Shown here: one piece after another, positions 1 to 58,366 of the stretch | Numbering within the stretch: the stretch's first letter is position 1 | Layout of the letters: every line of letters begins with the position of its first letter | Source: a virus | DNA length: 58,366 nucleotides | Virus record (IMG/VR): IMGVR_UViG_3300029288_006769 | Location: 1-58,366 of that record | Reading direction: 5' to 3' (one strand) | Position numbers and translations under genes: made by a program | The notes under the pieces: generated by a model | What the model was told of the DNA's origin: nothing | Databases searched by the model: none | Seen by the model: the letters and a program-made list of their open reading frames with translations, nothing else

Positions 1-152
1 ATGCCTTGCAAGCCAGTAATACCCTGCAAACCTGTATTTCCTTGGTTGCCACCACTTACAAGTTCATTATTCACCTTATTTAAAATTCTGTAAACATCGT
101 CAAAAACTTTATCGACGTTTACAACACCACAAGTTTTTCTAATGTACGGCAT
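1..152 (-). CDS. tail-fibre-like protein, N-terminal part; gene continues beyond the left edge
   Basis: ATG at 152..150 overlaps the TAA of the upstream gene (TAATG). The translation MPYIRKTCGVV...GNQGNTGLQGITGLQG ends in collagen-like G-x-x repeats typical of phage fibres. Confidence 0.35.
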   Translation of the reverse strand, partial: MPYIRKTCGVVNVDKVFDDVYRILNKVNNELVSGGNQGNTGLQGITGLQG

Positions 153-583
153 TATGCTCCACCTGTAGTTGTTGTTTCTACTGGTTCAACTTTTCTTGCA
201 CTTGTAGTGCATTTTAAACCACCATCGAAATCGAATTTATTCTTATAAACAACATAATTTGCTGTTTTTGCTCCATAAGTCGGCACATTGATCGTGTCAC
301 CAAGTTCAAGTGCAGGAGTACCACGCCAATTAAGAGTCAAATCACGTCTTGGAAGGTGATAAGATGCAAGCAAATTGTCAGCAATTATTTGAGCTACAGT
401 ATCAGTTTGTACAAGATAATTATTTGGGAATCTATAAGTCTTCTTACCATTTTCAGTAATTGAAGGCGTATCAAATGCTGTTTTTATTGTTGACCCTTTA
501 AATGAATATCTTATACCGTCAACTTTAATTTTAAATGTACCAGTATTTGCATGAACTTGAAACAATCGAATTCCGTTGGGCAA
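152..583 (-). CDS. hypothetical protein, probably virion/tail-associated
   Basis: 143-aa track ORF. It is translationally coupled to the downstream fibre-like gene. Confidence 0.35.
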   Translation of the reverse strand: MPNGIRLFQVHANTGTFKIKVDGIRYSFKGSTIKTAFDTPSITENGKKTYRFPNNYLVQTDTVAQIIADNLLASYHLPRRDLTLNWRGTPALELGDTINVPTYGAKTANYVVYKNKFDFDGGLKCTTSARKVEPVETTTTGGA

Positions 584-887
584 AAATCATGAAAGAAATG
601 GCAAAACTGGTTTTAATTGACTCAAATAAAAAAACTGTTTATATTGGAGAAGAGAGTGAAAATTCAGGTTTAATCGAATACACAGAACAAACTGGTAGCG
701 AATACAGTAAACATTTTTTTGAACGCTGGGATCAAACACAAACTCTTATGCTAGAATTCATAATTTATGACAAAAATAACAAACCAATCACTTGTTTAAA
801 AGGCCTCTGGGACATAAACCATTGGGATTATCTTGATTTTTTTCCAACAAATAATATTCAAATTGTTAGTCCTTCTCATAATTCAAA

Positions 888-1277
888 ATGAATTTAGATT
901 TGGGCAAAATATCTGTCAGTGTTTCTGATACATGTATTTCTATTTATTGGGTAGAAAATCTTGGACATAATGCATGTGTAGAATCTGATCAGATTATCCC
1001 AAATCATTGGATGATTACTAGAGCTCTTGTTAGACCTGATGGTTATAGAAACCAGGGTCTTGGTTCTCATTTATTGAAAATTTTAATCGAAGAAATAAAA
1101 AAGAAAAAAGGAAAAAGTATTCTTGTTACTCCAGGTGGTTATGATGGAGAAACAGAAAAACAATTTCGCTTTTATGAAAAAAATGGGTTTATTACTCCCA
1201 AACAAGATCAAATTCCTGCTGTTTTTGACATAACAAAACAAGAACATTTAAATCAAACAAGAATCTTTTTATTATAA
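888..1277 (+). CDS. GNAT family N-acetyltransferase
   Basis: RNQGLGSHLL matches GNAT motif A (Q/RxxGxG/A). The C-terminal FYEKNGF is a typical GNAT signature. Confidence 0.55.
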   Translation: MNLDLGKISVSVSDTCISIYWVENLGHNACVESDQIIPNHWMITRALVRPDGYRNQGLGSHLLKILIEEIKKKKGKSILVTPGGYDGETEKQFRFYEKNGFITPKQDQIPAVFDITKQEHLNQTRIFLL

Positions 1278-1350
1278 TGCCCTTACCCAGATTCGAACTG
1301 AGATAGACACCGTTTTAGAGACGGCCGCTTTACCATTAAGCCATAAGGGC
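1278..1350 (-). tRNA. amber suppressor tRNA, anticodon CUA
   Basis: The reverse complement folds as a 73-nt cloverleaf: acceptor GCCCTTA/TAAGGGC; D-arm GCTT-AATGGTA-AAGC; anticodon stem GCCGT/ACGGT with loop CT-CTA-AA (U33, A37); T-arm CTCAG-TTCGAAT-CTGGG; discriminator A. Confidence 0.8.
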
Positions 1351-1351
1351 T

Positions 1352-1657
1352 TTATGCTGTTTTTAATTCCTTAAAAATAATTCCATCGTCATAACATGCA
1401 ATTGCAGTTAATTGGCCTTCAAGATCAGGTTCGTGAAAACTCCTATGGATTTTCCCAGATTCAGATACTTTTGCGTGCCATGCTTTCAGTTCAAGCAAGT
1501 TACGAACTTTGAGAAAGACAATTGTTGAATTTCCCCAAATTTTGAATTGTTCAGGGAAATCAAGCGCGTATTGCGCAAGGGCATGACTGCCCTGCACAAT
1601 ACGATATGTCTCAGAAAGATCAGCACGCACTAACACATACATTTTCAGTGTAGGCAT
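1352..1657 (-). CDS. peptidyl-tRNA hydrolase PTH2-like protein
   Basis: MYVLVRADL...VQGSHALAQYA resembles the PTH2 N-terminal core (VVRxDLxMxxGKxAAQxSHAA). SD GGAGA lies 6 nt upstream of the ATG at 1657. The gene ends 2 nt before the tRNA. Confidence 0.45.
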   Translation of the reverse strand: MPTLKMYVLVRADLSETYRIVQGSHALAQYALDFPEQFKIWGNSTIVFLKVRNLLELKAWHAKVSESGKIHRSFHEPDLEGQLTAIACYDDGIIFKELKTA

Positions 1658-1919
1658 TTTTGATCTCCTGGACTTTGGCCATATCAGGTTTATTATTTTC
1701 AGCACAACATTTTTCAATTTGTTCATAAGTCTTTCCTTTCAAAAGACTGTAAGCTATATGATGTAAACGATAATCTTTTGCCAAATATTTTAATTGTTTA
1801 AAATAACCTCCGTCAGCACCACTATTACTTTTTTGATAAAGTTTGAGTTCTGCTGTCAGAGTTCTTATGATTGCAGCTTGTTCTTTTAAATAATTTTTGA
1901 GATTTAATATCTTTGACAT
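1620..1919 (-). CDS. hypothetical protein
   Basis: 99-aa track ORF. It overlaps the PTH2-like start region in another frame. Confidence 0.3.
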   Translation of the reverse strand: MSKILNLKNYLKEQAAIIRTLTAELKLYQKSNSGADGGYFKQLKYLAKDYRLHHIAYSLLKGKTYEQIEKCCAENNKPDMAKVQEIKNAYTENVCVSAC

Positions 1920-2219
1920 TGCTAGTCTCCTGTTTATTATTGTTTTGAGTTCTGTTTGAAGATACAGTTACAATAAAAACGGGAGACTTACAGAGGTTTA
2001 AAAACTCTTACCTATATAAAACCAATAATCTACTGCATTTTTGTCTCTTTTTAAAAGTTTATATTTGCTTTCCTTTTAAATATAATCTAAAAATTTCAAA
2101 AAGGAAACAAAAATATGATCGAGTCACTAAAACTTTCAAATCGTAAAAAGCAGATAAGCACGAATTCATGAAAAGACCATATTGGCAAAATAAAAATGCT
2201 ATTGTGATTTATTAATAAT

Positions 2220-2465
2220 ATGCTTAAAATTTCAAGGCCTAATAAAGAAAATAAGTCTAAGATAATTTCATTACGGCTGAAACCTAATCAGATGAAGGAC
2301 GTTTTAAAATTAAAAGGCGACCTTAAGTTTGAGACTGTTACAGACTTAATGTGTTATTCTTTAGATATTTTTAAACGCTTACATGAATGGAAATTATTAA
2401 ACTATCATTTTTATATTGCTAATCCAGAAAATAAAAATTACAAAGAGGTCGAACTTGAATTATGA
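2220..2465 (+). CDS. hypothetical protein
   Basis: Track ORF whose end overlaps the start of the next gene (ATGA). Confidence 0.3.
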   Translation: MLKISRPNKENKSKIISLRLKPNQMKDVLKLKGDLKFETVTDLMCYSLDIFKRLHEWKLLNYHFYIANPENKNYKEVELEL

Positions 2466-2785
2466 AAACTATTACTATTACAATAGAAGCTTCAAGTCCA
2501 CAAGACACGCATAAATGCACTGTCGACCCTTCTGTCGTTGTCAATCCCCCTGCAATTCAATACTTCAAAGGTATCGAATATGCTTTATTCGGTAAAAAAC
2601 AACCAAGAGACGACCGTAAAACAGAAATTATAAAACATATAGTAACATGTTTGTCTTCAAAAGATTACCCAAATCCTCCAATTTGTTCTGAACGTAAAGC
2701 AAGAAAACTAGCAAATGAACATGTCGGTTCTTTGCTTGAAAAATTGAAACATACAACAAAAACAACTACGAGAGTAAATGTTTGA
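2462..2785 (+). CDS. hypothetical protein
   Basis: Track ORF in a coupled gene series. Confidence 0.3.
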   Translation: MKTITITIEASSPQDTHKCTVDPSVVVNPPAIQYFKGIEYALFGKKQPRDDRKTEIIKHIVTCLSSKDYPNPPICSERKARKLANEHVGSLLEKLKHTTKTTTRVNV

Positions 2786-3029
2786 AACCCTTGAATGCGT
2801 TCAATGCGGCTTTTGTTGCACGCTTGGTCCTTGTCCCTTTGGTGATTGGAACCCTATCACTCACCAGTGTAATTATTTAACCGTCAATAATAAATGTTCG
2901 AAATATGATGAAATCAAACAAAATCCATTTTCTAATTTCTCGCCAGCATTTGATACTGGCTGTTCATCAACAATTGGAAATATTAGAAGAAAAAATAAAA
3001 TAAGAGAGTTACTATGCTCTCAGAAATAA
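2778..3029 (+). CDS. small Cys-rich protein, putative Fe-S/zinc cluster protein
   Basis: CVQCGFCCTLGPCP fits the CxxCGxCC motif of the YkgJ/UPF0153 family. Confidence 0.35.
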   Translation: MFETLECVQCGFCCTLGPCPFGDWNPITHQCNYLTVNNKCSKYDEIKQNPFSNFSPAFDTGCSSTIGNIRRKNKIRELLCSQK

Positions 3030-3301
3030 CGACCTGTTCAATTTGCAGGAGAGAAACACCAGAAAAATTTTTAGAAAAACACCATCTGACTCCTGCTTCA
3101 AAAGGTGGTAAAGGCGGAAAAACAATTCTAGTATGCATTGATTGTGGAAATCAAATCCATTTGCTTTTCACAAATAATGAGTTAAGAGATTCCTACAATA
3201 CTCTCGAAAAACTACTTGAACATCCTAAGATAAAAACTTGGATCAAATGGATTCGAAAACAAAAATTCGGTGTATGTATGAAGGAGAAGAAAAAGAAATA
3301 A
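3014..3301 (+). CDS. HNH endonuclease
   Basis: HHLTPASKGGKGGKTILVCIDCGNQIH matches the H-N-H motif with zinc-binding cysteines. Confidence 0.55.
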   Translation: MLSEITTCSICRRETPEKFLEKHHLTPASKGGKGGKTILVCIDCGNQIHLLFTNNELRDSYNTLEKLLEHPKIKTWIKWIRKQKFGVCMKEKKKK

Positions 3302-3302
3302 A

Positions 3303-4121
3303 ATGGAAACTTTTTCTGATAATGGCCTAATTGTTTCAAGAAAAGACAATGTTACGACATTATCTTCTGAAACCGACTCTAGTTTTACAAAAAAAATCAA
3401 AACAAAAATCTATATGCCTGATGAATATACTCGAGCTTATAATGAAGTCTTGTCAGGAGAAGACGTAATCGTTCTGGGTATGAATGGATTCTCAACTATT
3501 ACTCCAGAACGTTGTTCTGAATGGGGAATACAATTTGGAGCTTATGAAGCTGCTTGTGAATTTCTTCTTTCTCATGCAATTGAAAAATTACAACATTATT
3601 TCAGAGGTATTAGTATTAGACTTGCCAATGGAGCCTCAGATATTGGTGTTGATCTCGCTATAAATAACACTGCTAAAAAATTTGGATTACCATTGCTTGG
3701 ACACAGTTGTCCCAAGTATTTAAAATATGTCAGGGAAGATATTGACATTCCTATATACGTGGCTCAAAATCAAGAAAGATACTCTAATGCTTTCACAGAT
3801 TCATTAGATATTCTTATTACAGCAAATGGTGGTGAAGTTACTTTCAAAGCTGATATTGATGCAGCTTTCAATAAAGCAAAACATGTAATCCCAATTGATA
3901 TATTGAGTAGCATTTCGACTACTGGTGGTCCACCTGCTTTTGACAAAAATGGAAAAGTGCTTGACGCAGTAAAAGCTTTTAACGAAAGAGTACACATTAT
4001 TGCAATGCAAATAAATAATGCAGGAGCAGACCAATGGGAAACTATAGTCGATAACTGCGAAAAAATAATAACATCAATAAGCCGCAAAAAACTATCCGCA
4101 AAAAGAGCATTCAGAATCTAA
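3303..4121 (+). CDS. hypothetical protein, possibly a Rossmann-fold nucleotide-binding (SLOG/DprA-like) protein
   Basis: 272-aa track ORF. The Gly-rich segments LANGASDIGVDLA and ITANGGEV suggest a nucleotide-binding fold; the assignment is weak. Confidence 0.3.
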   Translation: METFSDNGLIVSRKDNVTTLSSETDSSFTKKIKTKIYMPDEYTRAYNEVLSGEDVIVLGMNGFSTITPERCSEWGIQFGAYEAACEFLLSHAIEKLQHYFRGISIRLANGASDIGVDLAINNTAKKFGLPLLGHSCPKYLKYVREDIDIPIYVAQNQERYSNAFTDSLDILITANGGEVTFKADIDAAFNKAKHVIPIDILSSISTTGGPPAFDKNGKVLDAVKAFNERVHIIAMQINNAGADQWETIVDNCEKIITSISRKKLSAKRAFRI

Positions 4122-4184
4122 ATGCAAACATTACAAGATCTCTATAATTCTATCCCAAAATTTACTTGTACACCAGGTTGCAAT

Positions 4185-4670
4185 CTATGCTGTGGCCCTA
4201 CACCATGCAATACTATTGAACAACAAATTCTTAACATACAACAACCTATATTGCCATAAATTTATAGAATCAAAACCTTTAGCCTTTATTGTCTCTACAA
4301 CTTGTTTAATAAATTCTTTTACAGCTTTAAATGATTGATAAGTCTCATCCCTTGAAAGATCTTTATACTTGTTTATGATCATAAACTTATCAATTTGAGC
4401 AACAAGATCAGCATTTTCTTTACTAAATTGTTCTTTCTTTTTCCCAAACTCCTTATGGTATCCTATAAATTTTTCTTTAAACCCTTCAGGTAAATCTTTA
4501 TTGCCCTTTATCATGTCAATGACATCCATGTAGGGTACATGTCTATTAACAATAAATTCAGCATAAATAGCTTTTACATCTTTGTCGTTCTTGACAAATT
4601 TTTCAAATTCAATTCGTGTTTTTTCGGATGCAAAAGCAACAACTTCACGTACTATTTTTTCATAATTCAT
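4185..4670 (-). CDS. hypothetical protein
   Basis: 161-aa track ORF with an AGGAAA-type RBS. Confidence 0.35.
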   Translation of the reverse strand: MNYEKIVREVVAFASEKTRIEFEKFVKNDKDVKAIYAEFIVNRHVPYMDVIDMIKGNKDLPEGFKEKFIGYHKEFGKKKEQFSKENADLVAQIDKFMIINKYKDLSRDETYQSFKAVKEFIKQVVETIKAKGFDSINLWQYRLLYVKNLLFNSIAWCRATA

Positions 4671-5720
4671 ATCTATTTCCTTTTCATAAACTTACACGTA
4701 TAAAAACTCTATAAAAATTCTATTTCATGTGATTTCTAATATAATTAGACATGAAGTGTAGACGTTGCAATCATGATATTGGTGATATTCTATGGCATGG
4801 TTGGGAATTATGCGACCATTGCGGCTATCGATTCCATGTAGAAACACAACAGAGCCCAGATGATAAGGAATTAAAACATGAAAACAACACAAACAAACTT
4901 GCTCATTGCTAATGAAGTTTCATCAGAAACAATTTCTCTCATACGTTCTTTTCTGTACGAAACTGCCATTGTCAATAATGCTACACAAATTATGGTTCAC
5001 AGCAAAGACGCAAACAGTATAAACAGAACTCATTTCAATGCAGAACTCAAAAAAATTATAGATCCTGCCTACAATGGTTATTATTTTTTTACTATGTATT
5101 AAAAATATGGCAACCCTATCAATTATCTACGATTTTCATACTATGATAACAGTATGCAATAGCCCCCTCACCGGGTCGGCTGAGCATATCGGAACTTTGT
5201 TTTGGGGATGCATCTCCATTCAAGTAGTACAATATGCGAAGCAGGGTTTACCGTCCGTTAGAGTGACGCGTCAACGCTCTACTGAAATCACGTTCGAACC
5301 GTGGCGGTGGGGCTACAGCATACTCGACATATCCATGCTACAATCAGCGCGGGCACCACGGGCCAAACAAAACAAAGCCCATAAGGTGATTACATAGACA
5401 CACCCAACACCATTCTAAAGGGTATCTATTATGCTATCGAAAATCAAACAAATTTGCATTCAATTCCCAAAGTGCCCATGCAAACCCCCTATTTGCTCAA
5501 CTTATCCACATCGAACAGTTTATCCGTGCCAAACAGCTAAACTTACTTGTCCCTTATGGCAAACTGAATGTCTTGTAGACAGTAACCCAGATTCATGGGA
5601 TCTGGTCACCATACAATCAATCGTAGAAAAATATCATGATTAAATCATTCTTGATCAAACTGTGCATCTATTGCGGCAATACAAACCGTAACAGAAGCTT
5701 TTGGGTGTGTCTGTCGTTTT

Positions 5721-6416
5721 TTGTTGTCTCATTCATCATACGATTTGTCATATCAAATACTTTCACAATCGGGCTGCATATCGCATGCATTAGTATCTTT
5801 GTTATACAATATGTATCCATGCTCACTTATGACACCTTTGACAAAAAATCCAAATATGCTTCATAAAGCTATCATAACAGCATACAGAGAAAAAACACAT
5901 TTTTATTTCTCTTGCTTTATCTTTGTTTATAAAACCAGCATGACGCATAAAAAAGACAATTTTCTCAGTTTTAAAGACATAAAAACAACATGTATGCTGT
6001 TTAAAAAATACCATCGTCTCAAAATAGCGATACGTAATCACTATTTCATAGTACATATTTACAATAATCCCAAAGACTTGATATCCTTCGTCGATAAATA
6101 TGAAGGCAAACCCAGAACAGCAAAAGCAAGCAAATTAAGCGGTGCATACCTTGTCAATATAAGCAATAATAAGAAAATAGGCACCATAGCGCTTACATTT
6201 CAAGCTCTAGCACACCCATTAATCATACACGAATGTAGTCATGCAGCTCTATCCTACCACTCCACCATATTCAATAAAAACGACAAACCTACTATCAATA
6301 CGAGTAAACAAGAAGAATTTTTCTGTGACCTTGTCAGTTTCTTATATGCTGAAATAACTAACTATACTACGAATTCATATAGAACGCTCAATACGCGTGT
6401 CGGTAAAATAATATGA
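5721..6416 (+). CDS. hypothetical protein
   Basis: 231-aa track ORF. Confidence 0.25.
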   Translation: MLSHSSYDLSYQILSQSGCISHALVSLLYNMYPCSLMTPLTKNPNMLHKAIITAYREKTHFYFSCFIFVYKTSMTHKKDNFLSFKDIKTTCMLFKKYHRLKIAIRNHYFIVHIYNNPKDLISFVDKYEGKPRTAKASKLSGAYLVNISNNKKIGTIALTFQALAHPLIIHECSHAALSYHSTIFNKNDKPTINTSKQEEFFCDLVSFLYAEITNYTTNSYRTLNTRVGKII

Positions 6417-6590
6417 AAATTGGTAGTAACATAATAAACTTACGACATTAAGGAAAATTATGGAAGAATTAATTGAAGCTCTACAGATTTTATTAAAATA
6501 TGGGTGTCCTCAATTCCCAACACATTGTGAACATGACACTTTATGTAGACATAAATCCTGATCTAGTAAACGCTGATGATCTGAGTAGAC

Positions 6591-7607
6591 TTGAACAACT
6601 ACATTTTTCACCAGATAGTGACAATCCCATGTTCAAATCAACAAATTTTGGGAGCTGCTAAACATACAGGAGACACTTTGTTAATCAATTTTATAATATT
6701 ACTTGCTGGCATAGCTATTGCTGGGCTTGGTGGCGACATTTTCGTACGGGGCGCTGTAGGACTTGGACGCTGGGCACGTATTTCACCTGCTATAATAGGT
6801 GTTACAATTGCTGCTTTTGCTACATCAAGCCCAGAACTATCTGTCGCAATCAATTCAGCTCTTTCTGGTACACCTCAAATCTCTCTTGGTGACTGCCTCG
6901 GCAGCAATGTCGTCAACATAGCTTTAATACTTGCTATTGCTCTTTTAATCTCAAACATAAAAACGACAAGAGAAAGCATTAAACGTGATTTTCCTGTTGC
7001 ATTATTCATACCTTTACTTACACTCTTGCTTTTCATTGACAATAATTTCTCGCGTCTTGACGGTATCATCACTATATCTATTTTCTTAACCTGGCTTATT
7101 TTTACAATACTCCATATCATCAAACATAAAAAACAGCAAGCACAGATTTCTACTTTACATCCAGGACTCATTTTGCTTTTCTGTACGCTTGGGCTTATAT
7201 TACTCATTACAGCTGGCAAATGTATAGTTCATGGTGCAAGCAATATAGCAGCTACATTCGGTATTAGTTCGTTCATCATAGGTGCAACTATTGTTGCTGT
7301 TGGCACATCAGTACCAGAACTTGCTACAACTATTATTTCAAAATTACGGGGCCACGACGATATAAGCTTAGGCACTATTATCGGCAGTAACATATTCAAC
7401 GGCTCGTTCATCATACCACTTGCTGCTATTATTAACCCTATCAATCAACCTGTAACTTCAATCATTGTACCACTTGCTTTCAGCACGCTTTGTCTATTTA
7501 CCTGCTACCCTACACGCTCGGGCACCATAACAAAACAACAAGGCGTAATTTTGCTAGGCATTTACATAATCTATATCGTTCTTGTACTTACTGGAGTATC
7601 TAAATGA
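6591..7607 (+). CDS. Na+/Ca2+ exchanger family (CaCA, YrbG-like) cation antiporter
   Basis: Polytopic membrane protein with two alpha-repeat signatures, AFATSSPELSVAINSALSG and AVGTSVPELATTIISKLRG, plus GSNIFN. Confidence 0.75.
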   Translation: MNNYIFHQIVTIPCSNQQILGAAKHTGDTLLINFIILLAGIAIAGLGGDIFVRGAVGLGRWARISPAIIGVTIAAFATSSPELSVAINSALSGTPQISLGDCLGSNVVNIALILAIALLISNIKTTRESIKRDFPVALFIPLLTLLLFIDNNFSRLDGIITISIFLTWLIFTILHIIKHKKQQAQISTLHPGLILLFCTLGLILLITAGKCIVHGASNIAATFGISSFIIGATIVAVGTSVPELATTIISKLRGHDDISLGTIIGSNIFNGSFIIPLAAIINPINQPVTSIIVPLAFSTLCLFTCYPTRSGTITKQQGVILLGIYIIYIVLVLTGVSK

Positions 7608-8122
7608 ACACTATCAAAATTATTACACAATCCAGCTCACTACCTGATCTGCCTTACAACAAACAACACATAATTCACTCTATACAAGACTTAAATGCTT
7701 CATTACCTGATAAAAACATAGTTCCGCTCCTGTTTCAAGACCACTGGAACCCGTTTAACATTTTAACAACGCTTAATATAGACAATACGCCCTTGTTAGC
7801 TACTCGATACACTTGTCCACTCAACCCAAATAATATCTACTACGGCATTACGCCAGTTTTTATTTTCTCTGAAAACATATCTAAATATGCAATAAACTCA
7901 TTACCTAATTATATCTTTGACACCACAGATCCATCTATATACACTTACACAAAAATATATAGCCCAAAAACTAATAATCTAAGTCCTTTTATAAAAACTT
8001 ACTTGGGCACTGGTTATTCAACACACCCGACTAAACGTAATGATTATACTGTTGTGCTTGCAAACCTGCAACTAACAAATGAAGACTATATACTTGCAGT
8101 TACGCTGAGTAGAAAGGAGTAA
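7604..8122 (+). CDS. hypothetical protein
   Basis: Track ORF coupled to the CaCA gene by an ATGA overlap. Confidence 0.35.
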   Translation: MNTIKIITQSSSLPDLPYNKQHIIHSIQDLNASLPDKNIVPLLFQDHWNPFNILTTLNIDNTPLLATRYTCPLNPNNIYYGITPVFIFSENISKYAINSLPNYIFDTTDPSIYTYTKIYSPKTNNLSPFIKTYLGTGYSTHPTKRNDYTVVLANLQLTNEDYILAVTLSRKE

Positions 8123-8123
8123 T

Positions 8124-8375
8124 ATGTCTGATAATATCATGTTTAAATTAAATTCTTTTGATGATTTGAAACAATTACCAGAAGCCAATGTCACAAAATT
8201 TATAGACGGCCCAATGCAAGGTCAGATTGCTGGCATAAAAATCAAACTGCTTGAACGTAATTGCTGGTACGGCGAACCAAAAGTTGCATGGGACAAAAAG
8301 GATTTTTGCGAAAAAATAGTAGTTTGGCAAAATTTACCAACATTACCAAGCGTCAAAAAGCAATGCTCAGAGTAA
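8124..8375 (+). CDS. hypothetical protein
   Basis: Track ORF with an AGGAG RBS. Confidence 0.3.
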   Translation: MSDNIMFKLNSFDDLKQLPEANVTKFIDGPMQGQIAGIKIKLLERNCWYGEPKVAWDKKDFCEKIVVWQNLPTLPSVKKQCSE

Positions 8376-8391
8376 CACTAAATTACTCATA

Positions 8392-10155
8392 CTATTTCTT
8401 CATATCAGGTAATGCAAGACCACTATAAAATCTTCTTATGTCTGAAACTATAAAATCTAAATCAGAATTTCCAGCAATAGACAAATTATAAAAATTTACT
8501 CCAGGTTTGTCAGGATTTATAGGAATTTTTCTTGCAGTACTTATTGTTCTTTTAACTGGTTCTGTTTGTAGATTTGGCGGTAATGCAAGATCTTCAGCTA
8601 CAAAATAAATATCAAATATTTGTCCAGAAGAAAGTTGTTTGATTTGAGCATAAGTCTCTATATCAGAAGCTGAAAAACTACCTGAATGTACATGTTCATC
8701 ATAAGCATCAGTTCCTGCTCTAACTTGTTGTGACGTTGGTGCTACAGATTTTTCAGGCAATACTACATAATAAACAACACATTGTTCATCTAATTTTATA
8801 AGAAAATTTGCGTTTTGCATTGTAACAGAATCTTGCTTAGGATAACCAAATGCCCAATTTGGTTCATCTATATCAGGCACCACTATTGTTTCATTGTCAG
8901 TCTCATTATCACTATTATGTATAACAAGAATTTGTTCGCCTATTGGAGTATTTTCACCCTGTTGCAATATGATTTCCGTATCTGTTACGCTTTCAATTAT
9001 AAAAGCCGTTCCTCCAATAGTTCCTGTTGGATCTGTTAATTCTGGTATAAAACCACTCCCGGTCACTTTCCATTTTTTCGAACCTAATGATACCACAGAT
9101 AATATTATAGGTTGTACAGTAACTATCCAGTATGTCGATTGATTAAACCAATTGTTATACCTCCACACAATCTCATTTTCTGTTTCTGCTCTGTCAAGGA
9201 TAACACGAGTTTCATCAAGAACACCAATAAATGACATACCAGTAAGACCGAACTGAAAAGCTTGTCCGGGATTATTTGGGTATATAGAAGAGACGTCCGC
9301 TGTAAATGTTCCATTAATTCGGACACCATCTATAAAAACCTTAAATCGTTTATTATTTTGAATTGTATGATCATCATCTACTTGAGTCAAATCACCAACA
9401 ACATCAATCAAAAACCAATTATCGTTTGTAATAATACCCGTTAAGTCTACTACAAAAGCAAAATTCAAAGCATCGAAAGTAAACACGCATGTAGAGATGT
9501 TCGTCATAAAAATACGAAATCCCGTGCCATGAACAGCCCAACAACTTAATGAATCTGCTGTTGTTTTTTTCATCAACATCTTAACAGAAAATTTTGTTTT
9601 TCCATCAATAGGTATTCCAACAGGTTCATTGAAGGTTGCTATGCTGGAAGTACTATCGAACCCAAGACCTCTATCGATCTTTCCAGCTTTATCATATGAC
9701 ACACTAACACCATGAGAATGAGGAACGCCATCAATATTACCAGCGCACCTATTCATTAAATTTGGTCCTGAAGCTTCCATATAACCATTAGAAGCAACAT
9801 GACCTGTAGATGTAAATACCGAAGTAGAATTGTCTTTAGATAAACTTGCACCAGCTTGTAAATAATAAAACCGATTCTGTTGTGCTGAACCTAAAAACCA
9901 TAATGAACCTGCTGGAGTAGAAATATTATAGTTTGTATCGATATATCTTGAAACTTCTAATCCTGTAATGCTATCAACAACCCCAATTTTTTCGGCTGTG
10001 GAAGCAATAGTCTTCCATAAATCAAATTTTGTGCTAGACAAATCTGAAACACTAAACAACTGATCAATACTATTTATAACAACAGGAATAAAATCATTAT
10101 TTGGAGTCAATTTAATAACTCTTTCAGTCTCAGGTAACAATGGTATAGAACTCAT
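8392..10155 (-). CDS. large beta-rich hypothetical protein, possible fibre/adhesin or lectin-fold structural protein
   Basis: 587-aa intact ORF with an AGGAGG RBS. Segments such as FKVFIDGVRINGTF are concanavalin/LamG-like. Confidence 0.4.
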   Translation of the reverse strand: MSSIPLLPETERVIKLTPNNDFIPVVINSIDQLFSVSDLSSTKFDLWKTIASTAEKIGVVDSITGLEVSRYIDTNYNISTPAGSLWFLGSAQQNRFYYLQAGASLSKDNSTSVFTSTGHVASNGYMEASGPNLMNRCAGNIDGVPHSHGVSVSYDKAGKIDRGLGFDSTSSIATFNEPVGIPIDGKTKFSVKMLMKKTTADSLSCWAVHGTGFRIFMTNISTCVFTFDALNFAFVVDLTGIITNDNWFLIDVVGDLTQVDDDHTIQNNKRFKVFIDGVRINGTFTADVSSIYPNNPGQAFQFGLTGMSFIGVLDETRVILDRAETENEIVWRYNNWFNQSTYWIVTVQPIILSVVSLGSKKWKVTGSGFIPELTDPTGTIGGTAFIIESVTDTEIILQQGENTPIGEQILVIHNSDNETDNETIVVPDIDEPNWAFGYPKQDSVTMQNANFLIKLDEQCVVYYVVLPEKSVAPTSQQVRAGTDAYDEHVHSGSFSASDIETYAQIKQLSSGQIFDIYFVAEDLALPPNLQTEPVKRTISTARKIPINPDKPGVNFYNLSIAGNSDLDFIVSDIRRFYSGLALPDMKK

Positions 10156-10241
10156 AAAGACCTCCTTTTTACTTAAAAATTATAAAAACTTTACAACTAT
10201 TAAATTGGCAACATTAAAAACATTCCTCGATATCTAAAATC

Positions 10242-10583
10242 ATGATTACCGACCTGACAATCGACACTTCTTCTGATTTAGACAAATTTATTGCTCTCTA
10301 CAACAGAGTTGGCATCAAACCCGAATTAGAAAAACACGAGCATGGTACTAACCTTATGCTTTCTGTTCCTAATATAGTTTCCAAACGCTCGAAAATACAA
10401 GGCCATGCAGGGTTCTACACCATTCTATACTTTGACATAAATGGCAAATTCAAATATCAAGAAATCAAAGAACCAGCTACCAACAAAGTCGCTCTTTATG
10501 ATGCTTTTGTTGCGGGACGCAGTTCTATACATATGTCATATCCTGATTCAGTTGCATTCGATAAATGGTGTCATCATGCATAG
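10242..10583 (+). CDS. hypothetical protein
   Basis: Track ORF. Confidence 0.3.
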   Translation: MITDLTIDTSSDLDKFIALYNRVGIKPELEKHEHGTNLMLSVPNIVSKRSKIQGHAGFYTILYFDINGKFKYQEIKEPATNKVALYDAFVAGRSSIHMSYPDSVAFDKWCHHA

Positions 10584-11348
10584 CAATACTATGCAAGTCA
10601 CACCCTTGGCAACTCTTTCAATTAGCATCGATTTAAGCTGCTATGTTAAACTATGACCTGCTCCCAGACCATATCATTGCACGTATGGTAGTCATTATCG
10701 GCCAACCAGGCAAACACATCAAACAATTGGTGCGCCACCATACAGGGCACACTATAACCATAGCTCCTAAGTACTATAAACGGATTTTCAACAAAGCCCG
10801 TAGCCACCTTAAAGCGCACCACTACATAGTCATTGACACCTGGCCCAAATTACTAACAGAACGTGTTTAAACACTATGCAAATCACGCCCCTAATTTTAA
10901 AACAACAAGGGTTTATCCCGACTACCTTAAAAAACATATACTCAAAAAGAGTACACGAACTCATTTTTCTCGAATTCGATATGAATGATTGCTTTATAAC
11001 TATTGTCAGAATGCTCGAAATACCGAAAGCAAGACGGGACAACATCTGTGACAGGCACAAAATAGTGTTCCCTCAAAAAATAGACACAATTTCAAAACTC
11101 AATCAAGTTGTAGCTGTTTTTACTGGTAATTGGTAACTTATGCAAACACAGTTGCTCAAAGTAATTGCTAATCGGTTTGCTATTATTATGTGGTAGACTT
11201 TCATGTCCAGTCTGGTGGCTCATTACATTTGAAGACGAAGAAATCAAAAAATTAGCCATTGATCTCTATACAAGACATAAGCTAGAAATAGATATTGGTG
11301 TTGCAACATTACTTGCAAAACGTTTTGTACGAGAAGGAGAATAATTAT

Positions 11349-11600
11349 ATGCGTAAAATCTATTTACTCATTACAATTGCATTGCTTATAGCCTGCACAG
11401 ACCCTAAAGGCACCATACAAATACTTACTAAACAGGGTTACAAAAATATAACCATTACAGGCTACAGGCCTTTCTCATGCTGGAAAAATGACCTAGCTAC
11501 AGGGTTCACAGCCACAGACTCCAATGGCTTTTATGTCACTGGCTGCAATTGCTACAATGTCCTAACTGGCTCACGTATCAAAATAGACAAACACAAATAA
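11349..11600 (+). CDS. lipoprotein
   Basis: MRKIYLLITIALLIAC carries the lipobox L-I-A-C. RBS GAAGGAGA lies upstream. The start is internal to track ORF 11295..11600. Confidence 0.5.
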   Translation: MRKIYLLITIALLIACTDPKGTIQILTKQGYKNITITGYRPFSCWKNDLATGFTATDSNGFYVTGCNCYNVLTGSRIKIDKHK

Positions 11601-11685
11601 GGCCTAATTAACACTAAAAATTACAATTACAAAAAATTAATTATTTACTGTGTTTATCATAACACACCCCTAAAAAGGAGTTGTT

Positions 11686-12276
11686 ATGCATAAACATGCG
11701 GCCCATTGTACTATTTGCAACATACTTGGCAACACAAACATAAACGTGCGACATACACGTGCCCAAACTAAACAAGGAGGCAATGACGACATGCTCGCAC
11801 AACTAAAAACACTACTACCCAACAACACCACTGTCACACCATCAATCAACGATTCTTACAAAATCGACTTTGACAGCCTTATTACCATTGACAAACACCT
11901 CAAAACACTACAACAAAAACTACCAGACTACACAGTACGCCACGTACCTAGCACGCTCTATGTCGTTGTAGAACCCAAAATAAAACAAGAAACAATTAAC
12001 CTGCCATTCGAACTCACAACTGCACATGGCCACCTTGATACTGAAACCCTACGCAAAATACAAAAACACTTGTATGACACGTCAACAAACAAAGCAGACT
12101 TGCACAAAAATGTGCTCCACTACTTCAAACACATACCTAACCTACGCGAATCCTTTGAACACTTTATCATAACTAAACAACCCGCAAACAAACACACACC
12201 CGAAAGACTAGTTGATCATTTTATTTGGGACATATCAAAACTAGAAACAAACAAAAAAAAGAAAAAGTTTGAATAG
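11686..12276 (+). CDS. hypothetical protein
   Basis: 196-aa track ORF with an AAAGGAG RBS. Confidence 0.35.
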   Translation: MHKHAAHCTICNILGNTNINVRHTRAQTKQGGNDDMLAQLKTLLPNNTTVTPSINDSYKIDFDSLITIDKHLKTLQQKLPDYTVRHVPSTLYVVVEPKIKQETINLPFELTTAHGHLDTETLRKIQKHLYDTSTNKADLHKNVLHYFKHIPNLRESFEHFIITKQPANKHTPERLVDHFIWDISKLETNKKKKKFE

Positions 12277-12279
12277 TAA

Positions 12280-12600
12280 TGCTCCTCGATATATAAAGTA
12301 AAAACATAACCCTAACAACTCTATCAACCCAATCATCTTGAACCGCAAAGACAAGTAAGCTATCCCTATCAATTTTCTTAAGGTCTCTGCTTAATAGAAT
12401 CACCCTATCAACTCTTTCAACCCAATCAAACTGAGCCAACTTGAACCCTCTGCTTAGGCGACTCGCTACGGGGGCCCTGGTACCCCCTCGAGTATACCTC
12501 CCTATACCTGCACCAGAAGGTATCTAGAAGGCCCTCTAGCATGCCTGTCTAGAGGGGGTATATAGACCATAGGTAGGGTTATTCAAATGTGCCTGCCGGG
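12280..12600. repeat. convergent intergenic region with imperfect ~30-bp direct repeats and GC-rich palindromic hairpins
   Basis: Direct repeats AACTCTaTCAACCCAATCA...TTGAACC occur twice. Hairpins GGGGG-CCCTGGTA-CCCCC and CCCTCTAG-n9-CTAGAGGG are present. Plus-strand genes end at 12276 and minus-strand genes end at 12579. Confidence 0.5.
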
Positions 12601-12803
12601 GTTATAGTATTTATAACTGTGATTTCCTGGTTCTTGTTTTTGGTGGGAGCATCGAAAGAAACCGTGGTGATGTTGATTCCTTTTTTTGCCAGGGCATTGA
12701 GGATTTTGGCAATTCTTTTGGTGAAGGTGGCTTGAGTTTCTTCATCGGTTTTGATTAGGTTGACTTGCATTTGCTCTCCTTTGTTTGTTGTTGAATTGTG
12801 CAT
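12579..12803 (-). CDS. hypothetical small protein
   Basis: Track ORF with promoter/SD motif downstream of 12803 on the plus strand. Confidence 0.55.
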   Translation of the reverse strand: MHNSTTNKGEQMQVNLIKTDEETQATFTKRIAKILNALAKKGINITTVSFDAPTKNKNQEITVINTITPAGTFE

Positions 12804-12842
12804 AAACTCTCCTTTTGTTGTACAAGAGTTATATCGCTTGTT

Positions 12843-13088
12843 TTACTTGTACCTGCCAATTAGCTGGTCGTAGATTTGTACTGCTTCATAGAGCCCAATG
12901 TTTGTGGCAGTGCGCAAGCTTTTGACAAATTCGAGTTTCGTTGGAGCTGGGGTTGACATTAACCAGTCATCGGCATATTTTCTGGCTTCGTCGAAAGTGT
13001 ATGTTATCTTGAGTTTTTTCAAGATGTCATCGTCCGGGTATCTTGTCAAAAGAGTGTGATGTTGTTCCGAAGTTAAAATGACGTACAT
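12843..13088 (-). CDS. hypothetical small protein (81 aa)
   Basis: Start moved to the internal Met (MYVILTSEQ...) because the promoter/SD motif CATAAACTCTCC...AGTATATCGCAAG follows 13088. Confidence 0.5.
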   Translation of the reverse strand: MYVILTSEQHHTLLTRYPDDDILKKLKITYTFDEARKYADDWLMSTPAPTKLEFVKSLRTATNIGLYEAVQIYDQLIGRYK

Positions 13089-13224
13089 AAACTCTCCTTT
13101 TTGTTGATAGTAAGTATATCGCAAGTAAGGAGAGACACTGCCCGCAAACCGACTAGCATAAAACAAGTTAGGGCCCATGTAATATATAGGCCCTTGGCTT
13201 GCGGTGTGCTAAACCAGGTCGCTG

Positions 13225-13662
13225 TTAGGTGTCGCTGGTTTCGTCATAATGAATGGTGAAGGAGATTGTCAGTTTTTTGTCGTCGAATTTGAAGTTGGTG
13301 TAGTAGGAGTCCACAAAGCAGTCATCCCTGCCATGGTAGGTGAAATCGAAGTACCGCAAGTCATCCCAGTATTCCCGGACTGACATGTCTTTGGCAGCGA
13401 TCTTGACGCCCTCGGACGTCTCATATTCCCGGTGTTCCTCGGTGGGATTGTCGTAGGCATGCTTGATTTTGTCGTAGAGTGCCTGGTCACAGCCAAAGGT
13501 GATTGTCAAGCCCTCATTTTTGAGATCGCGGAGTTCCGGCAGTTTGTTGGGCAAGCGGTTTTTCCAGTTTTTGGTTTCGAAAGCTTTAAGGGTGAGGTCG
13601 GTGATTACCAATGACTTGAGTTTCTTGGACTTGACCGTGACCGTTTTCTTGCTGATTTCCAT
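13225..13662 (-). CDS. hypothetical protein
   Basis: 145-aa track ORF with motif after 13662. Confidence 0.55.
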   Translation of the reverse strand: MEISKKTVTVKSKKLKSLVITDLTLKAFETKNWKNRLPNKLPELRDLKNEGLTITFGCDQALYDKIKHAYDNPTEEHREYETSEGVKIAAKDMSVREYWDDLRYFDFTYHGRDDCFVDSYYTNFKFDDKKLTISFTIHYDETSDT

Positions 13663-13778
13663 ACCCTCTCTCCTTTGTTAAGTGGTTTTTCCTTTGATAG
13701 TAATTATATCGCAAGAAAACAATCTGATTGCCAAAAACAAAACGGGGCCCGTAGGCCCCAGGGTGAAGGGAAAGCGCA

Positions 13779-14150
13779 TTAGGCAGTTGCCAGGGCGGTG
13801 GTGTCGGCGGCCGGTGCTTTGGCAGTTTTGGTCGTCTTCTTGCTGCTTTGCTTGAAGTATTTCGCCAGGATCTTGTCGAGGTCAACCGTGTCCTCCACAC
13901 CGGCGATGATTCCGCGGACGCTGCCGAGGTGGCATTTCTCGATCTGTTCACCGGTGTACGCCTTGACCCGGTCCCCGAGTTCCTTGAGAACGCTGGTGAC
14001 TTCCAGGGCTCTGCCTTTGAGAATCGCTTTCTTTTCGCCCCGGACGAAGGTGATGCAGGTTTTCTTCGCGATCATTTCGACACCGGCCGGCAGCGTGACT
14101 GCGTTCACTGCAATTGCGTTGGTGTTGGCGGTTGCGGCTTTCTTGCTCAT
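13779..14150 (-). CDS. hypothetical protein, paralog of 17107..17391
   Basis: Internal start MSKKAATANT sits behind the motif. It shares ...TLPxGVEM...ITFxRGEKKAxLKGRALEVT...IEKCHLG...DL.KILA.Y with the paralog. Confidence 0.55.
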   Translation of the reverse strand: MSKKAATANTNAIAVNAVTLPAGVEMIAKKTCITFVRGEKKAILKGRALEVTSVLKELGDRVKAYTGEQIEKCHLGSVRGIIAGVEDTVDLDKILAKYFKQSSKKTTKTAKAPAADTTALATA

Positions 14151-14208
14151 AGAAACTCCTTTGAAAAGGTTGATTGATTTGTTGTTGATAGTGATTATAT
14201 CGATTGTT

Positions 14209-14369
14209 TTACGCCTGACTGCCAGCCTGTGTTTCGCTCTCTGCTGGCCTATTGTCAATTGCCATGTCAGCCAAGAAAGAGATAAGTTGTTTTTCAGCTT
14301 GTTCTCTCTTTCTGAACCTGTCAAAGATTGCTTGTTGCTTGGGACTTGCTTTTTTATATTTGCGTTCCA
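14209..14369 (-). CDS. hypothetical small basic protein (~53 aa)
   Basis: MERKYKKASPKQQAIFDRFRKREQAEKQ... with SD GGAGGAGG. It is not in the ORF track (<60 aa). Coordinates are approximate. Confidence 0.35.
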
Positions 14370-14413
14370 TGTGAATCCTCCTCCTTCATATCGCCAGAAG
14401 AGAAAAAGGCTGC

Positions 14414-14602
14414 CTAATTGGCAGCCTGAGTACGCTGGTCAAGCCGTATTGCGCTGGGGAATTCGATTTTCGGCGTGGTGCCCCGGGCAGCCATGATTGC
14501 GGCTTTTTCAACCTGGAACTGCGCCATTGCCAACCGGATGCTCTCTTCGATTTCACGGTTGCGCATACGTTTCGGATATAGGGTCCTGGTTACTTCAGCC
14601 AT
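14414..14602 (-). CDS. hypothetical small protein (62 aa)
   Basis: Internal start MAEVTRTLYPKR sits behind the motif at 14603..14640. Confidence 0.5.
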   Translation of the reverse strand: MAEVTRTLYPKRMRNREIEESIRLAMAQFQVEKAAIMAARGTTPKIEFPSAIRLDQRTQAAN

Positions 14603-14732
14603 TTTCTCTCCTTTGTTGAGTACAATTACTATATCGCGGGTTTTTAGTGGGCTTGCCAAATCAGCGCGGGCCCGACGAGCAAACACAAAGCTCCCACCTA
14701 TAGGTAACCTATGGGCATGAGCTTGAATGTGC

Positions 14733-14972
14733 TTAGGGATTGTACCAGAACACTAGGATAAAGGTATAACCGGTTTGAGTTTTGGCGAAGTTTTCGATGC
14801 CATAGAAGTCGATCGAAGATCTGCCAAGGTCATTGTCCTCGAGGAAATCGAGCACATTTTCTTCGCTGAGATCATTGGCAGTCGTGAGTTTGACCGGGAC
14901 TCTTGACTTGTCGTTCTCATCCCGGATATCGATAATTTCTTTGGCTTTCAAATTTCTGGCAACTTGGTACAA
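14733..14972 (-). CDS. hypothetical protein with a possible +1/-1 frame discontinuity near its 5' end
   Basis: The ORF begins with TTG at 14972, while the motif-supported ATG at 15012 is out of frame and its frame stops after ~30 codons. An in-frame TGA sits at 15009-15011. Confidence 0.4.
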   Translation of the reverse strand: MYQVARNLKAKEIIDIRDENDKSRVPVKLTTANDLSEENVLDFLEDNDLGRSSIDFYGIENFAKTQTGYTFILVFWYNP

Positions 14973-15038
14973 GCTCGGCAGACTGGTAGCAATGATACCA
15001 GAAAGCGTTCATTAACTCTCTCCTTTGTTGTGCAATAA

Positions 15039-15368
15039 CTATATCGTTGTCAGGTCCAGTGGCTGCCATAGTTCGATTTGTTCGATAGCCAGTTGCAAGT
15101 CAGCCAAGTTTTTGATTTGACCCTCCCACTGGAGTATTGGGCTTATAGGGTTCAACTTGAACCCATGGATCGAATGGATTCTGCCACTCGGATAAATGAC
15201 AAAGTCAATCTCCTCATCGTTGATTCTGTCATATATGGTGGCAAAAATTGAGGGTATGGTAGAGTCGCTGTCTTGGTGGTCAAGAAATACAGCTGTAAAC
15301 CGTTTGGGCAATATGGCAGCCAGGGTTTCTTTTGTGAGAATGTGCATGTGCGAATTTAAGACATTCAT
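15039..15368 (-). CDS. hypothetical protein
   Basis: 109-aa track ORF with SD GGAGAAAA. It has a variant upstream element lacking TATATCG. Confidence 0.5.
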   Translation of the reverse strand: MNVLNSHMHILTKETLAAILPKRFTAVFLDHQDSDSTIPSIFATIYDRINDEEIDFVIYPSGRIHSIHGFKLNPISPILQWEGQIKNLADLQLAIEQIELWQPLDLTTI

Positions 15369-15427
15369 GGTGTCATTTTCTCCTTGTTAAGCGTAATAAC
15401 GTAAGGGGGCGGTTTGACCGCCAACCC

Positions 15428-15493
15428 TTAGCCCTCAATTGCTCCAACGCCCATGAGCACCAGAATGCCAACCAAGTAGATCCCCATAACCAT
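15428..15493 (-). CDS. 21-aa hydrophobic micro-protein (MVMGIYLVGILVLMGVGAIEG)
   Basis: The motif plus SD precede the ATG. A GC hairpin, GGCGGTTTGACCGCC, follows immediately. Coordinates are approximate. Confidence 0.3.
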   Translation of the reverse strand: MVMGIYLVGILVLMGVGAIEG

Positions 15494-15702
15494 AACTCTC
15501 TCCTTTGTTGTGGTGTAGAGTTGATATCGTGCGTTTTGTGTTTGGCAACCAACACAGTTTCGGGCGATATAGTTAATACTGCTAAACGGCGAGGGCTTGT
15601 GCAGGGAGATCGGGGTAGTGTATTTGCTAAACTTGCTTGCTTACGCGTTATACGCTCTTGTACTTGCATACGCCTGCGCTTGTATACGCACTATAGCGCT
15701 TA

Positions 15703-15762
15703 TAAAAACAAAAAAGGTAGGAGCCAAAGGCGCCCTGCCTGGGCACTCATTGGCTACCTACC
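15703..15762 (-). terminator. intrinsic terminator (long hairpin plus U-tract) on the minus strand
   Basis: Minus strand reads GGTAGGTAGCCAATGAGTGCCCAGGCAGGGCGCCTTTGGCTCCTACC followed by TTTTTTGTTTTT, ~40 nt after the stop of gene 15802..16170. Confidence 0.6.
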
Positions 15763-15801
15763 AGTTAAAGGAGAGAGAGATTTTGAGGTGAATTTCGCTT
15801 G

Positions 15802-16170
15802 TTATGCGGCTGCAATTTTTTCTCTGGCAGTCATGACTTTTGCAGCCAAGTCCGTGAACCGAGTTTCTTCCTCAGCAAGTTTCTTTTTATATTCAGCTTC
15901 GATCGCTGCCATGCGATCAGCATGATCTTGATGAACATCACCCGCATGCTCAATCAAGTCATAGGCAGAGTAGATATCGTCAGCGTAAGCGCTGTAGCCC
16001 ATGCCAGGGCCTGAGCGGCTCAACTTGCTGTGTGGCACGTTGACAAGTACGATTCTTGCCTTAGAGTACTTTTTGCGATCATTGGCAATGCGCGTCTTGA
16101 CTTCTTCTTTGTCAGATGAATAGATGCCCGTGAAATGCAGGCCTTGAGCGTGTGCTTGTTGTTCGTTCAT
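15802..16170 (-). CDS. hypothetical protein (123 aa)
   Basis: Internal start MNEQQAHAQ sits behind the motif at 16171..16215. Confidence 0.5.
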   Translation of the reverse strand: MNEQQAHAQGLHFTGIYSSDKEEVKTRIANDRKKYSKARIVLVNVPHSKLSRSGPGMGYSAYADDIYSAYDLIEHAGDVHQDHADRMAAIEAEYKKKLAEEETRFTDLAAKVMTAREKIAAA

Positions 16171-16199
16171 AGTTTTGCTCTCCTTTTGTTTGATAAGAG

Positions 16200-16607
16200 C
16201 TATATCGAGCGTTTCCGGCATGCATGCCATTGATCAATTGCTTTTTGTACGCTGTTTGGCATGCTGTCTGCCAGTTCTTCGTCATTCATTACCATGTCAA
16301 GAGCATCTTCGGCAGCTTTGAGTCTTGCTTTATCAACTGCAAGACATTTTCGTGTCTCATCGCTTGATGGCTGGAATGTATTCCCTTCATCACCAACTTC
16401 AATAAGGCCTTCATGGATCAAGCCGGAAAGCTGTGTGGCAATTTCATACATTTCACATTCCATACCCTGTGACTTCAGGTAGGAATAAATCTCTTTGGCA
16501 GTCACTGGCGCCACAGCATAGATATACTCTTTGATAACGGACCTTCGAATTGCAAGACCCTTGTTTGCTTGTATTTCTTCAGCAGTCTTTCGAATTTTCT
16601 TATCCAT
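16200..16607 (-). CDS. hypothetical protein
   Basis: 135-aa track ORF with motif after 16607. Confidence 0.55.
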   Translation of the reverse strand: MDKKIRKTAEEIQANKGLAIRRSVIKEYIYAVAPVTAKEIYSYLKSQGMECEMYEIATQLSGLIHEGLIEVGDEGNTFQPSSDETRKCLAVDKARLKAAEDALDMVMNDEELADSMPNSVQKAIDQWHACRKRSI

Positions 16608-16634
16608 CGTTTCTCTCCTTGTTGGTGATAGAAG

Positions 16635-16787
16635 CTATATCGAGCGTTGAGCGGGCTTTGCCAAATCGCGTTTGAGCAAAAGCATACTTTGGTGTATATA
16701 AGGCCCTGCATCACTTGTAACGGCGCAATTGATGGCGACTTGCAGCGGGACACGGCACATTCTTGCATAGTCTCTTGCCCAGTTCAT
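16635..16787 (-). CDS. micro-ORF 3 of the coupled trio (50 aa)
   Basis: MNWARDYARMCRVPLQ... Its TAG stop lies inside the next gene's CGATATAG promoter core. Confidence 0.35.
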   Translation of the reverse strand: MNWARDYARMCRVPLQVAINCAVTSDAGPYIHQSMLLLKRDLAKPAQRSI

Positions 16788-16852
16788 TGCCATGGCTTGA
16801 GTTTTTCTTCGCCTATTTGTGCAATCCATTCAAGATCAAGTTGAGCGCTCAT
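16784..16852 (-). CDS. micro-ORF 2 of the coupled trio (22 aa)
   Basis: MSAQLDLEWIAQIGEEKLKPWQ, linked by ATGA overlaps at both ends. Confidence 0.25.
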   Translation of the reverse strand: MSAQLDLEWIAQIGEEKLKPWQ

Positions 16853-16998
16853 TGTCTGCCCTCTTTCTTGAGGATTGCATGCAAGACATACAAGTCGATT
16901 ATTTCTCTGTTGAGTTGACGTACTTGTTCAGTCACGCCAGCTTTTTGTACTACGTGGAGCAGTTTGAGTTTTGATTCGATTTGAAGTTCAAAGTTCAT
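16849..16998 (-). CDS. micro-ORF 1 of a coupled trio (49 aa)
   Basis: The motif at 16999..17035 precedes MNFELQIESK... Its TGA overlaps the next ATG. Confidence 0.35.
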   Translation of the reverse strand: MNFELQIESKLKLLHVVQKAGVTEQVRQLNREIIDLYVLHAILKKEGRQ

Positions 16999-17106
16999 AC
17001 TTTATCTCCTTGTACTGACTATATCGAGAGCAAAAGCACAAGCCGCCATAAAACAAAAAGAGCCCTGGAGTTAACCAGAGCTCTTCCTGCCCGTGGAATT
17101 GGCAGC

Positions 17107-17391
17107 TTACTTGTAATAGGCGGCCAGGATTTTGGTCAGGTCGATGGCATCGGCCACGCCACGGACGACGCCCTTGATCGCGCCGAGGTGGCATTTTTCG
17201 ATGATTTCCTCGGTGTACGTTTCGATGCGCTTGAGCGTCTTGGGCGTGTTGGTGACTTCCAGGGCCCGGCCCTTGAGCACCGCTTTCTTTTCACCGCGGA
17301 TGAACGTGATCGCGGATTTGCCGGGTTTCATTTCCACGCCCTTGGGCAGCGTAACGGCATTCAGGTCAATGGCGGCAACTGCTTTACTCAT
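17107..17391 (-). CDS. hypothetical protein, paralog of 13779..14150
   Basis: 94-aa track ORF. The upstream leader CTCATAG(T/A)AACTCCTTTGAAAAGGTTG... is also duplicated. Confidence 0.55.
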   Translation of the reverse strand: MSKAVAAIDLNAVTLPKGVEMKPGKSAITFIRGEKKAVLKGRALEVTNTPKTLKRIETYTEEIIEKCHLGAIKGVVRGVADAIDLTKILAAYYK

Positions 17392-17518
17392 AGTAACTCC
17401 TTGAAAAGGTTGTGTTCCTCCTGATAGAGGTTATGTCGCATGTTTTTGCAGGACCTGCCAATGTACTTACTTGTAGTATTGCTGCTACGCGCGTATAGCG
17501 CGCACGCAAGCGCTTGAG

Positions 17519-17575
17519 CACAAACAAAAAAGGTAGGGAGTTACAAGGGTGTTGAGCACCCATTGGCTACCTACC
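17519..17575 (-). terminator. intrinsic terminator on the minus strand, paralogous to 15703..15762
   Basis: Minus strand reads GGTAGGTAGCCAATGGGTGCTCAACACCCTTGTAACTCCCTACC followed by TTTTTTGTTTGT. The outer stem is conserved and the inner stem covaries (GGGTG/CACCC versus GCCC/GGGC). Confidence 0.6.
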
Positions 17576-17582
17576 ATGTGTA

Positions 17583-17744
17583 TTAAGTTAGAAAGAAGAA
17601 TTCGTCCAGCGAACTTGCAGTGTTGAGAGCGATTGCCAGATTGAGAAAGTCTTCTTGGCCAATTACTGTGTCACGGTCAGGCCGTCCACCCAGGAACGGG
17701 ATACTTACTGGTATCTGGTATTTTGTTTTTTGTGTGCGTTCCAT
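17583..17744 (-). CDS. hypothetical small protein (53 aa)
   Basis: The motif CATAACTCTCTCTCCTTGTTAGTTGTTAAAAACTATATCGAGAG precedes it. It is not in the ORF track. Confidence 0.4.
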   Translation of the reverse strand: MERTQKTKYQIPVSIPFLGGRPDRDTVIGQEDFLNLAIALNTASSLDEFFFLT

Positions 17745-17917
17745 AACTCTCTCTCCTTGTTAGTTGTTAAAAACTATATCGAGAGATTTTGAGTAACTAC
17801 CAACATAGCTACGACTGTGCGTAGCACAACAAGTCGTTATTATATATTGTACCATTAAGTGTAGTGCAATAAAACAGCGCTGGGCCCCGTAGGGCCCTTG
17901 GCTGTAAGGAGAGAAAG

Positions 17918-18562
17918 TTATTTGATATAAGGTTTGGATTTGCCACAGAGTGCCCGGAGTTGTGCCACATTGGCAGCATTGCCGGCAATTTTGTAGAGCC
18001 GTTCATCGAAACCTTCCTTCAGTTCGTACTTCATGACCGTCTGGAAGAACTTGCTGAAGTTGGCACCGAGCAATTTTGTCAGCTCTGCTTTCAAGACAGC
18101 ATCCTCGAAAACTTCGGGTTTGAGGGTGACAATCGGTTTTGTCTTGACTTCGACAGCGAACTGGTCGCCGAGCAAGACCTTGAGTGTGTCGATTGCGTCG
18201 GTTGAAACTGAGAACTTGTCCTGGGAGATGAAGGTGGCTTTCGTCTTGCCGTCGTCGCTCAGTACTGAATAGGACCCGGAAAAATCGCCTGCAAGGCCGT
18301 CGGTATCCTGGCGGTTCAAGCAGAGTTCCAGCAGGGGTCCTTCCTCGGACCGGAAGGTACCTTCGGCGGCTTTCATTTCGCGTTTGGCTTTCAGCATTTT
18401 CTCCAGTTTTGCTGACTGAGCCGCATCCAGCTTGATGACAGGTTTTTTGTCCTTGGATTTGACGGCATCCGGGGAAATTGTGGATGTGCCGACCATTTGT
18501 TCGAATGACAGATCGGTATTTGCCGTTGCAACGGCAACTGGATCTGCTTTTCTTTTGGCCAT
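17918..18562 (-). CDS. hypothetical protein
   Basis: 214-aa track ORF with motif after 18562. Confidence 0.55.
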   Translation of the reverse strand: MAKRKADPVAVATANTDLSFEQMVGTSTISPDAVKSKDKKPVIKLDAAQSAKLEKMLKAKREMKAAEGTFRSEEGPLLELCLNRQDTDGLAGDFSGSYSVLSDDGKTKATFISQDKFSVSTDAIDTLKVLLGDQFAVEVKTKPIVTLKPEVFEDAVLKAELTKLLGANFSKFFQTVMKYELKEGFDERLYKIAGNAANVAQLRALCGKSKPYIK

Positions 18563-18704
18563 AGAAACTCCTTTGGTTAAAGTACGTTCACTATGTCGCT
18601 CAATTTTGGCTGGGCTGCCTTGAAATGTTTTCTGTGTTCGTGACAGTAACCCATGATATCTCTCCTTGTTAGAAGCTATATCGTGAGTTTATACTGTTTT
18701 GCCA

Positions 18705-18926
18705 TTAATGCGGGCAGTCACATTGGGGCCCAAGTAAAGAGGAGCATCTTGGGCAAAGGACAATGTCTTTGAAATACTCAATGACAAGCAAGTCGTCGTC
18801 AAGTGGCAGGAAATTGTCGAGGATAATCTCTTGCACTCGGTCAACAGTTTCTTCATTGAGACCCAGCTGGTTTATAACGGCTTCAGCTGTTTCCAGTAAA
18901 GTATCAGCTACATTGCTCATAAACAT
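18705..18926 (-). CDS. hypothetical small protein (73 aa)
   Basis: Internal start MFMSNVADT with SD GGGAGA. It is coupled to the upstream micro-protein. Confidence 0.4.
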   Translation of the reverse strand: MFMSNVADTLLETAEAVINQLGLNEETVDRVQEIILDNFLPLDDDLLVIEYFKDIVLCPRCSSLLGPQCDCPH

Positions 18927-19012
18927 CTCCCTACCAGCATGCCGCCGATAAAAGCAACTGTGCTGCACATAACAAGTATGAGCAGCAAGTATTTTGCTTT
19001 TGGGTGTTTCAT
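18917..19012 (-). CDS. 31-aa single-pass membrane micro-protein (MKHPKAKYLLLILVMCSTVAFIGGMLVGRCL)
   Basis: ATGA overlaps at both ends. Coordinates are approximate. Confidence 0.3.
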   Translation of the reverse strand: MKHPKAKYLLLILVMCSTVAFIGGMLVGRCL

Positions 19013-19416
19013 TTGCCCGACCTGCAATTGGCATTACTTCGTGTTTTTTCTTCTTCTTTGAAGTTGATGCTCAAGCCATCGTTAGGCATGGTCAAGTTCG
19101 CTTCCGTGCCGCAAGAGCAAACATAACGCATTGAACTCACACGGCCATTACCACCGCCGCCTGTACTCTCCATGTTTTTATGGCATTTGGGACATTTGAT
19201 CTTGATGAAGAGTTTCATGACGTCGAAGATACTATTACAAGTCGAGTGCCAGTCGATGTCGTGTTTGGTCATGTACTGGATTGCTTCGACTCGATAATTA
19301 TCTCGGGTAGCATGTTCGAAGAAGTCACGTTCAATGAGTGCTGTCTGATCAACTTCGAGTTCGCCTAACTGCAGGCGTACACCGGGGCATTTTTTCTGAA
19401 AATCTTTGAGTTTCAT
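19009..19416 (-). CDS. zinc-ribbon protein
   Basis: The motif follows 19416. It carries CPKCHKN and CSCG Cys pairs. It is the first gene of a coupled chain. Confidence 0.5.
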   Translation of the reverse strand: MKLKDFQKKCPGVRLQLGELEVDQTALIERDFFEHATRDNYRVEAIQYMTKHDIDWHSTCNSIFDVMKLFIKIKCPKCHKNMESTGGGGNGRVSSMRYVCSCGTEANLTMPNDGLSINFKEEEKTRSNANCRSGK

Positions 19417-19604
19417 AATGGTTTCTCTCCTTTGTTACTAGCTATATCGTGCGCTGTTGAGTTACAGCCAAACAAAGCTCCCCGCATTTTACGTTTGGCA
19501 TGTCTACCGGAGTTTCCGAAGTATTTGAGTACTTGGGAAACTCCGCATGCCGCCCCAACCAGCAGAATGGCTGTTGTGCAAGGGAGCTTTGTTAAGCTGC
19601 CTTG

Positions 19605-19955
19605 TTATTTATCACTCAGCAACATGTAAGCTGCCATTACTTTATCAAACATTGCACGATTCTTATCATTGGCGTTACTGGCATCATGAGAAAAATTGTC
19701 TTGCCGGTATTTGAGCACCAGTCTAGCCATTGCTTTACGGATTTCAGTAACGGTGGCAGTTTCAGACACGCCCAAAATAATGTGAGGAGATTCTCCATGC
19801 TGGAGGATCTGAAGCGCTTGTTCTCGGCTCATTTTTATGAAATTGAATGCTTGCGCCCATTGCTCTGGGTTGCCAGCTTCACCGTTGTATGTACCGTAGG
19901 GTGAAGAGTCTTTCCAGATATTGCGCTTTGGTTTGCCGGTTCTGGTTCGTGGCAT
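19605..19955 (-). CDS. J-domain-like protein with a degenerate HPD motif
   Basis: ILGVSETATVTEIRKAMARLVLKYRQD...MFDKVMAAYMLLSD matches the DnaJ J-domain pattern, but with RQD in place of HPD. Confidence 0.4.
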   Translation of the reverse strand: MPRTRTGKPKRNIWKDSSPYGTYNGEAGNPEQWAQAFNFIKMSREQALQILQHGESPHIILGVSETATVTEIRKAMARLVLKYRQDNFSHDASNANDKNRAMFDKVMAAYMLLSDK

Positions 19956-19990
19956 GGTTATCTCTCCTTGTTAGTAGCTATATCGTGGGT
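19956..19990 (-). promoter_or_regulatory. phage promoter/SD element (archetype copy)
   Basis: Minus strand reads CCACGATATAGCTACTAACAAGGAGAGATAACC-ATG. Confidence 0.6.
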
Positions 19991-20232
19991 TACTGTTTGA
20001 GTTGCCGGTATTTCCAATTGGAGTAGTTGAACTCCAACTTGAGCGTTTCCGGGAGCAACCTGAACGTTTGTGTTGTCAACATGGGTACATTTGCACTGTC
20101 TTCAAGCCGTTGAGCAACCAGTAGCAAGTCGTGTACCCTTGAAAGTTGCTCAGGGGTGTACTCTTCCGGAGCATCCATGTCCGTACAACCAAGTTGATCG
20201 CCATCTTTTTTGGGTGTAATTTTGTTTGCCAT
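19990..20232 (-). CDS. hypothetical small acidic protein (80 aa)
   Basis: Internal start MANKITPKK sits behind the motif at 20233..20266. Confidence 0.5.
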   Translation of the reverse strand: MANKITPKKDGDQLGCTDMDAPEEYTPEQLSRVHDLLLVAQRLEDSANVPMLTTQTFRLLPETLKLEFNYSNWKYRQLKQ

Positions 20233-20266
20233 ACTCTCTCCTTTGTTAGTAACTATATCGTGAGCT
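20233..20266 (-). promoter_or_regulatory. phage promoter/SD element
   Basis: Minus strand reads CTCACGATATAGTTACTAACAAAGGAGAGAGT-ATG. Confidence 0.6.
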
Positions 20267-20276
20267 ACAGAGAGAG

Positions 20277-20654
20277 TTACCGAGTGTAAGCAGGCAAGTT
20301 TGCAGTCCACTCTTGAGAGTCAGTCAACTTAGACAAGACCGCGAAAAATATGTCATCATAGACTTCCAGGATTTTCTTGCCCAGTTTTGTACGCAGTTTG
20401 CCAGCGTATTTGAACTTGCCCTCGTCCGTGAATACATACACGGTTTCTTTTTCTGTCTTGACGACAAACCAGGAAATGCTGTGGTGTTGTTTTTTGAAGA
20501 ACGATAACGTACCAGTAGTGGTGCCGTCCGAAATACTTAATGCGCCCTCGACTTGCTGTGGATTGGCTTCAAGATTATCTGCTATAGCTCGTGAGGAAAG
20601 TTCTTTATCTACGGCGCTCAAGGCAACTGTTTTGGGAGCCATTACCCTTACCAT
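20277..20654 (-). CDS. hypothetical protein
   Basis: Track ORF with the motif variant ...ATCAATATCGCAG after its start. Confidence 0.5.
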   Translation of the reverse strand: MVRVMAPKTVALSAVDKELSSRAIADNLEANPQQVEGALSISDGTTTGTLSFFKKQHHSISWFVVKTEKETVYVFTDEGKFKYAGKLRTKLGKKILEVYDDIFFAVLSKLTDSQEWTANLPAYTR

Positions 20655-20789
20655 AGAACCTCCTTATTACATGCATCAATATCGCAGAAACTCAGTAAAA
20701 CTGCCACATAGCTACGACCCAGTGTAGCACATACAAATAGAGCCACAGGTAGACCCATGGCCCTCAATTACTTGTTGTGTTAGTCCGGC

Positions 20790-21104
20790 TTACGCTGCAT
20801 GAGCGATGGCGAGTCTGGGTGCCGCAATTGCCGGTGCAGTTTTGATAGCATCTTCGAGTCGTGAGCGCCCGTATTTGCGACCCTTAAGGCCCATGGAATC
20901 AAGATGTTTGCATGAGCCATGACGGATATTGCCCCGGCAACTGCACGTCCAGTAGCCGCCGGCTGAATCGAAGGAAACCCGGTAAAGCGAATTGCTTGAC
21001 TGGGACCGCACGTTGAAGCGGCATTTGTATCGGCTGTCATCCGGGAATGTTTCAACTGCGGCTGCCGGCACCAGGTAATTGGTTGTTGCTATTGCGTTGT
21101 TCAT
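20790..21104 (-). CDS. SWIM zinc-finger protein
   Basis: YRVSFDSAGGYWTCSCRGNIRHGSCKHL matches the CxC...CxH SWIM motif. The motif-supported start is MNNAIATT. Confidence 0.5.
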   Translation of the reverse strand: MNNAIATTNYLVPAAAVETFPDDSRYKCRFNVRSQSSNSLYRVSFDSAGGYWTCSCRGNIRHGSCKHLDSMGLKGRKYGRSRLEDAIKTAPAIAAPRLAIAHAA

Positions 21105-21160
21105 AACTCTCTCCTTGTTATTGGTGTAATAGCTATATCGTGAGTTATGTAACAACTGCC

Positions 21161-21445
21161 TTACAGGCCAAAGGTTTCAAGCGCCTTTATTACCGTTGCA
21201 CAGTCATTGGCGTTGTAGTCAAGTGAGCCTTCAATGTCGGCAGCCAGAATCCGGATGCAATCATCGATCAATTCGATTTCTTCAGGAGTGCTTGCATAGG
21301 CGCTCTTGTTTTCTGAGTAGCCGTGGTAGAATTCCTGCAAGCAATGTTCGTTGGGATCGAGTTCCTGCCAGTCGCTCTGTTCGGCTTGCTTCGAAAAGTG
21401 GTCAATCACGTGGAGTTCGAGTTCGGTACGTTCGTGTGCGTGCAT
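21161..21445 (-). CDS. hypothetical acidic protein (94 aa)
   Basis: Internal start MHAHERTELE sits behind the motif at 21446..21485. Confidence 0.5.
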   Translation of the reverse strand: MHAHERTELELHVIDHFSKQAEQSDWQELDPNEHCLQEFYHGYSENKSAYASTPEEIELIDDCIRILAADIEGSLDYNANDCATVIKALETFGL

Positions 21446-21529
21446 TGTTTTCTCTCCTTTGTTGATAAGAATTATATCGCGAGTAGCAATTGGGTTGCCA
21501 AACAAAACAACAGCCATTGAGCTAAAACA

Positions 21530-21890
21530 AGTTGAGGCCCAGCCAACATTGCTTTTTGGTTGACTGGAGCCCCGATTCGTAGTAATTCGACCGACGCCGG
21601 TTTGTTCAACGGTGGTTTAGAAAACTCTTGCCTTAAAGGAATCCGGTTGGATACCCTTGCGGCACCAGCCGCAGTACGATGGTTCGCGTCGGTTTGGCGT
21701 CGATTCGGCTGCAGGGGACCAGAGCCACCGCGGCGGTTGCCAGCGTCCTGGCAATCATTCGGATAGTCTCGGCCGCGTTCTGGCGATCATCGATAATAAA
21801 AAAACCATTCAACATTTCGCGGTCCCTCTCGCCGATTGTTCAGAAATGGCCCCTCGGGTTTTTTTGCCGGTACCCCGGGGCGTTGTTTTG
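21530..21890. other. GC-rich (~58%) island that is anomalous for the array; candidate structured RNA or atypical 60-aa gene (21633..21815, minus)
   Basis: Composition departs sharply from the flanks. A promoter-like AATATCGAGTG lies at ~21895 and GAGAGGGA sits 8 nt upstream of the ATG at 21815. GC palindromes CCCCGGGG are present, and a T7 run is present at 21859-21865. Confidence 0.3.
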
Positions 21891-21989
21891 TACCTTATTA
21901 ATATCGAGTGTTTAGTTTTTGACTGCCTTAATTTTTTTTAAAAAAACGTTTGACCATTATACGCTCTTGCTGCGCGTCCATATCTCTCC

Positions 21990-22361
21990 TTAAAAGAAAA
22001 ACGCCATTACTTCTTGCGGCGTTGTAGTTGCTGTCATGATTTTTTCGATATCAATAACGTCCTGCGGTTTATATCGTATGTTTTTCTTATCGAGCCAAGC
22101 TCTTATTGCATCCATACGAGATTTTTTCATGGCACCAGAGAATTCTGTCCGATTATATGTGGCAGCAATTTGAGCTTCAAGATTGTTAAGAAAGCCTTTT
22201 TTCTCTGCTTGGCGGTAGTGTCTGCACAACTTGCGGAACCCAAAGCCCTTGCATGAACAACTGTCGTGAGTTACTTTGTATGTGTGCCCTGAGCCAGAGA
22301 CGCACTCGACGTACCCTTGCTTGAGGGTAAATATGTCGGGTCCTTGTGGTTTATAGCCCAT
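21990..22361 (-). CDS. SWIM zinc-finger protein
   Basis: YKVTHDSCSCKGFGFRKLCRHY matches the SWIM motif, with the promoter motif after 22361. Confidence 0.5.
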   Translation of the reverse strand: MGYKPQGPDIFTLKQGYVECVSGSGHTYKVTHDSCSCKGFGFRKLCRHYRQAEKKGFLNNLEAQIAATYNRTEFSGAMKKSRMDAIRAWLDKKNIRYKPQDVIDIEKIMTATTTPQEVMAFFF

Positions 22362-22395
22362 AACATCTCTCCTTGTTAAAAACTATATCGAGAGT
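22362..22395 (-). promoter_or_regulatory. phage promoter/SD element
   Basis: Minus strand reads CTCTCGATATAGTTTTTAACAAGGAGAGATGTT-ATG. Confidence 0.6.
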
Positions 22396-22405
22396 TTTTT
22401 GGGGG

Positions 22406-22579
22406 TTACCAATTACCTTCATTCATTAAAGCAACAAGACGCTTTACTTTTGTAACCGGCAACCCAACTTGTTTTGCCCATTTTGCAGCTGGCACTTTGA
22501 AAACAATATTGCTTTCATTTGCTTTTTTAGTTGCCATGAACAACTTGAAAAGCTTGTATTCTTTTTCTTTTGCAGTCAT
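22406..22579 (-). CDS. hypothetical small basic protein (57 aa)
   Basis: Internal start MTAKEKEY, coupled to the upstream gene through TAATATG. Confidence 0.4.
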   Translation of the reverse strand: MTAKEKEYKLFKLFMATKKANESNIVFKVPAAKWAKQVGLPVTKVKRLVALMNEGNW

Positions 22580-22580
22580 A

Positions 22581-22964
22581 TTACCAGTCCTTATCCGGCA
22601 TTTCATCTTCCTGCCAACTGTATCCGGTTGCTTCTTTACGTGCGAGCATAGCAGAGAGCCGGTCTAGCATATCAGGCTGACGGTGCCTTTTATGTTTCCT
22701 TGGCGCTCGTTGCGCCTTGCTCGTCAGGCCCGTAGTAATGCTTGAAGCGAGCATTGCATCAAAGGATGCAATATGATATTGATTGGCACATGCAGCGGCA
22801 ATTTCATCAATTGCGAAACATTCGAAGTCGGACATACAGGTGATTTGAGCAGCCTTGTCCCATATCAACTCCCTTGACACGTCCTTGTAACCTGTCAAAA
22901 GGATACGCATTATGCCAATTGCTTTAGAAAGCAGAATTGCTTTTTTGTTTGTGTTTGCGTCCAT
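22581..22964 (-). CDS. hypothetical protein
   Basis: 127-aa track ORF with motif after its start. Confidence 0.55.
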   Translation of the reverse strand: MDANTNKKAILLSKAIGIMRILLTGYKDVSRELIWDKAAQITCMSDFECFAIDEIAAACANQYHIASFDAMLASSITTGLTSKAQRAPRKHKRHRQPDMLDRLSAMLARKEATGYSWQEDEMPDKDW

Positions 22965-23075
22965 GAGTTCTCTCCTTGTTAGGAGCTATATCGTGAGTTA
23001 CAATTTTGTTGCCAAACAAAAAGGGCGCCCAGCCTAACTGGTACGCCCCCAAGGAGAGAACGAGAGGAATCTTGT

Positions 23076-24161
23076 TTACGGCTCCGGAAAGAAACCGGCA
23101 CCGGCCAGAATGGAGCTTGCCTTGCGCACAATGCTCTTCTTGTTTTTCGGGTTTGTACTTGCTAAACCCGCAAGTTCTGCAGGTACACTTTCGCCCGGAA
23201 GATTCTGGATAAGGGCCAGTGTAATCTCGATGATTTCGTTCCCGGTGAGTCCGTCCAGTGAAATTTTACCACCGGATTGCGTCGTCTTGAGTTCGGCTAT
23301 CTTGTCAGCGTGAATTCTGGCCATCTCAGCCCGCACAACTTTCTTGTTGGCCTTCTTGGTTCCGGTTTCTTTCTTTTCACTGTTCCGGCGCATGGATTTC
23401 TCGGTGGCGTGGTCCAGCAATGGAATTGCGTTCGGGTCAATTTCCTTGCCAGCGTTGAGTGACACAACCTCGTAGCGGCATACCCGCATTTTCTGGTTGT
23501 TGTAGTCTTCAGGCACCGCAACCACGTCTCGGGGATTTACCTTGACCTCGATCTTGACGTTATGGTTATACTGACTCCAGACGTAGTCGAAAGCAGCAAC
23601 ATGCAAGCCGTTGCTGCAAGTTTCTCTGCGGCTCGGGTTGACTCTGGCACGGTCCATGGTAACCACTGCACCGATATTATTGCAGAAGTTACCAGTATAA
23701 GCGTCTACCAGATCGCCTTTATCGTTGCGGTTCACGCCCTTGTACGCAAGGAAGCAACCGTCGTGTGTGATGACCATCCTGTTGGCTTCCAGGAAAAGAA
23801 ACAAGTGCGCCTTGCTCTCTTCGCTGGGATTTGATTGAATGTTGCGCCAGAAGTTGAGCAGCGGTAAATACGGCAGCTCTTTTCTTGCGAACTCGACGAT
23901 ACGATCGATGATCACATCATGTACTTCGGTACCGTCAATCATGACGGTACCAGCATCGCGGTCAACGCTGAATTCGCCCTGGCCGTAGTTTTCGATTTTC
24001 TTGGCGACATCCAGCTGAGCAAGTATTTCATCGTCACTTGCGCCGGATGTGAGAAGCGGCAAGATTTTGTCATGCTTCTCGGAACCGATTTCCAGGGTGA
24101 TGGGCCGCATCGACCCGATCGATACCACCAGGTATCTACCTGTGGACAACCATTGTGCCAT
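23076..24161 (-). CDS. rIIB: rIIB-like protein
   Basis: CSNGLHVAAFDYV...VKVNPRDVVAVPEDYNNQKMRVCRYEVV and ITHDGCFLAYKGV match the conserved rIIB-family blocks as I recall them. The gene sits downstream of the rIIA-like gene. The motif follows 24161. Confidence 0.45.
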   Translation of the reverse strand: MAQWLSTGRYLVVSIGSMRPITLEIGSEKHDKILPLLTSGASDDEILAQLDVAKKIENYGQGEFSVDRDAGTVMIDGTEVHDVIIDRIVEFARKELPYLPLLNFWRNIQSNPSEESKAHLFLFLEANRMVITHDGCFLAYKGVNRNDKGDLVDAYTGNFCNNIGAVVTMDRARVNPSRRETCSNGLHVAAFDYVWSQYNHNVKIEVKVNPRDVVAVPEDYNNQKMRVCRYEVVSLNAGKEIDPNAIPLLDHATEKSMRRNSEKKETGTKKANKKVVRAEMARIHADKIAELKTTQSGGKISLDGLTGNEIIEITLALIQNLPGESVPAELAGLASTNPKNKKSIVRKASSILAGAGFFPEP

Positions 24162-24233
24162 ATAAACTCTCCTTGTTAATGTTCCTTAGCTATATCGCTT
24201 CTTTTTTCTCGAGTGCCAACATTTGCCTGAACT

Positions 24234-24404
24234 TCACTTTGCACTGGAAGATCCTATCATCCTTTGCATCTGCAATACGGTGATCATCTTGTATTTACCG
24301 TTTATAAAACCTCGATATTTTTGATATGCTTCATTCCAGTGCATTGGACCTTTAGATGTGGCATAAGCTCTCTTCATATTTTTAGGTGGACCTTTATCGG
24401 GCAT
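24234..24404 (-). CDS. hypothetical small protein (56 aa)
   Basis: Internal start MPDKGPPKN with SD GGAGGAACAAATG. It lies directly after a terminator. Confidence 0.35.
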   Translation of the reverse strand: MPDKGPPKNMKRAYATSKGPMHWNEAYQKYRGFINGKYKMITVLQMQRMIGSSSAK

Positions 24405-24418
24405 TTGTTCCTCCAGTG

Positions 24419-24458
24419 TAAAAAAAAGGCCCTCCTTGCGACTCGCTGGTTGAGGGCT
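24419..24458 (-). terminator. intrinsic terminator on the minus strand
   Basis: Minus strand reads AGCCCTC...GAGGGCC followed by TTTTTTTT. Confidence 0.5.
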
Positions 24459-24606
24459 ACCCCTGGATGTCCAATGGGCTTCGTAGGTATCCATTAGATG
24501 AGTCTACCGGAGCTCATACTTTGCGTGTTTTTACCTTGCGGTAATCATTCCGGTCTAGTATGCTCCGGTATAGCTTTATATCACACGCTCACGTGCAAAT
24601 TGCCAT

Positions 24607-24906
24607 TTATTCTTCAGGGTCCATGAGTCTTGAATAGACCATACATTCGAATTCAACCCTTGCATCGACTTCTTTGAGGATTTCCTGTACTGTGCTCTGA
24701 TCTGTGTAGCCAAAGATTCTGACTTTTTTTCGCCATACTCCGTTGGCATCTTCTTCAAAGGTGACCATAACCTTATGACCCAGAACATCCACTACGTAAT
24801 TATGATTGGCAGTCAGTCCTGCAAATGACAGTTCTGAAAGCGTCGAATTTGCTTCAAAAGGATACTGCCTTGCATAGGACGTAACAGTTGCTATTGATTT
24901 ATCCAT
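24607..24906 (-). CDS. hypothetical protein
   Basis: 99-aa track ORF with motif after 24906. It lies between the rIIA-like and rIIB-like genes. Confidence 0.5.
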   Translation of the reverse strand: MDKSIATVTSYARQYPFEANSTLSELSFAGLTANHNYVVDVLGHKVMVTFEEDANGVWRKKVRIFGYTDQSTVQEILKEVDARVEFECMVYSRLMDPEE

Positions 24907-25047
24907 GTTATCCCTCCTGTACTAACTATATCGCGCTTTAAAAGCACTACTGCCCGCAGCCCGTTTAGCATAAATACAAGTGGGGTAATGGTTTCCTATT
25001 ACCCCTACTTTCAATATGTGCTCGTGCCTATTCGCGCTGATTGATAA

Positions 25048-27225
25048 TTATACCAGTTTACCTGCCTGTATTAAGGCATTTTCACGTTCCGTTATGTATT
25101 CTTGTATTGTGCTTGAGTTGCAATCAAGCTCATACCGGCTCAAGTAATTGAGCATAGGGAACGACTTGTACATGGCATCAATCTGTGTTTTCAAGTTGCT
25201 CAACTGGCTTGTTGCCGCATATTTTTTCACCAGCTCATCAGGCACCGTTATTTCAAGCTTTATTGACAAACTCTTTATAAGAGTCATCAAGTCACAAAAG
25301 GTTTTGCTTGCATATTTGTATCTCTGCAACCAGGTTTTGTCGCCCACAATTGTCATTATACTGCTTGCATCGATCAATTGTGTAATTATCGCTGGTGTAA
25401 GTAACTTGCGTTTCTCATCAAGACTCTCAACCAGACCAACCAGCCTTGAACCCCGGTTTTTATTTGCATATATTACATTGAATGCAGGTACCAGTTTCGC
25501 TTTCATTGCAATACGGAGCATCCGATACTCATCATCTTGGTATGAAATGTTCGGTATCTGGAGTATATCATCCACAAGCACCAGAGCATAGTTAGCCGAC
25601 GTAAAAGGCGAACCGCTCTCGCTTGTTATTTGATTTCCATCAACCTTGATATATTGATAAGTGCCCGGTTTGCTGGATGCACCCCGTCTTGCATAGTGGA
25701 TATCCTGGTCAAAATATTGTATCCAGACTTTGAGCGTATCAGGTTGACGGACACTGGGTATTTTCACCGTACCAGCATTAGTTTTGGTCACTTTCATCTT
25801 TTCAACTTGGCTATATAAGGAATATGTTATGCCCAGTTTTGCAAGCGTTTTAATATCCTTGAGATACCGGCGGTAACCCTTGTTGATTGTCCTGCGGTCT
25901 TCTTTATTGAGTTCCCAATACCGCAAGTACTTGGGTTCCGTAGGCCGTATGGCTATATAATCGTTCCCGCCAGCAAAGATCGTGGCATCCTTTAAAGGTA
26001 TATAGGACGGTGTTGCATCGAACAAGAAGACTCTGTCTTTGATAAGTGAAGTACTGATTTCAGTTGTCTTTGTTCTGGTCACTTTCCCGTGGTCATTTGA
26101 CACATCAAAAAACTGGAGCGTCTGGAAATGACTGTCAAGCCGCAGATTCAATGACCGGTTGTCAAAGTTCTTCACCTCTTTCCAGTACGGGTCACTACCT
26201 GATAAATGTGCATCAAGGTACTTGTAAAGCGTCCCTTGTTTTGTGCTCTGATAAAACAAAGCAGCCTGCAACCAGGTAGTGCATTTCTTGAACTCAGTTT
26301 GATAGACAGACTTGACTTCATTTATAAAAGCCACAAAAGCAAGATTGATTGCGCTCTTTGTTTTCTCGTCGTACTGGACATGTTCCCGGTTAGCACTTAT
26401 TGTAAGCACACCAACCGGAAACTTGAATATGACTTGGTGGTCATAAATGGTGTGTCCTGCCCAGTTGATTTGTGAACTTGAAATCGGGTAGAAGATACCG
26501 TCAAGCAACAACCCATATCCCTGACCCAGGAAATCCTGCTTGACTATCATGAATTGGTCGTTGTCAAGCACCGTTTCGATTTTGAGGCGTTCAAGTTTGA
26601 GCCCGAAGTTTTTGTATACCGGGCGCATCGGCCAGAAGATAGTTGCTTTGTAGCATTCCTGCTCAAAGTTAGTACGGTCGCCTGATTTGATCGGGACCAG
26701 TATCGTTGTACCGTTAGCTTCTTGCGTTTCAGCCGTATCAATGCAGTATATTTTGCCCTTGCGGCCCTGTTCGATTGCAGCCACATAAGTATACTTGATA
26801 CCAGCAACGATTGTTTCGATCGTAAAATTGTCTGTGTAACTGAAAGGCGTTTTGGCGCCCAAGCCAAAGCCACCAGTGAAAGTGTCGCTCTCTCTCTTGG
26901 TTGAACTCCCGTAGTTGACAAACACATCAGCCATGCGTTCAGGAGATATACCAGTACCGAAATCCTTAAAGTATATCACCATGTCGCTCATGCTCAAGTG
27001 GCTGTTGGCAATACCAATTTCGATCGGTACGTTGTTTTCAGCTTCACGGTTGGCGTCTCTGGAATTGCTGCTCACTTCCCTGCAAATTGCACCAATTGGG
27101 TTACTGTACAACTTGCTGCGCAGTATTTCGAGTATCAAGCCCATATCAGCTTCTTTGATACCGAAACTGAGCTCTTGGAATGCAGCGCTCGTTGTTACGG
27201 TTGTCGGTTTGCCTGCTAACTTCAT
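25048..27225 (-). CDS. rIIA: rIIA-like protein with an N-terminal GHKL (Bergerat-fold) ATPase domain
   Basis: N-box EVSSNSRDA, G1 box FKDFGTGIS and G2 box TGGFGLGAKTPFSY identify the GHKL domain. The length (725 aa) and position upstream of the rIIB-like gene fit rIIA. The motif follows 27225. Confidence 0.55.
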   Translation of the reverse strand: MKLAGKPTTVTTSAAFQELSFGIKEADMGLILEILRSKLYSNPIGAICREVSSNSRDANREAENNVPIEIGIANSHLSMSDMVIYFKDFGTGISPERMADVFVNYGSSTKRESDTFTGGFGLGAKTPFSYTDNFTIETIVAGIKYTYVAAIEQGRKGKIYCIDTAETQEANGTTILVPIKSGDRTNFEQECYKATIFWPMRPVYKNFGLKLERLKIETVLDNDQFMIVKQDFLGQGYGLLLDGIFYPISSSQINWAGHTIYDHQVIFKFPVGVLTISANREHVQYDEKTKSAINLAFVAFINEVKSVYQTEFKKCTTWLQAALFYQSTKQGTLYKYLDAHLSGSDPYWKEVKNFDNRSLNLRLDSHFQTLQFFDVSNDHGKVTRTKTTEISTSLIKDRVFLFDATPSYIPLKDATIFAGGNDYIAIRPTEPKYLRYWELNKEDRRTINKGYRRYLKDIKTLAKLGITYSLYSQVEKMKVTKTNAGTVKIPSVRQPDTLKVWIQYFDQDIHYARRGASSKPGTYQYIKVDGNQITSESGSPFTSANYALVLVDDILQIPNISYQDDEYRMLRIAMKAKLVPAFNVIYANKNRGSRLVGLVESLDEKRKLLTPAIITQLIDASSIMTIVGDKTWLQRYKYASKTFCDLMTLIKSLSIKLEITVPDELVKKYAATSQLSNLKTQIDAMYKSFPMLNYLSRYELDCNSSTIQEYITERENALIQAGKLV

Positions 27226-27274
27226 TGCTCTCTCCTTGTTAGTGTTTTTCCTTACACTAACTATATCGTGAGTT
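27226..27274 (-). promoter_or_regulatory. phage promoter/SD element upstream of the rIIA-like gene
   Basis: Minus strand reads CTCACGATATAGTTAGTGTAAGGAAAAACACTAACAAGGAGAGAGCA-ATG. Confidence 0.6.
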
Positions 27275-27292
27275 CTCGCTGTTTAGCCAATG

Positions 27293-27499
27293 TTAGGGTC
27301 GTGGGATTTGCTGGGTTTCCATCATTGTATCAACTGCACTTGACACCCTTACTTCTAATTCAAGTGCGTCCAAGTCAACCACGTTGTCTCCCTCGTCAAA
27401 ACTCAACGGGCCTTTCGGTATTTTACCGGCTGCCTGTGCTTCTTCTACTAAGCACATAAAAATTTGCTTGTTTGCAAAATCCTCAGCACGTACAATCAT
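27293..27499 (-). CDS. hypothetical small acidic protein
   Basis: Track ORF with motif after 27499. Confidence 0.5.
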   Translation of the reverse strand: MIVRAEDFANKQIFMCLVEEAQAAGKIPKGPLSFDEGDNVVDLDALELEVRVSSAVDTMMETQQIPRP

Positions 27500-27620
27500 A
27501 AAATAATCCTCCTGTTACGTGCTATATCGCGTTTCCTTTTCATGTTTGCCAACTATTTATATAACAAAAAAGCCGCTTGGCACCCGCCAATACGGCTTCA
27601 ACAAGGAGAGAAACTTTTAT

Positions 27621-27953
27621 TTACGTAGTTACTGGCTCTTCAAACTTGGGCTTCTCTTTTGCCATTTTAAACATGCCAAACAACATGTGCAAAGGGCTGG
27701 TAAGCAACCAGAGCACTAACCACACAATCAAGTATATAACCATAGTACCTATAAAGGTAAACATGGTTTCAAACCCTGGTTCTGTTGGTGCTCCATATTT
27801 CAAAACTGCACTTGCAAATACCGGGCAACCAACCAGCACGGCAATTATCCCCACCCATTCCAATATGGGTACAACATGACAGAGCAACTTCCAAAAGAAA
27901 GTTACTATGTATATAATCGGAATCGTGATCAGGGCCATAACGACTACAGCCAT
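27621..27953 (-). CDS. integral membrane protein (3-4 TM)
   Basis: Hydrophobic segments VVMALITIPIIYIVTFFW, IIAVLVGCPVFASAV and IYLIVWLVLWLL. The motif follows 27953. Confidence 0.5.
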   Translation of the reverse strand: MAVVVMALITIPIIYIVTFFWKLLCHVVPILEWVGIIAVLVGCPVFASAVLKYGAPTEPGFETMFTFIGTMVIYLIVWLVLWLLTSPLHMLFGMFKMAKEKPKFEEPVTT

Positions 27954-28052
27954 ATATCACCTCCTGTTACTTTCTATATCGTGTATTGTTTAAAAACAGC
28001 CAAGGGCGCCCAACCAATATGCGCCCCAGCTATAAAAGGTTTGCTACTTGCT

Positions 28053-28931
28053 TTAGTTCGCCAGTGCAACCGCCGTTTTCCAGGCTTCCTCTTTCAGGTA
28101 ACTGGCGCCCAGCACGCTGTTTGCCAGCCGTGTTTCTGCATCCGCACTCCGGTAATGATCAATCCACTCGATATAACCGTTGTACAAGTCGTACAACGTC
28201 CCCTGCCCGGTGCCCTTACCGGCTTCGTAAAGTTCGGTCACCTTGTTTATCAGGTTTTTCTGGCGGGTCCCGCCCTCTGCACCGCTGAAGCATTCCTTGA
28301 TGAATTTGTCAACCATGGCCGCATCGCACACCACCTGTGCAAGCACCTTGCACTGTGCTTCGAACTTGTCGAAGTAAGCGGTGCCCTGGGCAAGTATCCG
28401 CATGGCTTCACCGGCTTTGACTTCGCCGTTTTTGGTATGATGCACTTTGCATTTATTTTCGTTCGCCCAGCCCATCAGGCCGTTCTTGCATACCTGACGC
28501 CAGACGCGGTAGATCGCCGTGAAGGGATAGGAACCGTCGAAGGTGTTGATCAGCTGAATTTTACGGAATGTTTCGTCGCCCTTGCGTATTTCAACCGGGC
28601 TCCCCACCGTGGCTTCCAGGATGAGTTTGCGCCCGCCGTCGATCACGTATGCACTGGTGTACTTGGCGTTGTTCTGCTGACATGCGGTATCGAACCAGGC
28701 ATATGCAAAGGAGTTCTGCAAGGGAGTATACCGATCTCCCACTAGCCCGATGATTGCGTGATTGTCGCTCCGCACCACGGCTTTGTTGTCCGGGATTTTG
28801 ATACCTGCAGGTATGTCGCCGGCACCGAGAGTCTGTATGGGCACCAGTTCGGCGCGCCATTTTGATTCGCTCTTATCGAGCGCTTCTTCTGCGGTTGTAA
28901 CTCCGCCAAGGTCATAAAACGTTGCTTTCAT
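28053..28931 (-). CDS. DUF932 family (phage/plasmid-related) protein
   Basis: LINTFDGSYPFTA matches the NS(H/F)DGS signature region of DUF932/TIGR03299. The length is ~290 aa. A motif variant, CAATATCGTGTG, is upstream. Confidence 0.45.
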   Translation of the reverse strand: MKATFYDLGGVTTAEEALDKSESKWRAELVPIQTLGAGDIPAGIKIPDNKAVVRSDNHAIIGLVGDRYTPLQNSFAYAWFDTACQQNNAKYTSAYVIDGGRKLILEATVGSPVEIRKGDETFRKIQLINTFDGSYPFTAIYRVWRQVCKNGLMGWANENKCKVHHTKNGEVKAGEAMRILAQGTAYFDKFEAQCKVLAQVVCDAAMVDKFIKECFSGAEGGTRQKNLINKVTELYEAGKGTGQGTLYDLYNGYIEWIDHYRSADAETRLANSVLGASYLKEEAWKTAVALAN

Positions 28932-28987
28932 AACTCTGCTCCTTGGTTAAGGGTTTTGTTGGTTACAAAAGCAATATCGTGTGTTTC

Positions 28988-29329
28988 TCACCGTTTTGCC
29001 AAAACTGCTGCAACTTTATGGTGCAACGCCAACATACCCCGTATATCCTTAGCTGTCAGTCTGTGTGCAAACGGGTATTGATAAGCATCACCGAGTGGCA
29101 GGTGTATTAGTACTACCGGGGCTAAACTTACAATTATGTAGCGGGCATCTCCGTCAGCCACGCCAAAACTGATTTCTTCTCCGGCTTCGGGCCATTTACC
29201 ATGCTCCTTTGCCCAGGCTTTCACCTGCTCAACAAAAGCATGTTCTCGTATTACGTTCTCTTCTCTGGGCAACTTATGGTCCCATTTGGGAGCCTCGATA
29301 CCTTTTGGTGGGTCATATACTTTCCCCAT
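28988..29329 (-). CDS. hypothetical protein
   Basis: Track ORF with motif after 29329. Confidence 0.5.
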   Translation of the reverse strand: MGKVYDPPKGIEAPKWDHKLPREENVIREHAFVEQVKAWAKEHGKWPEAGEEISFGVADGDARYIIVSLAPVVLIHLPLGDAYQYPFAHRLTAKDIRGMLALHHKVAAVLAKR

Positions 29330-29391
29330 TATCCCTCCTTGTTATTTGCTATATCGCGTGCTGCTCATGGTTCTGCCTATACCCGAACCAC

Positions 29392-29613
29392 TCATAATCG
29401 CAAACAAGAGACTCGCACAAAATTCCTGCCTGTCTCGTACGCTCTTACTGGCTTGCCACATTTCGGGCAAATTTTGGGTGGCTCTAACTGGTCAGGCCAT
29501 GTTACATAGCGACAAGAGCTACAAATTAGCTGGTGGTCAACATGCCCACCATACGCCTTCTTGTCATATTCAAAAAGTTTACCACCACATTTCGGGCAAA
29601 TCAAGTCGCTCAT
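29392..29613 (-). CDS. zinc-ribbon protein
   Basis: CPKCGGK...CSSC...CPKCGKP provides two CxxC pairs. An ATGA overlap links it to the upstream gene. Confidence 0.45.
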   Translation of the reverse strand: MSDLICPKCGGKLFEYDKKAYGGHVDHQLICSSCRYVTWPDQLEPPKICPKCGKPVRAYETGRNFVRVSCLRL

Positions 29614-29843
29614 AATGCTTCTCCAGCTGCTTGTTCGGCATTTGACATGTCAGCCAAATGTTTGCCACGCTCAATAAAAAAACGTACTTGATCCCTGTAC
29701 TTCTTGGGTATTGTGTCCCAAGTCTCTCGGATCCGCACCACTTCTTCGACTTTGTCAGTCCAGTGCGTAAATTCGTCAGCCTCATGTATGGGTAATCCCC
29801 AACTATTCTTGGGCTGATAATCGTCTTCTTTTTTCCGTTTCAT
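29610..29843 (-). CDS. hypothetical basic protein (77 aa)
   Basis: Internal start MKRKKEDDY is supported by an ATGA overlap. Confidence 0.4.
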   Translation of the reverse strand: MKRKKEDDYQPKNSWGLPIHEADEFTHWTDKVEEVVRIRETWDTIPKKYRDQVRFFIERGKHLADMSNAEQAAGEAL

Positions 29844-30202
29844 TTTTCGTACTCCGGCTTCCACATTACAAAGTTCAAGTACTGCTGCTCAGTCCACTCG
29901 TACTCAATATCATTGCCGAAAGTCAACTGGTACTGTACAGCTTCAACAAGCGTATCATGCACTGCTTTTGTATAGGTTATCCCATACCTTGGTATGTTTT
30001 CACGCAGCCCGCTCGCCAAACTACAATTTATAAGGTATAGGATTTTATGGTTAGGCATGTCGAGCAAAGCGACGATCATGTTAGCCACTTTATGTGCCAA
30101 CTCAATCATTACCTGTGGTATTGCTTCAGGGTGCTCAAGGTCAATCCCACACCCAGCCAAAAAAACCTCGCACAACCGGCTACGTTCATTTTGCGTGTTC
30201 AT
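29840..30202 (-). CDS. hypothetical protein (first of a three-gene coupled operon)
   Basis: Motif after 30202. Its TGA overlaps the next ATG. Confidence 0.5.
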   Translation of the reverse strand: MNTQNERSRLCEVFLAGCGIDLEHPEAIPQVMIELAHKVANMIVALLDMPNHKILYLINCSLASGLRENIPRYGITYTKAVHDTLVEAVQYQLTFGNDIEYEWTEQQYLNFVMWKPEYEK

Positions 30203-30296
30203 ACTCTCTCCTTTATTACTCTAACCATATCGTGCGCTCAAAACAAAAAAGCCAAGGTTACCCCTGGCTCATTTTATACTTGTTAGTTCTTTATTT

Positions 30297-31211
30297 CTAA
30301 AAGTGTCGTTTAAATTCTTTTGCATTGTTTAAACCAACCAAGTAATCTTGAGCAGCTTTAAGCGTCAAGCTATGCGTACCCTGGAAACTCACATACCGTA
30401 TTTCAACTTTGTTACCCTTGTGCGTTGCACTGGCGCCAAATAACGGCTGGTGCTCTCCTTGTTGCTTATTCCAGGGTGTCGCTTCCCATGTTCTCAAGTG
30501 TCCGTTTATTGCGTCAGCAACTTCCATAGCACACATCCCGTATACATCCTTAGTCACACGTGCTTTCGGCTTGTACCCGGTCACTACTGGTGCTGCACTC
30601 TTGTCTGCAAGTAAATTGCTTGCTTCACCTACCGGCAACAACTTAACCAGGGTACTCTCATCCACGTTCAACCCGTGCTGAGTCTGCAAAAATACTCCCA
30701 GTTGGCAAGCAACCTGTGTTTGCATTGTGCCCAGTTCCTCTTCAGCCTGCTGCACAACGAAATCGTCATTCTCGCCAAAATGGCTCAATATGGTATCAGC
30801 CTGCGACAAAAAGTCTTCCAGTTTCCTCTTACCAGCACTCCCACCAGCCACAGCCTCGTACAAATCTTTCTTCAAGTCGGCTATCCTGCTGCGCAGCTCC
30901 TGGCGGCTATCTCCCAAGCGCTCTTTCATCCGGCTCCGCACCGTTTTAGGCCGCTCAACTTGCTCCGTTATTATTTGGCCATCAAGCCCACGGTAACGCT
31001 CCAGGGTACAGGGCACCTCGCCATTGTACATAAGTGTACGGGTCATCTGCTCAAAAGTGAGCGCCACCCTTGCCACCAGCCTGCCATCAGGGTCTTTTAT
31101 TTCCATGCTTACGTAGTGGTGCTGGGGTACCATTGCTCCATTGAGCCAGCTACCACTGCTGCTGGTCATGGTCATACACACTGTGCTTGTTTCTTTGCCT
31201 TCCAATTTCAT
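30297..31211 (-). CDS. hypothetical protein (304 aa)
   Basis: Track ORF with an ATGA overlap to the upstream gene. Confidence 0.5.
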   Translation of the reverse strand: MKLEGKETSTVCMTMTSSSGSWLNGAMVPQHHYVSMEIKDPDGRLVARVALTFEQMTRTLMYNGEVPCTLERYRGLDGQIITEQVERPKTVRSRMKERLGDSRQELRSRIADLKKDLYEAVAGGSAGKRKLEDFLSQADTILSHFGENDDFVVQQAEEELGTMQTQVACQLGVFLQTQHGLNVDESTLVKLLPVGEASNLLADKSAAPVVTGYKPKARVTKDVYGMCAMEVADAINGHLRTWEATPWNKQQGEHQPLFGASATHKGNKVEIRYVSFQGTHSLTLKAAQDYLVGLNNAKEFKRHF

Positions 31212-31486
31212 ATTAGGTCCCTCTCTCCCTGTTCGTAAATACGAAAATCAGTTTCCTCTCGTGCAATTTCATCAAGCGTAGTTTCGAGCTGCTTAAGCAT
31301 TTGTTCAGCCGCTCGCTTGTCAGCAGCTATACGCATACACTTGTCGTATCGTTCACTGGGCATACACGGCCTGCACGTATCAAACTGGCATGTTTCAAAC
31401 GTAAGTATGTCAATTTGAGTAATTTCGGGCAGTGCCTCAGCCGCCTGCTGCGCTCTCATTTCGCGTTCGTTGCTGTCATCCCACAT
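31208..31486 (-). CDS. hypothetical acidic protein
   Basis: Motif after 31486. It is coupled to the downstream 304-aa gene. Confidence 0.5.
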   Translation of the reverse strand: MWDDSNEREMRAQQAAEALPEITQIDILTFETCQFDTCRPCMPSERYDKCMRIAADKRAAEQMLKQLETTLDEIAREETDFRIYEQGERDLI

Positions 31487-31655
31487 AACAACTCCTTGTT
31501 AGTTGCTATATCGTGTGAAGCCAGGCTCCTTACCAGGTCATGTTCTTAAACACCTGGCGGTGCTTGCCAAAACCGAAATCCAAATAAACCACGCACTTGG
31601 GCTGCATCTTAAAAAACTTACGTACCTGTGCCATAACTTGCTCCTTGTTTAGGTG

Positions 31656-32744
31656 TTACTTGCCACATATTTTCTTTATATCAGGTTCGGGCACCCATAT
31701 GCCCTGGTATTTTGTCAACTCTCCATTGCACTTAAATAATAACTCTCCAGCTCCTTTAAGGCGCTCAGCCCCCGGCTCATCAAGTATTATGCGACTATCT
31801 TGTCTGCTCTCTACTCTAAAAGCCACCCTTGCTGGCATGTTAGCCTTTATCAAACCTGTCATTATTTCGACTACCGGGCGCTGTGTTGCCATTACAATAT
31901 GCATACCAGCAGCCCTTGCCAACTGTGCCAACCGAGTTATTTTATCACTTATTGTCTTGTCTTCGCTCTGCATCATCAAGTCAGCCACCTCATCAATTAC
32001 CAAAACTATATATGGTAACTTTGTTTTGGCTACTTGGTTATATGCATCAAGAGATTTAACGTCGTGCCTTGCAAGCAACTCATACCGGCTCTCCATTTCG
32101 TCTACCAAACTACTAAGCAAACCGCTTGCTTGGTCAAGTTTAGTAGCTATAGGTGCATACAAGTGCGGTACGCTCCGGTACAAAGCAAACTCAACCCGTT
32201 TTGGGTCAACCAATGCGAGTTGCACTTGCTCCGGCTGTAATTTATACAACAAACTCAGTATAGCAACGTTCAAGAAAACAGATTTACCCGAGCCAGTAGT
32301 ACCGGCTACCAATAAATGGGGCATACGGCTCAAATCAATTACCTTGTTTGCGCTCAATACTACTGGCAACCGCTCATTTGCTATATGATTAAAGGTTGTT
32401 ATGCCCGTAAAATCAAGTGGAGTGGCATTAACTACAGGAGTGCTAACGTCTGGTGTAGTTGATGCCACTAAATCTGCAGGAAACATTATCAAATACTTGC
32501 TCACTTCAAAATCAATCTCTCCTATATATTTAAGGTCGCGCTCAATTTTATCAAGCTTACTCGCTATCATCCCTACGTTCACACGTTTTATGCGCTCTAC
32601 CTCGTCCTCCACCTCACTATAATGTAACCTGGCCTGCATTTGCCTTATGTCTAACGGGCTCGCGCCGCACCCTACCATGCTACTCAACGTTTTACACAAC
32701 GCCCGGTCAACTTTCAAAGTTTCCAATATCTCCTTAAGATTCAT
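31656..32744 (-). CDS. FtsK/SpoIIIE-family DNA-translocase-like ATPase
   Basis: Walker A LLVAGTTGSGKS, Walker B IVLVIDEVADL, then MHIVMATQRP and NMPARVAFRVESRQDSRIIL. The motif follows 32744. Confidence 0.7.
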   Translation of the reverse strand: MNLKEILETLKVDRALCKTLSSMVGCGASPLDIRQMQARLHYSEVEDEVERIKRVNVGMIASKLDKIERDLKYIGEIDFEVSKYLIMFPADLVASTTPDVSTPVVNATPLDFTGITTFNHIANERLPVVLSANKVIDLSRMPHLLVAGTTGSGKSVFLNVAILSLLYKLQPEQVQLALVDPKRVEFALYRSVPHLYAPIATKLDQASGLLSSLVDEMESRYELLARHDVKSLDAYNQVAKTKLPYIVLVIDEVADLMMQSEDKTISDKITRLAQLARAAGMHIVMATQRPVVEIMTGLIKANMPARVAFRVESRQDSRIILDEPGAERLKGAGELLFKCNGELTKYQGIWVPEPDIKKICGK

Positions 32745-33194
32745 AGTCGCTCCACATGGGTTATTGGTTTACGTAGCGTTATATCGTGCGCTTTTCCTTA
32801 ACTAACCAAAACATACATGCTAAATACTCGCCAGGGTACTATACCCATGTTTACCCTATACACTATATCGTGTGCTATATTGCTGGCAGCCACAACACAC
32901 CCGCCAAAAATTGTACCCTGCCAAAACTATAACAAAACAGTTAAACAGCGCGCACAAGCAGCCAAATAACAACTCTAACACACTAAAAGCTATCTAGCGT
33001 TGTAGCGCTATCACCACATGAATTACAAGATTTAGAGCAACCTACTTGTGGAATTTACTAACATATTTACTAGCATAAAAGGTAGGAATATAGCACAACA
33101 TATAACTCATACAAAAAGAGCGGAGCAAACCGTGGTAGCACTCCATAAGTTCACCCCGCCCAGTATTGCATAAGAGTTACGAAAGGAGAAGCTC

Positions 33195-33611
33195 TTACGC
33201 AAAATATTTGGTTACCAACTCGTTCAACTCGTCCTGGCTGGTCACTTTCCCCAGCATACGCGTTTTCCCCAGGTGGTTCTTCTTCGCTTCTTCCTCGCTT
33301 ACTGCTTTAAAACCCTTCAACCCGGTTACCTTATGGGTCAAACCCACACTGGCTCCACGTACCCACATACGTTTCTCTCCGGCTTCTGCCGTAATTACGT
33401 ACTTGGTCTCATTCACGGTCACGCCCTTGGTTGCCTTAATTTTCAAAGGCTCCTTCTTCACACGCGGCTGCTTTGCCTTCTTGTCCTTGTCTACCGGCTT
33501 AGTCTGCTTGGGTTCCGGTTTTTTCCCTGTTGCGGCTTTCTTCGCCATTTCGTCTTCTCCTCCTACCGGCTGCGTATCTCCCGCCTCCGGAATCGTTCCT
33601 GTATCGCCCAT
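33195..33611 (-). CDS. Lys-rich hypothetical protein (possible nucleic-acid binding)
   Basis: Track ORF. The motif AATTTATATCGTGCACTC lies upstream. Confidence 0.45.
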   Translation of the reverse strand: MGDTGTIPEAGDTQPVGGEDEMAKKAATGKKPEPKQTKPVDKDKKAKQPRVKKEPLKIKATKGVTVNETKYVITAEAGEKRMWVRGASVGLTHKVTGLKGFKAVSEEEAKKNHLGKTRMLGKVTSQDELNELVTKYFA

Positions 33612-33702
33612 ATCGTCAACTCCTTCTAGAAAATCAGTTGAACTAGCATCTACAGCATAAATTTATATCGTGCACTCAATATTATGTCTTTTATTTTACA
33701 GT

Positions 33703-33933
33703 TTACCCAGCAAATCTATGTGCAGCCTCTATCTCTTCTCTGCTCAATATACTCTCTTCCTTATAAACTATAACTACCGGCGCTCTATCCTCCTCCAACC
33801 CAGTATTATAAGCAACACACTCTACTACATGCAATGCCTTCTCAAAGCGCTCCTGATATAGCCGCGCCTCTTCTCTCCCAAACTCCTTATTCACCGCAAG
33901 CAGCTCCCTCAATTTTTTCGTTTCTATCAGCAT
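33703..33933 (-). CDS. hypothetical small protein
   Basis: Track ORF coupled to the upstream gene. Confidence 0.4.
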   Translation of the reverse strand: MLIETKKLRELLAVNKEFGREEARLYQERFEKALHVVECVAYNTGLEEDRAPVVIVYKEESILSREEIEAAHRFAG

Positions 33934-33935
33934 AA

Positions 33936-34148
33936 CTATTCCTCCTGCTGCTCACACACGTGCGCAACAAACTTGTCCAAATTTATCTCTTCGTTCAACT
34001 TATCTTCATTCCCTCTATACTTACACCCTTTACACTTTTTATCAGCTCCCGGCTCCTTACAAAACGAAAGCCGAAAGATAATATTCGTGGCAAACAAACC
34101 ACAACGATACTCCTTCTCCCACCTACGCTTTCTTTTCATACTACTCAT
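33936..34148 (-). CDS. Cys-rich basic small protein (71 aa), leaderless candidate
   Basis: Internal start MSSMKRKRRW. The promoter core CGATAT runs directly into ATG with no SD. Confidence 0.35.
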   Translation of the reverse strand: MSSMKRKRRWEKEYRCGLFATNIIFRLSFCKEPGADKKCKGCKYRGNEDKLNEEINLDKFVAHVCEQQEE

Positions 34149-34439
34149 ATCGCCCGAACATCTATTACATTGCCAACACAGAACGACACCTAGCAGACGC
34201 ACGCGCCTGCACGCGCTACGCGCGTACGCGAAGCTCTCGAGTTTTTCAAACTTGCTCGATATGCCCGAGCCACAACCAACAAAAAACAAGCAACAAAAAA
34301 ACTCCCTCAACAACCAGCCACATGCCCGACACACCCGAGCAAACTTGCATAACTATTTACCAGTGCACTTGAATGCGCATATACGCGCTTGCAATTCTCA
34401 TATACATTATGCGTTCTAGAACACGTTTATAGGGTTATA

Positions 34440-34582
34440 GGAACTGAACAGCAAAAACAGGGCCCTAGTTTCTTATAGCTGTTCAGTCTTATAGCCGTTC
34501 AGCATAGCTGCTCAAGCTGTTCTCTTAGCGGGTTCTGTTTAGCTGCTCTCGTTCTTTAAGCTGTTTAAAGCCGTTTTAGGTC
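34440..34582. promoter_or_regulatory. divergent control region with inverted and direct iteron-like repeats; candidate origin/early promoter hub
   Basis: GAACTGAACAGC and AGCTGTTCAGTC form an inverted pair. Six to seven degenerate direct copies of TAGCTGTTCAG follow. The region lies between the minus-strand array and the plus-strand block, exactly where the strand compositional bias flips. Confidence 0.45.
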
Positions 34583-34717
34583 TTGTATAGTTGTTCTACC
34601 ATGTTTTGTAGTGAGTTTGTTGTTTCCTTTTTTGTTTGTTTGGATGTCGTGTGTTTTTTTTTAGATTGCCATGTTTTTATAGTTTATAATTTCTTGTTGT
34701 TGAATGGGGGGTTTTGT

Positions 34718-35551
34718 ATGTTTGAGCGTAGGGAGTTTCGTGTTGGTTGGTTGCGGGCGTGGTGGGTGTGGTGTAGGGAGGTAGATCGAGTTAGTAGGTG
34801 GAGGGAAGTTGTAGTTATAAAGCGTAGGCTTGAGTGTGAGTTGGTAGAGCGGGCGTTTGTGCGTATGAATAGGGTTGGTTGGACGGCGATGTTGGGTTGT
34901 GATGATTATGACCGGTGTGTTGAGTTGGGCGTGAGTTTGAATGTGGCTGGGGTGCATTTGGTGCGGGATGGTAGTGTGGGGCGTGGTTGTACGTGGTGGG
35001 AGGCGCCGGTGGTGGTTAGGGAAGCAGCTGGTTTGGAGCCCTTGTATGGGCATGTGGGTAGTAGAGCTGTAGGTGTTACAGGTATGCAGGGTGTGACTGG
35101 CGCGGGAGGGTTGTGGGATAACCGTAATAATGACGTTTGGTATGAGCCTACATTACGTGGTACTGGTTTTGGGGATATAGTTGAGCCTGTTGCAATAGGT
35201 GACGTTAGTTATGCTGATTATTTTGGTGGTAGGCCGGTGGAGGTGCAGGTAAGTTTTGACGTGGTTAAGAATAAGCAGTTAGTGGAGCAGGGCCCTAAGG
35301 TTAATAGGCGTATGGGTTGGGTGGTAAATGAGCGTATAGAGCAGCAGCCCAAGCCTGAGCAGCCAGTAATGGGACAGCATATAGAGCAGCCGGGGTGTGT
35401 GCATACAAAGCCCGTTGTAGTGGCACACCCGTTGGTGAGCGACCCGGCTGCAAGGGTTAGGGCCCGTTGGGCTGAGTTATTGCGGTTAGCAGACGCAACA
35501 CATAATGAAAACGAGCGTACTGGTGATGATACCCGTGAGCAGGGTGCATAG
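34718..35551 (+). CDS. hypothetical protein encoded by an extremely C-poor reading frame
   Basis: A ~280-codon open frame in DNA with ~6-10% C. Stop codons need no C, so chance ORFs should be ~9 codons. The likely start is MFERREF; the track ORF's upstream F/V/C-rich 45 aa are probably leader. Confidence 0.45.
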   Translation: MFERREFRVGWLRAWWVWCREVDRVSRWREVVVIKRRLECELVERAFVRMNRVGWTAMLGCDDYDRCVELGVSLNVAGVHLVRDGSVGRGCTWWEAPVVVREAAGLEPLYGHVGSRAVGVTGMQGVTGAGGLWDNRNNDVWYEPTLRGTGFGDIVEPVAIGDVSYADYFGGRPVEVQVSFDVVKNKQLVEQGPKVNRRMGWVVNERIEQQPKPEQPVMGQHIEQPGCVHTKPVVVAHPLVSDPAARVRARWAELLRLADATHNENERTGDDTREQGA

Positions 35552-35907
35552 AGGGTGATATATAGATAGTTGGGTATGAGCCGTGAGGAGGAGTTATGTT
35601 GTGGGAGAGCTTGAAGCGTTATTATTTGTAGTTGATTTGCACTATACAGAGCATGCCGTTGATAAGCTTGTAGATAAGCTTGACTTGACAAATTACGCTA
35701 TGGTGCGTATGAAGGAGGAGGGTGGATATGCGCAGGTTTAAATAGTGCAAGCTGCTGGCCATAACCCTGAGTTTTATGTAGTAGAGTATAGAGTGTGGTT
35801 TTTGTTGTAGTTGTGGTAAAAATAGTATACCAATAGATATAACCATAGTAAGCAGCTTGAAGTAGTGGGTAATATGTATGATAACCCAGAGTTGAGGGAG
35901 CAGGTAG

Positions 35908-36102
35908 TTGGGAAAGAGTAGTGAACCAATTAGAATGTGGACAGTTTTAAGTGATTGTGCAATATGCCATATTACCGTGCCGGGGGCGCCTTATTTGAGT
36001 ACTGATATTAGGTATACGCTTGACGAATATAAACGCATAATGGAGTATGAGTTACGCCAGCAGAAACGGAAGCGGCGAGCACATAGCACACATTTTAAAT
36101 AA
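35908..36102 (+). CDS. hypothetical small basic protein
   Basis: Track ORF with SD GGGAGCAGG. Confidence 0.35.
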   Translation: MGKSSEPIRMWTVLSDCAICHITVPGAPYLSTDIRYTLDEYKRIMEYELRQQKRKRRAHSTHFK

Positions 36103-36111
36103 GGAGTTTTT

Positions 36112-36267
36112 ATGCAGTTTGGTTGCGGGCATAGCATAGTAAAGTGTAAGGCATGTGGTAAGGTGATAAGCCAGTGCCGGTGTTTGAATGCAAATAAGCC
36201 GGTGGTGTGGAGCGTGTGCGACAAATGTAAGGCTGGTGTTGACCCTAAGCAAGAGGTAAGGGGATGA
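36112..36267 (+). CDS. zinc-ribbon micro-protein (51 aa)
   Basis: MQFGCGHSIVKCKACGK...CDKCKAG with SD AAGGAG. It is not in the ORF track. Confidence 0.35.
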   Translation: MQFGCGHSIVKCKACGKVISQCRCLNANKPVVWSVCDKCKAGVDPKQEVRG

Positions 36268-36270
36268 GCT

Positions 36271-36549
36271 GTGTGCGTGATAACAAGAAAAGCAGATGAC
36301 GTAGTGGTGAGCATTAGTTTGATACCTGGGTTAGCCAGACTGATGAATGATAGATTACAGGGTGGGCAGTATGTGTTGTTTTGCGAAGATTGTGCCCGTA
36401 AAGCTGGATTAGAGAGCAGTTTTGAAAATAGTATTATAGGCGTGATAGCAGGACAGGGCGTGTGTTGTCAGGGTTGTGATAGGGATATAGGTGGTAGAGA
36501 TGTTTATTTGCCCGATAAGCGTTTGAAATTTAAGTGGATAGCAAAATAA
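36271..36549 (+). CDS. small protein, member 1 of the C-terminal KFKW(L/I)A family
   Basis: It ends ...DKRLKFKWIAK. Its non-ATG start is inferred from the track. Confidence 0.45.
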   Translation: MCVITRKADDVVVSISLIPGLARLMNDRLQGGQYVLFCEDCARKAGLESSFENSIIGVIAGQGVCCQGCDRDIGGRDVYLPDKRLKFKWIAK

Positions 36550-37167
36550 ATGTTGAGTGAACGTTGTAAGTATTGTGTGCATAGAGATGATAATGAGAGG
36601 GTTTCACACTGGCAACAAAATTTTAGTTGTATAAAGTGTGCTGGTTTGAGCAGCTTGGTTTTTTTTAAGTTGGATAGAACACAGATTAATAAAACGGTAG
36701 TTGAAAAACCAAGGCCAAGTGCTGCTGGACGGTTCAAGTTTGTGTTTAAGGATATGTATGATGAGAAGAAGCAAGACGATAACCGTAAGCAGTACGTACA
36801 GGATTTAGTAAACAAGTTAGCTGCTCTACATCGTAGCCAGTTGACACGGTTTGTAGGTTTGTTAGAGCGCATAAAAGAGTTTAAGGATGTGGAGCCGTGG
36901 CAGTGGGTGTGGTATGACTGTGATAACCCGATAACATGGCCAGAGCTCGGTGTGCCCGTGCTTGTTATGGTAGGGCAAGCTTATAACCGGTATTATATGG
37001 TTTTAGAGCGCAGGGTGTTAGAGCGTAATGGGAGTGTGGATAAGTGTTGCTGGTTTATGCATGTTGAAAATTGGTTTTTGCGTGACGATATGAACGTGGT
37101 GTGTTGGTGTTTAATAGGCCCACCGCCCGTATTACCTGCACCAGTGCCGACAGCGATACCTATATGA
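36550..37167 (+). CDS. hypothetical protein
   Basis: 205-aa track ORF whose ATG abuts the preceding TAA. Confidence 0.45.
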   Translation: MLSERCKYCVHRDDNERVSHWQQNFSCIKCAGLSSLVFFKLDRTQINKTVVEKPRPSAAGRFKFVFKDMYDEKKQDDNRKQYVQDLVNKLAALHRSQLTRFVGLLERIKEFKDVEPWQWVWYDCDNPITWPELGVPVLVMVGQAYNRYYMVLERRVLERNGSVDKCCWFMHVENWFLRDDMNVVCWCLIGPPPVLPAPVPTAIPI

Positions 37168-37376
37168 ATATACGTAAACTAGCAAGACGTAAACCGGCAA
37201 CAAGAATAGCTGTACCAGAAGAGGTAAAAAGTAAAGTAATACGTGTGCGTGTAACTGAGCAAGAATTTAAGACAATATATAGTGCTGCTAAACAGCGTGG
37301 AGTAACAGTAAGTATGTTGTTGATTGAAACTGTATTGAAAAAAATAAAAAGGGAGTTAAAAAATGGATGTGCTTGA
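37164..37376 (+). CDS. ribbon-helix-helix (CopG/MobC-like) DNA-binding protein
   Basis: KVIRVRVTEQEFKTIYSAAKQRGVTVSMLLIETVL fits the RHH beta-alpha-alpha pattern. An ATGA overlap gives the start at MNIRKLARRK. Confidence 0.45.
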   Translation: MNIRKLARRKPATRIAVPEEVKSKVIRVRVTEQEFKTIYSAAKQRGVTVSMLLIETVLKKIKRELKNGCA

Positions 37377-37521
37377 TGGTATTGAAAAGTTTGCTGACAG
37401 AGTGGGTAAGCTATTTGGGAGTAAGGGGTGGGTGATAAAAGCATTTGTTATGTTTGCGTGCGTGCTTGTGTGTGGCGGGTTGATAGTGATAGGAGCACTT
37501 GCAAAGAAGGATAGCAAATGA
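37363..37521 (+). CDS. 52-aa single-TM membrane micro-protein
   Basis: MDVLDGIEKFADRVGKLFGSKGWVIKAFVMFACVLVCGGLIVIGALAKKDSK. Its ATGA overlaps the next gene. Confidence 0.3.
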   Translation: MDVLDGIEKFADRVGKLFGSKGWVIKAFVMFACVLVCGGLIVIGALAKKDSK

Positions 37522-37733
37522 GTGCTGACAATAGCGAAATGATGAAGGAGCTGATAGAAGCACTTTGTTTTTATGCTGACCCTGATACTTATTTTGCTAT
37601 AGGTTTTTTTCCTGATTTGCCGTGTGGTGAGTTTATTAAAGATTTTGACGAGTCGAAAAAGCCTGGAGCAAGGGCCCGTAGTGTAATAAAAAAATACCAA
37701 GCAGAGTTACAGGGGTTATATGACGATAGATGA
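37518..37733 (+). CDS. hypothetical small protein
   Basis: Track ORF in a coupled series. Confidence 0.4.
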   Translation: MSADNSEMMKELIEALCFYADPDTYFAIGFFPDLPCGEFIKDFDESKKPGARARSVIKKYQAELQGLYDDR

Positions 37734-37989
37734 TGGCGAATATTACAGTGCGATACCGTATGTGCAGCTACGTAGACGCAGGGTAAGGCAGCCTGAAAAG
37801 AAGGAAATACGGCTTGACGTTGATGCATTTAGACAGGAGTTGCTTGATAATATAAAGCAGAACCCAACACAGATAGGTGATAAGCATATTGTAATGTGTT
37901 GGCCTGAGACAGAATCAACACGCCGTGTAAGGTTGAAGAAGTTTTTAGAAAAGCGTTTTTGTGTTGCGCCCTTGTTTAGACGAGGATGA
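37720..37989 (+). CDS. hypothetical small basic protein
   Basis: Track ORF. Confidence 0.4.
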   Translation: MTIDDGEYYSAIPYVQLRRRRVRQPEKKEIRLDVDAFRQELLDNIKQNPTQIGDKHIVMCWPETESTRRVRLKKFLEKRFCVAPLFRRG

Positions 37990-38122
37990 TAGCAATATAC
38001 ATGTGCGCTGGTTGTTTGAAAAGACTGAAAATGGTTTTTTGGTGGCAGGTTTGAGTTTGTGAAAGCAGAGAAAAGGGTACAAAAGCAGCAAATTGAAAAA
38101 AATAAATTGAGGTTTATAGTTA

Positions 38123-38302
38123 ATGAAAACTGAGGAAGTGATAAGTGCTTTGAGCGAGGCTTGTAAGTGTGGTGATAGTGCAGGTTTGCGGCAGTACCAC
38201 CAGCAGACAGCACCGCATATAAGTTATGTTGAGTGGCTTGAACGTAGAGTAGTTATATTGACTGAGTATATAGTTGAGAAAGCATTGAAAGAGCAAAAAT
38301 GA
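38123..38302 (+). CDS. hypothetical small protein (59 aa)
   Basis: MKTEEVISALSEACKCGDSAGL... Its ATGA overlaps the gene at 38299. Confidence 0.3.
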   Translation: MKTEEVISALSEACKCGDSAGLRQYHQQTAPHISYVEWLERRVVILTEYIVEKALKEQK

Positions 38303-38697
38303 CCATAGATGATTTGTGGCGCCCAAAGCCGAATCTGTGTGTGGCAAAAGATCTTGACGTCGAAATGTATTATGAGGACGTAATAAGTTGTATACAGAGT
38401 AACCCAAGGCAGAATGAAAATAAGGACCGTGTGTTGTGCAGGTACCAGAATCGAAATGTTTTGTTGGTTAGGTTTGTTAGAGAGGGCTATAATTATTTTA
38501 TTTTGAAGACATGGGGCTTTAAGGAAGCTTGTTCTGATTTTAGTATCAATTATAAGTTGTTGCATGTGCGTTGGGTGTTAGAGTATAGAGCAAGGCCCGA
38601 TGATATAGGTAGGTTTGAGTTGGTGAGAGAAGATGATGGAGATAGAGTGCAAGTGAAAGAGCAGCCTAAAATGAAGTTTAAGTGGCTGGCAGAATAG
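38299..38697 (+). CDS. small protein, member 2 of the C-terminal KFKW(L/I)A family
   Basis: It ends ...EQPKMKFKWLAE. Confidence 0.45.
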   Translation: MTIDDLWRPKPNLCVAKDLDVEMYYEDVISCIQSNPRQNENKDRVLCRYQNRNVLLVRFVREGYNYFILKTWGFKEACSDFSINYKLLHVRWVLEYRARPDDIGRFELVREDDGDRVQVKEQPKMKFKWLAE

Positions 38698-38709
38698 AAA
38701 GTTTGACAA

Positions 38710-39303
38710 ATGGCACGGCTTGGTGAGCGTAAGAGTATACGGTTAGAGAGCAATGATGGATTGGCGACTATAAGAGCAAACTTGTTAGCTGACCCGCAGC
38801 AGACAAGCCGTAGGAAACTTATGTTTGGGAAAAGCACTGGTATAACCTATGCTAATTTTAGTTTGCCGGTTTGGTTAAAGCGCGGGTATGAGTTGTACCG
38901 GGTGCGTAATAGTATAATCGAGTGGGACAGCACGAGCCGGACGTTTAGGTTAGTGCCCAAGGTGACAATGGATACATTGGTGGCTACGAGCGATGTGACT
39001 AAGAATAAGTTTAAATGGTTAGTTGATGAAACATTGGTTACATTAAAAAACCGCGATTTGGGTGATATAAGTAATGATATCCATCGATACTATGATGTAA
39101 TTACAAAGCCGCCAGCGACAAAGCCTTCAAGTGGTGGACAGTCGATACCTTGGAATTATATAACAACAAGCGAGGTGAATACGAATCCGTGTAATTGTTG
39201 TGGACTTTATGAGGTTTGTGAATCTTGTTGTGATGCTCAGTATCGTTTTGTATTTGACGATAGACCCGAGCCAAAGCCTAAGTTTGCATTTGTGTTTGGG
39301 TGA
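38710..39303 (+). CDS. protein with an internal KNKFKWLVDE and a C-terminal PKPKFAFVFG (family member 3)
   Basis: The motif occurs twice in one protein. Confidence 0.45.
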   Translation: MARLGERKSIRLESNDGLATIRANLLADPQQTSRRKLMFGKSTGITYANFSLPVWLKRGYELYRVRNSIIEWDSTSRTFRLVPKVTMDTLVATSDVTKNKFKWLVDETLVTLKNRDLGDISNDIHRYYDVITKPPATKPSSGGQSIPWNYITTSEVNTNPCNCCGLYEVCESCCDAQYRFVFDDRPEPKPKFAFVFG

Positions 39304-39306
39304 GTT

Positions 39307-39585
39307 ATGTGGACTGTGCGTGTAAATGATGGTTTTTGTACATGGGAGTATGAAATGACAGGTGAACATAGTAGCGTTGCAAATACAAGTATAGCTAATG
39401 TGATTAATGCAATTACTAAGAATACTGGTTTGATAGTTACAAAAGCTACTTTTATTAATGCAATTGAGCCGCAACAAGTGGAGTCGCAGGTAGACAAGCA
39501 GAATAAGCAGAACATAAAGTTTAAAAGTGGAAAAATAGGTGACCCAAAAATAAATGTAAAGTTTAAATTTTTAGCACAGGAGTGA
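39307..39585 (+). CDS. small protein, member 4 of the family
   Basis: It ends NIKFKSGKIGDPKINVKFKFLAQE. Confidence 0.45.
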   Translation: MWTVRVNDGFCTWEYEMTGEHSSVANTSIANVINAITKNTGLIVTKATFINAIEPQQVESQVDKQNKQNIKFKSGKIGDPKINVKFKFLAQE

Positions 39586-39588
39586 AGT

Positions 39589-39900
39589 ATGGTAAAAGAG
39601 ATAGTGGAGAATTTTGCAAAGAGTGGTGTGTCCCAGGCTGCTTTAGAGCGTATACTTGATTTGGGCCAGGGAGATTTGAGCAAAGAAGAGACGCCAGAAA
39701 TGATAGCTCTTATGCGTATTGTGGCGACATATCCTTGGTTGCTTAGTGTAGCTGAGCATCATTATGACGAAAAGTATGCAAATAGAGTCGTGTTGCATGT
39801 GGGTGTAGATGCATTGCTCGATATGCAAGAGCAATTAGCAGGTAGTGAGTGCAAGTGCGAAAAAGAGCAGCCAGCAAGTGAAGATGCAGGTAAGAGCTAA
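39589..39900 (+). CDS. hypothetical acidic protein
   Basis: Track ORF with SD AGGAGTGAAG. Confidence 0.45.
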   Translation: MVKEIVENFAKSGVSQAALERILDLGQGDLSKEETPEMIALMRIVATYPWLLSVAEHHYDEKYANRVVLHVGVDALLDMQEQLAGSECKCEKEQPASEDAGKS

Positions 39901-39928
39901 TTTGCATTGATTTTATTTTTATTATAGA

Positions 39929-40390
39929 TTGCGCGCAAGCGCGCACAGAGAGGGATTAGTAGTCATGTGGTTGGATACATTTAATGATACTGAAATAAAT
40001 GTAGGCATATGTGAAGCTTGTATGCAGGAGTTTTTCCCTGATGATAAACTTATGGAGAGTGCTGCTTCTTATCTGTGCCCTATATGTATGAGTGTAATTC
40101 AAGTAAGGGGCAAGATGGGCGTGCTTAAGTTGAGGAAAAGCGTATTTGAAGCACTCATGAACACAAAAACTAAACGTTTTATATTGTGCAAGCGTTGTGC
40201 TGACAGCAGGAATTTAACCAGCGAGAATATGACAAGTCCGTTCACAGACAAAAACAAGTATGTATGTCGGTTGTGTGGTAATAAAGAGGGACATGCTGAA
40301 TATATGTTGCCGAATAAAGAAGCAGATTTGTTGTTGAGAAAAAAGAACTCGAAAACAATTGACAAGTTAAAATTTCGTTTTATACAGTGA
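39929..40390 (+). CDS. multi-CxxC zinc-finger protein
   Basis: CEACMQE...CPICMS...CKRCAD...CRLCGN gives four CxxC pairs. Confidence 0.45.
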   Translation: MRASAHREGLVVMWLDTFNDTEINVGICEACMQEFFPDDKLMESAASYLCPICMSVIQVRGKMGVLKLRKSVFEALMNTKTKRFILCKRCADSRNLTSENMTSPFTDKNKYVCRLCGNKEGHAEYMLPNKEADLLLRKKNSKTIDKLKFRFIQ

Positions 40391-40397
40391 GTGTTAA

Positions 40398-40703
40398 ATG
40401 GCAAGAATTTGTGGCAAGCGTGGTAGAGCGATACCGTCAAGTAAGGTTTTTTGTTTCGATTGTGAGGTGAGCATGTTGGAGAAGCAGAAGAGCCCTGATG
40501 AAGAATTGAGAATGAGAGCCAATGAAATAATGTTGGGTTCAAAAGGTTTCATGTTGTTTGCTGTTACTCATTCTGGCGCAATAGAAGCTGTAGGTGATAC
40601 AACTAGACTTACGACAGTAGAACAACTTGGACTTGAGTACTATGTGCAAGAATTTAATCCGATTGAAATTGATGAAGACGAAGACGACCGAGCACCTTTT
40701 TGA
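40398..40703 (+). CDS. zinc-ribbon protein with an acidic tail
   Basis: ICGKRG...CFDCEV and a C-terminal IEIDEDEDD tract. Confidence 0.4.
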   Translation: MARICGKRGRAIPSSKVFCFDCEVSMLEKQKSPDEELRMRANEIMLGSKGFMLFAVTHSGAIEAVGDTTRLTTVEQLGLEYYVQEFNPIEIDEDEDDRAPF

Positions 40704-40715
40704 ACAGGAGAAAAT

Positions 40716-41213
40716 GTGGCTCTAGCTTTAAATATAGGTTGCCATGACATACATATTGCTGGTATGGTAAATGTAGACAATGACGCAGCAATGAAGCCTG
40801 ATTTGTTATTAGATTGTACGAAATTGACAAGCAAGTTTGAAAAGAACAGCGTTGATTTTGTGTATGCCGGGCATTTTTTTGAGCATTTTGATGTGCATGT
40901 AGGCAAACAAATTGTAATCGATATTTTTACTATATTGAAGGATTATGGTGTTCTAGTTGCTACAGTACCAGATTATACAAAATGTTTTGGTATGAAGATT
41001 GAGGAAGCTGAGCGAATTATTATAGCAGTGGGTACCCATAAGGTACTTATGAACATAGATAGATTGAGAGATTATTTGTGTTGTGCTGGTTTTAAAACTG
41101 TGGTACAAGCAAAGCCGAGTGAGTTAGCACATTGTCCGTTTCCTAATGTAGAGTGGCAGACAAGTATAATAGGCATAAAGCACCCGCATATAAATTTCCA
41201 TGGTATAGCATAG
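40716..41213 (+). CDS. class I SAM-dependent methyltransferase-like protein
   Basis: LNIGCH resembles motif I (LDxGCG-like) and VDFVYAGHFFEHF resembles a post-II motif. The size and pattern fit the Methyltransf_11/23 families. Confidence 0.45.
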   Translation: MALALNIGCHDIHIAGMVNVDNDAAMKPDLLLDCTKLTSKFEKNSVDFVYAGHFFEHFDVHVGKQIVIDIFTILKDYGVLVATVPDYTKCFGMKIEEAERIIIAVGTHKVLMNIDRLRDYLCCAGFKTVVQAKPSELAHCPFPNVEWQTSIIGIKHPHINFHGIA

Positions 41214-41417
41214 TTACCAGTACCATGTGTTGTTTTCATCTACGCTTGTGTCAATGCGGCCATTGATTCTATCTGATATGTTTGTTATGATTATGCTCAA
41301 GAATGCAGCAATGCCTATAATCCATAAAATAGTTTGTAACATAAGATTAATATACTACAATTAATAGGCTTTTGAATCAGTTCGAGTAGGTACGGGCACA
41401 TAGGTAATTATGGTGTT

Positions 41418-41720
41418 TTATTTTTTTATGGTTAGCCGCCATAGAATGATTGCTTTGCCGAGGTGCCCAGTTTTGCAAAGGTCTATTTTACTTAAAGTTG
41501 AGTAGTTTGTGGTGAGCAGTCCGCTGTTGAACCCTGAGCCCGTGTATTCGGGACAATCGTCAAAAAAAACATATTTTTTGATACTGTCGGGCGAAATTGG
41601 GGGATGTGACAGTATAAGGTTAAGAGCGCCGAAAGCTTTTCGAATTGCTATGCTTTGCTGATTTCGTGCTAAAATTTCTTTGAGAGCCTCAAAATCTGCA
41701 AGGGTGTATGTGTGTGTCAT
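41418..41720 (-). CDS. hypothetical protein
   Basis: Internal start MTHTYTL with SD AGGAGTAAAACC. Confidence 0.35.
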   Translation of the reverse strand: MTHTYTLADFEALKEILARNQQSIAIRKAFGALNLILSHPPISPDSIKKYVFFDDCPEYTGSGFNSGLLTTNYSTLSKIDLCKTGHLGKAIILWRLTIKK

Positions 41721-41812
41721 GGTTTTACTCCTAAGGTATACAGGGCAATGTACAAAAGGCAACCATAGATAATTATTAGGTTGCCTTTTGGGTATGACTA
41801 CGACCGTCGCGC

Positions 41813-43393
41813 TTATAAAGATAATGAAATTAGTTTGGGCCTGATTTTTGTATCCACCAGGACAATTTTTGTTTGTGCTGTGGCCGGGTATTTTGTGTTT
41901 GTTATTACTTTGAGTGATGCAAGTTCTCCCATGAGTGCACCGTCATAGGTGATTGTTACCAGGTTGCTGGTGTTTGCCTGGAATTCCGAGTTGTTGATTT
42001 GATGAATTGCACCCTGTAATGACGAACCTGCTCTGAAAGCGTAAGTTGCACCACCTGAACCGGCAATATGGATATAACCTTTGAACAAGCCAGGCCAACC
42101 GATTTGCCAGAGTTTCCCGCCGTCTTTTACGTAGAGCAACGTAGTAGAACTCGAGCTTGATTCGTACCAGTTACTGTTGATGCTCAACTCTTTGCTTACT
42201 ATGAAAATTACTTTGCCGGAAAAGATGCCCTGAACATCAGCAGTATAGAATGTTGGTACCGAATTGGAAATGGCAACAACCAGATAACCATTCCAAAGTT
42301 GATCGGCTGGTGTGTTGTCGTATGCATTTTGCAAGTTGGTACCGTTGAGTTTTGTGAAACCTAACGTTGAGAATTCTTTGATTTTATCCGAGGAAATTGT
42401 TGTCATGTTGATTATCGTTGCGTTTTCATTACCGCCTGAGATGTCAACATAGTCACTGATATTGAAGGAGCCTTTGTTTTCAAGAGCAGTGAGATTTTGG
42501 AATTGAGAAGCCATGCAACTACCTGAATGATAGGCTTTGTGGTTTTTCATGTCGACTTTGAAGGTGCCACTGATACTGTTCGTAAAGTACCCTTCTCCAT
42601 TGATATTGAGCGTGTTGAGCAGTTCAATATTTCTTTTGAAACCTGCTTTACCATTGACATCAAGTGAAGAGTTTTGCAATTTTACGGGCGTTTGGAAATA
42701 GGCATTTCCGTTAACAGTGAGTTGCCCGTTGAATTCCGTAGTAGTTCCATTGTCCCCGGTTTTGAGATAGCCGTTGATGATCGAGCCCGAGGCGTTGGAA
42801 TTGAACCGAACGCCACCACCGAAGTAGACATTGCCGTTGACGGTCATTTTCTGGTTGAAGTCGTAGCCGTCTTTCTGGATGTAGATTGCAAAGTCCTGTA
42901 CGGATGGTCGGTCAAATTCGGTACCGTCGAGTTGGTATGTTGCAACGGCTGTTTTTTTCTTGCCTGAAAATTGACCATAGCCGTTTCCTTGAACTATGAT
43001 ATGCGGGATGTTGTAACCGCCGTCACCTAATGCTTCACCGATTCCAAGAATGCAGACTGAAAATTTGGCTGGGTCGGTGACATTTGTGCTCATCGAGATT
43101 TTCTGTTCGCTTGAAGGGTCCGCCGAAAGGAGCCATTTTTTCGATTTTTCGGTCAGGTAATTGTTCATTACCGTTATCGATTCAACGGATTTCTTTTCAA
43201 GTTGGGTTTCGCAGGCTTTAACCGCAGTCGAAGCAGCCTGGTATGCGGAACGTGTTTTCCCTGCGTTTGCAACATTTGTCCTGTCATAACCGACCGTTTT
43301 GAGCATGACAGCGCCGGTAATACCGACGACGCAAACGAGACAAAGGGTGTAGACAATTGCGGCTGAACCGCGTTGATTGTTAAAGTTGAACAT
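41813..43393 (-). CDS. PilX-like type IV pilus minor pilin / assembly protein
   Basis: The N-terminus NNQRGSAAIVYTLCLVCVVGITGAVML resembles the PilX_N consensus (QRG followed by a hydrophobic helix). It is the last gene of the pilin-like operon. Confidence 0.35.
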   Translation of the reverse strand: MFNFNNQRGSAAIVYTLCLVCVVGITGAVMLKTVGYDRTNVANAGKTRSAYQAASTAVKACETQLEKKSVESITVMNNYLTEKSKKWLLSADPSSEQKISMSTNVTDPAKFSVCILGIGEALGDGGYNIPHIIVQGNGYGQFSGKKKTAVATYQLDGTEFDRPSVQDFAIYIQKDGYDFNQKMTVNGNVYFGGGVRFNSNASGSIINGYLKTGDNGTTTEFNGQLTVNGNAYFQTPVKLQNSSLDVNGKAGFKRNIELLNTLNINGEGYFTNSISGTFKVDMKNHKAYHSGSCMASQFQNLTALENKGSFNISDYVDISGGNENATIINMTTISSDKIKEFSTLGFTKLNGTNLQNAYDNTPADQLWNGYLVVAISNSVPTFYTADVQGIFSGKVIFIVSKELSINSNWYESSSSSTTLLYVKDGGKLWQIGWPGLFKGYIHIAGSGGATYAFRAGSSLQGAIHQINNSEFQANTSNLVTITYDGALMGELASLKVITNTKYPATAQTKIVLVDTKIRPKLISLSL

Positions 43394-43404
43394 AGAACCT
43401 CCTT

Positions 43405-44508
43405 TTAAAAAATTCCGTTGTTGAGCGTTTCGATTGTTTCAGTGCGTGTTTTCCATTCGTATTTCCCCGTTCTAGCTATTGATATGTTTCCTATTTCAAA
43501 TGGAGTAGTTTGGGCGTTACCTATATCGTTGGATTTGCTCCTTGTGACCATGGAAATTTTTATTGCGCGTACTGTTTTCTTTTTGGCAACTGATACACTG
43601 TCGAGCCATACAAATTTGCCGTAGTCCTGGCGTCTTACTTCAACACCATTGAGCATAAGTTGCCCTGAACTTTTTGTCCAGTATCGTATGGCAATTTTTC
43701 CTGTAGACGTTGCTTGCGTGTTGATTGTCAGGTGCTGGACGCGATTAACAGGCAGGAATTTTTCCACGCCCTTGTTTACTGTACTGTTGACAATACAACA
43801 TTGTAGCGAATCGAATATTTTGTCAGATACAATATCCAGTGCGACATTAAGGCGTTGGTTGGTGTCATTTGCAAATGATGTGTTGTAATAGATCATCCCT
43901 CTGCTTATACCAGAGAAATCGAACCGAACAGAGGAGCCTACGACTGTTGCTGTTGGTGTCGCACCGGATTCTGAGGCAATCAACCAGTTGCCGGGGATAG
44001 GTATCGGGTTCAAGTCCTGGAGCATCGAATCATTGGCAAATACTCCATATTGAAATTGTAGTCCTTGTACGTTAGCGCAAAATCGCAATTTCTGATTGTT
44101 GAGTTTCCTTATAAGGTTGTTCGAATCCAAATAGAATTCAACCGAGTCGGTCCGGACGTATTCACCGGTTTCTGACAGTTTTGCTTTGTAAATTTTCAGA
44201 GTGTCACTTGGGTCGCCCTGGCGTGCAACAAATGATGATGAATCCGCGATAAATGCGTTCGAAACAAGGTGTTTGTCGAATTTGGTGCCGTTGGGCGTCA
44301 GGTAGAATTTGCAGCCCATGTTGCGTATTTCGCGTACAAGGACGACAAGTGCATCTCTTGCATCGATCTGCATTTTTGTCATTTGCTGGGTTCTGTTGCT
44401 ACTCTTGGTTATGTCGGCATAGGATTTGTGCCAGAGTGAAATGACGATGCCGAAGATTACAATGCAGATCAGCAGTTCGATAATTGAAAGACCTTTTTGG
44501 TTGTTCAT
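43405..44508 (-). CDS. type IV prepilin-like protein (PilW/pseudopilin-like)
   Basis: MNNQKG|LSIIELLICIVIFGIV matches the prepilin peptidase site: G, then E at +5, then a hydrophobic helix. Confidence 0.55.
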   Translation of the reverse strand: MNNQKGLSIIELLICIVIFGIVISLWHKSYADITKSSNRTQQMTKMQIDARDALVVLVREIRNMGCKFYLTPNGTKFDKHLVSNAFIADSSSFVARQGDPSDTLKIYKAKLSETGEYVRTDSVEFYLDSNNLIRKLNNQKLRFCANVQGLQFQYGVFANDSMLQDLNPIPIPGNWLIASESGATPTATVVGSSVRFDFSGISRGMIYYNTSFANDTNQRLNVALDIVSDKIFDSLQCCIVNSTVNKGVEKFLPVNRVQHLTINTQATSTGKIAIRYWTKSSGQLMLNGVEVRRQDYGKFVWLDSVSVAKKKTVRAIKISMVTRSKSNDIGNAQTTPFEIGNISIARTGKYEWKTRTETIETLNNGIF

Positions 44509-44831
44509 TATATCCCCCTTGCAAACTGGGCATTTTTTGTTTTGTTGAAGGCACGCCAGGTGACTGTGATTGTTACTTGACTTACCTTTCCGGTGTCGGT
44601 GATTGTCCAGGTACGGACAAATTTGTAGTTGTCGACAACGGTTGAATCGACTCCGTTTGAGGGAGTGATTTGCACTTTGAGTTCCGCGAATTTGTCTTCA
44701 GCGACCAATTGCGCATTGTCGTTTAACCGCGCATCCTGTGACATCAGCAGAACATTGCGATAGCTCGCTGACATGTTGAGAGATACCATTGCAAGGATGA
44801 ACAATGCAATGATCAAACTGAGCAGCCTCAT
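44508..44831 (-). CDS. membrane-anchored PilV-like protein (first gene of the operon)
   Basis: Internal start MRLLSLIIALFILAMVSL with SD GGAGGCACC. The phage promoter core GAGATATCGTGCGC lies at 44878..44891. Confidence 0.35.
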   Translation of the reverse strand: MRLLSLIIALFILAMVSLNMSASYRNVLLMSQDARLNDNAQLVAEDKFAELKVQITPSNGVDSTVVDNYKFVRTWTITDTGKVSQVTITVTWRAFNKTKNAQFARGI

Positions 44832-44892
44832 GGTGCCTCCTACGTTAATTTTTGGTGAAGTTTTTTTCCTACAATGAGAGATATCGTGCGCC
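44832..44892 (-). promoter_or_regulatory. phage promoter/SD element driving the pilin-like operon
   Basis: Minus strand reads GCGCACGATATCTCTCATTGTAGG...GGAGGCACC-ATG. Confidence 0.5.
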
Positions 44893-44933
44893 CGGGTGTA
44901 ATCTGCCAACTATATTACATAGAACAGTGAGAA

Positions 44934-45227
44934 CTATATAGGTATAAATTCATCCTTATAACCTAATAGCATTCCTTCAGGGAAGCCTATGTTGCGGAGT
45001 CTTGCTAAAACAAAAGCAAACTGATGTTGTTCTGGTAACTCTGGAATTTCATATTCCAAAAGTTTTTCTATATAAACACGAGCTTCTTTGGGAGAGCATG
45101 TTTTGGGAAATAAAAACTTGAATTTTTTGTAATACTTTATTTTTTCGACTTTTTTTCTTTTTTCAAGGGTATCTTTGAATAATAGATATGAAATAAAAAA
45201 ACAAATTAATGCTAGTGCAATAGACAT
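44934..45227 (-). CDS. small membrane protein
   Basis: N-terminal TM segment IALALICFFISYLLF. Confidence 0.35.
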   Translation of the reverse strand: MSIALALICFFISYLLFKDTLEKRKKVEKIKYYKKFKFLFPKTCSPKEARVYIEKLLEYEIPELPEQHQFAFVLARLRNIGFPEGMLLGYKDEFIPI

Positions 45228-45237
45228 AGTTTACTCG

Positions 45238-45717
45238 TTAAACGATTAGTTCCCAGACAGCATCTTTTTTAGTTCCTGTTTTTTTGACTATTTTTCTTGA
45301 CTTCATTGTCCATAAAGTTTGTTGTACTTGCAAATATGCTATATGTATCTTATTGTCAGGGAAAAGTTTTTTTAAGCGAAGTTGGTTAACAATTTCGGTT
45401 ACTGCACCGTGTTTTATTTCTTGCAAAGTTTCACGTGTTACTTGTGACCAGTTTACTGACTTACAAGTCCAATCTGATTCTGATTCTATACCATTAAATA
45501 CTTCTTTATCTGGTATAAACATGATACTGTGCTCAAAAGAATCAATAACCCCAGTGTGTACGCAGCTTTCTAAGAAGTGAACAAATGCAAGCGTATGACG
45601 GTCGAAAGGCTTAGTTCTATGAATTTCTTGCAGAAACCCAATTCGGGACTTGGTTTTTATTACGTAGCACTTTGAAACACTTGTACTTTTGTCTTCAACA
45701 ATGACTGTTTCGCTCAT
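45238..45717 (-). CDS. hypothetical protein
   Basis: Track ORF. Confidence 0.4.
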   Translation of the reverse strand: MSETVIVEDKSTSVSKCYVIKTKSRIGFLQEIHRTKPFDRHTLAFVHFLESCVHTGVIDSFEHSIMFIPDKEVFNGIESESDWTCKSVNWSQVTRETLQEIKHGAVTEIVNQLRLKKLFPDNKIHIAYLQVQQTLWTMKSRKIVKKTGTKKDAVWELIV

Positions 45718-46060
45718 TTTCCCATTCCTGTTTGTTTCTTTCGACTTGTGCTGTCAGAGCCACGTCGAATTGTTCTCCTGTGCAAATTTGCAAAGCAACA
45801 TATTTTTCCTTGTAATGCCACCAGCCTTCAACTTTGTATTCCCAGATCATTTGAAGAGCTTTTGGGACATCAGCTTCTTTGAGAACTGGGTAGACATTTG
45901 AACGTGCTACTTCGAAACCTGCATTGCGTAGGAAGCAGTCCTGGATTCCCATTTGAGACAGGTCGCCAGAGAGATAGAACTTGAATTCACTTGGAGCCCG
46001 TTCGTTTGAAACAGCCGATGAAAGCAGACTGACAACGCCGGGAGCAATTGAAAATTGCAT
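45695..46060 (-). CDS. hypothetical protein
   Basis: Track ORF with SD AGGAGG. Confidence 0.4.
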   Translation of the reverse strand: MQFSIAPGVVSLLSSAVSNERAPSEFKFYLSGDLSQMGIQDCFLRNAGFEVARSNVYPVLKEADVPKALQMIWEYKVEGWWHYKEKYVALQICTGEQFDVALTAQVERNKQEWENERNSHC

Positions 46061-46149
46061 ATAACCTCCTTAGAACAAGGCTGGAAATGTTGAGTGCTTT
46101 AGCTCGCTGACCGTCTAGCATTCTTCTTTTCAAGGACCAATAGGACACA

Positions 46150-46503
46150 TTAAGGATAGACAATGAAGTACCTATCCAGTTGTTCAAGTTTTTTTACGTA
46201 TTCCAGAGAAAACTCTACAAATTTTAATGGTCTGTATTTTCCTGTTTCAATGTCATTTGCTGTTATGACGGAAAATTCGACAGGATTGTGACCTTTGTCA
46301 TCTACCCACCATTTCTTTGAAAAAATCTCGTATTGATCCTGAGGTATGGCTTTTCGCCTTATGCCCTGGAATATTTTTGAAAGACCTTCATACACCAAAA
46401 TCAGACCTGGAATCAAGAGCCAAAGCAAAAAAACATCGTAATGATATGTGAACAGACCAGTACAAACAATAAGTACACCGACAACAAATCTGTATAAGTT
46501 CAT
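46150..46503 (-). CDS. two-TM membrane protein
   Basis: VVGVLIVCTGLFTYHYDVFLLWLLIPGLILVY. Confidence 0.4.
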   Translation of the reverse strand: MNLYRFVVGVLIVCTGLFTYHYDVFLLWLLIPGLILVYEGLSKIFQGIRRKAIPQDQYEIFSKKWWVDDKGHNPVEFSVITANDIETGKYRPLKFVEFSLEYVKKLEQLDRYFIVYP

Positions 46504-46943
46504 TTTGACTCCATAACTTCATCAAGGAATTCGTGTGCAAACCGAGCAGGTGTTTTTGTACCATCCCACAGAACAGTCACAAGCGGGAAATCTTTTATTC
46601 TTTTTACGGTACCTTTCCTGTCAGGTCTCGAATTTCTGGCAACAAAGATTCCCAAGCAACTGAGCTTGACACGGCTCCCTATTGCAAAGGGCAATTTGGG
46701 ATTTTGTATGTCTTCGATTTTTTCGATGATTTCAAGGTGCTCTGCTGTCCATTTGATAATTTGACCATTCGCACGGATATAGAGACAATTGTTGTCGGAG
46801 CCACCGTATTCCGCAACAGTGCCTGTAAAATCAAGGCTAGACAGGGTAGACTTGACAAGGTCCCCGATTCTTTTCCCGTAATATCGAGTCCTTGCTTCAT
46901 TGTCAAAAGGCTTTAGCATCGTGTTTCCTTTCAAGCGCACCAA
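46500..46943 (-). CDS. hypothetical protein
   Basis: Track ORF coupled to the downstream gene. Confidence 0.4.
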   Translation of the reverse strand: MVRLKGNTMLKPFDNEARTRYYGKRIGDLVKSTLSSLDFTGTVAEYGGSDNNCLYIRANGQIIKWTAEHLEIIEKIEDIQNPKLPFAIGSRVKLSCLGIFVARNSRPDRKGTVKRIKDFPLVTVLWDGTKTPARFAHEFLDEVMESK

Positions 46944-47332
46944 GCACTGTAATGCTCTTCTTCAGGTTGAAAAATAACTTTTCTCGTACTTGCAAGGGTA
47001 AAATAAGTTTGACTACCAAACTGAGTTCGTACTCCGCTTATTTTAAGAGCGAAGAAAGCATCAAACACTTTATGGTCGCCGACAAATCTTAAGAGACAAC
47101 CACAAATAGTCCCTTGCTGGACAAAACCGGCTTCTTGAAGTTTCGTTTGTAAGAATTCCCAATTCTCATAATGCTCTTCAAAGCATCTAAAACTTCCTCG
47201 AACACATCGATAATCGCCTGACTTGCAATTAGCGATTTTTGCACATATGCTCGGATCAGTAAATAATTTTTTACGGTAGTCTTTGAAAGAGTTGTTCATC
47301 CTATTAAAACTCCCAGTGCAATACCAGCACAA
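46931..47332 (-). CDS. hypothetical protein
   Basis: Track ORF. Confidence 0.35.
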   Translation of the reverse strand: MCWYCTGSFNRMNNSFKDYRKKLFTDPSICAKIANCKSGDYRCVRGSFRCFEEHYENWEFLQTKLQEAGFVQQGTICGCLLRFVGDHKVFDAFFALKISGVRTQFGSQTYFTLASTRKVIFQPEEEHYSAWCA

Positions 47333-47384
47333 CTTGCAAGGACAATAATGATGGTTTTGAGTGCAAAGTCTCCATTCATATTAT

Positions 47385-47597
47385 TTAAAATCGAAAGTTG
47401 ACTATGTGTTTGCCATGGCAGGTTTGCACGGGCGTTGTTGAGACTTCTTTTAAATTGTTTTTCTTACAGGACCACAATCTTCCCAGATTAGAGTCTAAAA
47501 AACTTCCCAATTTGCCGCATGAACATTTTCCCGCACCGTGGAATTGAATATGGATACAGCCTTCGCATGTGTCCGTACGTGTCTGTGTCGATGTCAT
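47385..47597 (-). CDS. Cys-rich small protein
   Basis: CEGC...CSCGK...C Cys clusters. The phage promoter motif plus SD (CATAAAACCTCC...GTATATCGTAT) lie upstream. Confidence 0.45.
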   Translation of the reverse strand: MTSTQTRTDTCEGCIHIQFHGAGKCSCGKLGSFLDSNLGRLWSCKKNNLKEVSTTPVQTCHGKHIVNFRF

Positions 47598-48303
47598 AAA
47601 ACCTCCATTTTGGGGATATGGAGTATATCGTATAAGTTTTTAGAACTGCCACCTTAATATCTTTCTTGGTAGTAAAGAACTTTCATTGATTCGAGCGCTT
47701 TATTATTTTTCTCCAAGTATCCCTTGAAATTTTATATTTGAAAAAACAAACATCATTGTCATTGCCGAATGCAATGACATCGTCTGATTCGACTATAATT
47801 GGAATTTGTATAAAATCATTACTATCATTTATCATAGTTCTTGAGGTGAAAGCATGAATTGCGCCTTGATAGATCATATTGCCACGCTATACCAAAAACT
47901 CCTTTAGCTCGTATGAAATCTTGTGTATTTAGTTTTATCAGCTCATACTGATACCATGTACAAATACCTCCTCTAGAAAGATGAAACCATTTCCAGAAAG
48001 TCAATTTTGCTATGTTTTTTTGTTTTTATTCTGTTTACTGTAAGGCACATAGAGTCAGTTAGAATAGGCTCGAGCACAACAAAAATATTTCATAATAGTA
48101 TTATTCAATCCCAATACGGGGCTCAAATTTGTCGCAAATTTGGTGCCAATAAACTGTTTGGTCTTGATCTAAATCGCAAACACTCCAAGCATATTCATTT
48201 TCAGCATGTGTGCAATTGAAACAACATCGAGCTTCTCGTAAATTCATATCTCGTAAATTCATATTATATTTTATATTCAACTCAAACTAATATAAAAAGA
48301 AAT

Positions 48304-48534
48304 ATGAAAAAAGAAGATCTAGCAAATCGTTTGTTTTCTGATGTGAACGCAATAGTACCTGCGATTTTTAAAGGTTGCGTCATCTATAACAGACCAAGAG
48401 GCGGCTGGAAAGTTAAAGGTAGATTCCAGCTCGTGAATGATATATCTTTCGAAGATTTAGTTAAAAAATTAAAAGGAACTAACTTGACAGCTAGTATTGT
48501 AAAACGACACATCTGTATAACAAAGGATTATTAA
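48304..48534 (+). CDS. hypothetical small protein
   Basis: Track ORF. Confidence 0.35.
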   Translation: MKKEDLANRLFSDVNAIVPAIFKGCVIYNRPRGGWKVKGRFQLVNDISFEDLVKKLKGTNLTASIVKRHICITKDY

Positions 48535-48906
48535 ATGGATTTAAATGAATTTGTAGAAAAATTTGGTACTTTGTGTATACCGTATAAATCTAGTTTAGAT
48601 GATTTCTTTGGAGAAATGAAACTCTTCAAAAGACAGAATGAGTATAAAATTACTGGTGGCCCAGAAGGTTATCTTACATTCTCTGAAAGTCAGCCTGCAT
48701 TTGATTATTTTGAAAGTTTCTTTACTAATATTGGAGTGTTACAATGTCAAGTTATAACTGAAAATCCTGCATTAGCTGATGAAGAAGATTTAGAAAAGAT
48801 CCAAGAAGCTATAAACAAGAAAGTTGAAAGAACACAGACACTTGCTTGTTCGGGCGATCCTGCTGTCAGCGTAGGGCGTGGTTGGGTATCGACAGACAAC
48901 AACTAA
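48535..48906 (+). CDS. hypothetical protein
   Basis: Track ORF abutting the previous gene. Confidence 0.35.
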   Translation: MDLNEFVEKFGTLCIPYKSSLDDFFGEMKLFKRQNEYKITGGPEGYLTFSESQPAFDYFESFFTNIGVLQCQVITENPALADEEDLEKIQEAINKKVERTQTLACSGDPAVSVGRGWVSTDNN

Positions 48907-49131
48907 CTATCCTAAAGAAACAATAAATAAACCAATTTCTAGTAACTCTTCCGTTGTTAATCTTATTGATCTATTCAAGAAAAAAGAAGTCTGTCCTTGA
49001 ATTCTTTGTACACATCCAATATGTTTTCTGCCTTTATATATCTCATGAAACCAATAGGAACGATAATGGCGTTTGAATGTGAGTGTTCTAGTTTGCTTTG
49101 TTATTACGAACTGGCTTTTCATTCGCCTTTC

Positions 49132-49470
49132 TTAATTATCCCAAATCGATCTAGTTGCTGTCATTTTGTTTCGAGCATGCATAATTGAATCTGCTTTAGC
49201 TTTCCGAGCAGCACAATACTTGCAGTTACCTTTATGTGTTGGGCCACCATGGTAATCTGATGCTACAAAGAAATATTCACATGAATCGAATTCAAACACT
49301 TTGATGTCCCATGTCAATGAACCATCAACTAATTGATATTTAATTATAGAGTCTTGTATAGAATCTGTTCGAACTTTTGCGTTTATTATTTTTTCAGGTT
49401 TTTCAGGTGTGCTATCAAAAGAACAAACTACGCAGAAAAGCACTATAAAAATAGAACCTGTATATCTCAT
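49132..49470 (-). CDS. secreted small protein
   Basis: N-terminal signal-like MRYTGSIFIVLFCVVCS. Confidence 0.4.
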   Translation of the reverse strand: MRYTGSIFIVLFCVVCSFDSTPEKPEKIINAKVRTDSIQDSIIKYQLVDGSLTWDIKVFEFDSCEYFFVASDYHGGPTHKGNCKYCAARKAKADSIMHARNKMTATRSIWDN

Positions 49471-49853
49471 TATTTTTCCCTTGGTAGAATTGTAGTAACA
49501 ACTTTTTCTTTGAAAACAATGGTAAAAGGTATGTCAGCAATTTCCTTATGAAATCTACCTGACTTTAGCGTTTGTATCATTGTTTCTACATCTGGTGTTA
49601 AAATTTCACTCTCAATCTTCTCAATGTCCATTTTGTAGACACGCTCTAAATAGCGTATAATTGCATGTTCGGTAACTATAGGTTTCTTTGAATCTTCTAA
49701 TAAGTGTTTTTGTTCTAATTCATTCTTTTGAATGTCGTTTTGTGTTCTGTTTATTTCTTTGTTTAAATCATTTCTTTGCCCAATAAGAGTTTCTAATTTA
49801 GATTTTAAATTAGCGAGTCTTGTTTGAATAAGTTTTAGAACATCATGACTCAT
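49470..49853 (-). CDS. hypothetical coiled-coil protein
   Basis: Track ORF with an ATGA overlap. Confidence 0.4.
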   Translation of the reverse strand: MSHDVLKLIQTRLANLKSKLETLIGQRNDLNKEINRTQNDIQKNELEQKHLLEDSKKPIVTEHAIIRYLERVYKMDIEKIESEILTPDVETMIQTLKSGRFHKEIADIPFTIVFKEKVVTTILPREK

Positions 49854-50215
49854 TTTCGACTTTCACATGCTTTCCAAGTTTCATCTATACTCGGGTATCT
49901 GTCGTTTTCTTCCTGGAATTTCTCTACAAACTCTTCAAAGGTTCCTGCAGAAACAACTTCTTCGATTTCTTGTTGTTCTTGCTCTTCTTTCAAATGGGCA
50001 TTCTGAATTCTAAGTTCACCAATCTGTTCTTCAAGCTCATCAATTTTGGTTTCAAGTTCAGCATAATCTGATGCAGAGTTATGGTTCAACTCATCAAGAA
50101 GCCCTTCAATTATTTCGTCTGTTGTAGAACGACGTGAAATCTCGAAAAGCTTAAAAGTTGTTGCCTCGTCAAAATTCTTGCTACGGATAAGCAATTGAAG
50201 TTCTTGTAGTTCCAT
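49850..50215 (-). CDS. acidic coiled-coil protein
   Basis: E-rich heptad-like sequence. Confidence 0.4.
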   Translation of the reverse strand: MELQELQLLIRSKNFDEATTFKLFEISRRSTTDEIIEGLLDELNHNSASDYAELETKIDELEEQIGELRIQNAHLKEEQEQQEIEEVVSAGTFEEFVEKFQEENDRYPSIDETWKACESRK

Positions 50216-50286
50216 GAGAAAAGCTCCTTTGAAAATCTGTTTGACTTGTTTAGATTTTCTATATTGGGAGCCTTTATAAATTTATT

Positions 50287-50736
50287 TTATTGAATATAAG
50301 TATACACGGTTTTTGCCCAAAAAGTACTTTTAATTGGAATCTCCAAAAGCTGTTTATGTTGAGTATAAAAAAATACACCTTTTTTGGGATAGAATGTAAA
50401 CATTTCTACGGCGCCATTGTAGATTCCTACAGCTGTAATTTTATCGCCATCATCAAGTATTATAGTGGCTAACCGCGTGGTAGGTAAATTCTTTACGTCC
50501 CAAACATCAGAAAGATTCTTTGTATGATCAAAAATTACAGTAATATCATTTTTGTTATCATCAAAGATGAAAACTGGATACACTCCTGAAAAACCATCAT
50601 CTTCGACTGTCATTTTACCATCTTGGTAACCGAACCATTTTCCTTGAAGCGGTGTTTCGCATTTTGCAATAAAATAAGGTTTTGCTAAAATAGCAATGTT
50701 CAACAATAAAACAAGAAGATAACTCAAATAATTCAT
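50287..50736 (-). CDS. secreted protein
   Basis: Signal peptide MNYLSYLLVLLLNIAILAKP. Confidence 0.4.
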   Translation of the reverse strand: MNYLSYLLVLLLNIAILAKPYFIAKCETPLQGKWFGYQDGKMTVEDDGFSGVYPVFIFDDNKNDITVIFDHTKNLSDVWDVKNLPTTRLATIILDDGDKITAVGIYNGAVEMFTFYPKKGVFFYTQHKQLLEIPIKSTFWAKTVYTYIQ

Positions 50737-50751
50737 ATAAACCTTTCTAAT

Positions 50752-51348
50752 TTATTGACATAGGATTCCACTCTTTACGAAAGCTTTATCAAGTTTCTTG
50801 AGCTCTATATGGATTTTTTTGTCGATATCTTGCCATGTCATCCCTGTCAGTTCAAAATATATTGCTAAACGTTCTTCTAACCATGCTTTCTTGTCAGGAA
50901 CTTCATTAAAGGAAGGAACACCGTGGTATCTGTCAGCTAAAGACTTAAAACCTACGTCATCAACTATACAAGACTTATATTTGTCTGGGATCTTGTTCCA
51001 AATTGTTTTCACAAATATCGGGCATTTTTCATTACCATCGTATATGTAATAAGGAACTTCTCCAACATTTTTTATTTTTATTGTCTTACCTATCTTTATA
51101 GCCATCCATTTGACTACAAGAAAAATGTAATCTCTTTCTGGTTCGCAAGCATTGTAATCAAAACCGATAGCATTTTTCCTGTGATCATAAGACAAGCCTG
51201 TAGAATCTGCTATGTTTATTGCTAGTCGCGAATAATTATCTTTTTGATTGAATAATTGTGCAGGTTCTACATAGTGCTCCTGCAAAAATTCCCACATTTT
51301 AAGTAAGAGGACTTTGTTTTTTGCAATGCAAGAAATGCTATATCCCAT
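50752..51348 (-). CDS. hypothetical protein (third gene of the ATPase cassette)
   Basis: Coupled downstream of the 145-aa gene. Confidence 0.4.
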   Translation of the reverse strand: MGYSISCIAKNKVLLLKMWEFLQEHYVEPAQLFNQKDNYSRLAINIADSTGLSYDHRKNAIGFDYNACEPERDYIFLVVKWMAIKIGKTIKIKNVGEVPYYIYDGNEKCPIFVKTIWNKIPDKYKSCIVDDVGFKSLADRYHGVPSFNEVPDKKAWLEERLAIYFELTGMTWQDIDKKIHIELKKLDKAFVKSGILCQ

Positions 51349-51350
51349 TG

Positions 51351-51788
51351 TTACACCTCGACATAAACCGAATGCGTGAATTCTGGTGCCCTGACATCAG
51401 GCACGTCTTTAATTGTCATACCCAGTCTGACAGCAATTACGACTTCACCATCCTTATCAGACCATGAAAGGATTCCTTTTTTATATTCAAGGTCGTCTAT
51501 AGGACCAGAACATTTGGAACGAAATTTTCCATTTTTTTTGCATTCTACGACAAGTTTCTCTTTTCTTCTGCTTATAACTTCAGCAGCAATTAGATATTCT
51601 TTTTTCGTTTTCGAAACTGCTTTCTTGATTGGTTCGCATTTCACAATGAAGTAATTCTGGTGAGTGAAAACTTTCTCCATGACATCTTCTGCTTCTTTAA
51701 AAGTCATGGGGTCATTGCCTACGAAATGCAGTTTGCCATTATACTTCCACATGATAGCATAGAAAGGTTTCATATTCCCTCCAATCAT
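51351..51788 (-). CDS. hypothetical protein (second gene of the ATPase cassette)
   Basis: ATGA overlap with the ATPase gene. Confidence 0.4.
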   Translation of the reverse strand: MIGGNMKPFYAIMWKYNGKLHFVGNDPMTFKEAEDVMEKVFTHQNYFIVKCEPIKKAVSKTKKEYLIAAEVISRRKEKLVVECKKNGKFRSKCSGPIDDLEYKKGILSWSDKDGEVVIAVRLGMTIKDVPDVRAPEFTHSVYVEV

Positions 51789-52441
51789 TTATTGCTTGCC
51801 TTTATTAAAGCTGCAATTTCATCGTATACTTTTTCGTTTCTTGCAAAAAGATCTTCAAGATTACCAGGTTCGTCAACAGTATTAAGCCAAGTTTTAAGAT
51901 CAGAACAACCACCAACCCGGAGATGAGACGGATTCAAGGGAAGTAACTGACGGATCAAAGGCTTGCTGTGAGAAATAACAACAACAACAACACCTTTTGT
52001 CAGAGCCGGAAGGTTTTCGACAAATTCTTTTATTTTGACACCAACAGCACCAGAATATTTCTCGCTGAGCCCAATATCAAGCTCATCCCAAATAATATAA
52101 TGTTCGTTTTCTCTTTTCTGGCAATTTTTAATACCATTGACTACGGTTAATGCAGTCAGATAACCAGTAGAATTGTATGACTCATCACCATATATCATAG
52201 CAGAAGGAATGCCTGAAGAGCTACGCCCTTGTTGCGAAAGATGTATTACCTCGAGCTTCATTTGTTTTAAAATGGTGTAGTAAATACGACGGACAAAAGA
52301 TTTTCCAGTAGCATTTTCTCCGGTGACTACGACAATGTCTTTGTGCCCAGGGTCAAAGTGTGTGTTTAAAGGACCATTGAGACAAGCGAGCTCACACATA
52401 TCCGTAGTTAGAGCCACCATGTTCTTGGTTGAGTATTTCAT
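51785..52441 (-). CDS. small ABC-type/AAA ATPase
   Basis: Walker A VVVTGENATGKS, LSQQGRSSSG, Walker B IIWDELD and H-loop VVVVISHSK. It is preceded directly by the promoter core TTTATATCG with no SD (leaderless). Confidence 0.55.
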   Translation of the reverse strand: MKYSTKNMVALTTDMCELACLNGPLNTHFDPGHKDIVVVTGENATGKSFVRRIYYTILKQMKLEVIHLSQQGRSSSGIPSAMIYGDESYNSTGYLTALTVVNGIKNCQKRENEHYIIWDELDIGLSEKYSGAVGVKIKEFVENLPALTKGVVVVVISHSKPLIRQLLPLNPSHLRVGGCSDLKTWLNTVDEPGNLEDLFARNEKVYDEIAALIKASNK

Positions 52442-52460
52442 ACGGTTTATATCGTATTAA
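52442..52460 (-). promoter_or_regulatory. leaderless variant of the phage promoter, directly abutting the ATG of the ATPase gene
   Basis: Minus strand reads AATACGATATAAACCGT-ATG with no SD. Confidence 0.4.
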
Positions 52461-52916
52461 ATAGACTACTCAACCAATATATATTGTTTTTTAAATAGTT
52501 TCGCTAGAAGCCTGAAGAAAATGTTTTCTTTAGAAAATACAATGTCCGCAATATCTTTTCATTTTGCTATAATTTTCTCATATTCTTCGTCAGACAAACT
52601 TGTCCAAAGTAATTCGCCTGTTTCTTCGTCTACTAAGTTCCAGTGACTAAATTCGCCATTACCAGTAAATTCTTCATGTAATTTGGGTTTCATTTTTTAT
52701 CTCCTTTATTTACAGCACATTTTTTACACCACATAGCCACTATGCATAATTCTCCATCAAGATCAGAATGTTCTTTCATTGTTTTGCCTGATGTGTATAA
52801 CGAAACAAACTTGCCACATTGTTCACAGTTCATTGTAGATTTATTCTTCATAGAGGAATTTATATCTTTTCTAAGGAACTGTTATTATAATTAGTTCACA
52901 AGGAGAAAAACAAAAC

Positions 52917-53465
52917 ATGATTAAACATATTTATACGAAGTCTAGACGTGAAGTCGAGCATGCAATCATTACCGGTACAAGGTTATCAAAACAAACTTGG
53001 GCTTTAATATCTATTTGGAGTGGAGAAGAGCTTGTAACTCCTTTTAAGAATAGAGAAACGCTTGCAAGAATTGGATGTCCTGAAGCTTTGAGCGTTCGGT
53101 TTTCAGATGTCACAAAAGATGAATTTGAGAAGCGAGACCTTGCAAAAAATGGGTGTGTACTTTTTACAGAAGAAGCGGCAAAAGAAATTGTCAAGTTTGT
53201 CAACAAAATCAATGACATGGAAATACCAGACTTGTTTATACATTGTGCGGCTGGAATTTCAAGATCACCTGCTGTTGGATTATTTACTTGCAAATATCTA
53301 AATTTGGATGAAGCAGAGTTTAGAAAAGCAAATCCTCATATTTTACCAAATTTTTATGTTCTTAATATTCTAAATCAAGTCTCAGGTATAAATTCTAATT
53401 ATACCGAGTTTTGGATGACTCAAGAAAACATTGAAAAAAGAAACAAATTAGCTGAATTGTTTTAA
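52917..53465 (+). CDS. dual-specificity/tyrosine protein phosphatase (Cys-X5-Arg)
   Basis: HCAAGISRSPA matches the CX5R P-loop signature. Confidence 0.6.
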   Translation: MIKHIYTKSRREVEHAIITGTRLSKQTWALISIWSGEELVTPFKNRETLARIGCPEALSVRFSDVTKDEFEKRDLAKNGCVLFTEEAAKEIVKFVNKINDMEIPDLFIHCAAGISRSPAVGLFTCKYLNLDEAEFRKANPHILPNFYVLNILNQVSGINSNYTEFWMTQENIEKRNKLAELF

Positions 53466-54392
53466 ATGAAAGAATTCAGAAAAACACAAGAAGGAAGATT
53501 CATTTGTGAAGAATGCAATGAAACTTTTTCATCAAAAACGTTTTTAAGTATTCATAATATCAAGAAACATTGTTTGTCTCCAAAACAATATTATGACAAA
53601 TGGATTAAAGAAGAAGGTGAAGGAATTTGCGAATATTGTGGAAAAGAAGCAAGATTTATAAGAAGCGATACTGGATATCAACCAACCTGTTGCAGAGAAC
53701 ATGCTCACAAAATTGCTTTTAAAAAAACTAAACAAACAATGTTAAATAATTCTGGTGTAATAAACAATTTCCAAAGAGAATATGTAAAGACTAAAATAAA
53801 ACAAACAAATGTAAAAAAATTTGGATTTGATAACCCAAATAAGAACAAAGATGTTTTGCTTAAAAGATCTAACACTTGTTTGAAAAAATATGGAACAAGT
53901 GTTGCTATGAAATCTGATATTGTAAAAGAAAATGCGAGACAACTTTGTTTTAAAAAATACGGAGTATACTATAGTTTCCAAAGAGAAGATGTAAAACAAA
54001 AAATTACTGCTATTATTCTTGAAAGATATGGTGTTGAGCATCCATCGCAAAATTTAAGTTCACATAACAAAGGATTAAAAACAAGACTTCTCATTAAAAA
54101 TTTTAATGGAACAAATATAACTTATCAGGGTTCTTTTGAACTTGATTTTCTTGTTCATTATTTTGATAAACTTGAAATAAGAAACGGATTGTCATTTAGA
54201 TATGGGAAAAGAATGTATCACTCAGATTTTTATTTACCAGAATTCAATATGATCGTCGAAATAAAAAGCAGTTGGACTCTAAAATTAGATAATTTTATTA
54301 ATGAAAAATCAAAAACTGTTGTCGATCATGGATTCAAGTTCATTTTAATTGTCAACAAAAACTATGCTGAATTTGATAAAGCTATCTCTTGA
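53466..54392 (+). CDS. C2H2 zinc-finger protein with tandem KKYG repeats and a C-terminal PD-(D/E)XK-like motif; homing-endonuclease-like
   Basis: N-terminal FICEECNETF...HNIKKH. Repeats KKFGFDNP, KKYGTSVA, KKYGVYYS and ERYGVEHP. C-terminal DFYLPEFNMIVEIKS provides D...ExK. Confidence 0.35.
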   Translation: MKEFRKTQEGRFICEECNETFSSKTFLSIHNIKKHCLSPKQYYDKWIKEEGEGICEYCGKEARFIRSDTGYQPTCCREHAHKIAFKKTKQTMLNNSGVINNFQREYVKTKIKQTNVKKFGFDNPNKNKDVLLKRSNTCLKKYGTSVAMKSDIVKENARQLCFKKYGVYYSFQREDVKQKITAIILERYGVEHPSQNLSSHNKGLKTRLLIKNFNGTNITYQGSFELDFLVHYFDKLEIRNGLSFRYGKRMYHSDFYLPEFNMIVEIKSSWTLKLDNFINEKSKTVVDHGFKFILIVNKNYAEFDKAIS

Positions 54393-54870
54393 GAACTTCT
54401 CTTATGATTTTCTCAGTATTGACAGTTTGCTTAAAGCCTTGCGGAGTCATAGTAATCCCAAGAGTCTTTTCGACAACTTTCTTGTCATTTGCTTGCATCG
54501 TTTCGTGATCCTGGAATTCCCATCTGACTTTTCCAATTGCTTTTGCATCCCCCAGTTTGAAGTCCGAAATGACATCAAGTTTGTACTGGTCAGGGAAATC
54601 TTCTCCCCAAGCAACAACCCATTGGTTTTCGCCGCTCTCCATGATCCTGCCTCTGGGTAAACCCCGATAATTGTCCTCGATGAGTTCTACAGCTTTGTCT
54701 CTGTATCTGCGGCGAAGCAAGTTGACAATAGTATCCCAGAGCATGAGATGCACGGCTTCATTTCCTTCATCGTCATGCTCGGAATAAATAGTGTAATTAC
54801 CTGTCTTCGGGTCCGGGACAAGGTAGAACACGCCAGTCTTGGGTTTTTCAAAAGCTTTTTTCTGTTCCAT
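54382..54870 (-). CDS. hypothetical protein
   Basis: Track ORF. Confidence 0.4.
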   Translation of the reverse strand: MEQKKAFEKPKTGVFYLVPDPKTGNYTIYSEHDDEGNEAVHLMLWDTIVNLLRRRYRDKAVELIEDNYRGLPRGRIMESGENQWVVAWGEDFPDQYKLDVISDFKLGDAKAIGKVRWEFQDHETMQANDKKVVEKTLGITMTPQGFKQTVNTEKIIREVLKR

Positions 54871-55062
54871 TTACGATTCTTTCTTAGGTAAGACCTTCAA
54901 GGTCGCAACAGCTTGTTGCAGATTGGTAATGCACTTCTTGGCGATTTTGAGCAACTCTCCATCTCCACAAGAAGAGCAGAACAACATTCCGTTGATTTTT
55001 ACCGTTGCATCTTTTTGGCAGAAGCAGCAACAGCCTTGTTTGACTTTTTCAACGACAATCAT
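54871..55062 (-). CDS. Cys-rich small protein (63 aa)
   Basis: Internal start MIVVEKVKQGCCCFCQ is supported by the promoter/SD motif at 55063..55113. Confidence 0.45.
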   Translation of the reverse strand: MIVVEKVKQGCCCFCQKDATVKINGMLFCSSCGDGELLKIAKKCITNLQQAVATLKVLPKKES

Positions 55063-55246
55063 AACGATCTCCTTATAAAACGAAGATAAAACCTCGATGT
55101 CTATATCGTTTAGAAGCTTAATTGCTGCCGAATTATTTTCGACGACCAATGAAGATTGTTAAAAGAAGCAGAACGACTGTTACTCTTGTCATTTTTCTAC
55201 TGCTTTTATAGAGTCATTGGATATTACCAACAAGAGAGGAGTTTTT

Positions 55247-55999
55247 ATGAATATTATTCCAGATGTTTGGCGGTACAGTGAGGCGGCTGATCACGGGCCA
55301 AAAGCTTTAGACAATTTTGAGTTTCTAAAAGACAAAAAACTCACTAAAAACGATCACAAAGAATGTTTTTCTTATGTGAGCGAGGAAGAGAAACGTGTTG
55401 TATTTGTTTTTGCTGGTACTAAGGGCAATCTGAAATCATGGGCAAAAGATTTCTTGGCTTTGCCTTTGAAAAAAGATAGTCTGATTAACACAAAAACAAA
55501 TGAACCCGGTATTATTCATGCTGGCTTTTATGAACTGTGGTTAAAATCAAAACAAATGGTTGATGATACTCTTGTTAGAGCAGGTGACAAAGAAATAGTA
55601 GTTGGGGGAATGAGTCAAGGCGGGGCTCTGGCCGTATTGTGTGCAAGACATTTAGTCAAGAACAGAAATGTCAATAAATCAAATCTTACTCTAGTCACTT
55701 TTGGAGCTCCTGCACAAGGAATTGGAGAATATGCAACTCAAGTGAATGAATTGCTTAGCATGCATTATAGAGTTGTAGATGGTTATGATATTGTTCCTAC
55801 AATGCCGCCAGCAGTGGCTGGGTTTGTACATTCAGGTAGTTTAATTTGGCTAAAAGCACCTTGGTGGCACAAACTATTCATATTTATGAAAGTCCGTGCT
55901 CATTTCTATTCTTCTTACACCAAGGGTTTATTGAAGAAATTTACTAAACTCGAGGACCAAACTGAATTGAAAATAGTATTAAAAAGGGTATCAATCTAA
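55247..55999 (+). CDS. class 3 lipase / alpha-beta hydrolase
   Basis: VGGMSQGGALAVLCA gives the GxSxG nucleophile elbow in a Lipase_3-like context. SD AGAGGAG precedes MNIIPDVW. Confidence 0.55.
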   Translation: MNIIPDVWRYSEAADHGPKALDNFEFLKDKKLTKNDHKECFSYVSEEEKRVVFVFAGTKGNLKSWAKDFLALPLKKDSLINTKTNEPGIIHAGFYELWLKSKQMVDDTLVRAGDKEIVVGGMSQGGALAVLCARHLVKNRNVNKSNLTLVTFGAPAQGIGEYATQVNELLSMHYRVVDGYDIVPTMPPAVAGFVHSGSLIWLKAPWWHKLFIFMKVRAHFYSSYTKGLLKKFTKLEDQTELKIVLKRVSI

Positions 56000-56163
56000 T
56001 CAGTCTCGTAAGGCACGAGCACATCAAGTTATTGGGGCTATAGGATCTGTAGTCCCATCTTTTTTGGGTTCTTCGGCCTCGTCTGCTCTACACAATTTAG
56101 TCTGTTTATCGAAAAGCTGACACCCGACTAAAATGCAATAGTAATAATTTTTGGGTTTTGTCA

Positions 56164-56556
56164 TTACTCACCTGGCTTATCGATTACTCGAAGATGTGCT
56201 ACTCGAGCATTGAAGATACAACAGAATGTGCTGTCTATGTAATTGTAAACAATTTTACCCATGTACCACTGTTCTTTACGATCTCCGAACTCATTGTCTA
56301 TGATTTGTGCGATTTTAAGCTCTGCTTGATAGAGTTTGTTCGATTCGCTTTCGCTCACGCACACTTCAATTGCGGCCCCATTTTGGAAAAGTAAAGCAAT
56401 ATTCGGATTTAAGACAAGTAGTCTTTCACATTCTTTTTCAAGAGCCCCGGTAATAAGTTCAGTGAGTCCATCAGAATATTGGGTGAATCCACCAGTATAC
56501 ATCCAGGTGCCGTTTGGATTTTGGATGATACATACTTTATATGTCATTTCGTCCAT
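56164..56556 (-). CDS. hypothetical protein
   Basis: Track ORF with SD AAGGAG. Confidence 0.4.
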   Translation of the reverse strand: MDEMTYKVCIIQNPNGTWMYTGGFTQYSDGLTELITGALEKECERLLVLNPNIALLFQNGAAIEVCVSESESNKLYQAELKIAQIIDNEFGDRKEQWYMGKIVYNYIDSTFCCIFNARVAHLRVIDKPGE

Positions 56557-56754
56557 GTCACGCTCCTTTATTCGAGTTTACGTACCCATGAATTTTCAAA
56601 ACTCGTATCAGCTCCGAAAACCTCTGTTATCTTGTCTCTGACAGTGTGAACAGCTTTGCAGCCTTCTGTCATATGTGGGTCATAAGTTTTCGTACGAGAT
56701 AACGGTTACAATCACGGTGAAAACTGATGTTGATACTACATTTTTCTCTCCGTT

Positions 56755-57234
56755 CTATTTGGATCGAGTTTTCTTGGGAAACAGAGATGTTTTTCTTGGG
56801 ACAGGGCTCTTTTTGAGAACAGCAAGAACTCGCTGGTAGCTCAAACCGACTACTTTGCGTTTGCTTTTGTATTTTGTCCATCCGCAAAAAGCACATTTCA
56901 ACCCATAAGACTGCTCAACAAGACATGATTCGTTACAAGAAGGACATTTGAGTTTTTGTTTCTTCGCTTTAATGGGAGCATAATTTTGACAAGTGTGCTC
57001 AACTGCTTTTAAGAATTCATAAATTGCATAGGCATGTTGTTTTTTGCGGGGGCAATGTAAGTGCTTATCGTAACAGAACACGAATTTGTTTCTGATCCAT
57101 AGACCGTGTTTCGTTTTAGTACGACCAAACTTGATATCTTTTACGGGTATTTCAACTTTTGTTATATTAACAATTACAAAACTGACAGCTAGTCTTACTG
57201 GCAGACTGTTTAAATTGACATAATAATCTTTCAT
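56755..57234 (-). CDS. basic protein with a CxxC...CxxC zinc ribbon
   Basis: CPSCNESC...CAFCGW. Confidence 0.35.
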   Translation of the reverse strand: MKDYYVNLNSLPVRLAVSFVIVNITKVEIPVKDIKFGRTKTKHGLWIRNKFVFCYDKHLHCPRKKQHAYAIYEFLKAVEHTCQNYAPIKAKKQKLKCPSCNESCLVEQSYGLKCAFCGWTKYKSKRKVVGLSYQRVLAVLKKSPVPRKTSLFPKKTRSK

Positions 57235-57243
57235 GATCTTCCT

Positions 57244-57498
57244 TTAATAAAGTGTTGCTATCTTTTCTTTATCACGAAAATTATTGGTTTCGTAATAACC
57301 AGCAGTTAAAGACGATCTTGCTTCATTAAAGGCTATAATCTCTCGAGCTGATTTTTTGACGGTACCTTCGTGCTTGTCCACTGTACAAAAATCATGATCA
57401 AGCAGATCTTGGTCTTGAATCATTCTTATTAAGTCTCTGCCCTTCATAATACTTCTTTCTACGACTGAAAAAGCCAAGAAAAAGAAATCCACATGCAA
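57244..57498 (-). CDS. small protein, tandem paralog A
   Basis: MKGRDLIRMIQDQDLLDHDFCTVDKHEGTVKKSAREIIAFNEAR... It is ~70% identical to 57645..57848. Confidence 0.4.
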   Translation of the reverse strand: MHVDFFFLAFSVVERSIMKGRDLIRMIQDQDLLDHDFCTVDKHEGTVKKSAREIIAFNEARSSLTAGYYETNNFRDKEKIATLY

Positions 57499-57644
57499 TT
57501 ATTGAGTGCAAAATTCCTGTAATAAACGTGTTGAAAGAAGTGACTTTAACAAGGTCGGTATGCAATAACAAGCTTTCAGTATAACACTGTAAAGCCATGC
57601 CGGAAAACAACACGAAGACAATATTAAACAACCTATCTTTTTCC

Positions 57645-57848
57645 TTAGTTAAAAATTGCTATTTTTTCATCGCTGTTAAAATTATCAGTTTCGTAATAAC
57701 CACCAGCAGAGGACAATCTTGCATCGTTAAAGACTATAATCTCCCGAGCTGATTTTTTGATAGCACCTTCATGTCTGTCCACCGTACAAAAATCATGGTC
57801 GAGTAGATTTTGTTCCCGAATCATTTTTATTAAGTCTCTGCCCTTCAT
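57645..57848 (-). CDS. small protein, tandem paralog B
   Basis: MKGRDLIKMIREQNLLDHDFCTVDRHEGAIKKSAREIIVFNDAR... Confidence 0.4.
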   Translation of the reverse strand: MKGRDLIKMIREQNLLDHDFCTVDRHEGAIKKSAREIIVFNDARLSSAGGYYETDNFNSDEKIAIFN

Positions 57849-58366
57849 AGTTTCTTCCTATTCTATTTCCTTGTCAATATTTTATAAAAACAATATCGAT
57901 TATCTTCAGAAAGGTTGCCAATGACAAAAGAACAATGGCAAAGTTTAAAAGTCGGTGATTTTATCTACTCAAAAACTGGAAGTAAACGAGAAATCGTAAA
58001 AATCTCCCAAAAAAATGGATTAACTGATTGTGTTTCTTTAAAAATTTTGCGTCATTCAAAGTACAACGATAAACTAACCGTTTATTGCGCAAACGATCGT
58101 AAACACTGGCAGCTTAAATTGTAACCCAAACAGTAGTAGACAGTTTTTCAACATTGATTGGTACGTAATTTTTTGACTCAATACGAAATTTTTCGGGTAC
58201 ATCGAAGCTAAACATTTTGTATTTTTTATCTCCTGCTAAAATAGCAGCTTCTTTATCAAGGATATTTATCTTTGTTTTCAAGAAAGCCAAATAGGTATAC
58301 AGACCTGTAAATACATTATTTTTGACACAGACAAAACCGGCTTCGAGAAGCAATTGAACGGTCAAA

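What the first reader, a model, noticed from the sequence alone, without database searches (positions are those of the whole stretch)
1278..1657. An amber-suppressor tRNA(CUA) lies 2 nt downstream of a PTH2-like peptidyl-tRNA hydrolase gene
The minus-strand 73-nt tRNA has a canonical cloverleaf. Its anticodon loop is CU-CUA-AA, so it would read UAG. Phage suppressor tRNAs are the hallmark of genomes that recode a stop codon in late genes, for example TAG read as Gln or another residue.

Within this window TAG still ends at least one gene, at 16635. That suggests recoding, if present, is confined to another (late or structural) part of the genome, or that the tRNA suppresses host amber codons.

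The tRNA is cotranscribed with a protein whose N-terminal core (VLVRADL...QGSHALA) resembles archaeal/eukaryotic-type Pth2 rather than bacterial Pth. That is an unusual pairing and suggests the phage manages peptidyl-tRNA or suppressor-tRNA pools.
Basis: partly seen in the sequence, partly recalled or inferred. Interest (0 to 1): 0.7.

Follow-up and report, generated by a model that had tools for sequence, protein, structure and literature searches.

The report
Conserved phage amber-suppressor tRNA cassette
A giant bacteriophage carries a stop-codon-reading (UAG) tRNA fused into one small operon with a divergent Pth2-type tRNA hydrolase and an unknown 99-residue protein. I found the same three-part cassette in dozens of other giant phages and no description of it in the papers I could search.

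Summary
A canonical 73-nt tRNA with anticodon CUA lies at 1278-1350 (-). It starts 1 nt (not 2) after the stop codon of a 101-aa ORF (1352-1657, -).

The window comes from a 422-kb huge-phage contig carrying rIIA and rIIB. TAG recoding is not seen here. TAG ends 14 of 109 genes, and code 15 gives no coding gain (0.83 to 0.83). Lak megaphage control loci rise from 0.53 to 0.89.

The pairing is a conserved cassette, not an oddity:
- Among 61 distinct metagenomic relatives, 35 have a suppressor tRNA 0-10 nt after the gene and 45 have one within 1 kb.
- A third gene, X (1620-1919, -), overlaps the hydrolase start. X is present or absent together with the tRNA (38/4/1/10, Fisher p = 5e-7).
- Canonical phage PTH2 genes show no such link (0 of 6).
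- The family is essentially absent from cellular genomes.

Best reading: a co-transcribed amber-suppression cassette whose proteins service or gate the suppressor tRNA. The biochemistry and the inserted amino acid remain unknown.

The parts
1278..1350 (-). tRNA with anticodon CUA (amber-suppressor type). 73 nt, discriminator A73, G1-C72/C2-G71/C3-G70, anticodon loop CU-CUA-AA (anticodon at 1318-1316), no encoded CCA.
   Evidence: ARAGORN. Rfam RF00005 60.8 bits. Cloverleaf MFE. Among 41 distinct orthologous tRNAs in the same position, all 21 stem pairs show compensatory changes.
1352..1657 (-). PTH2L: a 101-aa divergent Pth2-fold protein. Family-invariant residues are Q22, H25, E76, D78, T84, A87 and F95. 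Tyr18 sits where canonical PTH2 has the Lys of its GK motif. Stop TAA at 1354-1352, 1 nt before the tRNA.
1620..1919 (-). Gene X: a 99-aa protein of unknown family. Predicted as a long helical hairpin (residues 3-31 and 39-60) plus a small helical C-terminal part carrying the motif R51-x2-HIAY-x-LL(R/K)G-x3-E-x-IE. Its 3' end overlaps the PTH2L start by 38 nt in another frame.
   Evidence: Conserved directly upstream of PTH2L in 19 of 33 IMG/VR+GenBank loci and 45 of 57 metagenomic loci. Present or absent together with the suppressor tRNA. AF2 pLDDT 92. No informative fold or family hit.
1665..1669 (-). Shine-Dalgarno-like AGGAG, 7 nt upstream of the PTH2L ATG (1657-1655) and inside gene X.
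   Evidence: Read from the sequence.
1927..1931 (-). Shine-Dalgarno-like AGGAG, 7 nt upstream of the gene X ATG (1919-1917).
   Evidence: Read from the sequence.
2110..2139 (-). Weak sigma-70-like promoter candidate upstream of gene X (TTGAAA, 16-18 nt, CATATT/TATTTT; 9 of 12 matches). It is the only minus-strand candidate between the divergent gene at 2220 and X.
   Evidence: Consensus scan only. Low confidence.

Best explanation
Window 1278-1919 (-) is a three-part, co-transcribed 'amber-suppression cassette' of a huge (422-kb) phage. It consists of gene X, a divergent Pth2-fold protein (PTH2L) and tRNA(CUA).

Shown:
- The tRNA is structurally canonical and its orthologues evolve by compensatory change with the anticodon held at CUA.
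- PTH2L has the Pth2 fold.
- The tRNA begins 0-10 nt after the PTH2L stop codon in most relatives.
- X overlaps the PTH2L start, and X and the tRNA are gained or lost together.
- Canonical phage PTH2 genes are not linked to suppressor tRNAs.
- The family is phage-specific.

Inferred mechanism:
1. One transcript yields X and PTH2L, translationally coupled through the overlap, plus the tRNA precursor.
2. RNase P cutting at the tRNA 5' end would leave the mRNA ending 1 nt after its stop codon. Translation of PTH2L and maturation of the tRNA would therefore compete on any one transcript.
3. The matured tRNA, CCA-tailed and charged by host or phage enzymes with an unknown amino acid, reads UAG.
4. 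PTH2L, probably with X as a tRNA- or ribosome-directed partner, acts on the ester at the 3' end of this tRNA. The most likely role is recycling peptidyl- or N-blocked aminoacyl-tRNA(CUA) produced by drop-off and by readthrough into 3' regions. This would keep a single-copy suppressor available and limit the damage of readthrough.

In this phage TAG is still an ordinary stop in the ~77 kb that can be seen. The cassette is therefore either a pre-recoding or low-level-suppression state, or it serves late genes in the unseen part of the genome. Some relatives, including the Lak megaphages, are clearly TAG-recoded.
For: tRNA.

PTH2L fold and homology.

Source contig of 422,226 bp with rIIA/rIIB.

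Linkage:
- 24 of 28 IMG/VR loci (protein identity 32-63%, contigs 27-467 kb) have tRNA(CUA), or UUA in one case, in the same locus. Most of the closest relatives have it 4-8 nt downstream.
- Among 61 distinct metagenomic relatives, 35 have it 0-10 nt downstream and 45 within 1 kb.
- The Lak megaphages, LR756500/1 and Tenacibaculum phage pT24 have a suppressor tRNA 0.6-2.5 kb from the homologue.

Specificity control: 0 of 6 canonical phage PTH2 loci have a suppressor tRNA within 6 kb. One of these is a tRNA-rich locus in a genome that also carries PTH2L.

Gene X:
- X is adjacent or overlapping in 19 of 33 and 45 of 57 loci.
- The X-by-suppressor table is 38/4/1/10, Fisher p = 5e-7.
- All other flanking genes differ between loci.

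Phage-only distribution: 1 weak hit in 185,579 species genomes.

A translation quality-control neighbourhood appears in some relatives, with phage tmRNA genes in L011 and L014.
Against: - No biochemical evidence exists for any step.
- PTH2L lacks the Lys of the canonical 'GK' motif (Tyr18 instead), and the DxGxT loop is shortened to EPDxxxQxT. It may not hydrolyse peptidyl-tRNA at all.
- Ten distinct relatives keep PTH2L without X or the tRNA, and two have tRNA-Thr(UGU) in the slot. PTH2L therefore does not strictly need a suppressor.
- TAG ends 13% of window genes with no enrichment of back-up stops (median 13.5 codons to the next stop, against 16.5 after TAA and 11 after TGA). An efficient suppressor would extend many phage proteins, and its benefit to this phage is unexplained.
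- The Fisher test ignores phylogenetic relatedness.
- The fold of X is a generic helical hairpin and says nothing specific.
Confidence: 0.45

Rival explanations
1. Code-switch brake. PTH2L is an aminoacyl-tRNA(CUA) deacylase or sequestering protein that keeps the suppressor inactive. UAG then stays a stop until a later signal relieves the block, with X as modulator. The cassette would time readthrough or recoding rather than support it.
For: TAG is an ordinary stop for 14 of 109 genes in the window and for many genes in close relatives. This fits a suppressor that is normally held off. The altered active site (K->Y) suggests a substrate other than bulk peptidyl-tRNA. X and the tRNA are lost together while PTH2L can persist. 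In some relatives the PTH2L gene itself ends in TAG directly before the tRNA (L023, L058).
Against: Making an inhibitor and its target from the same transcript in fixed proportion is wasteful and gives no obvious timing. Nothing marks a relief mechanism. The clearly recoded Lak phages also keep the homologue near their suppressor. There is no biochemical evidence.
Confidence: 0.2
2. The phage reassigns TAG in late or structural genes lying outside the window, and the cassette is the code-change machinery for them. This concerns what the suppression is used for and can hold alongside the best explanation.
For: Relatives carry in-frame TAG inside the PTH2L gene itself (L016, L017, L024, L025, L028, L030, L037). 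Lak loci rise from 0.53 to 0.89 and from 0.66 to 0.93 in coding coverage under code 15. Borges et al. describe early genes kept in standard code and 'code change modules'. Only about 77 of 422 kb could be inspected.
Against: In the visible 58 kb plus about 19 kb of flanks, TAG is a normal stop (13% of genes). Code 15 gives no gain (0.83 to 0.83). The ORF pairs split by TAG are separate genes with their own SD and start. TAG is not depleted, unlike the standard-code relatives of recoded phages described. No release factor or aaRS was seen in the visible region.
Confidence: 0.25
3. Anti-defence unit. PTH2L detoxifies products of host translation-targeting toxins, such as N-acetyl-aminoacyl-tRNA made by GNAT toxins or peptidyl-tRNA left on ribosomes after anticodon-nuclease attack. 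The suppressor tRNA sits next to it only because both belong to the phage's tRNA region.
For: Iyer et al. 2021 proposed ribosome rescue after tRNA cleavage for jumbo-phage PTH2. Pth is described as the detoxifying enzyme for the tRNA-acetylating toxin TacT in M. tuberculosis (title and abstract of PMC9241777). RtcB lies 9 kb away. In many relatives the module sits at the edge of tRNA arrays. PTH2L can occur without the suppressor.
Against: This does not explain why the adjacent tRNA is a suppressor in 35 of the 37 distinct relatives that have a tRNA 0-10 nt downstream, nor why X tracks the tRNA. Canonical phage PTH2, the better candidate for general rescue, shows no such linkage. There are no PADLOC hits. 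The GNAT gene next door (888-1277) is not conserved in other loci.
Confidence: 0.1

Closest known systems
Canonical PTH2 (Pfam PF01981) of jumbo phages, e.g. RaK2 ORF188, Myrna gp36, Xoo-sp13 gp273 (Iyer et al. 2021, PMC7824862; Simoliunas et al. 2013, PMC3622015)
   Different: Separate subfamily. Tyr replaces the Lys of the invariant GK motif, and the DxGxT loop is shortened to EPDxxxQxT. The window protein is below the Pfam cut-off. Both types occur in one genome, LR756500. Canonical loci have no suppressor tRNA nearby, 0 of 6. The literature I could search does not mention a tRNA link.
Suppressor tRNAs and 'code change modules' of stop-codon-recoded phages (Lak, crAss-like, Jade; Borges et al., bioRxiv 10.1101/2021.08.26.457843)
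   Same: A phage-encoded tRNA(CUA) clustered with translation-related protein genes. Homologues of PTH2L lie 0.6-0.7 kb from the tRNA(UUA) of Lak phages, which are TAG-recoded.
   Different: The described modules contain aaRS and release factors, not a Pth2-like protein or X ('hydrolase' occurs 0 times in that paper). This window shows no recoding. The cassette is equally conserved in relatives that use TAG as a stop.
Orphan amber-suppressor tRNAs in standard-code jumbo phages (XacN1, PMC5852040; RsoM2USA, PMC8504454)
   Same: tRNA(CUA) in a genome that still uses TAG as a stop. No readthrough targets were found in XacN1, as here.
   Different: In those phages the suppressor sits in tRNA arrays, and the annotated Pth gene lies elsewhere in the genome. 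Here the tRNA is isolated from any array (the only tRNA found in the window and in L001) and is fused to the X-PTH2L operon.
Atu0240 (PDB 2gax), a protein of unknown function from Agrobacterium tumefaciens
   Different: 16% identity. It is a bacterial chromosomal protein, and no tRNA linkage was examined.
Host Pth and phage lambda bar minigenes (from general knowledge, not tested here)
   Same: Precedent that sequestration of a scarce tRNA as peptidyl-tRNA limits phage growth and that Pth activity relieves it. This is the logic behind the proposed recycling role.
   Different: That system uses the bacterial Pth1 fold and host-encoded enzyme. It involves no suppressor tRNA and no dedicated operon.

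Membership tests
tRNA (Rfam RF00005) | Cloverleaf scoring above the gathering threshold, with a 7-nt anticodon loop | tested here: met
   60.8 bits vs 29, full-length match. ARAGORN call. MFE cloverleaf.
tRNA (Rfam RF00005) | Structure maintained by compensatory changes among orthologues | tested here: met
   41 distinct tRNAs from the same slot. All 21 pairs have double-sided changes, and CUA is nearly invariant.
Amber suppressor tRNA (functional UAG decoding) | Anticodon CUA in a standard anticodon loop | tested here: met
   C32 U33 C34 U35 A36 A37 A38.
Amber suppressor tRNA (functional UAG decoding) | Aminoacylation and readthrough of UAG; identity of the inserted amino acid | not testable with these tools
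   Acceptor end G1-C72/A73 differs from the related phages' own tRNA-Gln (U1-A72/G73). The anticodon-arm signature GU|CU..AA|AC is shared with 3 of 4 phage tRNA-Trp but also with some Leu and Ser tRNAs. No isotype could be assigned.
tRNA-Pyl (ARAGORN's label) | Atypical pylT architecture (6-bp anticodon stem, 3-nt variable loop; from general knowledge) | tested here: not met
   5-bp anticodon stem, 6 unpaired bases in the variable region and a canonical D/T arm. The label follows from the anticodon alone.
Stop-codon (TAG, code 15) recoded phage | In-frame TAG in genes, and longer or denser ORFs when TAG is read as sense | tested here: not met
   Window coverage 0.83 under both codes, against Lak controls rising 0.53 to 0.89. 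TAG ends 14 of 109 genes. ORF pairs split by TAG are separate genes. Only about 77 of 422 kb was visible.
PTH2 (Pfam PF01981) | Score at or above Pfam's gathering threshold (23 bits) | tested here: not met
   17.5 bits, E 0.0048, covering profile positions 1-81 of 115. More distant family members pass: pT24 at 32.0 bits and LR756500 at 30.9 bits. Homology is therefore supported transitively.
PTH2 (Pfam PF01981) | Pth2 alpha/beta fold | tested here: met
PTH2 (Pfam PF01981) | Invariant 'GK' Lys (Lys18 in S. solfataricus numbering, described as catalytic; numbering and role from memory) | tested here: not met
   hhalign places Tyr18 opposite the invariant Lys17 of six canonical phage PTH2 sequences, and the Gly-Lys pair is deleted. 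Tyr18 is conserved in at least 90% of the family.
PTH2 (Pfam PF01981) | Invariant Asp of the DxGxT motif | tested here: inconclusive
   Invariant E76 and D78 lie at the equivalent place (HMMER aligns E76 to the Asp). The loop is 5-7 residues shorter, and profile alignments stop there.
PTH2 (Pfam PF01981) | Peptidyl-tRNA hydrolase activity | not testable with these tools
The conserved polar residues Q22, H25, E76, D78 and T84 suggest that an active site is retained.
Theta / HDV-like ribozyme flanking phage suppressor tRNAs (PMC10879173) | Ribozyme directly downstream of the tRNA | tested here: not met
   A permissive Rfam scan of 900-2300 finds only the tRNA. The 3' flank is the end of a convergent GNAT gene.
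GNAT tRNA-acetylating toxin with Pth detoxifier | Conserved pairing of the GNAT gene with the hydrolase | tested here: not met
   The GNAT gene (888-1277) is next to the cassette only in L001 and L002. It is absent from the clusters shared between loci.

The most novel reading that the evidence does not exclude
X and PTH2L form a dedicated protein machinery for one tRNA. It would be a suppressor-specific ester hydrolase plus a specificity or ribosome/RF-directed subunit. This machinery would gate or sustain UAG readthrough during infection, making it a previously unrecognised, widespread component of how huge phages switch or bend the genetic code. It is present both before and after full TAG reassignment.
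Probability: 0.25. Interest if true: 0.85.

Novelty: new variant of a known kind. Interest (0 to 1): 0.66.

Why it matters
How phages impose a different reading of stop codons on a standard-code host within minutes is an open question. Known 'code change' parts are suppressor tRNAs, a few aaRS and release factors.

This locus points to two further protein families that travel with the suppressor tRNA. One is a specialised Pth2-fold enzyme with 914 cluster representatives at E<=1e-10. The other is an unknown 99-residue partner. The cassette occurs across many huge-phage lineages, including the TAG-recoded Lak megaphages and apparently standard-code phages such as this one.

If the link is functional, it gives a directly testable handle of three small genes on how suppression is kept useful and non-toxic, and on the intermediate stage of recoding. 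It could also supply orthogonal tools for amber-suppression engineering.

If it is not functional, the finding is still a useful annotation: the first functional context for a large family of 'hypothetical' phage proteins.

Tried and rejected
1. DNA similarity of window 1-8000 to GenBank phages found nothing. An exact 43-mer of the tRNA in IMG/VR also found nothing.

2. Recoding tests:
- ORF-length gain under TAG, TGA or TAA as sense: TAG gives the smallest gain.
- Coverage under codes 11, 15 and 4: no gain.
- Back-up stops after TAG: not enriched.
- Candidate in-frame pairs at 16167-16829 and 44508-45230 are separate genes. The TAGs lie in an intergenic promoter-like box or between a small gene and a pilin-like gene with its own signal sequence.

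3. Isotype assignment of the tRNA was attempted by global alignment to 141 other phage tRNAs, by within-genome comparison and by anticodon-arm signatures. None was decisive. In-frame TAGs in relatives' PTH2L genes fall in variable columns and do not reveal the amino acid.

4. Gene X gave no hits:
- Pfam run on 19 members, PDB profile search, NCBIfam, PADLOC and PHROGs: nothing.
- One JGI record names a homologue 'YerC', which I could not verify.
- X is not related to the N-terminal extensions of longer PTH2L proteins.

5. The GNAT neighbour as a functional partner is rejected, because it is not conserved.

6. A theta/HDV-like ribozyme next to the tRNA was not found.

7. phmmer of P0094 against the PDB gave only a spurious methyltransferase hit.

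8. Walking the contig was only possible for about 9-10 kb beyond each window end. No structural genes were reached.

9. A cellular origin is rejected, with 1 weak hit in 185,579 genomes.

Full report
**1. The observation**

ARAGORN finds one tRNA in the whole 58,366-bp window, at 1278-1350 on the minus strand, with anticodon CTA. Rfam's tRNA model scores it 60.8 bits against a gathering score of 29, over its full length. It folds into a clean cloverleaf.

The anticodon loop is CU-CUA-AA, the discriminator is A73, the acceptor stem starts G1-C72/C2-G71/C3-G70, and no CCA is encoded. ARAGORN's label 'tRNA-Pyl' follows only from the anticodon. The molecule has an ordinary architecture.

The ORF upstream ends with TAA at 1354-1352, and the tRNA starts at 1350. 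One base separates them, not two.

The ORF start at 1657 has an AGGAG 7 nt upstream, and its first residues (MPTxK) are conserved in relatives. JGI called the shorter form starting at 1642.

**2. Where the window comes from**

The exact protein is encoded on a 422,226-bp JGI metagenome contig, Ga0378408_0000018. The window carries:
- rIIA (25048-27225) and rIIB (23076-24161);
- an FtsK-like ATPase;
- a Na/Ca exchanger, a lipase and a type IV pilin-like cluster.

The flanks hold RtcB with an intein, PspA, a rhomboid protease, an ion channel and ribosomal protein S21.

No GenBank phage is similar at the DNA level. This is a huge, uncultivated phage.

**3. Is the ORF a Pth2?**

- Pfam PTH2 is hit, but below its cut-off (17.5 vs 23 bits).
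- A profile of 93 family members finds solved Pth2 structures (24bt_A at E 5.8e-5, then 2zv3 and 1rlk).
- The AlphaFold model is very confident (pLDDT 97.1).
- More distant members of the same family pass the Pfam cut-off (32.0 and 30.9 bits).

The fold and superfamily assignment are therefore sound. The protein is still not a typical PTH2:
- Six canonical phage PTH2 sequences share an invariant Gly-Lys and a DxGxT loop.
- In the profile-profile alignment (93% probability) the Gly-Lys is deleted, and a nearly invariant Tyr18 sits opposite the Lys.
- The second motif is shortened to EPDxxxQxT.
- The family's own invariant polar residues (Q22, H25, E76, D78, T84) suggest a retained but altered active site.

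I call the protein PTH2L. The family is large, with 914 50%-identity cluster representatives at E<=1e-10. It is essentially absent from 185,579 bacterial and archaeal species genomes.

**4. Is the genome recoded?**

A simple codon-usage gene caller gives 109 genes. Their stops are TAA 62, TGA 33 and TAG 14.

Reading TAG as sense does not lengthen ORFs more than chance. Coding coverage stays at 0.83 under both codes. The same test lifts two Lak megaphage loci from 0.53 to 0.89 and from 0.66 to 0.93.

The few in-frame ORF pairs split by TAG are separate genes with their own ribosome-binding sites.

The distance from TAG to the next stop (median 13.5 codons) is like that after TAA (16.5) or TGA (11).

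In the roughly 77 kb that can be seen, TAG is an ordinary stop. About 345 kb of the genome could not be reached, so recoding of late genes cannot be excluded.

The literature already records standard-code jumbo phages with unexplained tRNA(CUA): XacN1 and RsoM2USA.

**5. The pairing is a conserved cassette**

*IMG/VR.* Searching with the family alignment gave 28 loci, on contigs of 27-467 kb and at 32-63% protein identity.
- 24 carry a tRNA(CUA) in the locus. One more has tRNA(UUA) in exactly the same slot.
- In the closest relatives the tRNA starts 4-8 nt after the stop codon.

*JGI/ENA metagenome contigs.* A scan gave 80 more loci. After removing identical proteins and truncated contigs, 61 remained.
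- 35 have a suppressor tRNA 0-10 nt downstream.
- 45 have one within 1 kb.

*GenBank.* Homologues lie 0.6-2.5 kb from a suppressor tRNA in the Lak megaphages (anticodon UUA), in two of the huge phages LR756500-504, and in Tenacibaculum phage pT24. They do not in Aeh1 or RAS14.

*Control.* I located canonical PTH2 genes in six phages: RaK2, Myrna, Xoo-sp13, LR756500, LR756508 and LR756511.
- None has a suppressor tRNA within 6 kb, although one locus holds five other tRNAs.
- LR756500 carries both a canonical PTH2 and PTH2L, so the two are distinct paralogues.

*The tRNAs themselves.* The 41 distinct tRNAs from the adjacent slot are very diverse in sequence. They keep the cloverleaf through compensatory changes at all 21 pairs and keep CUA.

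**6. A third partner**

Clustering all ORFs around the IMG/VR and GenBank loci showed only one other conserved gene. It is the ~100-residue ORF directly upstream (window 1620-1919), whose end overlaps the PTH2L start in another frame. Everything else in the neighbourhood differs between loci, including the GNAT acetyltransferase that abuts the tRNA in the window.

An HMM of this protein (X) finds it adjacent in 19 of 33 IMG/VR+GenBank loci and in 45 of 57 metagenomic loci.

Among 53 distinct loci with enough flank on both sides:

| X | Suppressor tRNA | Loci |
|---|---|---|
| present | present | 38 |
| present | absent | 4 |
| absent | present | 1 |
| absent | absent | 10 |

Fisher p = 5e-7, not corrected for phylogeny. 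X therefore tracks the tRNA, while PTH2L can persist alone.

**7. What the tRNA inserts**

I could not assign an isotype.
- The acceptor end (G1-C72, A73; A73 in about 85% of orthologues) differs from the related phages' own tRNA-Gln (U1-A72, G73).
- The commonest anticodon-arm signature matches 3 of 4 phage tRNA-Trp, but also some Leu and Ser tRNAs.
- In-frame TAGs in recoded relatives fall in variable alignment columns.

**8. Mechanism**

*Shown.* One compact unit contains X, PTH2L and the tRNA, with no room for a promoter before the tRNA. The gene overlap is conserved. The linkage is conserved and the loss is correlated.

*Inferred.*
- The three parts are made from one precursor transcript.
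- RNase P processing would leave the mRNA ending 1 nt after its stop codon, so translation and tRNA maturation compete on a given transcript.
- The tRNA decodes UAG.
- PTH2L, probably directed by X, acts on the ester bond at the 3' end of that tRNA.

I favour a recycling or clean-up role. PTH2L would release a single-copy suppressor from peptidyl- or blocked aminoacyl forms generated by drop-off and by readthrough into untranslated regions. The logic is that of Pth and the lambda bar minigenes, which I cite from general knowledge. Phage tmRNA genes close to the module in two relatives fit a translation quality-control neighbourhood.

Rivals:
- a brake that deacylates the suppressor until late infection;
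- code-change machinery for unseen recoded late genes;
- a general anti-defence hydrolase with incidental linkage.

The altered active site, the PTH2L-only loci and two loci with tRNA-Thr(UGU) in the slot keep confidence in any specific chemistry modest.

**9. Novelty**

PTH2 in jumbo phages is known, and so are suppressor tRNAs in recoded and some standard-code phages.

None of the papers I could search connects the two or mentions gene X. 'Suppressor' is absent from the jumbo-phage PTH2 discussion, and 'hydrolase' is absent from the recoding survey. Further searches also found no link. The library covers open-access papers only, so prior description elsewhere cannot be excluded.

I rate it a new variant of a known kind: a specialised Pth2 subfamily and an unknown partner, organised as a cassette around a suppressor tRNA.

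Noticed in passing
window 16151-27529, minus strand (sites at 16191-16207, 16626-16642, 17765-17781, 18667-18683, 19433-19449, 19969-19985, 21463-21479, 22374-22390, 22977-22993, 27513-27529): Ten copies (0.11 expected) of an intergenic box, TTTGGCAA-N~14-C(A/T)CGATATAGCTnnTAACA. Each is followed by AAGGAGAGA and an ATG, which suggests a phage promoter plus strong SD in front of a block of minus-strand genes. The box is not found upstream of the X-PTH2L-tRNA operon.
   Followed up: partly
window 41813-47332, minus strand: A tightly packed gene cluster encoding type IV pilin-like proteins. The 43405-44508 protein has the N-terminal methylation motif plus a PilW domain. The 44508-44909 protein starts with a prepilin-like hydrophobic segment. 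This is unusual cargo for a phage.
   Followed up: partly
window 888-1277 (+): A GNAT acetyltransferase gene converges on the tRNA, with its stop codon abutting the tRNA 3' end. This is intriguing because GNAT toxins acetylate aminoacyl-tRNA and Pth reverses that. However, the gene is not conserved next to the cassette in other phages.
   Followed up: yes
L016, L017, L024, L025, L028, L030, L037 (PTH2L genes, about 6001-6300 in each locus): Seven relatives have an in-frame TAG inside the PTH2L gene itself. One is the 735-kb phage LR756501. Those phages read TAG as sense, so in them the hydrolase gene depends on the suppressor it accompanies.
   Followed up: partly
L023 (6001-6312) and L058 (648-941): In some relatives the PTH2L gene ends in TAG only 5-7 nt before the tRNA(CUA). 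The suppressor could therefore read through the stop codon of its own upstream gene.
   Followed up: no
L077 (tRNA 1 nt after the PTH2L stop) and L087 (0 nt after): Two relatives have a tRNA-Thr(UGU) instead of a suppressor in the slot directly after PTH2L, and both lack gene X. L006, L075, L081 and the Lak phages have anticodon UUA instead of CUA.
   Followed up: partly
L011 9113-9531; L014 3222-3597: Phage-encoded tmRNA genes lie within about 3 kb of the PTH2L gene in two relatives.
   Followed up: no
L001 (window flank beyond position 1) and L126 (flank beyond 58366): The flanks encode a rhomboid protease, PspA, a glutamate-receptor-like ion channel (SBP_bac_3 + Ion_trans_2), RtcB RNA ligase with an intein, ribosomal protein S21, NAPRTase, a cellulase and a response regulator. 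This is typical 'cell-like' cargo of huge phages.
   Followed up: no
P0098 (identical to window 1620-1919 protein); P0123: NCBI records assign identical or related proteins to MAGs named 'Candidatus Nanoarchaeia archaeon' and 'Patescibacteria group bacterium'. These are probably phage contigs mis-binned into small-genome MAGs.
   Followed up: no
window 33000-41000: This region has weak, short and overlapping ORFs on both strands and lower gene-call scores than the rest of the window. No alternative stop-codon reading improved it.
   Followed up: partly

What the first reader, a model, noticed from the sequence alone, without database searches (positions are those of the whole stretch)
12800..34200. 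A conserved ~28-nt promoter/SD element precedes almost every gene of a 22-kb unidirectional array
On the plus strand, the pattern CAT-n4-8-CTCTCCTTGTT-n5-11-TAnCTATATCGTGnG recurs immediately after essentially every minus-strand start codon between 12.8 and 33.7 kb.

The copies I can see sit downstream of 12803, 13088, 13662, 14150, 14369, 14602, 15012, 15493, 16170, 16607, 16998, 17391, 17744, 18562, 18653, 19416, 19955, 20232, 20654, 21104, 21445, 22361, 22964, 24161, 24906, 27225, 27499, 27953, 28931, 29329, 30202, 31486, 32744, ~32866 and 33611. Outlying copies lie at 44878, 47623, 52447 and 55101.

Read on the coding strand the element is (C)ACGATATAG, then ~8 nt, then AACAAGGAGAG, then 4-8 nt, then ATG. 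The invariant core is CGATATAG about 22-30 nt upstream of the ATG; the near-invariant AAGGAGAG is clearly the Shine-Dalgarno. Only ~10 nt are conserved upstream of the SD, and nothing resembling a -35 box is kept.

The core ends in TATAG, like the +1 region of single-subunit phage RNAP promoters (T7 CACTATAG, SP6 ACACTATAG). This fits a phage-specific promoter whose transcripts start a few nt before the SD, giving a very short uniform 5' UTR. Neighbouring genes' stop codons sometimes lie inside the element; for example the TAG of the 16635 gene is the TAG of CGATATAG. No RNA polymerase gene lies in this window.

One promoter per tiny gene across ~45 genes is an unusual architecture; most phage early regions use a few promoters plus read-through.
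Basis: seen in the sequence. Interest (0 to 1): 0.8.

Follow-up and report, generated by a model that had tools for sequence, protein, structure and literature searches.

The report
Repeated two-box promoter in huge phage
About 40 copies of one two-part promoter (TTGGCA, 16-17 bases, CGATATAG), usually with a strong ribosome-binding site, drive the small early genes of an uncultivated ~424-kb phage. This layout is known from T4-type phages, but the promoter sequence fits no described polymerase specificity.

Summary
CGATATAG occurs 25 times against 0.68 expected, 23 of them on the minus strand.

TTGGCA lies 16 or 17 nt upstream of CGATAT in about 9 of 10 copies, so a -35-like element is kept. 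Two boxes with a spacer that varies by one base indicate a sigma-type promoter, not a T7-type one.

Several conserved genes lack a Shine-Dalgarno and have their ATG exactly 13 nt after the C of CGATAT. This puts the likely start site at the conserved T12-A13. CGATAT then sits at -13..-8 and TTGGCA at about -36..-31, which is the published sigma-28 geometry. The -35 sequence, however, is not the sigma-28 one.

The window is phage DNA: rIIA, rIIB, an FtsK-like gene and DUF932, with the same phage on contigs up to 424 kb. The motif persists in relatives whose rIIA is 38-58% identical and whose GC is 26-36%. It is not enriched in any of 185,579 cellular species genomes.

One promoter, often with a terminator hairpin, per small gene matches the PeSL cassettes of T4-type phages, so the layout is not new. 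The consensus, and the unidentified factor that reads it, may be new. No sigma or RNA polymerase gene lies in the roughly 75 kb of this phage that I could read.

The parts
12579..34176 (-). Unidirectional array of ~47 mostly small ORFs. It includes an FtsK/SpoIIIE-like gene (31656-32744), DUF932 (28053-28931), rIIA (25048-27225) and rIIB (23076-24161). About 36 promoter copies lie in it.
   Evidence: ORF lists; Pfam and PHROGs; the same gene order in relatives.
34139..34176 (-). Promoter TTGGCA-18-CGATATGA. The ATG of a conserved 67-aa Cys-rich ORF (34139-33936) lies at +13 with no SD (leaderless type).
   Evidence: Orthologs MKRKRRW(I/E)(K/V)(E/A)YR also start at +13 in L011, L012 and L013.
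33657..33677 (-). CGATATAA box before gene 33195-33611, with no TTGGCA box. The leader is conserved in L011 and L012.
32857..32893 (-). Promoter GTGGCT-17-CGATATAG. It is the first of a tandem pair upstream of the FtsK-like gene, with no ORF directly behind it.
32773..32809 (-). Promoter TTGGTT-17-CGATATAA before the FtsK-like gene (ATG 32744).
31500..31536 (-). Promoter CTGGTA-17-CGATATAG, then SD, then ATG 31486.
30219..30255 (-). Promoter TTGGCT-17-CGATATGG, then ATG 30202. A terminator hairpin (30270-30249) overlaps the -35 box and its T-run lies in the spacer.
29343..29379 (-). Promoter TAGGCA-17-CGATATAG, then ATG 29329.
28966..29002 (-). Promoter TTGGCA-17-CGATATTG, then a long leader and ATG 28931 (DUF932).
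27968..28003 (-). Promoter TTGGCT-16-CGATATAG, then ATG 27953. A hairpin lies just upstream.
27516..27552 (-). Promoter TTGGCA-17-CGATATAG, then ATG 27499. A terminator hairpin with a T-run lies upstream.
27255..27290 (-). Promoter TTGGCT-16-CGATATAG, then the rIIA ATG at 27225. The leader holds the hairpin TTAGTGT...ACACTAA starting at +8.
24920..24956 (-). Promoter CGGGCA-17-CGATATAG, then ATG 24906. A terminator lies at 25005-24982.
24184..24219 (-). Promoter TTGGCA-16-CGATATAG, then the rIIB ATG at 24161.
22980..23015 (-). Promoter TTGGCA-16-CGATATAG, then ATG 22964 (highest matrix score, 39). A hairpin with a T-run lies upstream.
22377..22412 (-). Promoter TTGGTA-16-CGATATAG, then ATG 22361.
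21893..21929 (-). Orphan copy AAGGCA-17-CGATATTA with no SD or ORF directly behind it.
21466..21501 (-). Promoter TTGGCA-16-CGATATAA, then ATG 21445.
21127..21162 (-). Promoter AAGGCA-16-CGATATAG, then ATG 21104.
20671..20707 (-). Promoter GTGGCA-17-CGATATTG, then ATG 20654. A terminator lies at 20764-20739.
20247..20283 (-). Promoter TCGGTA-17-CGATATAG, then ATG 20232.
19972..20008 (-). Promoter CCGGCA-17-CGATATAG, then ATG 19955.
19436..19471 (-). Promoter TTGGCT-16-CGATATAG, then ATG 19416.
18670..18705 (-). Promoter ATGGCA-16-CGATATAG, then ATG 18654 (a 25-codon ORF).
18585..18621 (-). Variant promoter AAGGCA-17-CGACATAG, then ATG 18562.
17768..17803 (-). Promoter TTGGTA-16-CGATATAG, then ATG 17744.
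17425..17461 (-). Variant promoter TTGGCA-17-CGACATAA, then ATG 17391.
17013..17049 (-). Promoter ATGGCG-17-CGATATAG, then ATG 16998. A strong terminator hairpin with a T-run lies just upstream.
16629..16664 (-). Promoter TTGGCA-16-CGATATAG, then ATG 16607. Its TAG is the stop codon of gene 16635-16829.
16194..16230 (-). Promoter ATGGCA-17-CGATATAG, then ATG 16170. Its TAG is the stop codon of gene 16200-16607.
15516..15552 (-). Promoter TTGGTT-17-CGATATCA, then ATG 15493.
15033..15069 (-). Promoter ATGGCA-17-CGATATAG, then ATG 15012. Its TAG is the stop codon of gene 15039-15368.
14623..14659 (-). Promoter TTGGCA-17-CGATATAG, then ATG 14602.
14380..14416 (-). Promoter TAGGCA-17-CGATATGA, then ATG 14370. 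The terminator hairpin 14427-14407 includes the -35 box.
14189..14225 (-). Promoter CTGGCA-17-CGATATAA, then a long leader and ATG 14150.
13698..13734 (-). Promoter TTGGCA-17-CGATATAA, then ATG 13662. The terminator 13760-13743 lies just upstream.
13108..13144 (-). Promoter CGGGCA-17-CGATATAC, then ATG 13088. A terminator lies at 13194-13170.
12823..12859 (-). Promoter TTGGCA-17-CGATATAA, then ATG 12803 (the last unit of the array).
15542..15578 (+). Full promoter copy on the opposite strand (TTGGCA-17-CGATATAG). It points into the ORF-poor gap at 15.53-15.78 kb and may make an antisense or small RNA.
10205..10241 (+). Outlying copy TTGGCA-17-CGATATCT. The ATG of gene 10242-10583 lies at +14 with no SD.
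44873..44909 (-). Outlying copy TTGGCA-17-CGATATCT, then ATG 44831. This is the operon that contains the PilW/N_methyl pilin-like gene.
47617..47652 (-). Outlying copy GTGGCA-16-CGATATAC, then ATG 47597.
52441..52477 (-). Outlying copy TTGGTT-17-CGATATAA. The ATG of gene 51785-52441 lies at +13 with no SD.
55095..55131 (-). Outlying copy TCGGCA-17-CGATATAG, then ATG 55062.
57885..57921 (-). Outlying copy TTGGCA-17-CGATATTG upstream of gene 57645-57848.

Best explanation
**What it is.** The repeat is a bipartite, sigma-factor-type promoter fused to a short Shine-Dalgarno leader. It is reused about 40 times to express the early, orphan-gene-rich region of an uncultivated phage of about 424 kb.

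**Anatomy**, numbered from the C of CGATAT as position 0:
- A -35-like hexamer TTGGCA, with the GG nearly invariant.
- A non-conserved spacer of 16 or 17 nt, whose last bases tend to read aaCtCa.
- A -10-like box CGATAT(A)(G), in which GATAT is invariant.
- Five variable bases, then a conserved T12-A13.
- Usually (a/t)CAA-AAGGAGAG, 4-8 nt, then ATG.

**Inferred steps.**
- Transcription starts at or next to A13. CGATAT then occupies -13..-8 and TTGGCA about -36..-31.
- This is the geometry by which a two-domain sigma-70-family factor holds a promoter. It coincides with the sigma-28 class, but with a different -35 word.
I think that sigma is phage-encoded or phage-delivered. It is not identified.

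**Shown directly by the sequence.**
- Many units begin just after, or overlap, a hairpin with a T-run (a terminator). Others lie inside the end of the preceding gene.
- The array is therefore a chain of one- to three-gene cassettes with nested read-through, like the PeSL cassettes of T4-type phages.
- Shown: the motif, its two boxes, the spacing, the strand bias, the link to gene starts and terminators, and conservation in relatives.
- Inferred: the start site, the class of polymerase factor, and early timing.
For: **The motif is real and two-part.**
- CGATATAG occurs 25 times against 0.68 expected. Matrix hits are 35 on the minus strand, 1 on the plus strand and 0-1 in shuffles.
- The logo shows G at -20 in 32 of 34 copies, T at -22 in 23 of 34, and a weakly conserved stretch between the boxes.
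- Spacers are 16 nt at 58 sites and 17 nt at 68 sites across seven phage sequences, with only 5 other values.
- I also anchored only on the -35 box plus a downstream SD-ATG. Then 76 of 87 sites have CGATATAG with at most 2 mismatches at the right distance. G1, A2, A4 and T5 are 76 of 76.

**Start site.**
- Twelve ORFs of at least 40 codons begin at +13 to +17 with no SD, six of them exactly at +13.
- These include the ortholog set MKRKRRW... in the window, L011, L012 and L013, and window gene 51785-52441.
- SD-like words start at +15 or later in nearly all copies.
- T12 is present in 28 of 34 copies and A13 in 23 of 34.

**Geometry.** The P. aeruginosa sigma-28 open complex has (-36)TCTAAAG(-30) and (-15)GCCGATAA(-8), with A-11 flipped out (PMC12784957). 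With the start at +13, CGATAT falls on CGATAA and A2 becomes A-11.

**It is a phage.**
- rIIA, rIIB and FtsK-like PHROGs match, and there is a tail-protein fragment.
- Exact proteins from the window lie on contigs of 422-424 kb.

**Conservation.**
- The same two-box motif is among the top 8-mers, on the coding strand only, in relatives with rIIA 52-58% identical and 35-36% GC.
- It persists at lower density at 42% and 38% rIIA identity, in sequences of 33% and 26% GC.

**Not a general cellular promoter.**
- The 17-base pattern found 70 single, taxonomically scattered hits in 596 Gb of cellular genomes. No locus had more than one hit at matrix score 14 or above.
- The approx. 16 kb of the same phage read beyond the two window ends has 0-1 copies.

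**Terminators.** Hairpins with T-runs lie before many copies, some overlapping the -35 box.

**Architecture precedent.** PeSLs are described in PMC2839356.

**Sigma use in such phages.**
- Jumbo phages of the T4-like-core group (group 2, defined by T4-type replication and capsid genes) lack RNA polymerases but encode sigma factors (PMC7824862).
- A distant relative, L016, has a Sigma70_r2 gene three kb from its DUF932-rIIA-rIIB block.
Against: - No sigma or polymerase gene was found in the 58-kb window or in roughly 16 kb of further flanking DNA from the same phage. The 20-kb rIIA neighbourhoods of the motif-bearing relatives also have none.
- No transcript data exist, so the start site is inferred.
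- The rIIA leader carries a hairpin that starts at +8. It is kept, with different stem sequences, in L013 and L014. If it acts in the primary transcript, the start must be at or before +8.
- The -35 word (TTGGCA) and positions -15/-14 do not match sigma-28. TTGGCA is one base away from the sigma-70 TTGACA, so a host housekeeping enzyme with unusual -10 reading is not excluded.
- Early timing rests only on gene content (rIIA, rIIB and small orphan genes).
Confidence: 0.65

Rival explanations
1. The host housekeeping sigma reads the element as an extended -10 promoter. In this reading C/T-G-A-TATAG-Y is a TGnTATAAT-like box, TTGGCA is a near-consensus -35, and these are ordinary strong early promoters for unmodified host polymerase, as in T4-type PeSLs.
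For: - TTGGCA is 5 of 6 identical to TTGACA.
- G1 is invariant, like the G of the TG motif.
- T replaces C at position 0 in 4 of 76 sites, giving TGATATAG.
- T3-A4-T5 are invariant.
- The PeSL precedent uses sigma-70-like promoters.
- Early genes of phages without a virion polymerase normally use the host holoenzyme (established knowledge).
Against: - With TATAGY as the -10 hexamer the spacer would be 19-20 nt, and the start would fall at about +15 to +17.
- That start lies downstream of the six conserved SD-less ATGs at +13.
- The position that would be T-7 is not conserved. Position 8 is C in 14, T in 13, A in 5 and G in 2 of 34 copies.
- The sigma-70 consensus scan found no excess: 36 hits against 26.5 +/- 5 in shuffles.
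- No cellular genome shows enrichment of the pattern.
- The flanks of the same phage hardly use it.
Confidence: 0.15
2. These are early promoters for a virion-delivered, phage-encoded multisubunit RNA polymerase of the phiKZ/AR9 kind. Those enzymes recognise a roughly 10-nt conserved motif centred near -10.
For: - Jumbo phages that encode such polymerases have a conserved ~10-nt motif at about -10 before early operons (PMC7598289).
- The phage is huge, about 424 kb.
- aCtCaCGATATAG is centred near -10 if the start is at +13.
Against: - Those motifs are AT-rich and single-box. Here a second box at fixed but flexible distance (16/17 nt) is conserved.
- The jumbo-phage group that lacks polymerases and uses sigma factors is the T4-like-core group (PMC7824862). 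This phage carries rIIA and rIIB, which are classic T4-type early genes.
- No beta/beta'-like gene lies in the DNA I could read.
Confidence: 0.1
3. One reading: a promoter for a T7/SP6-like single-subunit polymerase, with +1 at the G of TATAG.
For: - The box ends in TATAG.
- aCtCaC upstream resembles ACTCAC of the T7 promoter if a 2-nt insertion is allowed (my alignment from the logo, with the T7 consensus from memory).
- The rIIA leader hairpin starts at +8, right after the G.
Against: - The element is bipartite, with a variable, non-conserved spacer.
- Positions that would be -17..-13 are not conserved.
- SD-less genes start at +13.
- No ORF above 725 aa exists in the window, so no such polymerase is encoded here.
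- Most jumbo phages outside the phiKZ-like group encode no polymerase.
Confidence: 0.06
4. The element acts only at the RNA level, as a processing site, stabiliser or translational enhancer on long transcripts made from a few promoters.
For: - Three copies overlap the end of the upstream gene, so read-through RNA must contain them.
- The SD part certainly acts in RNA.
Against: - Many copies sit directly after hairpin-plus-T-run terminators.
- Two boxes 16 or 17 nt apart with a free spacer, and no conserved pairing, do not look like an RNA motif.
- SD-less ORFs start at a fixed distance.
- A full copy on the opposite strand points into a gene-poor gap.
- Rfam found only the tRNA.
Confidence: 0.04

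Closest known systems
PeSL (promoter-early stem-loop) cassettes of T4-type phages (Arbiol et al. 2010, PMC2839356; Comeau et al. 2014, PMC4122927)
   Same: - Dozens of copies per genome of one composite motif.
- Each copy is a strong early promoter plus a terminator stem-loop, placed directly before a small orphan gene in a variable region.
- The stem-loop may lie upstream of the -35 box, or overlap the -35 box or the spacer, as seen here at 30232, 27981 and 14393.
- rIIA and rIIB are present in both kinds of phage.
   Different: - PeSL promoters are sigma-70-like (TTGACA/TATAAT with an AT-rich upstream region). Here the -10 box is CGATATAG.
- The SD and start-site region are also part of the conserved unit here.
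- Only about 14 of 36 array copies have a clear hairpin.
- Recombination between copies was not tested here.
Sigma-28 (FliA/SigD) class promoters, TAAAG-N-GCCGATAA
   Same: - The core -10 word is CGATA(A/T).
- The distance between the two boxes is the same.
- With the start at +13, the positions are the same: -13..-8 and about -36..-30 (PMC12784957).
   Different: - The -35 word is TTGGCA, not TCTAAAG/TAAA.
- The GC at -15/-14 is replaced by C-(A/G).
- Two further bases (A6, G7) are conserved.
- The context is a phage early-gene array, not flagellar genes.
- No FliA-like gene was found.
Promoter classes read by phage-encoded sigma factors (for example SPO1 gp28 and gp33/34, T4 gp55; named from memory)
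   Same: One phage-specific consensus unlike the host's, reused before a whole temporal class of genes, with host core polymerase.
   Different: The consensus here matches none of them. The sigma is not identified, and the temporal class is unknown.
T7/T3/SP6 single-subunit polymerase promoters
   Same: The box ends in TATAG, there is one copy per transcription unit, and a purine-rich leader follows.
   Different: - T7-type promoters are one contiguous block of about 23 bp.
- Here there are two boxes and a spacer of 16 or 17 nt.
- The inferred start is 6 nt further downstream.

Membership tests
Sigma-70-family bipartite promoter (generic) | Two conserved boxes separated by a non-conserved spacer of about 16-18 bp that tolerates +/-1 | tested here: met
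   TTGGCA and CGATAT are separated by 16 nt (58 sites) or 17 nt (68 sites), with 5 other values, in seven phage sequences. Spacer columns carry little information.
Sigma-70-family bipartite promoter (generic) | Start site 6-8 nt downstream of the -10 box, typically pyrimidine then purine | tested here: inconclusive
   There are no transcript data. Indirect support: T12-A13 is conserved, SD-less ORFs start at +13 to +17, and SDs start at +13 or later. Against: the rIIA leader hairpin starts at +8.
Sigma-70-family bipartite promoter (generic) | A sigma factor that binds it | not testable with these tools
   No sigma homolog lies in the window or in the fetched flanks and relatives, except in distant L016. 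The rest of the 424-kb contig could not be fetched.
Housekeeping sigma-70 promoter (TTGACA-17-TATAAT) | A -10 hexamer with A at -11 and T at -7 | tested here: not met
   In the frame set by the spacer and the +13 start, -7 is A6 (27 of 34 copies). In the alternative TATAGY frame, -7 is C or T in equal shares and the spacer is 19-20 nt. The consensus scan shows no excess.
Sigma-28/FliA promoter | A -10 box GCCGATAA at -15..-8 | tested here: inconclusive
   The CGATA(T) core is met and invariant. The GC at -15/-14 is not met: position -2 is C in 24 of 34 copies, and position -1 is A or G. Positions depend on the inferred start.
Sigma-28/FliA promoter | A -35 box TAAA(G) at about -36..-30 | tested here: not met
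   The box at that position reads TTGGCA.
T7-like single-subunit polymerase promoter | Contiguous conservation from about -17 to +6 with no separate upstream box or variable spacer | tested here: not met
   The element is bipartite with a variable spacer.
T7-like single-subunit polymerase promoter | A cognate single-subunit polymerase gene in the genome | not testable with these tools
   None lies in the window (largest ORF 725 aa) or in the extra flank DNA.
PeSL cassette (T4-type phages) | A repeated composite of an early promoter plus a terminator stem-loop, directly upstream of small orphan genes, many copies per genome | tested here: met
   About 36 copies lie in 22 kb, before 32 of ~47 ORFs. 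Hairpins with T-runs lie before or overlap about 14 of them. Nearly all ORFs have no family match.
PeSL cassette (T4-type phages) | The promoter is sigma-70-like | tested here: not met
   The -10 box is CGATATAG.
PeSL cassette (T4-type phages) | Copies act as recombination points for cassette gain and loss | not tested
   Gene content between conserved anchors differs between the window and L002, L007 and L011-L013. Breakpoints were not mapped to the motif.
phiKZ/AR9-type virion polymerase early promoter | A single AT-rich motif of about 10 nt centred near -10, plus split beta/beta' genes in the genome | tested here: inconclusive
   A -10-centred motif is present, but it has a second box and is not AT-rich. 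Polymerase genes were not found in the DNA available.

The most novel reading that the evidence does not exclude
A clade of uncultivated ~425-kb phages encodes or injects an undescribed sigma-like specificity factor. Its promoter grammar is a hybrid: a sigma-70-like -35 word (TTGGCA) and a sigma-28-like -10 word (CGATAT at -13..-8). It drives the whole orphan-gene early array, including true leaderless mRNAs. The highly conserved promoter-SD-terminator unit also serves as the recombination handle for cassette exchange.
Probability: 0.4. Interest if true: 0.6.

Novelty: new variant of a known kind. Interest (0 to 1): 0.45.

Why it matters
- If a phage-specific sigma reads this motif, it gives a clean, information-rich orthogonal promoter. 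About 130 natural variants from seven phages are already aligned.
- It also shows how huge uncultivated phages schedule their orphan-gene regions.
- The motif is a cheap marker for finding and orienting early regions of this clade in metagenomes.
- The fixed +13 leaderless starts would give start-site calls without any transcriptomics.
- It extends the PeSL idea, promoter-terminator cassettes as units of gene shuffling, beyond T4-type coliphages to a different promoter chemistry.
- It is not a new principle of gene expression.

Tried and rejected
- **Cultured relatives.** Megablast of the array against 50,697 phage records found nothing. tblastn with rIIA gave only distant hits, at most 38% identity over half the protein.
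- **Public huge phage LR756500 (462 kb, 24% GC).** I fetched 41 kb around its rIIA and the motif is absent. It could not serve as a complete-genome proxy.
- **Exact-pattern scans** for CGATATAGNNNNTAACAAGGAGAG. IMG/VR gave 0 hits and cellular genomes gave 0. Metagenome contigs gave 4 small relatives, L007-L010.
- **Host use of the promoter.** The scan for TTGGCA-N12/13-CTCN-CGATATAG in 596 Gb of cellular genomes gave 70 scattered single hits.
- **Finding the sigma.**
  - I used the Sigma70_r2 protein of distant relative L016 as bait. I looked for hits on contigs of 424,144 or 426,911 bp and found none. The top hits are short RpoD-like proteins named as Fibrobacteres or Spirochaetes.
  - tblastn of those sigmas against the window and all family loci found nothing outside L016.
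  - PHROGs on the unannotated plus-strand block at 34.6-41.2 kb and on the larger array ORFs gave no transcription-related family.
- **Stop-codon recoding**, suggested by the tRNA with anticodon CTA. ORF statistics give no support.
- **Sigma-54 reading of TGGCA.** Rejected, because no GC element lies 12 nt downstream of the GG.
- **Archaeal TATA/BRE reading**, prompted by MAG names 'Nanoarchaeia' and by ATGs 27-31 nt after the box. Rejected for four reasons:
  - The SD tracks the ATG, not the box.
  - SD-less ORFs start at +13.
  - The terminators are of the bacterial intrinsic type.
  - A second box lies 17 nt upstream.
- **N4-type hairpin promoter.** Rejected. Only a 3-4 bp ATAG/CTAT pairing is possible, and it is not kept in the window.
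- **CTTGCAA**, frequent in L014, lies inside coding sequence.
- **Literature search** for the motif string returned only unrelated primers.

Full report
**Observation.** The element exists as described.
- CGATATAG occurs 25 times in 58 kb against 0.68 expected from dinucleotide-preserving shuffles. 23 copies are on the minus strand.
- A regular expression for CGATAT, then an SD, then a start codon finds 30 minus-strand copies and none on the plus strand.
- A weight matrix built from the array copies finds 35-40 minus-strand sites, 1-4 plus-strand sites and 0-2 in shuffles.
- The shared TAG between a gene's stop and the next CGATATAG is true for the genes ending at 16635, 16200 and 15039.

I aligned the copies on the C of CGATAT, taken as position 0.
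- A second conserved box appears: T-22, G/T-21, G-20 (32 of 34 copies), C/G-19, A-18. This reads TTGGCA.
- It is separated from CGATAT by a stretch with little information, apart from a weak aaCtCa just before the box.
- In the window, 42 of 50 minus-strand CGATAT sites have such a hexamer at 16 or 17 nt. On the other strand the figure is 4 of 16.
- To avoid circularity I anchored on the upstream box plus a downstream SD-ATG only. Of 87 such sites, 76 have CGATATAG with at most two mismatches at the right distance. G1, A2, A4 and T5 are invariant, and C0 is present in 72 of 76.
- Downstream of the box, T12 (28 of 34) and A13 (23 of 34) are conserved wherever the SD lies.

The unit is therefore TTGGCA-N16/17-CGATATAG-N4-TA, followed in most copies by (a/t)CAA-AAGGAGAG-N4-8-ATG.

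**What the DNA is.**
- PHROGs identifies the 725-aa and 361-aa array genes as rIIA and rIIB. It also identifies an FtsK/SpoIIIE-like phage protein, homing endonucleases and a tail-protein fragment at the window edge.
- Pfam adds DUF932 and a PilW/N_methyl pilin-like protein.
- The exact FtsK-like protein lies on six metagenome contigs, up to 422 kb, that are 92-100% identical to the window. The rIIA cluster gives a longest contig of 424,144 bp.
- DNA beyond the window carries ribosomal protein S21, NAPRTase, a cellulase, PspA and similar genes.
- This is a huge uncultivated phage. Two NCBI bins that hold it are named 'Candidatus Nanoarchaeia archaeon', which I take to be mis-binning.
- No close cultured relative exists.

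**Conservation.** I fetched the rIIA neighbourhoods of graded relatives.
- At 57%, 58% and 52% rIIA identity (L011, L012, L013; 35-36% GC against 43-49% in the window's array), CGATATAG is again among the most frequent 8-mers. It lies on the coding strand only, with TTGGCA 16-17 nt upstream in about 70-95% of copies.
- At 42% and 38% identity (L014, 33% GC; L015, 26% GC) the two-box motif persists at lower density, with CGATAT(A/T)(A/T).
- At 31% identity (L016), and in the public 462-kb phage LR756500, it is gone.
- The motif therefore belongs to one phage clade and survives large shifts in base composition.

**Where transcription starts (inferred).** Twelve ORFs of at least 40 codons in six phages begin at +13 to +17 with no SD. 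Six begin exactly at +13.
- One is a 55-67-aa Cys-rich protein, MKRKRRW..., found in the window (ATG 34139) and in L011, L012 and L013.
- Another is window gene 51785-52441.

Such genes make sense only as leaderless or near-leaderless mRNAs, so the start must be at or just before +13. SD-like words begin at +15 or later in almost all other copies. T12-A13 is the usual pyrimidine-purine start pair.

One observation pulls the other way. The rIIA leader has a hairpin starting at +8, and it is kept with different stem sequences in L013 and L014. It may act on read-through RNA from the upstream unit, since no terminator separates the two. It also leaves room for a start near +7 or +8.

**What reads it (inferred).**
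- Two boxes with a one-base-flexible spacer are the signature of a two-domain sigma-70-family factor.
- With the start at +13, CGATAT is at -13..-8 and TTGGCA at about -36..-31.
- The cryo-EM structure of a sigma-28 open complex has (-36)TCTAAAG(-30) and (-15)GCCGATAA(-8), with A-11 flipped out (PMC12784957). The spacing and the CGATA core therefore coincide, and A2 would be A-11.
- The -35 word and the -15/-14 bases differ, so this is not a sigma-28 promoter.
- It is also a poor housekeeping promoter. In either possible frame, the base at -7 is not the conserved T.
- The sigma-70 consensus scan shows no excess.
- The pattern is not enriched in any of 185,579 cellular species genomes: 70 scattered single hits, none with a second matrix hit.
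- The same phage barely uses it outside the array. The two 20-kb loci at the window ends have 0-1 copies.
- Jumbo phages of the T4-like-core group lack polymerases but encode sigma factors (PMC7824862). Distant relative L016 has a Sigma70_r2 gene next to its rIIA block.

I therefore favour a phage-encoded or phage-delivered sigma acting on host core enzyme. I could not find it. No sigma or polymerase homolog lies in the window, the flanks or the close relatives' loci. Using the L016 sigma as bait did not pick up any protein from the 424- or 427-kb contigs.

**Architecture.**
- Of about 47 array ORFs, 32 have their own copy. The others mostly overlap or abut the preceding gene.
- About 14 copies follow a GC-rich hairpin with a T-run. 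In three (30232, 27981, 14393) the hairpin includes the -35 box and the T-run lies in the spacer.
- Three copies lie inside the end of the upstream gene.
- This is the PeSL design described for T4-type phages. Those phages carry about 50 promoter-plus-stem-loop cassettes per genome before small orphan genes, with the stem-loop upstream of, overlapping or between the boxes (PMC2839356; PMC4122927).
- One promoter per tiny gene is therefore not unusual for this kind of phage region.

**Rivals.**
- The T7-like reading fails on the bipartite structure and the +13 starts.
- The phiKZ-type virion polymerase reading fits the '-10-centred motif before early operons' rule (PMC7598289). It does not fit the second box or the rIIA-type gene content.
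- A host sigma-70 extended -10 reading (cG-A-TATAG-Y) is the most serious rival. It needs a 19-20 nt spacer and a start downstream of the conserved +13 ATGs.
- An RNA-only role is contradicted by the terminators in front of many copies and by the geometry.

**Verdict.** This is a real, strongly non-random and evolutionarily conserved promoter-SD cassette.
- What remains open, and moderately interesting, is the identity of the factor that reads TTGGCA-N16/17-CGATATAG.

Noticed in passing
window 1278-1350 (-): A tRNA with anticodon CTA, which reads the amber codon. ARAGORN types it as Pyl, and it is the only Rfam hit in the window. ORF statistics show no sign that TAG is recoded in any part of the window.
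   Followed up: partly
window 15542-15780 (+): A full-strength promoter copy on the opposite strand (TTGGCA-17-CGATATAG, C at 15565). It points into an ORF-poor gap of about 230 bp rich in GCGTATA-like words. The predicted ~190-nt RNA folds strongly (-68.7 kcal/mol, no shuffle control run). It may be an antisense or small RNA.
   Followed up: partly
window 27226-27260 (-); L011, L012, L013, L014 just upstream of position 10001: The rIIA 5' leader carries a hairpin (TTAGTGT, loop, ACACTAA) starting 8 nt after the C of CGATAT. Loop length varies. The stem sequence differs in L013 and L014, but a hairpin remains at the same place.
   Followed up: partly
window 12000-47000 against the flanks; L011-L013: The array and the middle block have 40-49% GC. 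Both flanks of the same phage have 33-37%, and the orthologous arrays of relatives have 35-36%. I have no explanation for this.
   Followed up: no
window 34200-34600: The divergent intergenic region between the array and the plus-strand block has several GAACAGCTATAAGA-like repeats and GCGCGTA-rich tracts. Similar tracts lie at 15.6-15.7 kb and 17.45-17.50 kb. It may be a replication origin or a regulatory region.
   Followed up: no
window 34600-41200 (+): A block of about 15 plus-strand ORFs with extreme G-over-C skew (up to 0.38) and no copy of the promoter. Only one ORF has a family match (NikA-like, 37164-37376). PHROGs finds nothing informative.
   Followed up: partly
window 13779-14150, 17107-17391, 33195-33611 (-): A three-member paralog family within the array (63% and 29% identity). 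The first two share a distinct longer leader, ccttttcaa(a)ggagtt, in place of the usual AAGGAGAG.
   Followed up: partly
P0002 and P0010; contig JAQUND010000007.1 of GCA_028717785.1 (L002, L018): NCBI metagenome bins that hold this phage and a relative are labelled 'Candidatus Nanoarchaeia archaeon'. The gene content (rIIA/rIIB, bacterial-type terminators, SD, pilin-like N_methyl) points to a bacterial phage that was mis-binned.
   Followed up: partly
L017 1-8700 and L018 1-8000 (same phage, beyond the window ends): The phage carries ribosomal protein S21, NAPRTase, a cellulase, a response-regulator domain protein, PspA, a rhomboid protease and a ligand-gated ion-channel-like protein.
   Followed up: no
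window 14917-15012 and 14733-14972 (-): The promoter and SD at 15046 lead to an ATG at 15012 that opens only a 31-codon frame. A longer ORF without a good start follows in another frame. This may be a frameshifted or decaying gene.
   Followed up: no
L016 5679-6512 (-): A distant relative (rIIA 31% identical, no CGATAT motif) encodes a 277-aa Sigma70_r2 protein beside its DUF932-rIIA-rIIB block. Its closest named relatives are short RpoD-like sigmas of Fibrobacteres and Spirochaetes.
   Followed up: partly

What the first reader, a model, noticed from the sequence alone, without database searches (positions are those of the whole stretch)
31500..41213. Extreme strand-specific C depletion of the coding strands flanking a divergent iteron-bearing control region
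The genes diverging from 34.44-34.58 kb are minus-strand leftwards and plus-strand rightwards. On both sides the coding (mRNA-like) strand is strongly G+T-rich and C-poor.

By eye, plus-strand C falls to roughly 6-10% over 34.6-35.5 kb. Despite that, a ~280-codon ORF stays open there, which cannot happen by chance when all three stop codons lack C. Mirror-image G depletion of the plus strand runs over ~31.5-34.4 kb, and the skew decays with distance.

The switch point carries an inverted pair, GAACTGAACAGC and AGCTGTTCAGTC, and six to seven degenerate direct copies of TAGCTGTTCAG; this looks like iterons or operators. Both blocks being C-poor points to transcription-coupled C-to-U loss on the non-template strand of very highly expressed early genes, to selection on mRNA composition (for example avoiding a C-dependent nuclease, or cytosine modification), or to a replication origin here.
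Basis: seen in the sequence. Interest (0 to 1): 0.65.

Follow-up and report, generated by a model that had tools for sequence, protein, structure and literature searches.

The report
Strand-skewed, TC-free arms around phage hub
In a ~420-kb phage, two gene blocks read outward from a conserved promoter-and-repeat hub have lost C, and almost every 5'-TC-3', from the outward-running DNA strand only; this looks like the scar of that strand being repeatedly single-stranded and chemically or enzymatically attacked, a pattern known around origins of some human DNA viruses but which I did not find described for phages.

Summary
GC skew flips from -0.33 to +0.42 at 34.45 kb (rest of window: mean |skew| 0.09, max 0.35). 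The flip sits on a conserved hub: a sigma-70-like promoter core, a GGGCCC palindrome, at least 7 direct AGCYGYTY repeats plus one inverted copy, and a CG-rich palindromic element.

The bias is strongest at synonymous and non-coding sites. It decays with distance, and it follows the hub, not the genes. Orthologous FtsK genes have GC3 skew +0.33 to +0.85 in the four hub-bearing lineages measured and -0.14 to +0.19 in four lineages without the hub.

Two layers exist. One is amino-to-keto replacement (C to T, A to G) on the outward 5'-to-3' strand in all seven skewed lineages. The other, in five of them, is strand-specific loss of the dinucleotide TC in every codon register (0 of 37 expected in 35-36 kb).

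The best reading is recurrent single-strandedness of the non-template or displaced strand at divergent early promoters, possibly an R-loop origin. Rivals are a transcription-independent origin and selection for C-poor, UC-free early RNA. The element is a new variant of known strand asymmetries; the TC footprint may be new for phages.

The parts
34426..34454 (-). Leftward sigma-70-like promoter core. The -35 is TTGCTG (34449-34454), the spacer is 17 nt, and the -10 is TATAAA (34426-34431). A T-tract lies upstream.
   Evidence: Conserved in the window, L007, L011, L010 (alignment) and L061. Read from the alignment by eye. The scan tool does not list it because it requires T at the last -10 position.
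34444..34454 (-). Inverted copy of the repeat unit (TTGCTGTTCAG). It overlaps the -35 and spacer of the leftward promoter, which is an operator-like position.
   Evidence: Its sequence co-varies with the direct repeats in each lineage.
34459..34468 (.). Conserved CAGGGCCCTAG palindrome between the two promoters.
   Evidence: TAGGGCC is invariant in the four aligned lineages. It is also present in L061 and L062.
34476..34597 (+). Array of about 9-10 degenerate direct repeats (TAGCTGTTCAG-like). The core AGCYGYTY starts at 34477, 34493, 34506, 34515, 34541, 34559 and 34569.
   Evidence: 7 hits in 100 nt against about 0.01 expected. Repeat arrays with different unit sequences sit at the same place in L007, L010 and L011.
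34564..34591 (+). Candidate rightward promoter (TTTAAA, 16 nt, TATAGT).
   Evidence: Consensus scan. This is a consensus match only.
34592..34717 (+). Untranslated leader of the right arm. It is T-rich (AT 0.68-0.75, in the top 0.2% of 60-nt windows of the 13-45 kb segment) and contains the C minimum of 6%.
34718..35551 (+). First right-arm gene, 277 aa of unknown function. It is rich in V, G, R and W. The first kb of the right arm that contains it (34592-35591) has 33 G3+ runs per kb, and 35001-36000 holds no TC at all.
   Evidence: No Pfam, PHROG or PADLOC hit.
34592..41213 (+). Right arm: 15 small co-oriented genes. Third-position C is 4-14% (9.2% pooled over the genes after the first). Coding GC3 skew is +0.23 to +0.69. 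TC observed/expected is 0.25. Only 1.1% of 78-nt windows have C>G.
37164..37376 (+). NikA-like ribbon-helix-helix protein within the right arm.
   Evidence: Pfam PF21983, E = 3e-7. Not found in the other loci.
28988..34425 (-). Left arm. Coding GC3 skew falls with distance: +0.88 and +0.45 next to the hub, +0.33 in FtsK, +0.11 at 29 kb. TC observed/expected on the sense strand is 0.34.
34200..34232 (-). CG-rich palindromic element (CGCGTACGCGCGTAGCGCG...) in the left-arm leader. It keeps its Cs inside a C-depleted strand.
   Evidence: present in all six hub-bearing lineages whose hub region was read (the window, L007, L010, L011, L061, L062), in two copies in L062; L063 was not inspected.
33936..34151 (-). 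Small Cys-rich protein (about 71 aa), the first gene of the left arm.
   Evidence: Homologues in L007, L011, L061, L010 and L063, but also in the hub-less L008, L009 and L012.
31656..32744 (-). FtsK/SpoIIIE-type ATPase (362 aa). It served as the anchor gene for all comparisons.
   Evidence: Pfam PF01580, E = 6e-51. Homologue series.

Best explanation
The site at 34.43-34.60 kb is a conserved divergent control hub of a huge (~420-kb) phage. It has two back-to-back promoters, one of them a conserved sigma-70-type core. Between them lie a GGGCCC palindrome and an array of lineage-specific repeats, which probably bind a regulator.

Transcription leaves the hub in both directions into blocks of mostly small genes that look like early genes. 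On each side, the strand that runs 5'-to-3' away from the hub (the non-template strand) is repeatedly single-stranded. This could happen in transcription bubbles and in R-loops. R-loops would be favoured by the T-rich leader followed by a G-cluster-rich zone, and they may also prime replication as at T4 origins.

Single-stranded DNA deaminates much faster than duplex DNA (C to U, A to hypoxanthine). Damage on the single infecting genome copy is inherited by much of the burst. Over evolutionary time the exposed strand therefore becomes rich in G and T and poor in C and A, most strongly near the hub and at unconstrained sites.

In five of the seven skewed lineages a second, context-specific agent has also removed 5'-TC-3' from that strand. 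The agent could be a TC-preferring ssDNA cytosine deaminase, or a TC-preferring ssDNA nuclease that selects against the dinucleotide.

**Shown:** the anatomy, its conservation, the strand specificity, the site-class dependence, the gradient and the dependence on the hub.

**Inferred:** early timing, R-loops, deamination as the chemistry, and the existence of a TC-specific agent.
For: 1. **Sharp sign switch on a conserved element.** The skew changes sign within about 150 nt, on a conserved hub.
2. **Site-class order matches mutation pressure.**
   - Non-coding DNA is the most skewed: the leader has C 6%; L010 7082-8430 has G 8.5% and L062 2032-4900 has G 9.2% on the + strand.
   - Third positions come next: right-arm C3 is 9%, against about 0.30 (C3 0.283-0.300) in the neighbouring control gene sets.
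   - Positions 1 and 2 are least affected.
   - Amino-acid usage still shifts in the conserved FtsK of L010.
3. **Both deamination-type changes occur on the same strand.** NNC falls relative to NNT, and Lys/Glu G3/(A3+G3) rises from 0.31/0.25 to 0.58/0.61 in the window and from 0.18/0.17 to 0.67/0.75 in L010.
4. **The bias follows the hub, not the gene.** FtsK GC3 skew is +0.85, +0.68, +0.62 and +0.33 with a hub nearby, and +0.15, +0.13, -0.14 and +0.19 without. L061, L062 and L063 add three more positive lineages and L064 one negative.
5. **There is a gradient with distance.** In L010 the values are FtsK 0.85, DUF932 0.83, rIIA 0.52, rIIB 0.24. Window TC observed/expected rises 0.00, 0.17, 0.08, 0.21, 0.43, 0.51....
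6. **TC loss acts on nucleic acid, not on codons.**
   - It is strand-specific: GA on the sense strand is normal at 0.91-1.00.
   - It is independent of reading frame: NTC 8% and 16% against 58% in controls; Ser TCN:AGY 14:70 and 6:49 against 184:117; codon junctions 0.27 and 0.31 against 0.84.
   - Fisher p values range from 1e-5 to 3e-36.
7. **The arms of the non-FtsK side end where outward transcription units end.** This holds in three lineages with different arm lengths: 6.7 kb in the window, about 2 kb in L010 and about 3 kb in L062.
8. **The layout suits R-loops.** Promoter, then T-rich leader (top 0.2% for AT), then 33 G3+ runs per kb against 9 in controls.
9. **Controls are negative.** Ordinary divergent junctions in the window, L009 and L012 have no strong skew. 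Twenty-three chance matches to the core motif in metagenomes also have none.
10. **Precedents exist.** T4 oriF/oriG are a promoter plus an unwinding element that form R-loops. T4 oriE has iterons and an early promoter. T4 origins lie at transcription divergence where compositional bias shifts (PMC3016281). Strand-specific local NTC depletion flanks EBV oriLyt and adenovirus ends (PMC7449416).
Against: - **No direct evidence.** Nothing here shows expression timing, R-loops or deamination.
- **The one direct test gave no support.** Polarised substitutions among near-identical strains showed no excess of sense-strand C-to-T: 2 C>T against 12 G>A near the hub. Only 53 sites could be polarised, and parsimony with skew-saturated outgroups is biased towards calling G and T ancestral. 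The right arm had only 4 SNPs.
- **The magnitude is unusual for transcription.** As far as I know, transcription-associated asymmetries are far weaker than this. Comparable magnitudes are known from strand-displacement replication, as in mtDNA.
- **The precedent paper points the other way.** The APOBEC3 footprint study found no evidence of transcription-linked editing.
- **The skew is uneven along the arms.** DUF932 and rIIB are less skewed than their neighbours in the window, L007 and L062, so exposure alone does not set the level.
- **Weak leak past the boundary.** Plus-strand TC stays slightly low (0.59-0.81) for about 2.5 kb beyond the right arm's end, which would suit a process tied to the DNA strand and not to transcription. 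The synonymous-junction test there equals the control value, 0.90 against 0.90.
- **No TC-specific ssDNA deaminase acting on phage DNA turned up.** Two literature searches and one 2026 review of bacterial defence systems did not mention one.
Confidence: 0.45

Rival explanations
1. The hub is an iteron-type or otherwise protein-initiated bidirectional replication origin. The skew arises from replication alone. At each initiation the parental strand displaced by leading-strand synthesis (the lagging-strand template) stays single-stranded for the first few kb before lagging-strand synthesis is established. That strand is the one running 5'-to-3' away from the origin. The divergent promoters are incidental.
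For: - The polarity is that of an origin: a cumulative-skew minimum with G and T excess on the outward strands.
- A direct-repeat array sits next to an AT-rich stretch.
- The magnitude and the keto signature resemble strand-displacement systems (own knowledge of mtDNA).
- The closest described footprints, bipolar strand-specific NTC depletion at EBV oriLyt and adenovirus ends, were attributed to replication initiation and not to transcription (PMC7449416).
- The TC gradient in the window crosses the 41.3-kb gene-orientation boundary without a step.
- T4 oriE has iterons, and T4 origins lie at transcription divergence with shifts in compositional bias.
Against: - The skew is local (2-11 kb) and not replichore-wide. 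Outside the block, the sign of the third-position skew follows gene orientation.
- Arm lengths on the two sides are very unequal (L010 about 2 kb against about 10 kb; L062 about 3 kb against more than 11 kb), and the short arms end at convergent gene boundaries.
- No initiator, helicase, primase or polymerase gene was recognisable next to the repeats, and none co-occurs with the hub.
- There is no DnaA-box cluster.
- The most conserved part of the hub is a promoter.
- The repeat units are short (about 11 nt) and irregularly spaced.
Confidence: 0.25
2. The composition is selected at the RNA level. The earliest transcripts are made before any phage counter-defence exists, so they must escape host factors that act on C-rich or UC-containing RNA. 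Candidates are Rho, which loads on C-rich, G-poor RNA through YC-binding pockets, or an endoribonuclease or sensor with UC preference. The phage has therefore purged C, and especially UC, from its early sense strands.
For: - Only 1.1% (right arm) and 6.4% (left arm) of 78-nt sense-strand windows have C>G, against 27-74% in other gene blocks. The antisense strands of the arms are 92-98% C>G. Regions without C>G bubbles are reported to lack Rho-dependent terminators, and CC/UC dinucleotides are predictive of them (PMC6144790).
- Depletion is strongest in untranslated leaders and in the long non-coding arms, where RNA is not protected by ribosomes.
- The arms end at transcription-unit ends.
- Both the fall in C and the rise in G are explained.
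- Differences between genes within an arm are easier to explain by selection than by uniform exposure.
Against: - CC is not specifically depleted. NCC is used as often as NAC and NGC in the right arm, and CC at codon junctions is 1.24-1.68 of expectation, although Rho's pocket accepts both UC and CC.
- Next to the hub, A is depleted and T is enriched as well (A 14%, T 40%). Evasion of Rho does not require this.
- Two lineages (L010, L063) have equal or stronger skew with no UC depletion.
- A gradient along one operon is not an obvious prediction.
- The host is unknown, and so is whether it has Rho.
Confidence: 0.2
3. The block is foreign DNA or has class-specific codon adaptation. Either the arms were acquired from a donor with different composition, or the early genes are tuned to a different tRNA pool.
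For: - The window is compositionally mosaic: 33%, 45% and 35% GC.
- The right-arm genes are ORFans specific to this lineage.
- The right arm is nearly invariant among strains while the left arm differs by about 3%, which suggests recent recombination.
Against: - The left arm consists of conserved, syntenic core genes (FtsK, the 304-aa protein, DUF932, rIIA, rIIB). Their skew depends on distance to the hub across seven lineages.
- Non-coding DNA is the most skewed.
- TC loss is independent of reading frame, so it is not codon selection.
- The polarity mirrors exactly at the hub.
Confidence: 0.03

Closest known systems
Bacteriophage T4 replication origins oriF/oriG (R-loop origins) and oriE (PMC3016281)
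   Same: - A promoter followed by an A+T-rich unwinding element, from which the transcript forms a persistent R-loop that exposes the non-template strand.
- oriE carries a cluster of 12-nt direct repeats and depends on an early promoter.
- The origins lie where transcription diverges and the compositional bias shifts.
- This phage shares rIIA and rIIB with T4-like phages.
   Different: - No sequence homology to T4 origins was tested or seen.
- The T4 review describes the coincidence only as shifts in nucleotide compositional bias and gives no magnitude; here the skew reaches 0.4-0.8 and extends 2-11 kb.
- Here there are two outward arms, a conserved GGGCCC/promoter core, and a G-cluster zone after the AT-rich leader.
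- Origin activity was not tested.
APOBEC3 footprints at EBV lytic origins and adenovirus genome ends (PMC7449416)
   Same: - Local, strand-specific depletion of NTC codons relative to NTT.
- The depletion is on the displaced or lagging-template strands.
- It is bipolar around the origin (BHLF1/BHRF1 flank oriLyt).
- It is absent from the complementary strand.
   Different: - Here the host is prokaryotic, and I found no counterpart enzyme described.
- In the polyomavirus example only synonymous NTC was lost (TCN and NNTCNN were not depleted); here the depletion affects all three registers: TCN serine codons and codon junctions as well as NTC.
- It is far deeper (0 of 37 expected in one kb).
- It is accompanied by a large A-to-G shift.
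Heavy-strand compositional gradient of vertebrate mitochondrial DNA (own knowledge; not checked in the library)
   Same: - The strand left single-stranded accumulates C-to-T and A-to-G changes.
- This gives extreme G+T richness at synonymous sites.
- There is a gradient that follows the time spent single-stranded.
   Different: - The mitochondrial pattern is unidirectional and genome-wide, not bipolar and local.
- It has no dinucleotide specificity.
Transcription-associated strand asymmetry and GC-skewed R-loop promoters (C-to-T on the non-transcribed strand in E. coli; CpG-island GC skew, Ginno et al. 2013, seen only as a reference)
   Same: - G excess on the non-template strand begins at the promoter.
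- The exposed non-template strand is the mutational target.
- G clusters favour RNA-DNA hybrids.
   Different: - The known bacterial effects are small.
- Here the size approaches saturation, and there is a TC-specific layer.
Rho utilisation sites and C>G bubbles (PMC6144790)
   Same: The arms are the exact opposite of a Rho substrate on the sense strand, and an ideal substrate on the antisense strand.
   Different: - CC is not purged.
- A depletion and T enrichment are not explained.
- Two lineages are skewed without loss of UC.
T4 endonuclease IV (denB), a dC-specific ssDNA endonuclease that prefers dTdCdA (PMC2095790)
   Same: It is a documented agent from a T4-type phage that attacks single-stranded DNA at C preceded by T. 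It could select against TC on an exposed strand.
   Different: - TCA is no more depleted here than TCT, TCG or TCC.
- No denB homologue was looked for outside the window.
- T4 protects itself by modifying cytosine, not by depleting it.

Membership tests
Iteron-type replication origin | Cluster of several direct repeats that bind an initiator | tested here: inconclusive
   There are 7 exact plus 2-3 degenerate AGCYGYTY-type repeats in 34476-34597, and arrays in L007, L010 and L011. The units are short (about 11 nt) and irregularly spaced (9-26 nt). Binding cannot be tested.
Iteron-type replication origin | Initiator (Rep) gene adjacent to or overlapping the iterons | tested here: not met
   No Pfam, PHROG or PADLOC replication family matches any flanking protein. 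The gene next to the repeats (277 aa) is absent from L010. No protein co-occurs strictly with the hub.
Iteron-type replication origin | A+T-rich unwinding region and DnaA boxes | tested here: inconclusive
   There is a T-rich stretch at 34580-34700 with AT up to 0.75, in the top 0.2% of windows. No DnaA box lies within 1 kb of the hub, and the window has fewer such matches than chance.
Iteron-type replication origin | Supports initiation of replication | not testable with these tools
   This needs read-depth profiles, two-dimensional gels or plasmid replication assays.
T4-type R-loop origin (oriF/oriG) | [quoted passage not shown] | tested here: met
   A candidate rightward promoter at 34564-34591 is followed by the T-rich leader 34592-34717. 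A conserved leftward promoter core is also present. This is a match by sequence only.
T4-type R-loop origin (oriF/oriG) | Persistent R-loop whose RNA primes leading-strand synthesis | not testable with these tools
   There is only indirect support: G clusters at 33 per kb and extreme G excess on the non-template strand.
Replication-associated (replichore-wide) GC skew | Skew changes sign at the origin | tested here: met
   The sign changes at 34.45 kb, and the cumulative minimum lies at about 34 kb.
Replication-associated (replichore-wide) GC skew | Skew persists along the whole replichore, independent of gene orientation | tested here: not met
   The skew decays within 2-11 kb. Outside the block the sign of the third-position skew follows gene orientation.
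Transcription-associated mutational strand asymmetry | G+T excess on the non-template strand, starting at the promoter and confined to the transcription unit | tested here: inconclusive
   The start at the promoters and the sense-strand polarity are met on both arms. The short arms end at convergent boundaries in the window, L010 and L062. A weak continuation of the TC deficit for about 2.5 kb past 41.3 kb cannot be excluded. Transcript ends are unknown.
Transcription-associated mutational strand asymmetry | Strength scales with expression level or timing | not testable with these tools
   No expression data are available.
APOBEC-type (5'-TC) ssDNA deaminase footprint | NTC codons depleted relative to NTT and relative to other NNC/NNT pairs | tested here: met
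   NTC/(NTC+NTT) is 0.08 and 0.16 in the arms. After A, C or G the ratio is 0.19-0.24 (right) and 0.39-0.50 (left). In controls it is 0.58. The within-arm p values are 1e-5 and 2e-9. In L062 the counts are 1/51, 0/15, 3/39, 1/53, 0/18 and 2/130.
APOBEC-type (5'-TC) ssDNA deaminase footprint | Strand specificity matching the strand that is single-stranded | tested here: met
   GA on the sense strand is normal (0.91-1.00). The depleted strand switches at the hub.
APOBEC-type (5'-TC) ssDNA deaminase footprint | Excess of TC-to-TT substitutions in polarised spectra, and a cognate deaminase in the host or phage | tested here: inconclusive
   The polarised SNP test had no power: 53 sites, a biased outgroup, and 4 SNPs in the right arm. 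The window has no deaminase. The host and the rest of the genome are not available.
Rho-evading (C>G-bubble-free) transcript | Absence of C>G windows on the transcript | tested here: met
   C>G windows make up 1.1% and 6.4% of sense-strand 78-nt windows in the arms, against 27-74% elsewhere.
Rho-evading (C>G-bubble-free) transcript | Depletion of both YC dinucleotides (UC and CC) | tested here: not met
   TC is at 0.25-0.34 of expectation, but CC is at 1.13-1.51. NCC is no rarer than NAC or NGC in the right arm.

The most novel reading that the evidence does not exclude
Some bacteria, or the phages themselves or their competitors, have an agent that acts on single-stranded DNA at 5'-TC-3'. It could be an APOBEC-like cytosine deaminase or a denB-like nuclease. 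Huge phages would then carry its evolutionary footprint: near-total, strand-specific purging of TC from the strand exposed at an R-loop-forming early promoter or origin hub. This would be the first prokaryotic counterpart of the APOBEC3 footprints seen at the origins of human DNA viruses. It would also give a sequence-only way to map where phage genomes are single-stranded early in infection. The fact that sister lineages from the same samples carry the same hub and skew without TC loss (L063 against L007) would then reflect different hosts or different counter-measures.
Probability: 0.25. Interest if true: 0.9.

Novelty: new variant of a known kind. Interest (0 to 1): 0.72.

Why it matters
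- **A conserved control hub in uncultivated huge phages.** The locus defines a recognisable regulatory or initiation hub (promoter core, palindrome, repeats, CG-rich element). For these phages no origins or early promoters have been mapped.
- **Composition as a map of single-strandedness.** If the skew records single-strandedness, composition alone could locate early transcription units or origins in metagenomic phage genomes. In that case the size of the effect would imply a large role for pre-replicative DNA damage in phage evolution. Third-position GC skew reaches +0.85, and one kb contains no TC at all.
- **A possible undescribed agent.** The TC-specific layer points to a sequence-context-specific attack on ssDNA, or on RNA, in a phage-host system. 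I found no such agent described for phage DNA. Its presence in some sister lineages and absence in others gives a natural comparative handle for finding it.

Tried and rejected
- **Stop-codon recoding.** A tRNA with a CUA anticodon is present, but ORF lengths under alternative codes showed no gain.
- **Close relatives in GenBank phages, PLSDB plasmids and IMG/VR.** None were found.
- **The six contigs carrying the identical FtsK.** All are the same phage at 98.9-100% identity, so they are uninformative for conservation.
- **Plasmid, ICE or oriT reading** (FtsK, DUF932, NikA-like RHH). Rejected: the context is a 422-kb phage contig with rIIA and rIIB.
- **Strand-linked (replichore) model.** Suggested by the + strand G3 excess in the convergent genes at 41.4-47 kb. 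Rejected as the general explanation because C3 >= G3 on the coding strand is the genome-wide norm on both strands.
- **Polarised SNP spectrum.** No power, and a biased outgroup.
- **Rfam scan of 33.5-36.3 kb.** No match.
- **L010's 1.3-kb non-coding arm as a decayed copy of the 277-aa gene.** No similarity.
- **Collection scans for the core motif.** The 22 IMG/VR hits belong to an unrelated coding sequence without skew. Of 25 metagenome hits, only 2 (L010 lineage) carried the skew.
- **DarT-type TNTC specificity and APOBEC TCW specificity.** Not seen; all flanks of TC are equally depleted.
- **Avoidance of palindromic restriction sites.** Rejected because GA is not depleted on the same strand.
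- **UV damage plus transcription-coupled repair.** Rejected because TC is not depleted genome-wide.
- **Codon-usage artefact for TC.** Rejected because all three registers are affected, and L010 is more C-poor without any TC loss.
- **A hub-specific DNA-binding protein.** None co-occurs strictly with the hub.
- **Cytosine-modification or deaminase genes in the window.** None.
- **DnaA boxes.** No cluster at the hub.

Full report
**What the window is**

The FtsK/SpoIIIE-type protein at 31656-32744 (-) is encoded identically on six public contigs, one of them 422 kb long. All six are the same phage at 98.9-100% identity. The neighbourhood holds homologues of T4 rIIB, a 725-aa HATPase protein that is probably rIIA, a DUF932 protein and many small ORFans. 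There is no close relative in GenBank phages, in PLSDB or in IMG/VR. The standard genetic code fits, despite a tRNA with a CUA anticodon. The locus therefore belongs to an uncultivated huge phage.

**Checking the observation**

- Plus-strand GC skew per kb is -0.18 to -0.33 over 29-34 kb and +0.31 to +0.42 over 35-41 kb. Elsewhere in the window |skew| averages 0.09 (sd 0.07, max 0.35).
- Plus-strand C is 9.4% in 34501-35000, with a 300-nt minimum of 6.0%, and 11-16% further right.
- The inverted pair is present, as is a cluster of 7 same-strand AGCYGYTY matches in 100 nt where about 0.01 would be expected.
- The long ORF is a real gene, but it starts at 34718 (277 aa). Its N-terminal domain is 54% and 48% identical in two relatives, and 34592-34717 is a leader.

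**Where the bias sits**

- Third codon positions carry most of it. In the right arm C3 is 9.2% and G3 is 27.8% (GC3 skew +0.50). In the left arm GC3 skew is +0.34.
- All other gene sets in the window, on either strand, have C3 >= G3, with coding GC3 skew from -0.07 to -0.39.
- Gene by gene, the divergent block from 28.99 to 41.2 kb is the only run of genes with positive coding-strand GC3 skew. The left arm shows a gradient from +0.88 and +0.45 next to the hub to +0.11 at 29 kb.
- The bias is thus tied to the sense (outward) strand on both sides, and it reverses the genome's normal codon bias.
- Non-coding DNA is the most extreme, and second positions shift as well.

**Comparison with relatives**

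FtsK homologues gave a graded series of relatives, and eleven further lineages were fetched. The FtsK, DUF932 and rIIB genes recur in every relative whose contig reaches them, rIIA and the 304-aa protein in most, mostly in the window's order (rIIB precedes rIIA in L062).

| Group | Lineages | Bipolar skew | TC loss |
|---|---|---|---|
| Hub, TC-depleted | window, L007, L011, L061, L062 | yes | yes |
| Hub, not TC-depleted | L010, L063 | yes | no |
| No hub near FtsK | L008, L009, L012, L013, L064 | no | no |

- Orthologous FtsK genes have GC3 skew +0.85 (L010), +0.68 (L011), +0.62 (L007) and +0.33 (window). Without the hub the values are +0.15, +0.13, -0.14 and +0.19.
- Within a lineage the value falls with distance. 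In L010 it goes FtsK 0.85, DUF932 0.83, rIIA 0.52, rIIB 0.24.
- Even the amino-acid composition of the conserved FtsK shifts towards GT-rich codons in L010.
- In L010 and L062 the other arm is 1.3-2.9 kb of mostly non-coding DNA with only 8.5-9.2% G on the + strand.
- The bias therefore follows the hub, not the gene. This excludes foreign origin and gene-specific codon adaptation.

**Anatomy of the hub**

An alignment of four lineages, together with direct reading, shows the following parts:

- An invariant TAGGGCC(C).
- A T-tract, then TTGCTG, a 17-18 nt spacer and TATAAA/T/C. This is a sigma-70-type promoter firing towards the FtsK arm.
- An inverted repeat copy that overlaps the -35 and spacer of that promoter.
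- On the other side, an array of direct repeats whose unit differs between lineages and co-varies with the inverted copy. That behaviour is expected of a binding site for a lineage-specific protein.
- A candidate rightward promoter at 34564-34591.
- A T-rich leader, in the top 0.2% for AT content.
- A zone with 33 G3+ runs per kb, against 9 in controls.
- A CG-rich palindromic element that recurs downstream of the leftward promoter in all six hub-bearing lineages whose hub region was read.

No flanking protein has a recognisable replication or DNA-binding family apart from a lineage-specific NikA-like RHH. None co-occurs strictly with the hub. DnaA boxes are not clustered there.

**Two layers of bias**

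*Layer 1: amino-to-keto replacement on the outward strand, in all seven skewed lineages.*
- NNC falls relative to NNT.
- G3/(A3+G3) in Lys and Glu codons rises from 0.31 and 0.25 to 0.58 and 0.61 in the window.
- In L010 the same ratio rises from 0.18 and 0.17 to 0.67 and 0.75.
- Next to the hub both A (14%) and C (9%) are depleted.

*Layer 2: loss of 5'-TC-3', in five lineages.*
- Sense-strand TC is at 0.25 (right arm) and 0.34 (left arm) of expectation, against 0.93-1.13 elsewhere in the window. GA, CC and GC are not depleted.
- The loss occurs in all three codon registers:

| Measure | Right arm | Left arm | Control |
|---|---|---|---|
| NTC/(NTC+NTT) | 0.08 | 0.16 | 0.58 |
| Ser TCN:AGY | 14:70 | 6:49 | 184:117 |
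| TC at codon 3\|1 junctions (obs/exp) | 0.27 | 0.31 | 0.84 |

- P values range from 1e-5 to 3e-36.
- All flanking contexts of TC are equally affected.
- Per kb, + strand TC observed/expected from 35 kb onward runs 0.00 (0 of 37 expected), 0.17, 0.08, 0.21, 0.43, 0.51, 0.59, 0.70, 0.81, 0.95. A mirror-image gradient lies on the - strand to the left.
- In L062, rIIA has 2 NTC codons against 128 NTT.
- Because the loss is independent of reading frame and specific to one strand, the agent reads nucleic acid, not codons.

**Interpretation**

The site-class order, the double deamination-type signature, the gradient from a point and the dependence on the hub all fit a process that repeatedly leaves the outward 5'-to-3' strand single-stranded. 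That strand is both the non-template strand of the divergent transcription units and the strand displaced by outward leading-strand synthesis, so sequence alone cannot fully separate transcription from replication.

I favour a transcription and R-loop basis for these reasons:
- The best-conserved part of the hub is a promoter.
- The non-FtsK arms have very different lengths (6.7, about 2 and about 3 kb), and each ends where the outward transcription unit meets convergent genes.
- The layout of promoter, T-rich leader and G-cluster zone is R-loop-prone.
- No initiator gene is evident.

Early transcription acts on the single infecting genome copy, so damage there is inherited by much of the burst. 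This is an inference, and it could explain why only this block is affected.

The T4 precedent shows that the two readings can coincide. oriF and oriG are a promoter plus an unwinding element that form R-loops, oriE has iterons and an early promoter, and the origins lie at transcription divergence where compositional bias shifts (PMC3016281).

A replication-only origin remains a serious rival. The closest described footprints, strand-specific NTC depletion flanking EBV oriLyt and at adenovirus ends, were ascribed to replication initiation and not to transcription (PMC7449416). Skews of this size are otherwise known to me only from strand-displacement replication.

Selection for C-poor early RNA is the third option. 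Sense strands of the arms have 1-6% C>G windows, against 27-74% elsewhere, which by published criteria would make them poor Rho substrates (PMC6144790). Against this, CC is not purged, A and T are also skewed, and two lineages are skewed without UC loss.

**The TC layer**

A 5'-TC preference is the hallmark of APOBEC3-type ssDNA deaminases. It is also the preference of T4 endonuclease IV, an ssDNA-specific nuclease that prefers dTdCdA (PMC2095790). A 2026 review of bacterial defence systems mentions DNA deaminases only as editing tools, and my searches found no TC-specific deaminase acting on phage DNA.

Sister lineages from the same samples carry the hub with TC loss (L007) or without it (L063). 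This suggests that the agent depends on the host or on the phage lineage.

The only direct test I could run, polarised substitutions among near-identical strains, was uninformative. The right arm has 4 SNPs, and the 53 polarised left-arm sites are affected by outgroup bias.

**Controls and limits**

- Ordinary divergent junctions in the window and in L009 and L012 lack strong skew.
- Chance matches to the core motif in public collections lack skew.
- Gene coordinates outside one search come from an ORF heuristic.
- Only 58 kb of about 422 kb could be read, so whole-genome skew, other hubs, and the phage's replication and nucleotide-metabolism genes remain unknown.
- Expression timing, R-loops, origin activity and the chemistry are all inferred.

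**Verdict**

The finding is real and conserved, and it is considerably more unusual than first described. It is best filed as a new, extreme and local variant of strand compositional asymmetry, anchored on a divergent promoter-and-repeat hub. It carries an added TC-specific footprint that I did not find described for phages.

Noticed in passing
window 1278-1350 (-): The only tRNA in the window has a CUA anticodon (an amber-suppressor type, which ARAGORN labels tRNA-Pyl). ORF lengths give no sign that TAG is recoded in this window.
   Followed up: partly
window 1-12000, 13000-45000, 45000-58366: GC content changes in steps: about 33%, about 45%, about 35%. The GC-rich segment is much larger than the skewed block, so the skew process alone does not explain it.
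   Followed up: no
window 34592-41213 versus 29000-34440; L002 and L006: Among near-identical strains the right arm is almost invariant (4 SNPs in 6.7 kb). The left arm differs from L002 by about 3%, and the region beyond 29 kb by about 7%. This looks like a recombination mosaic or a recent sweep of the right arm.
   Followed up: partly
window 34200-34232; L007 2340-2380; L011 925-945; L010 9655-9685; L061 995-1040; L062 5133-5165 and 5314-5345: A CG-rich, partly palindromic element (CGCGTACGCGCG / GCGCGTATAAGCGCG type) is conserved in every hub-bearing lineage whose hub region was read. In the window and L010 it follows a GT-rich non-coding tract (also visible in L062). It keeps its Cs inside a C-purged strand. 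Its position relative to the small genes differs between lineages.
   Followed up: partly
L010 7082-8430; L062 2032-4900: In two lineages the non-FtsK arm is 1.3-2.9 kb with no or few called genes and only 8.5-9.2% G on the + strand. It may be a long GU-rich, C-poor non-coding transcript, or simply eroded DNA.
   Followed up: partly
window 43405-44508 (-) and 41813-43393 (-): A phage-encoded protein carries an N-terminal prepilin methylation motif and a PilW-like domain, next to a conserved 526-aa protein that has an orthologue in L009.
   Followed up: no
window 25048-27225 (-) and 23076-24161 (-): A 725-aa HATPase_c protein lies next to an rIIB homologue, so it is probably an rIIA/rIIB pair as in T4. 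The gene order is rearranged in L062, where rIIB comes before rIIA.
   Followed up: partly
window 6591-7607 (+), 55217-55999 (+), 53466-54392 (+), 888-1277 (+), 16200-16607 (-): The phage carries some unusual cargo: a Na+/Ca2+ exchanger, a class-3 lipase, a DUF7487 protein with a weak, sub-threshold C2H2 zinc-finger match, a GNAT acetyltransferase and a weak FokI D3-like domain.
   Followed up: no
P0017 / L010: NCBI lists the L010-type FtsK protein under a 'Candidatus Nanoarchaeia archaeon' MAG. The gene context (rIIA, rIIB, DUF932) suggests a phage contig that was binned by mistake.
   Followed up: no
L007 2130-2175 and L007 597-1463 (-): The L007 hub contains a perfect (GAAACTTT)x5 tandem repeat. 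The L007 homologue of the 277-aa protein contains a (GYA)n low-complexity insert.
   Followed up: no
window 28053-28931 (-); L007 7019-7897; L062 7729-8607: DUF932 (in the window, L007 and L062) and rIIB (in L062) are less GC3-skewed than the small genes around them, although NTC depletion is equally strong in L062. Either these genes are replaced by recombination more often, or they resist the non-TC component of the bias.
   Followed up: partly
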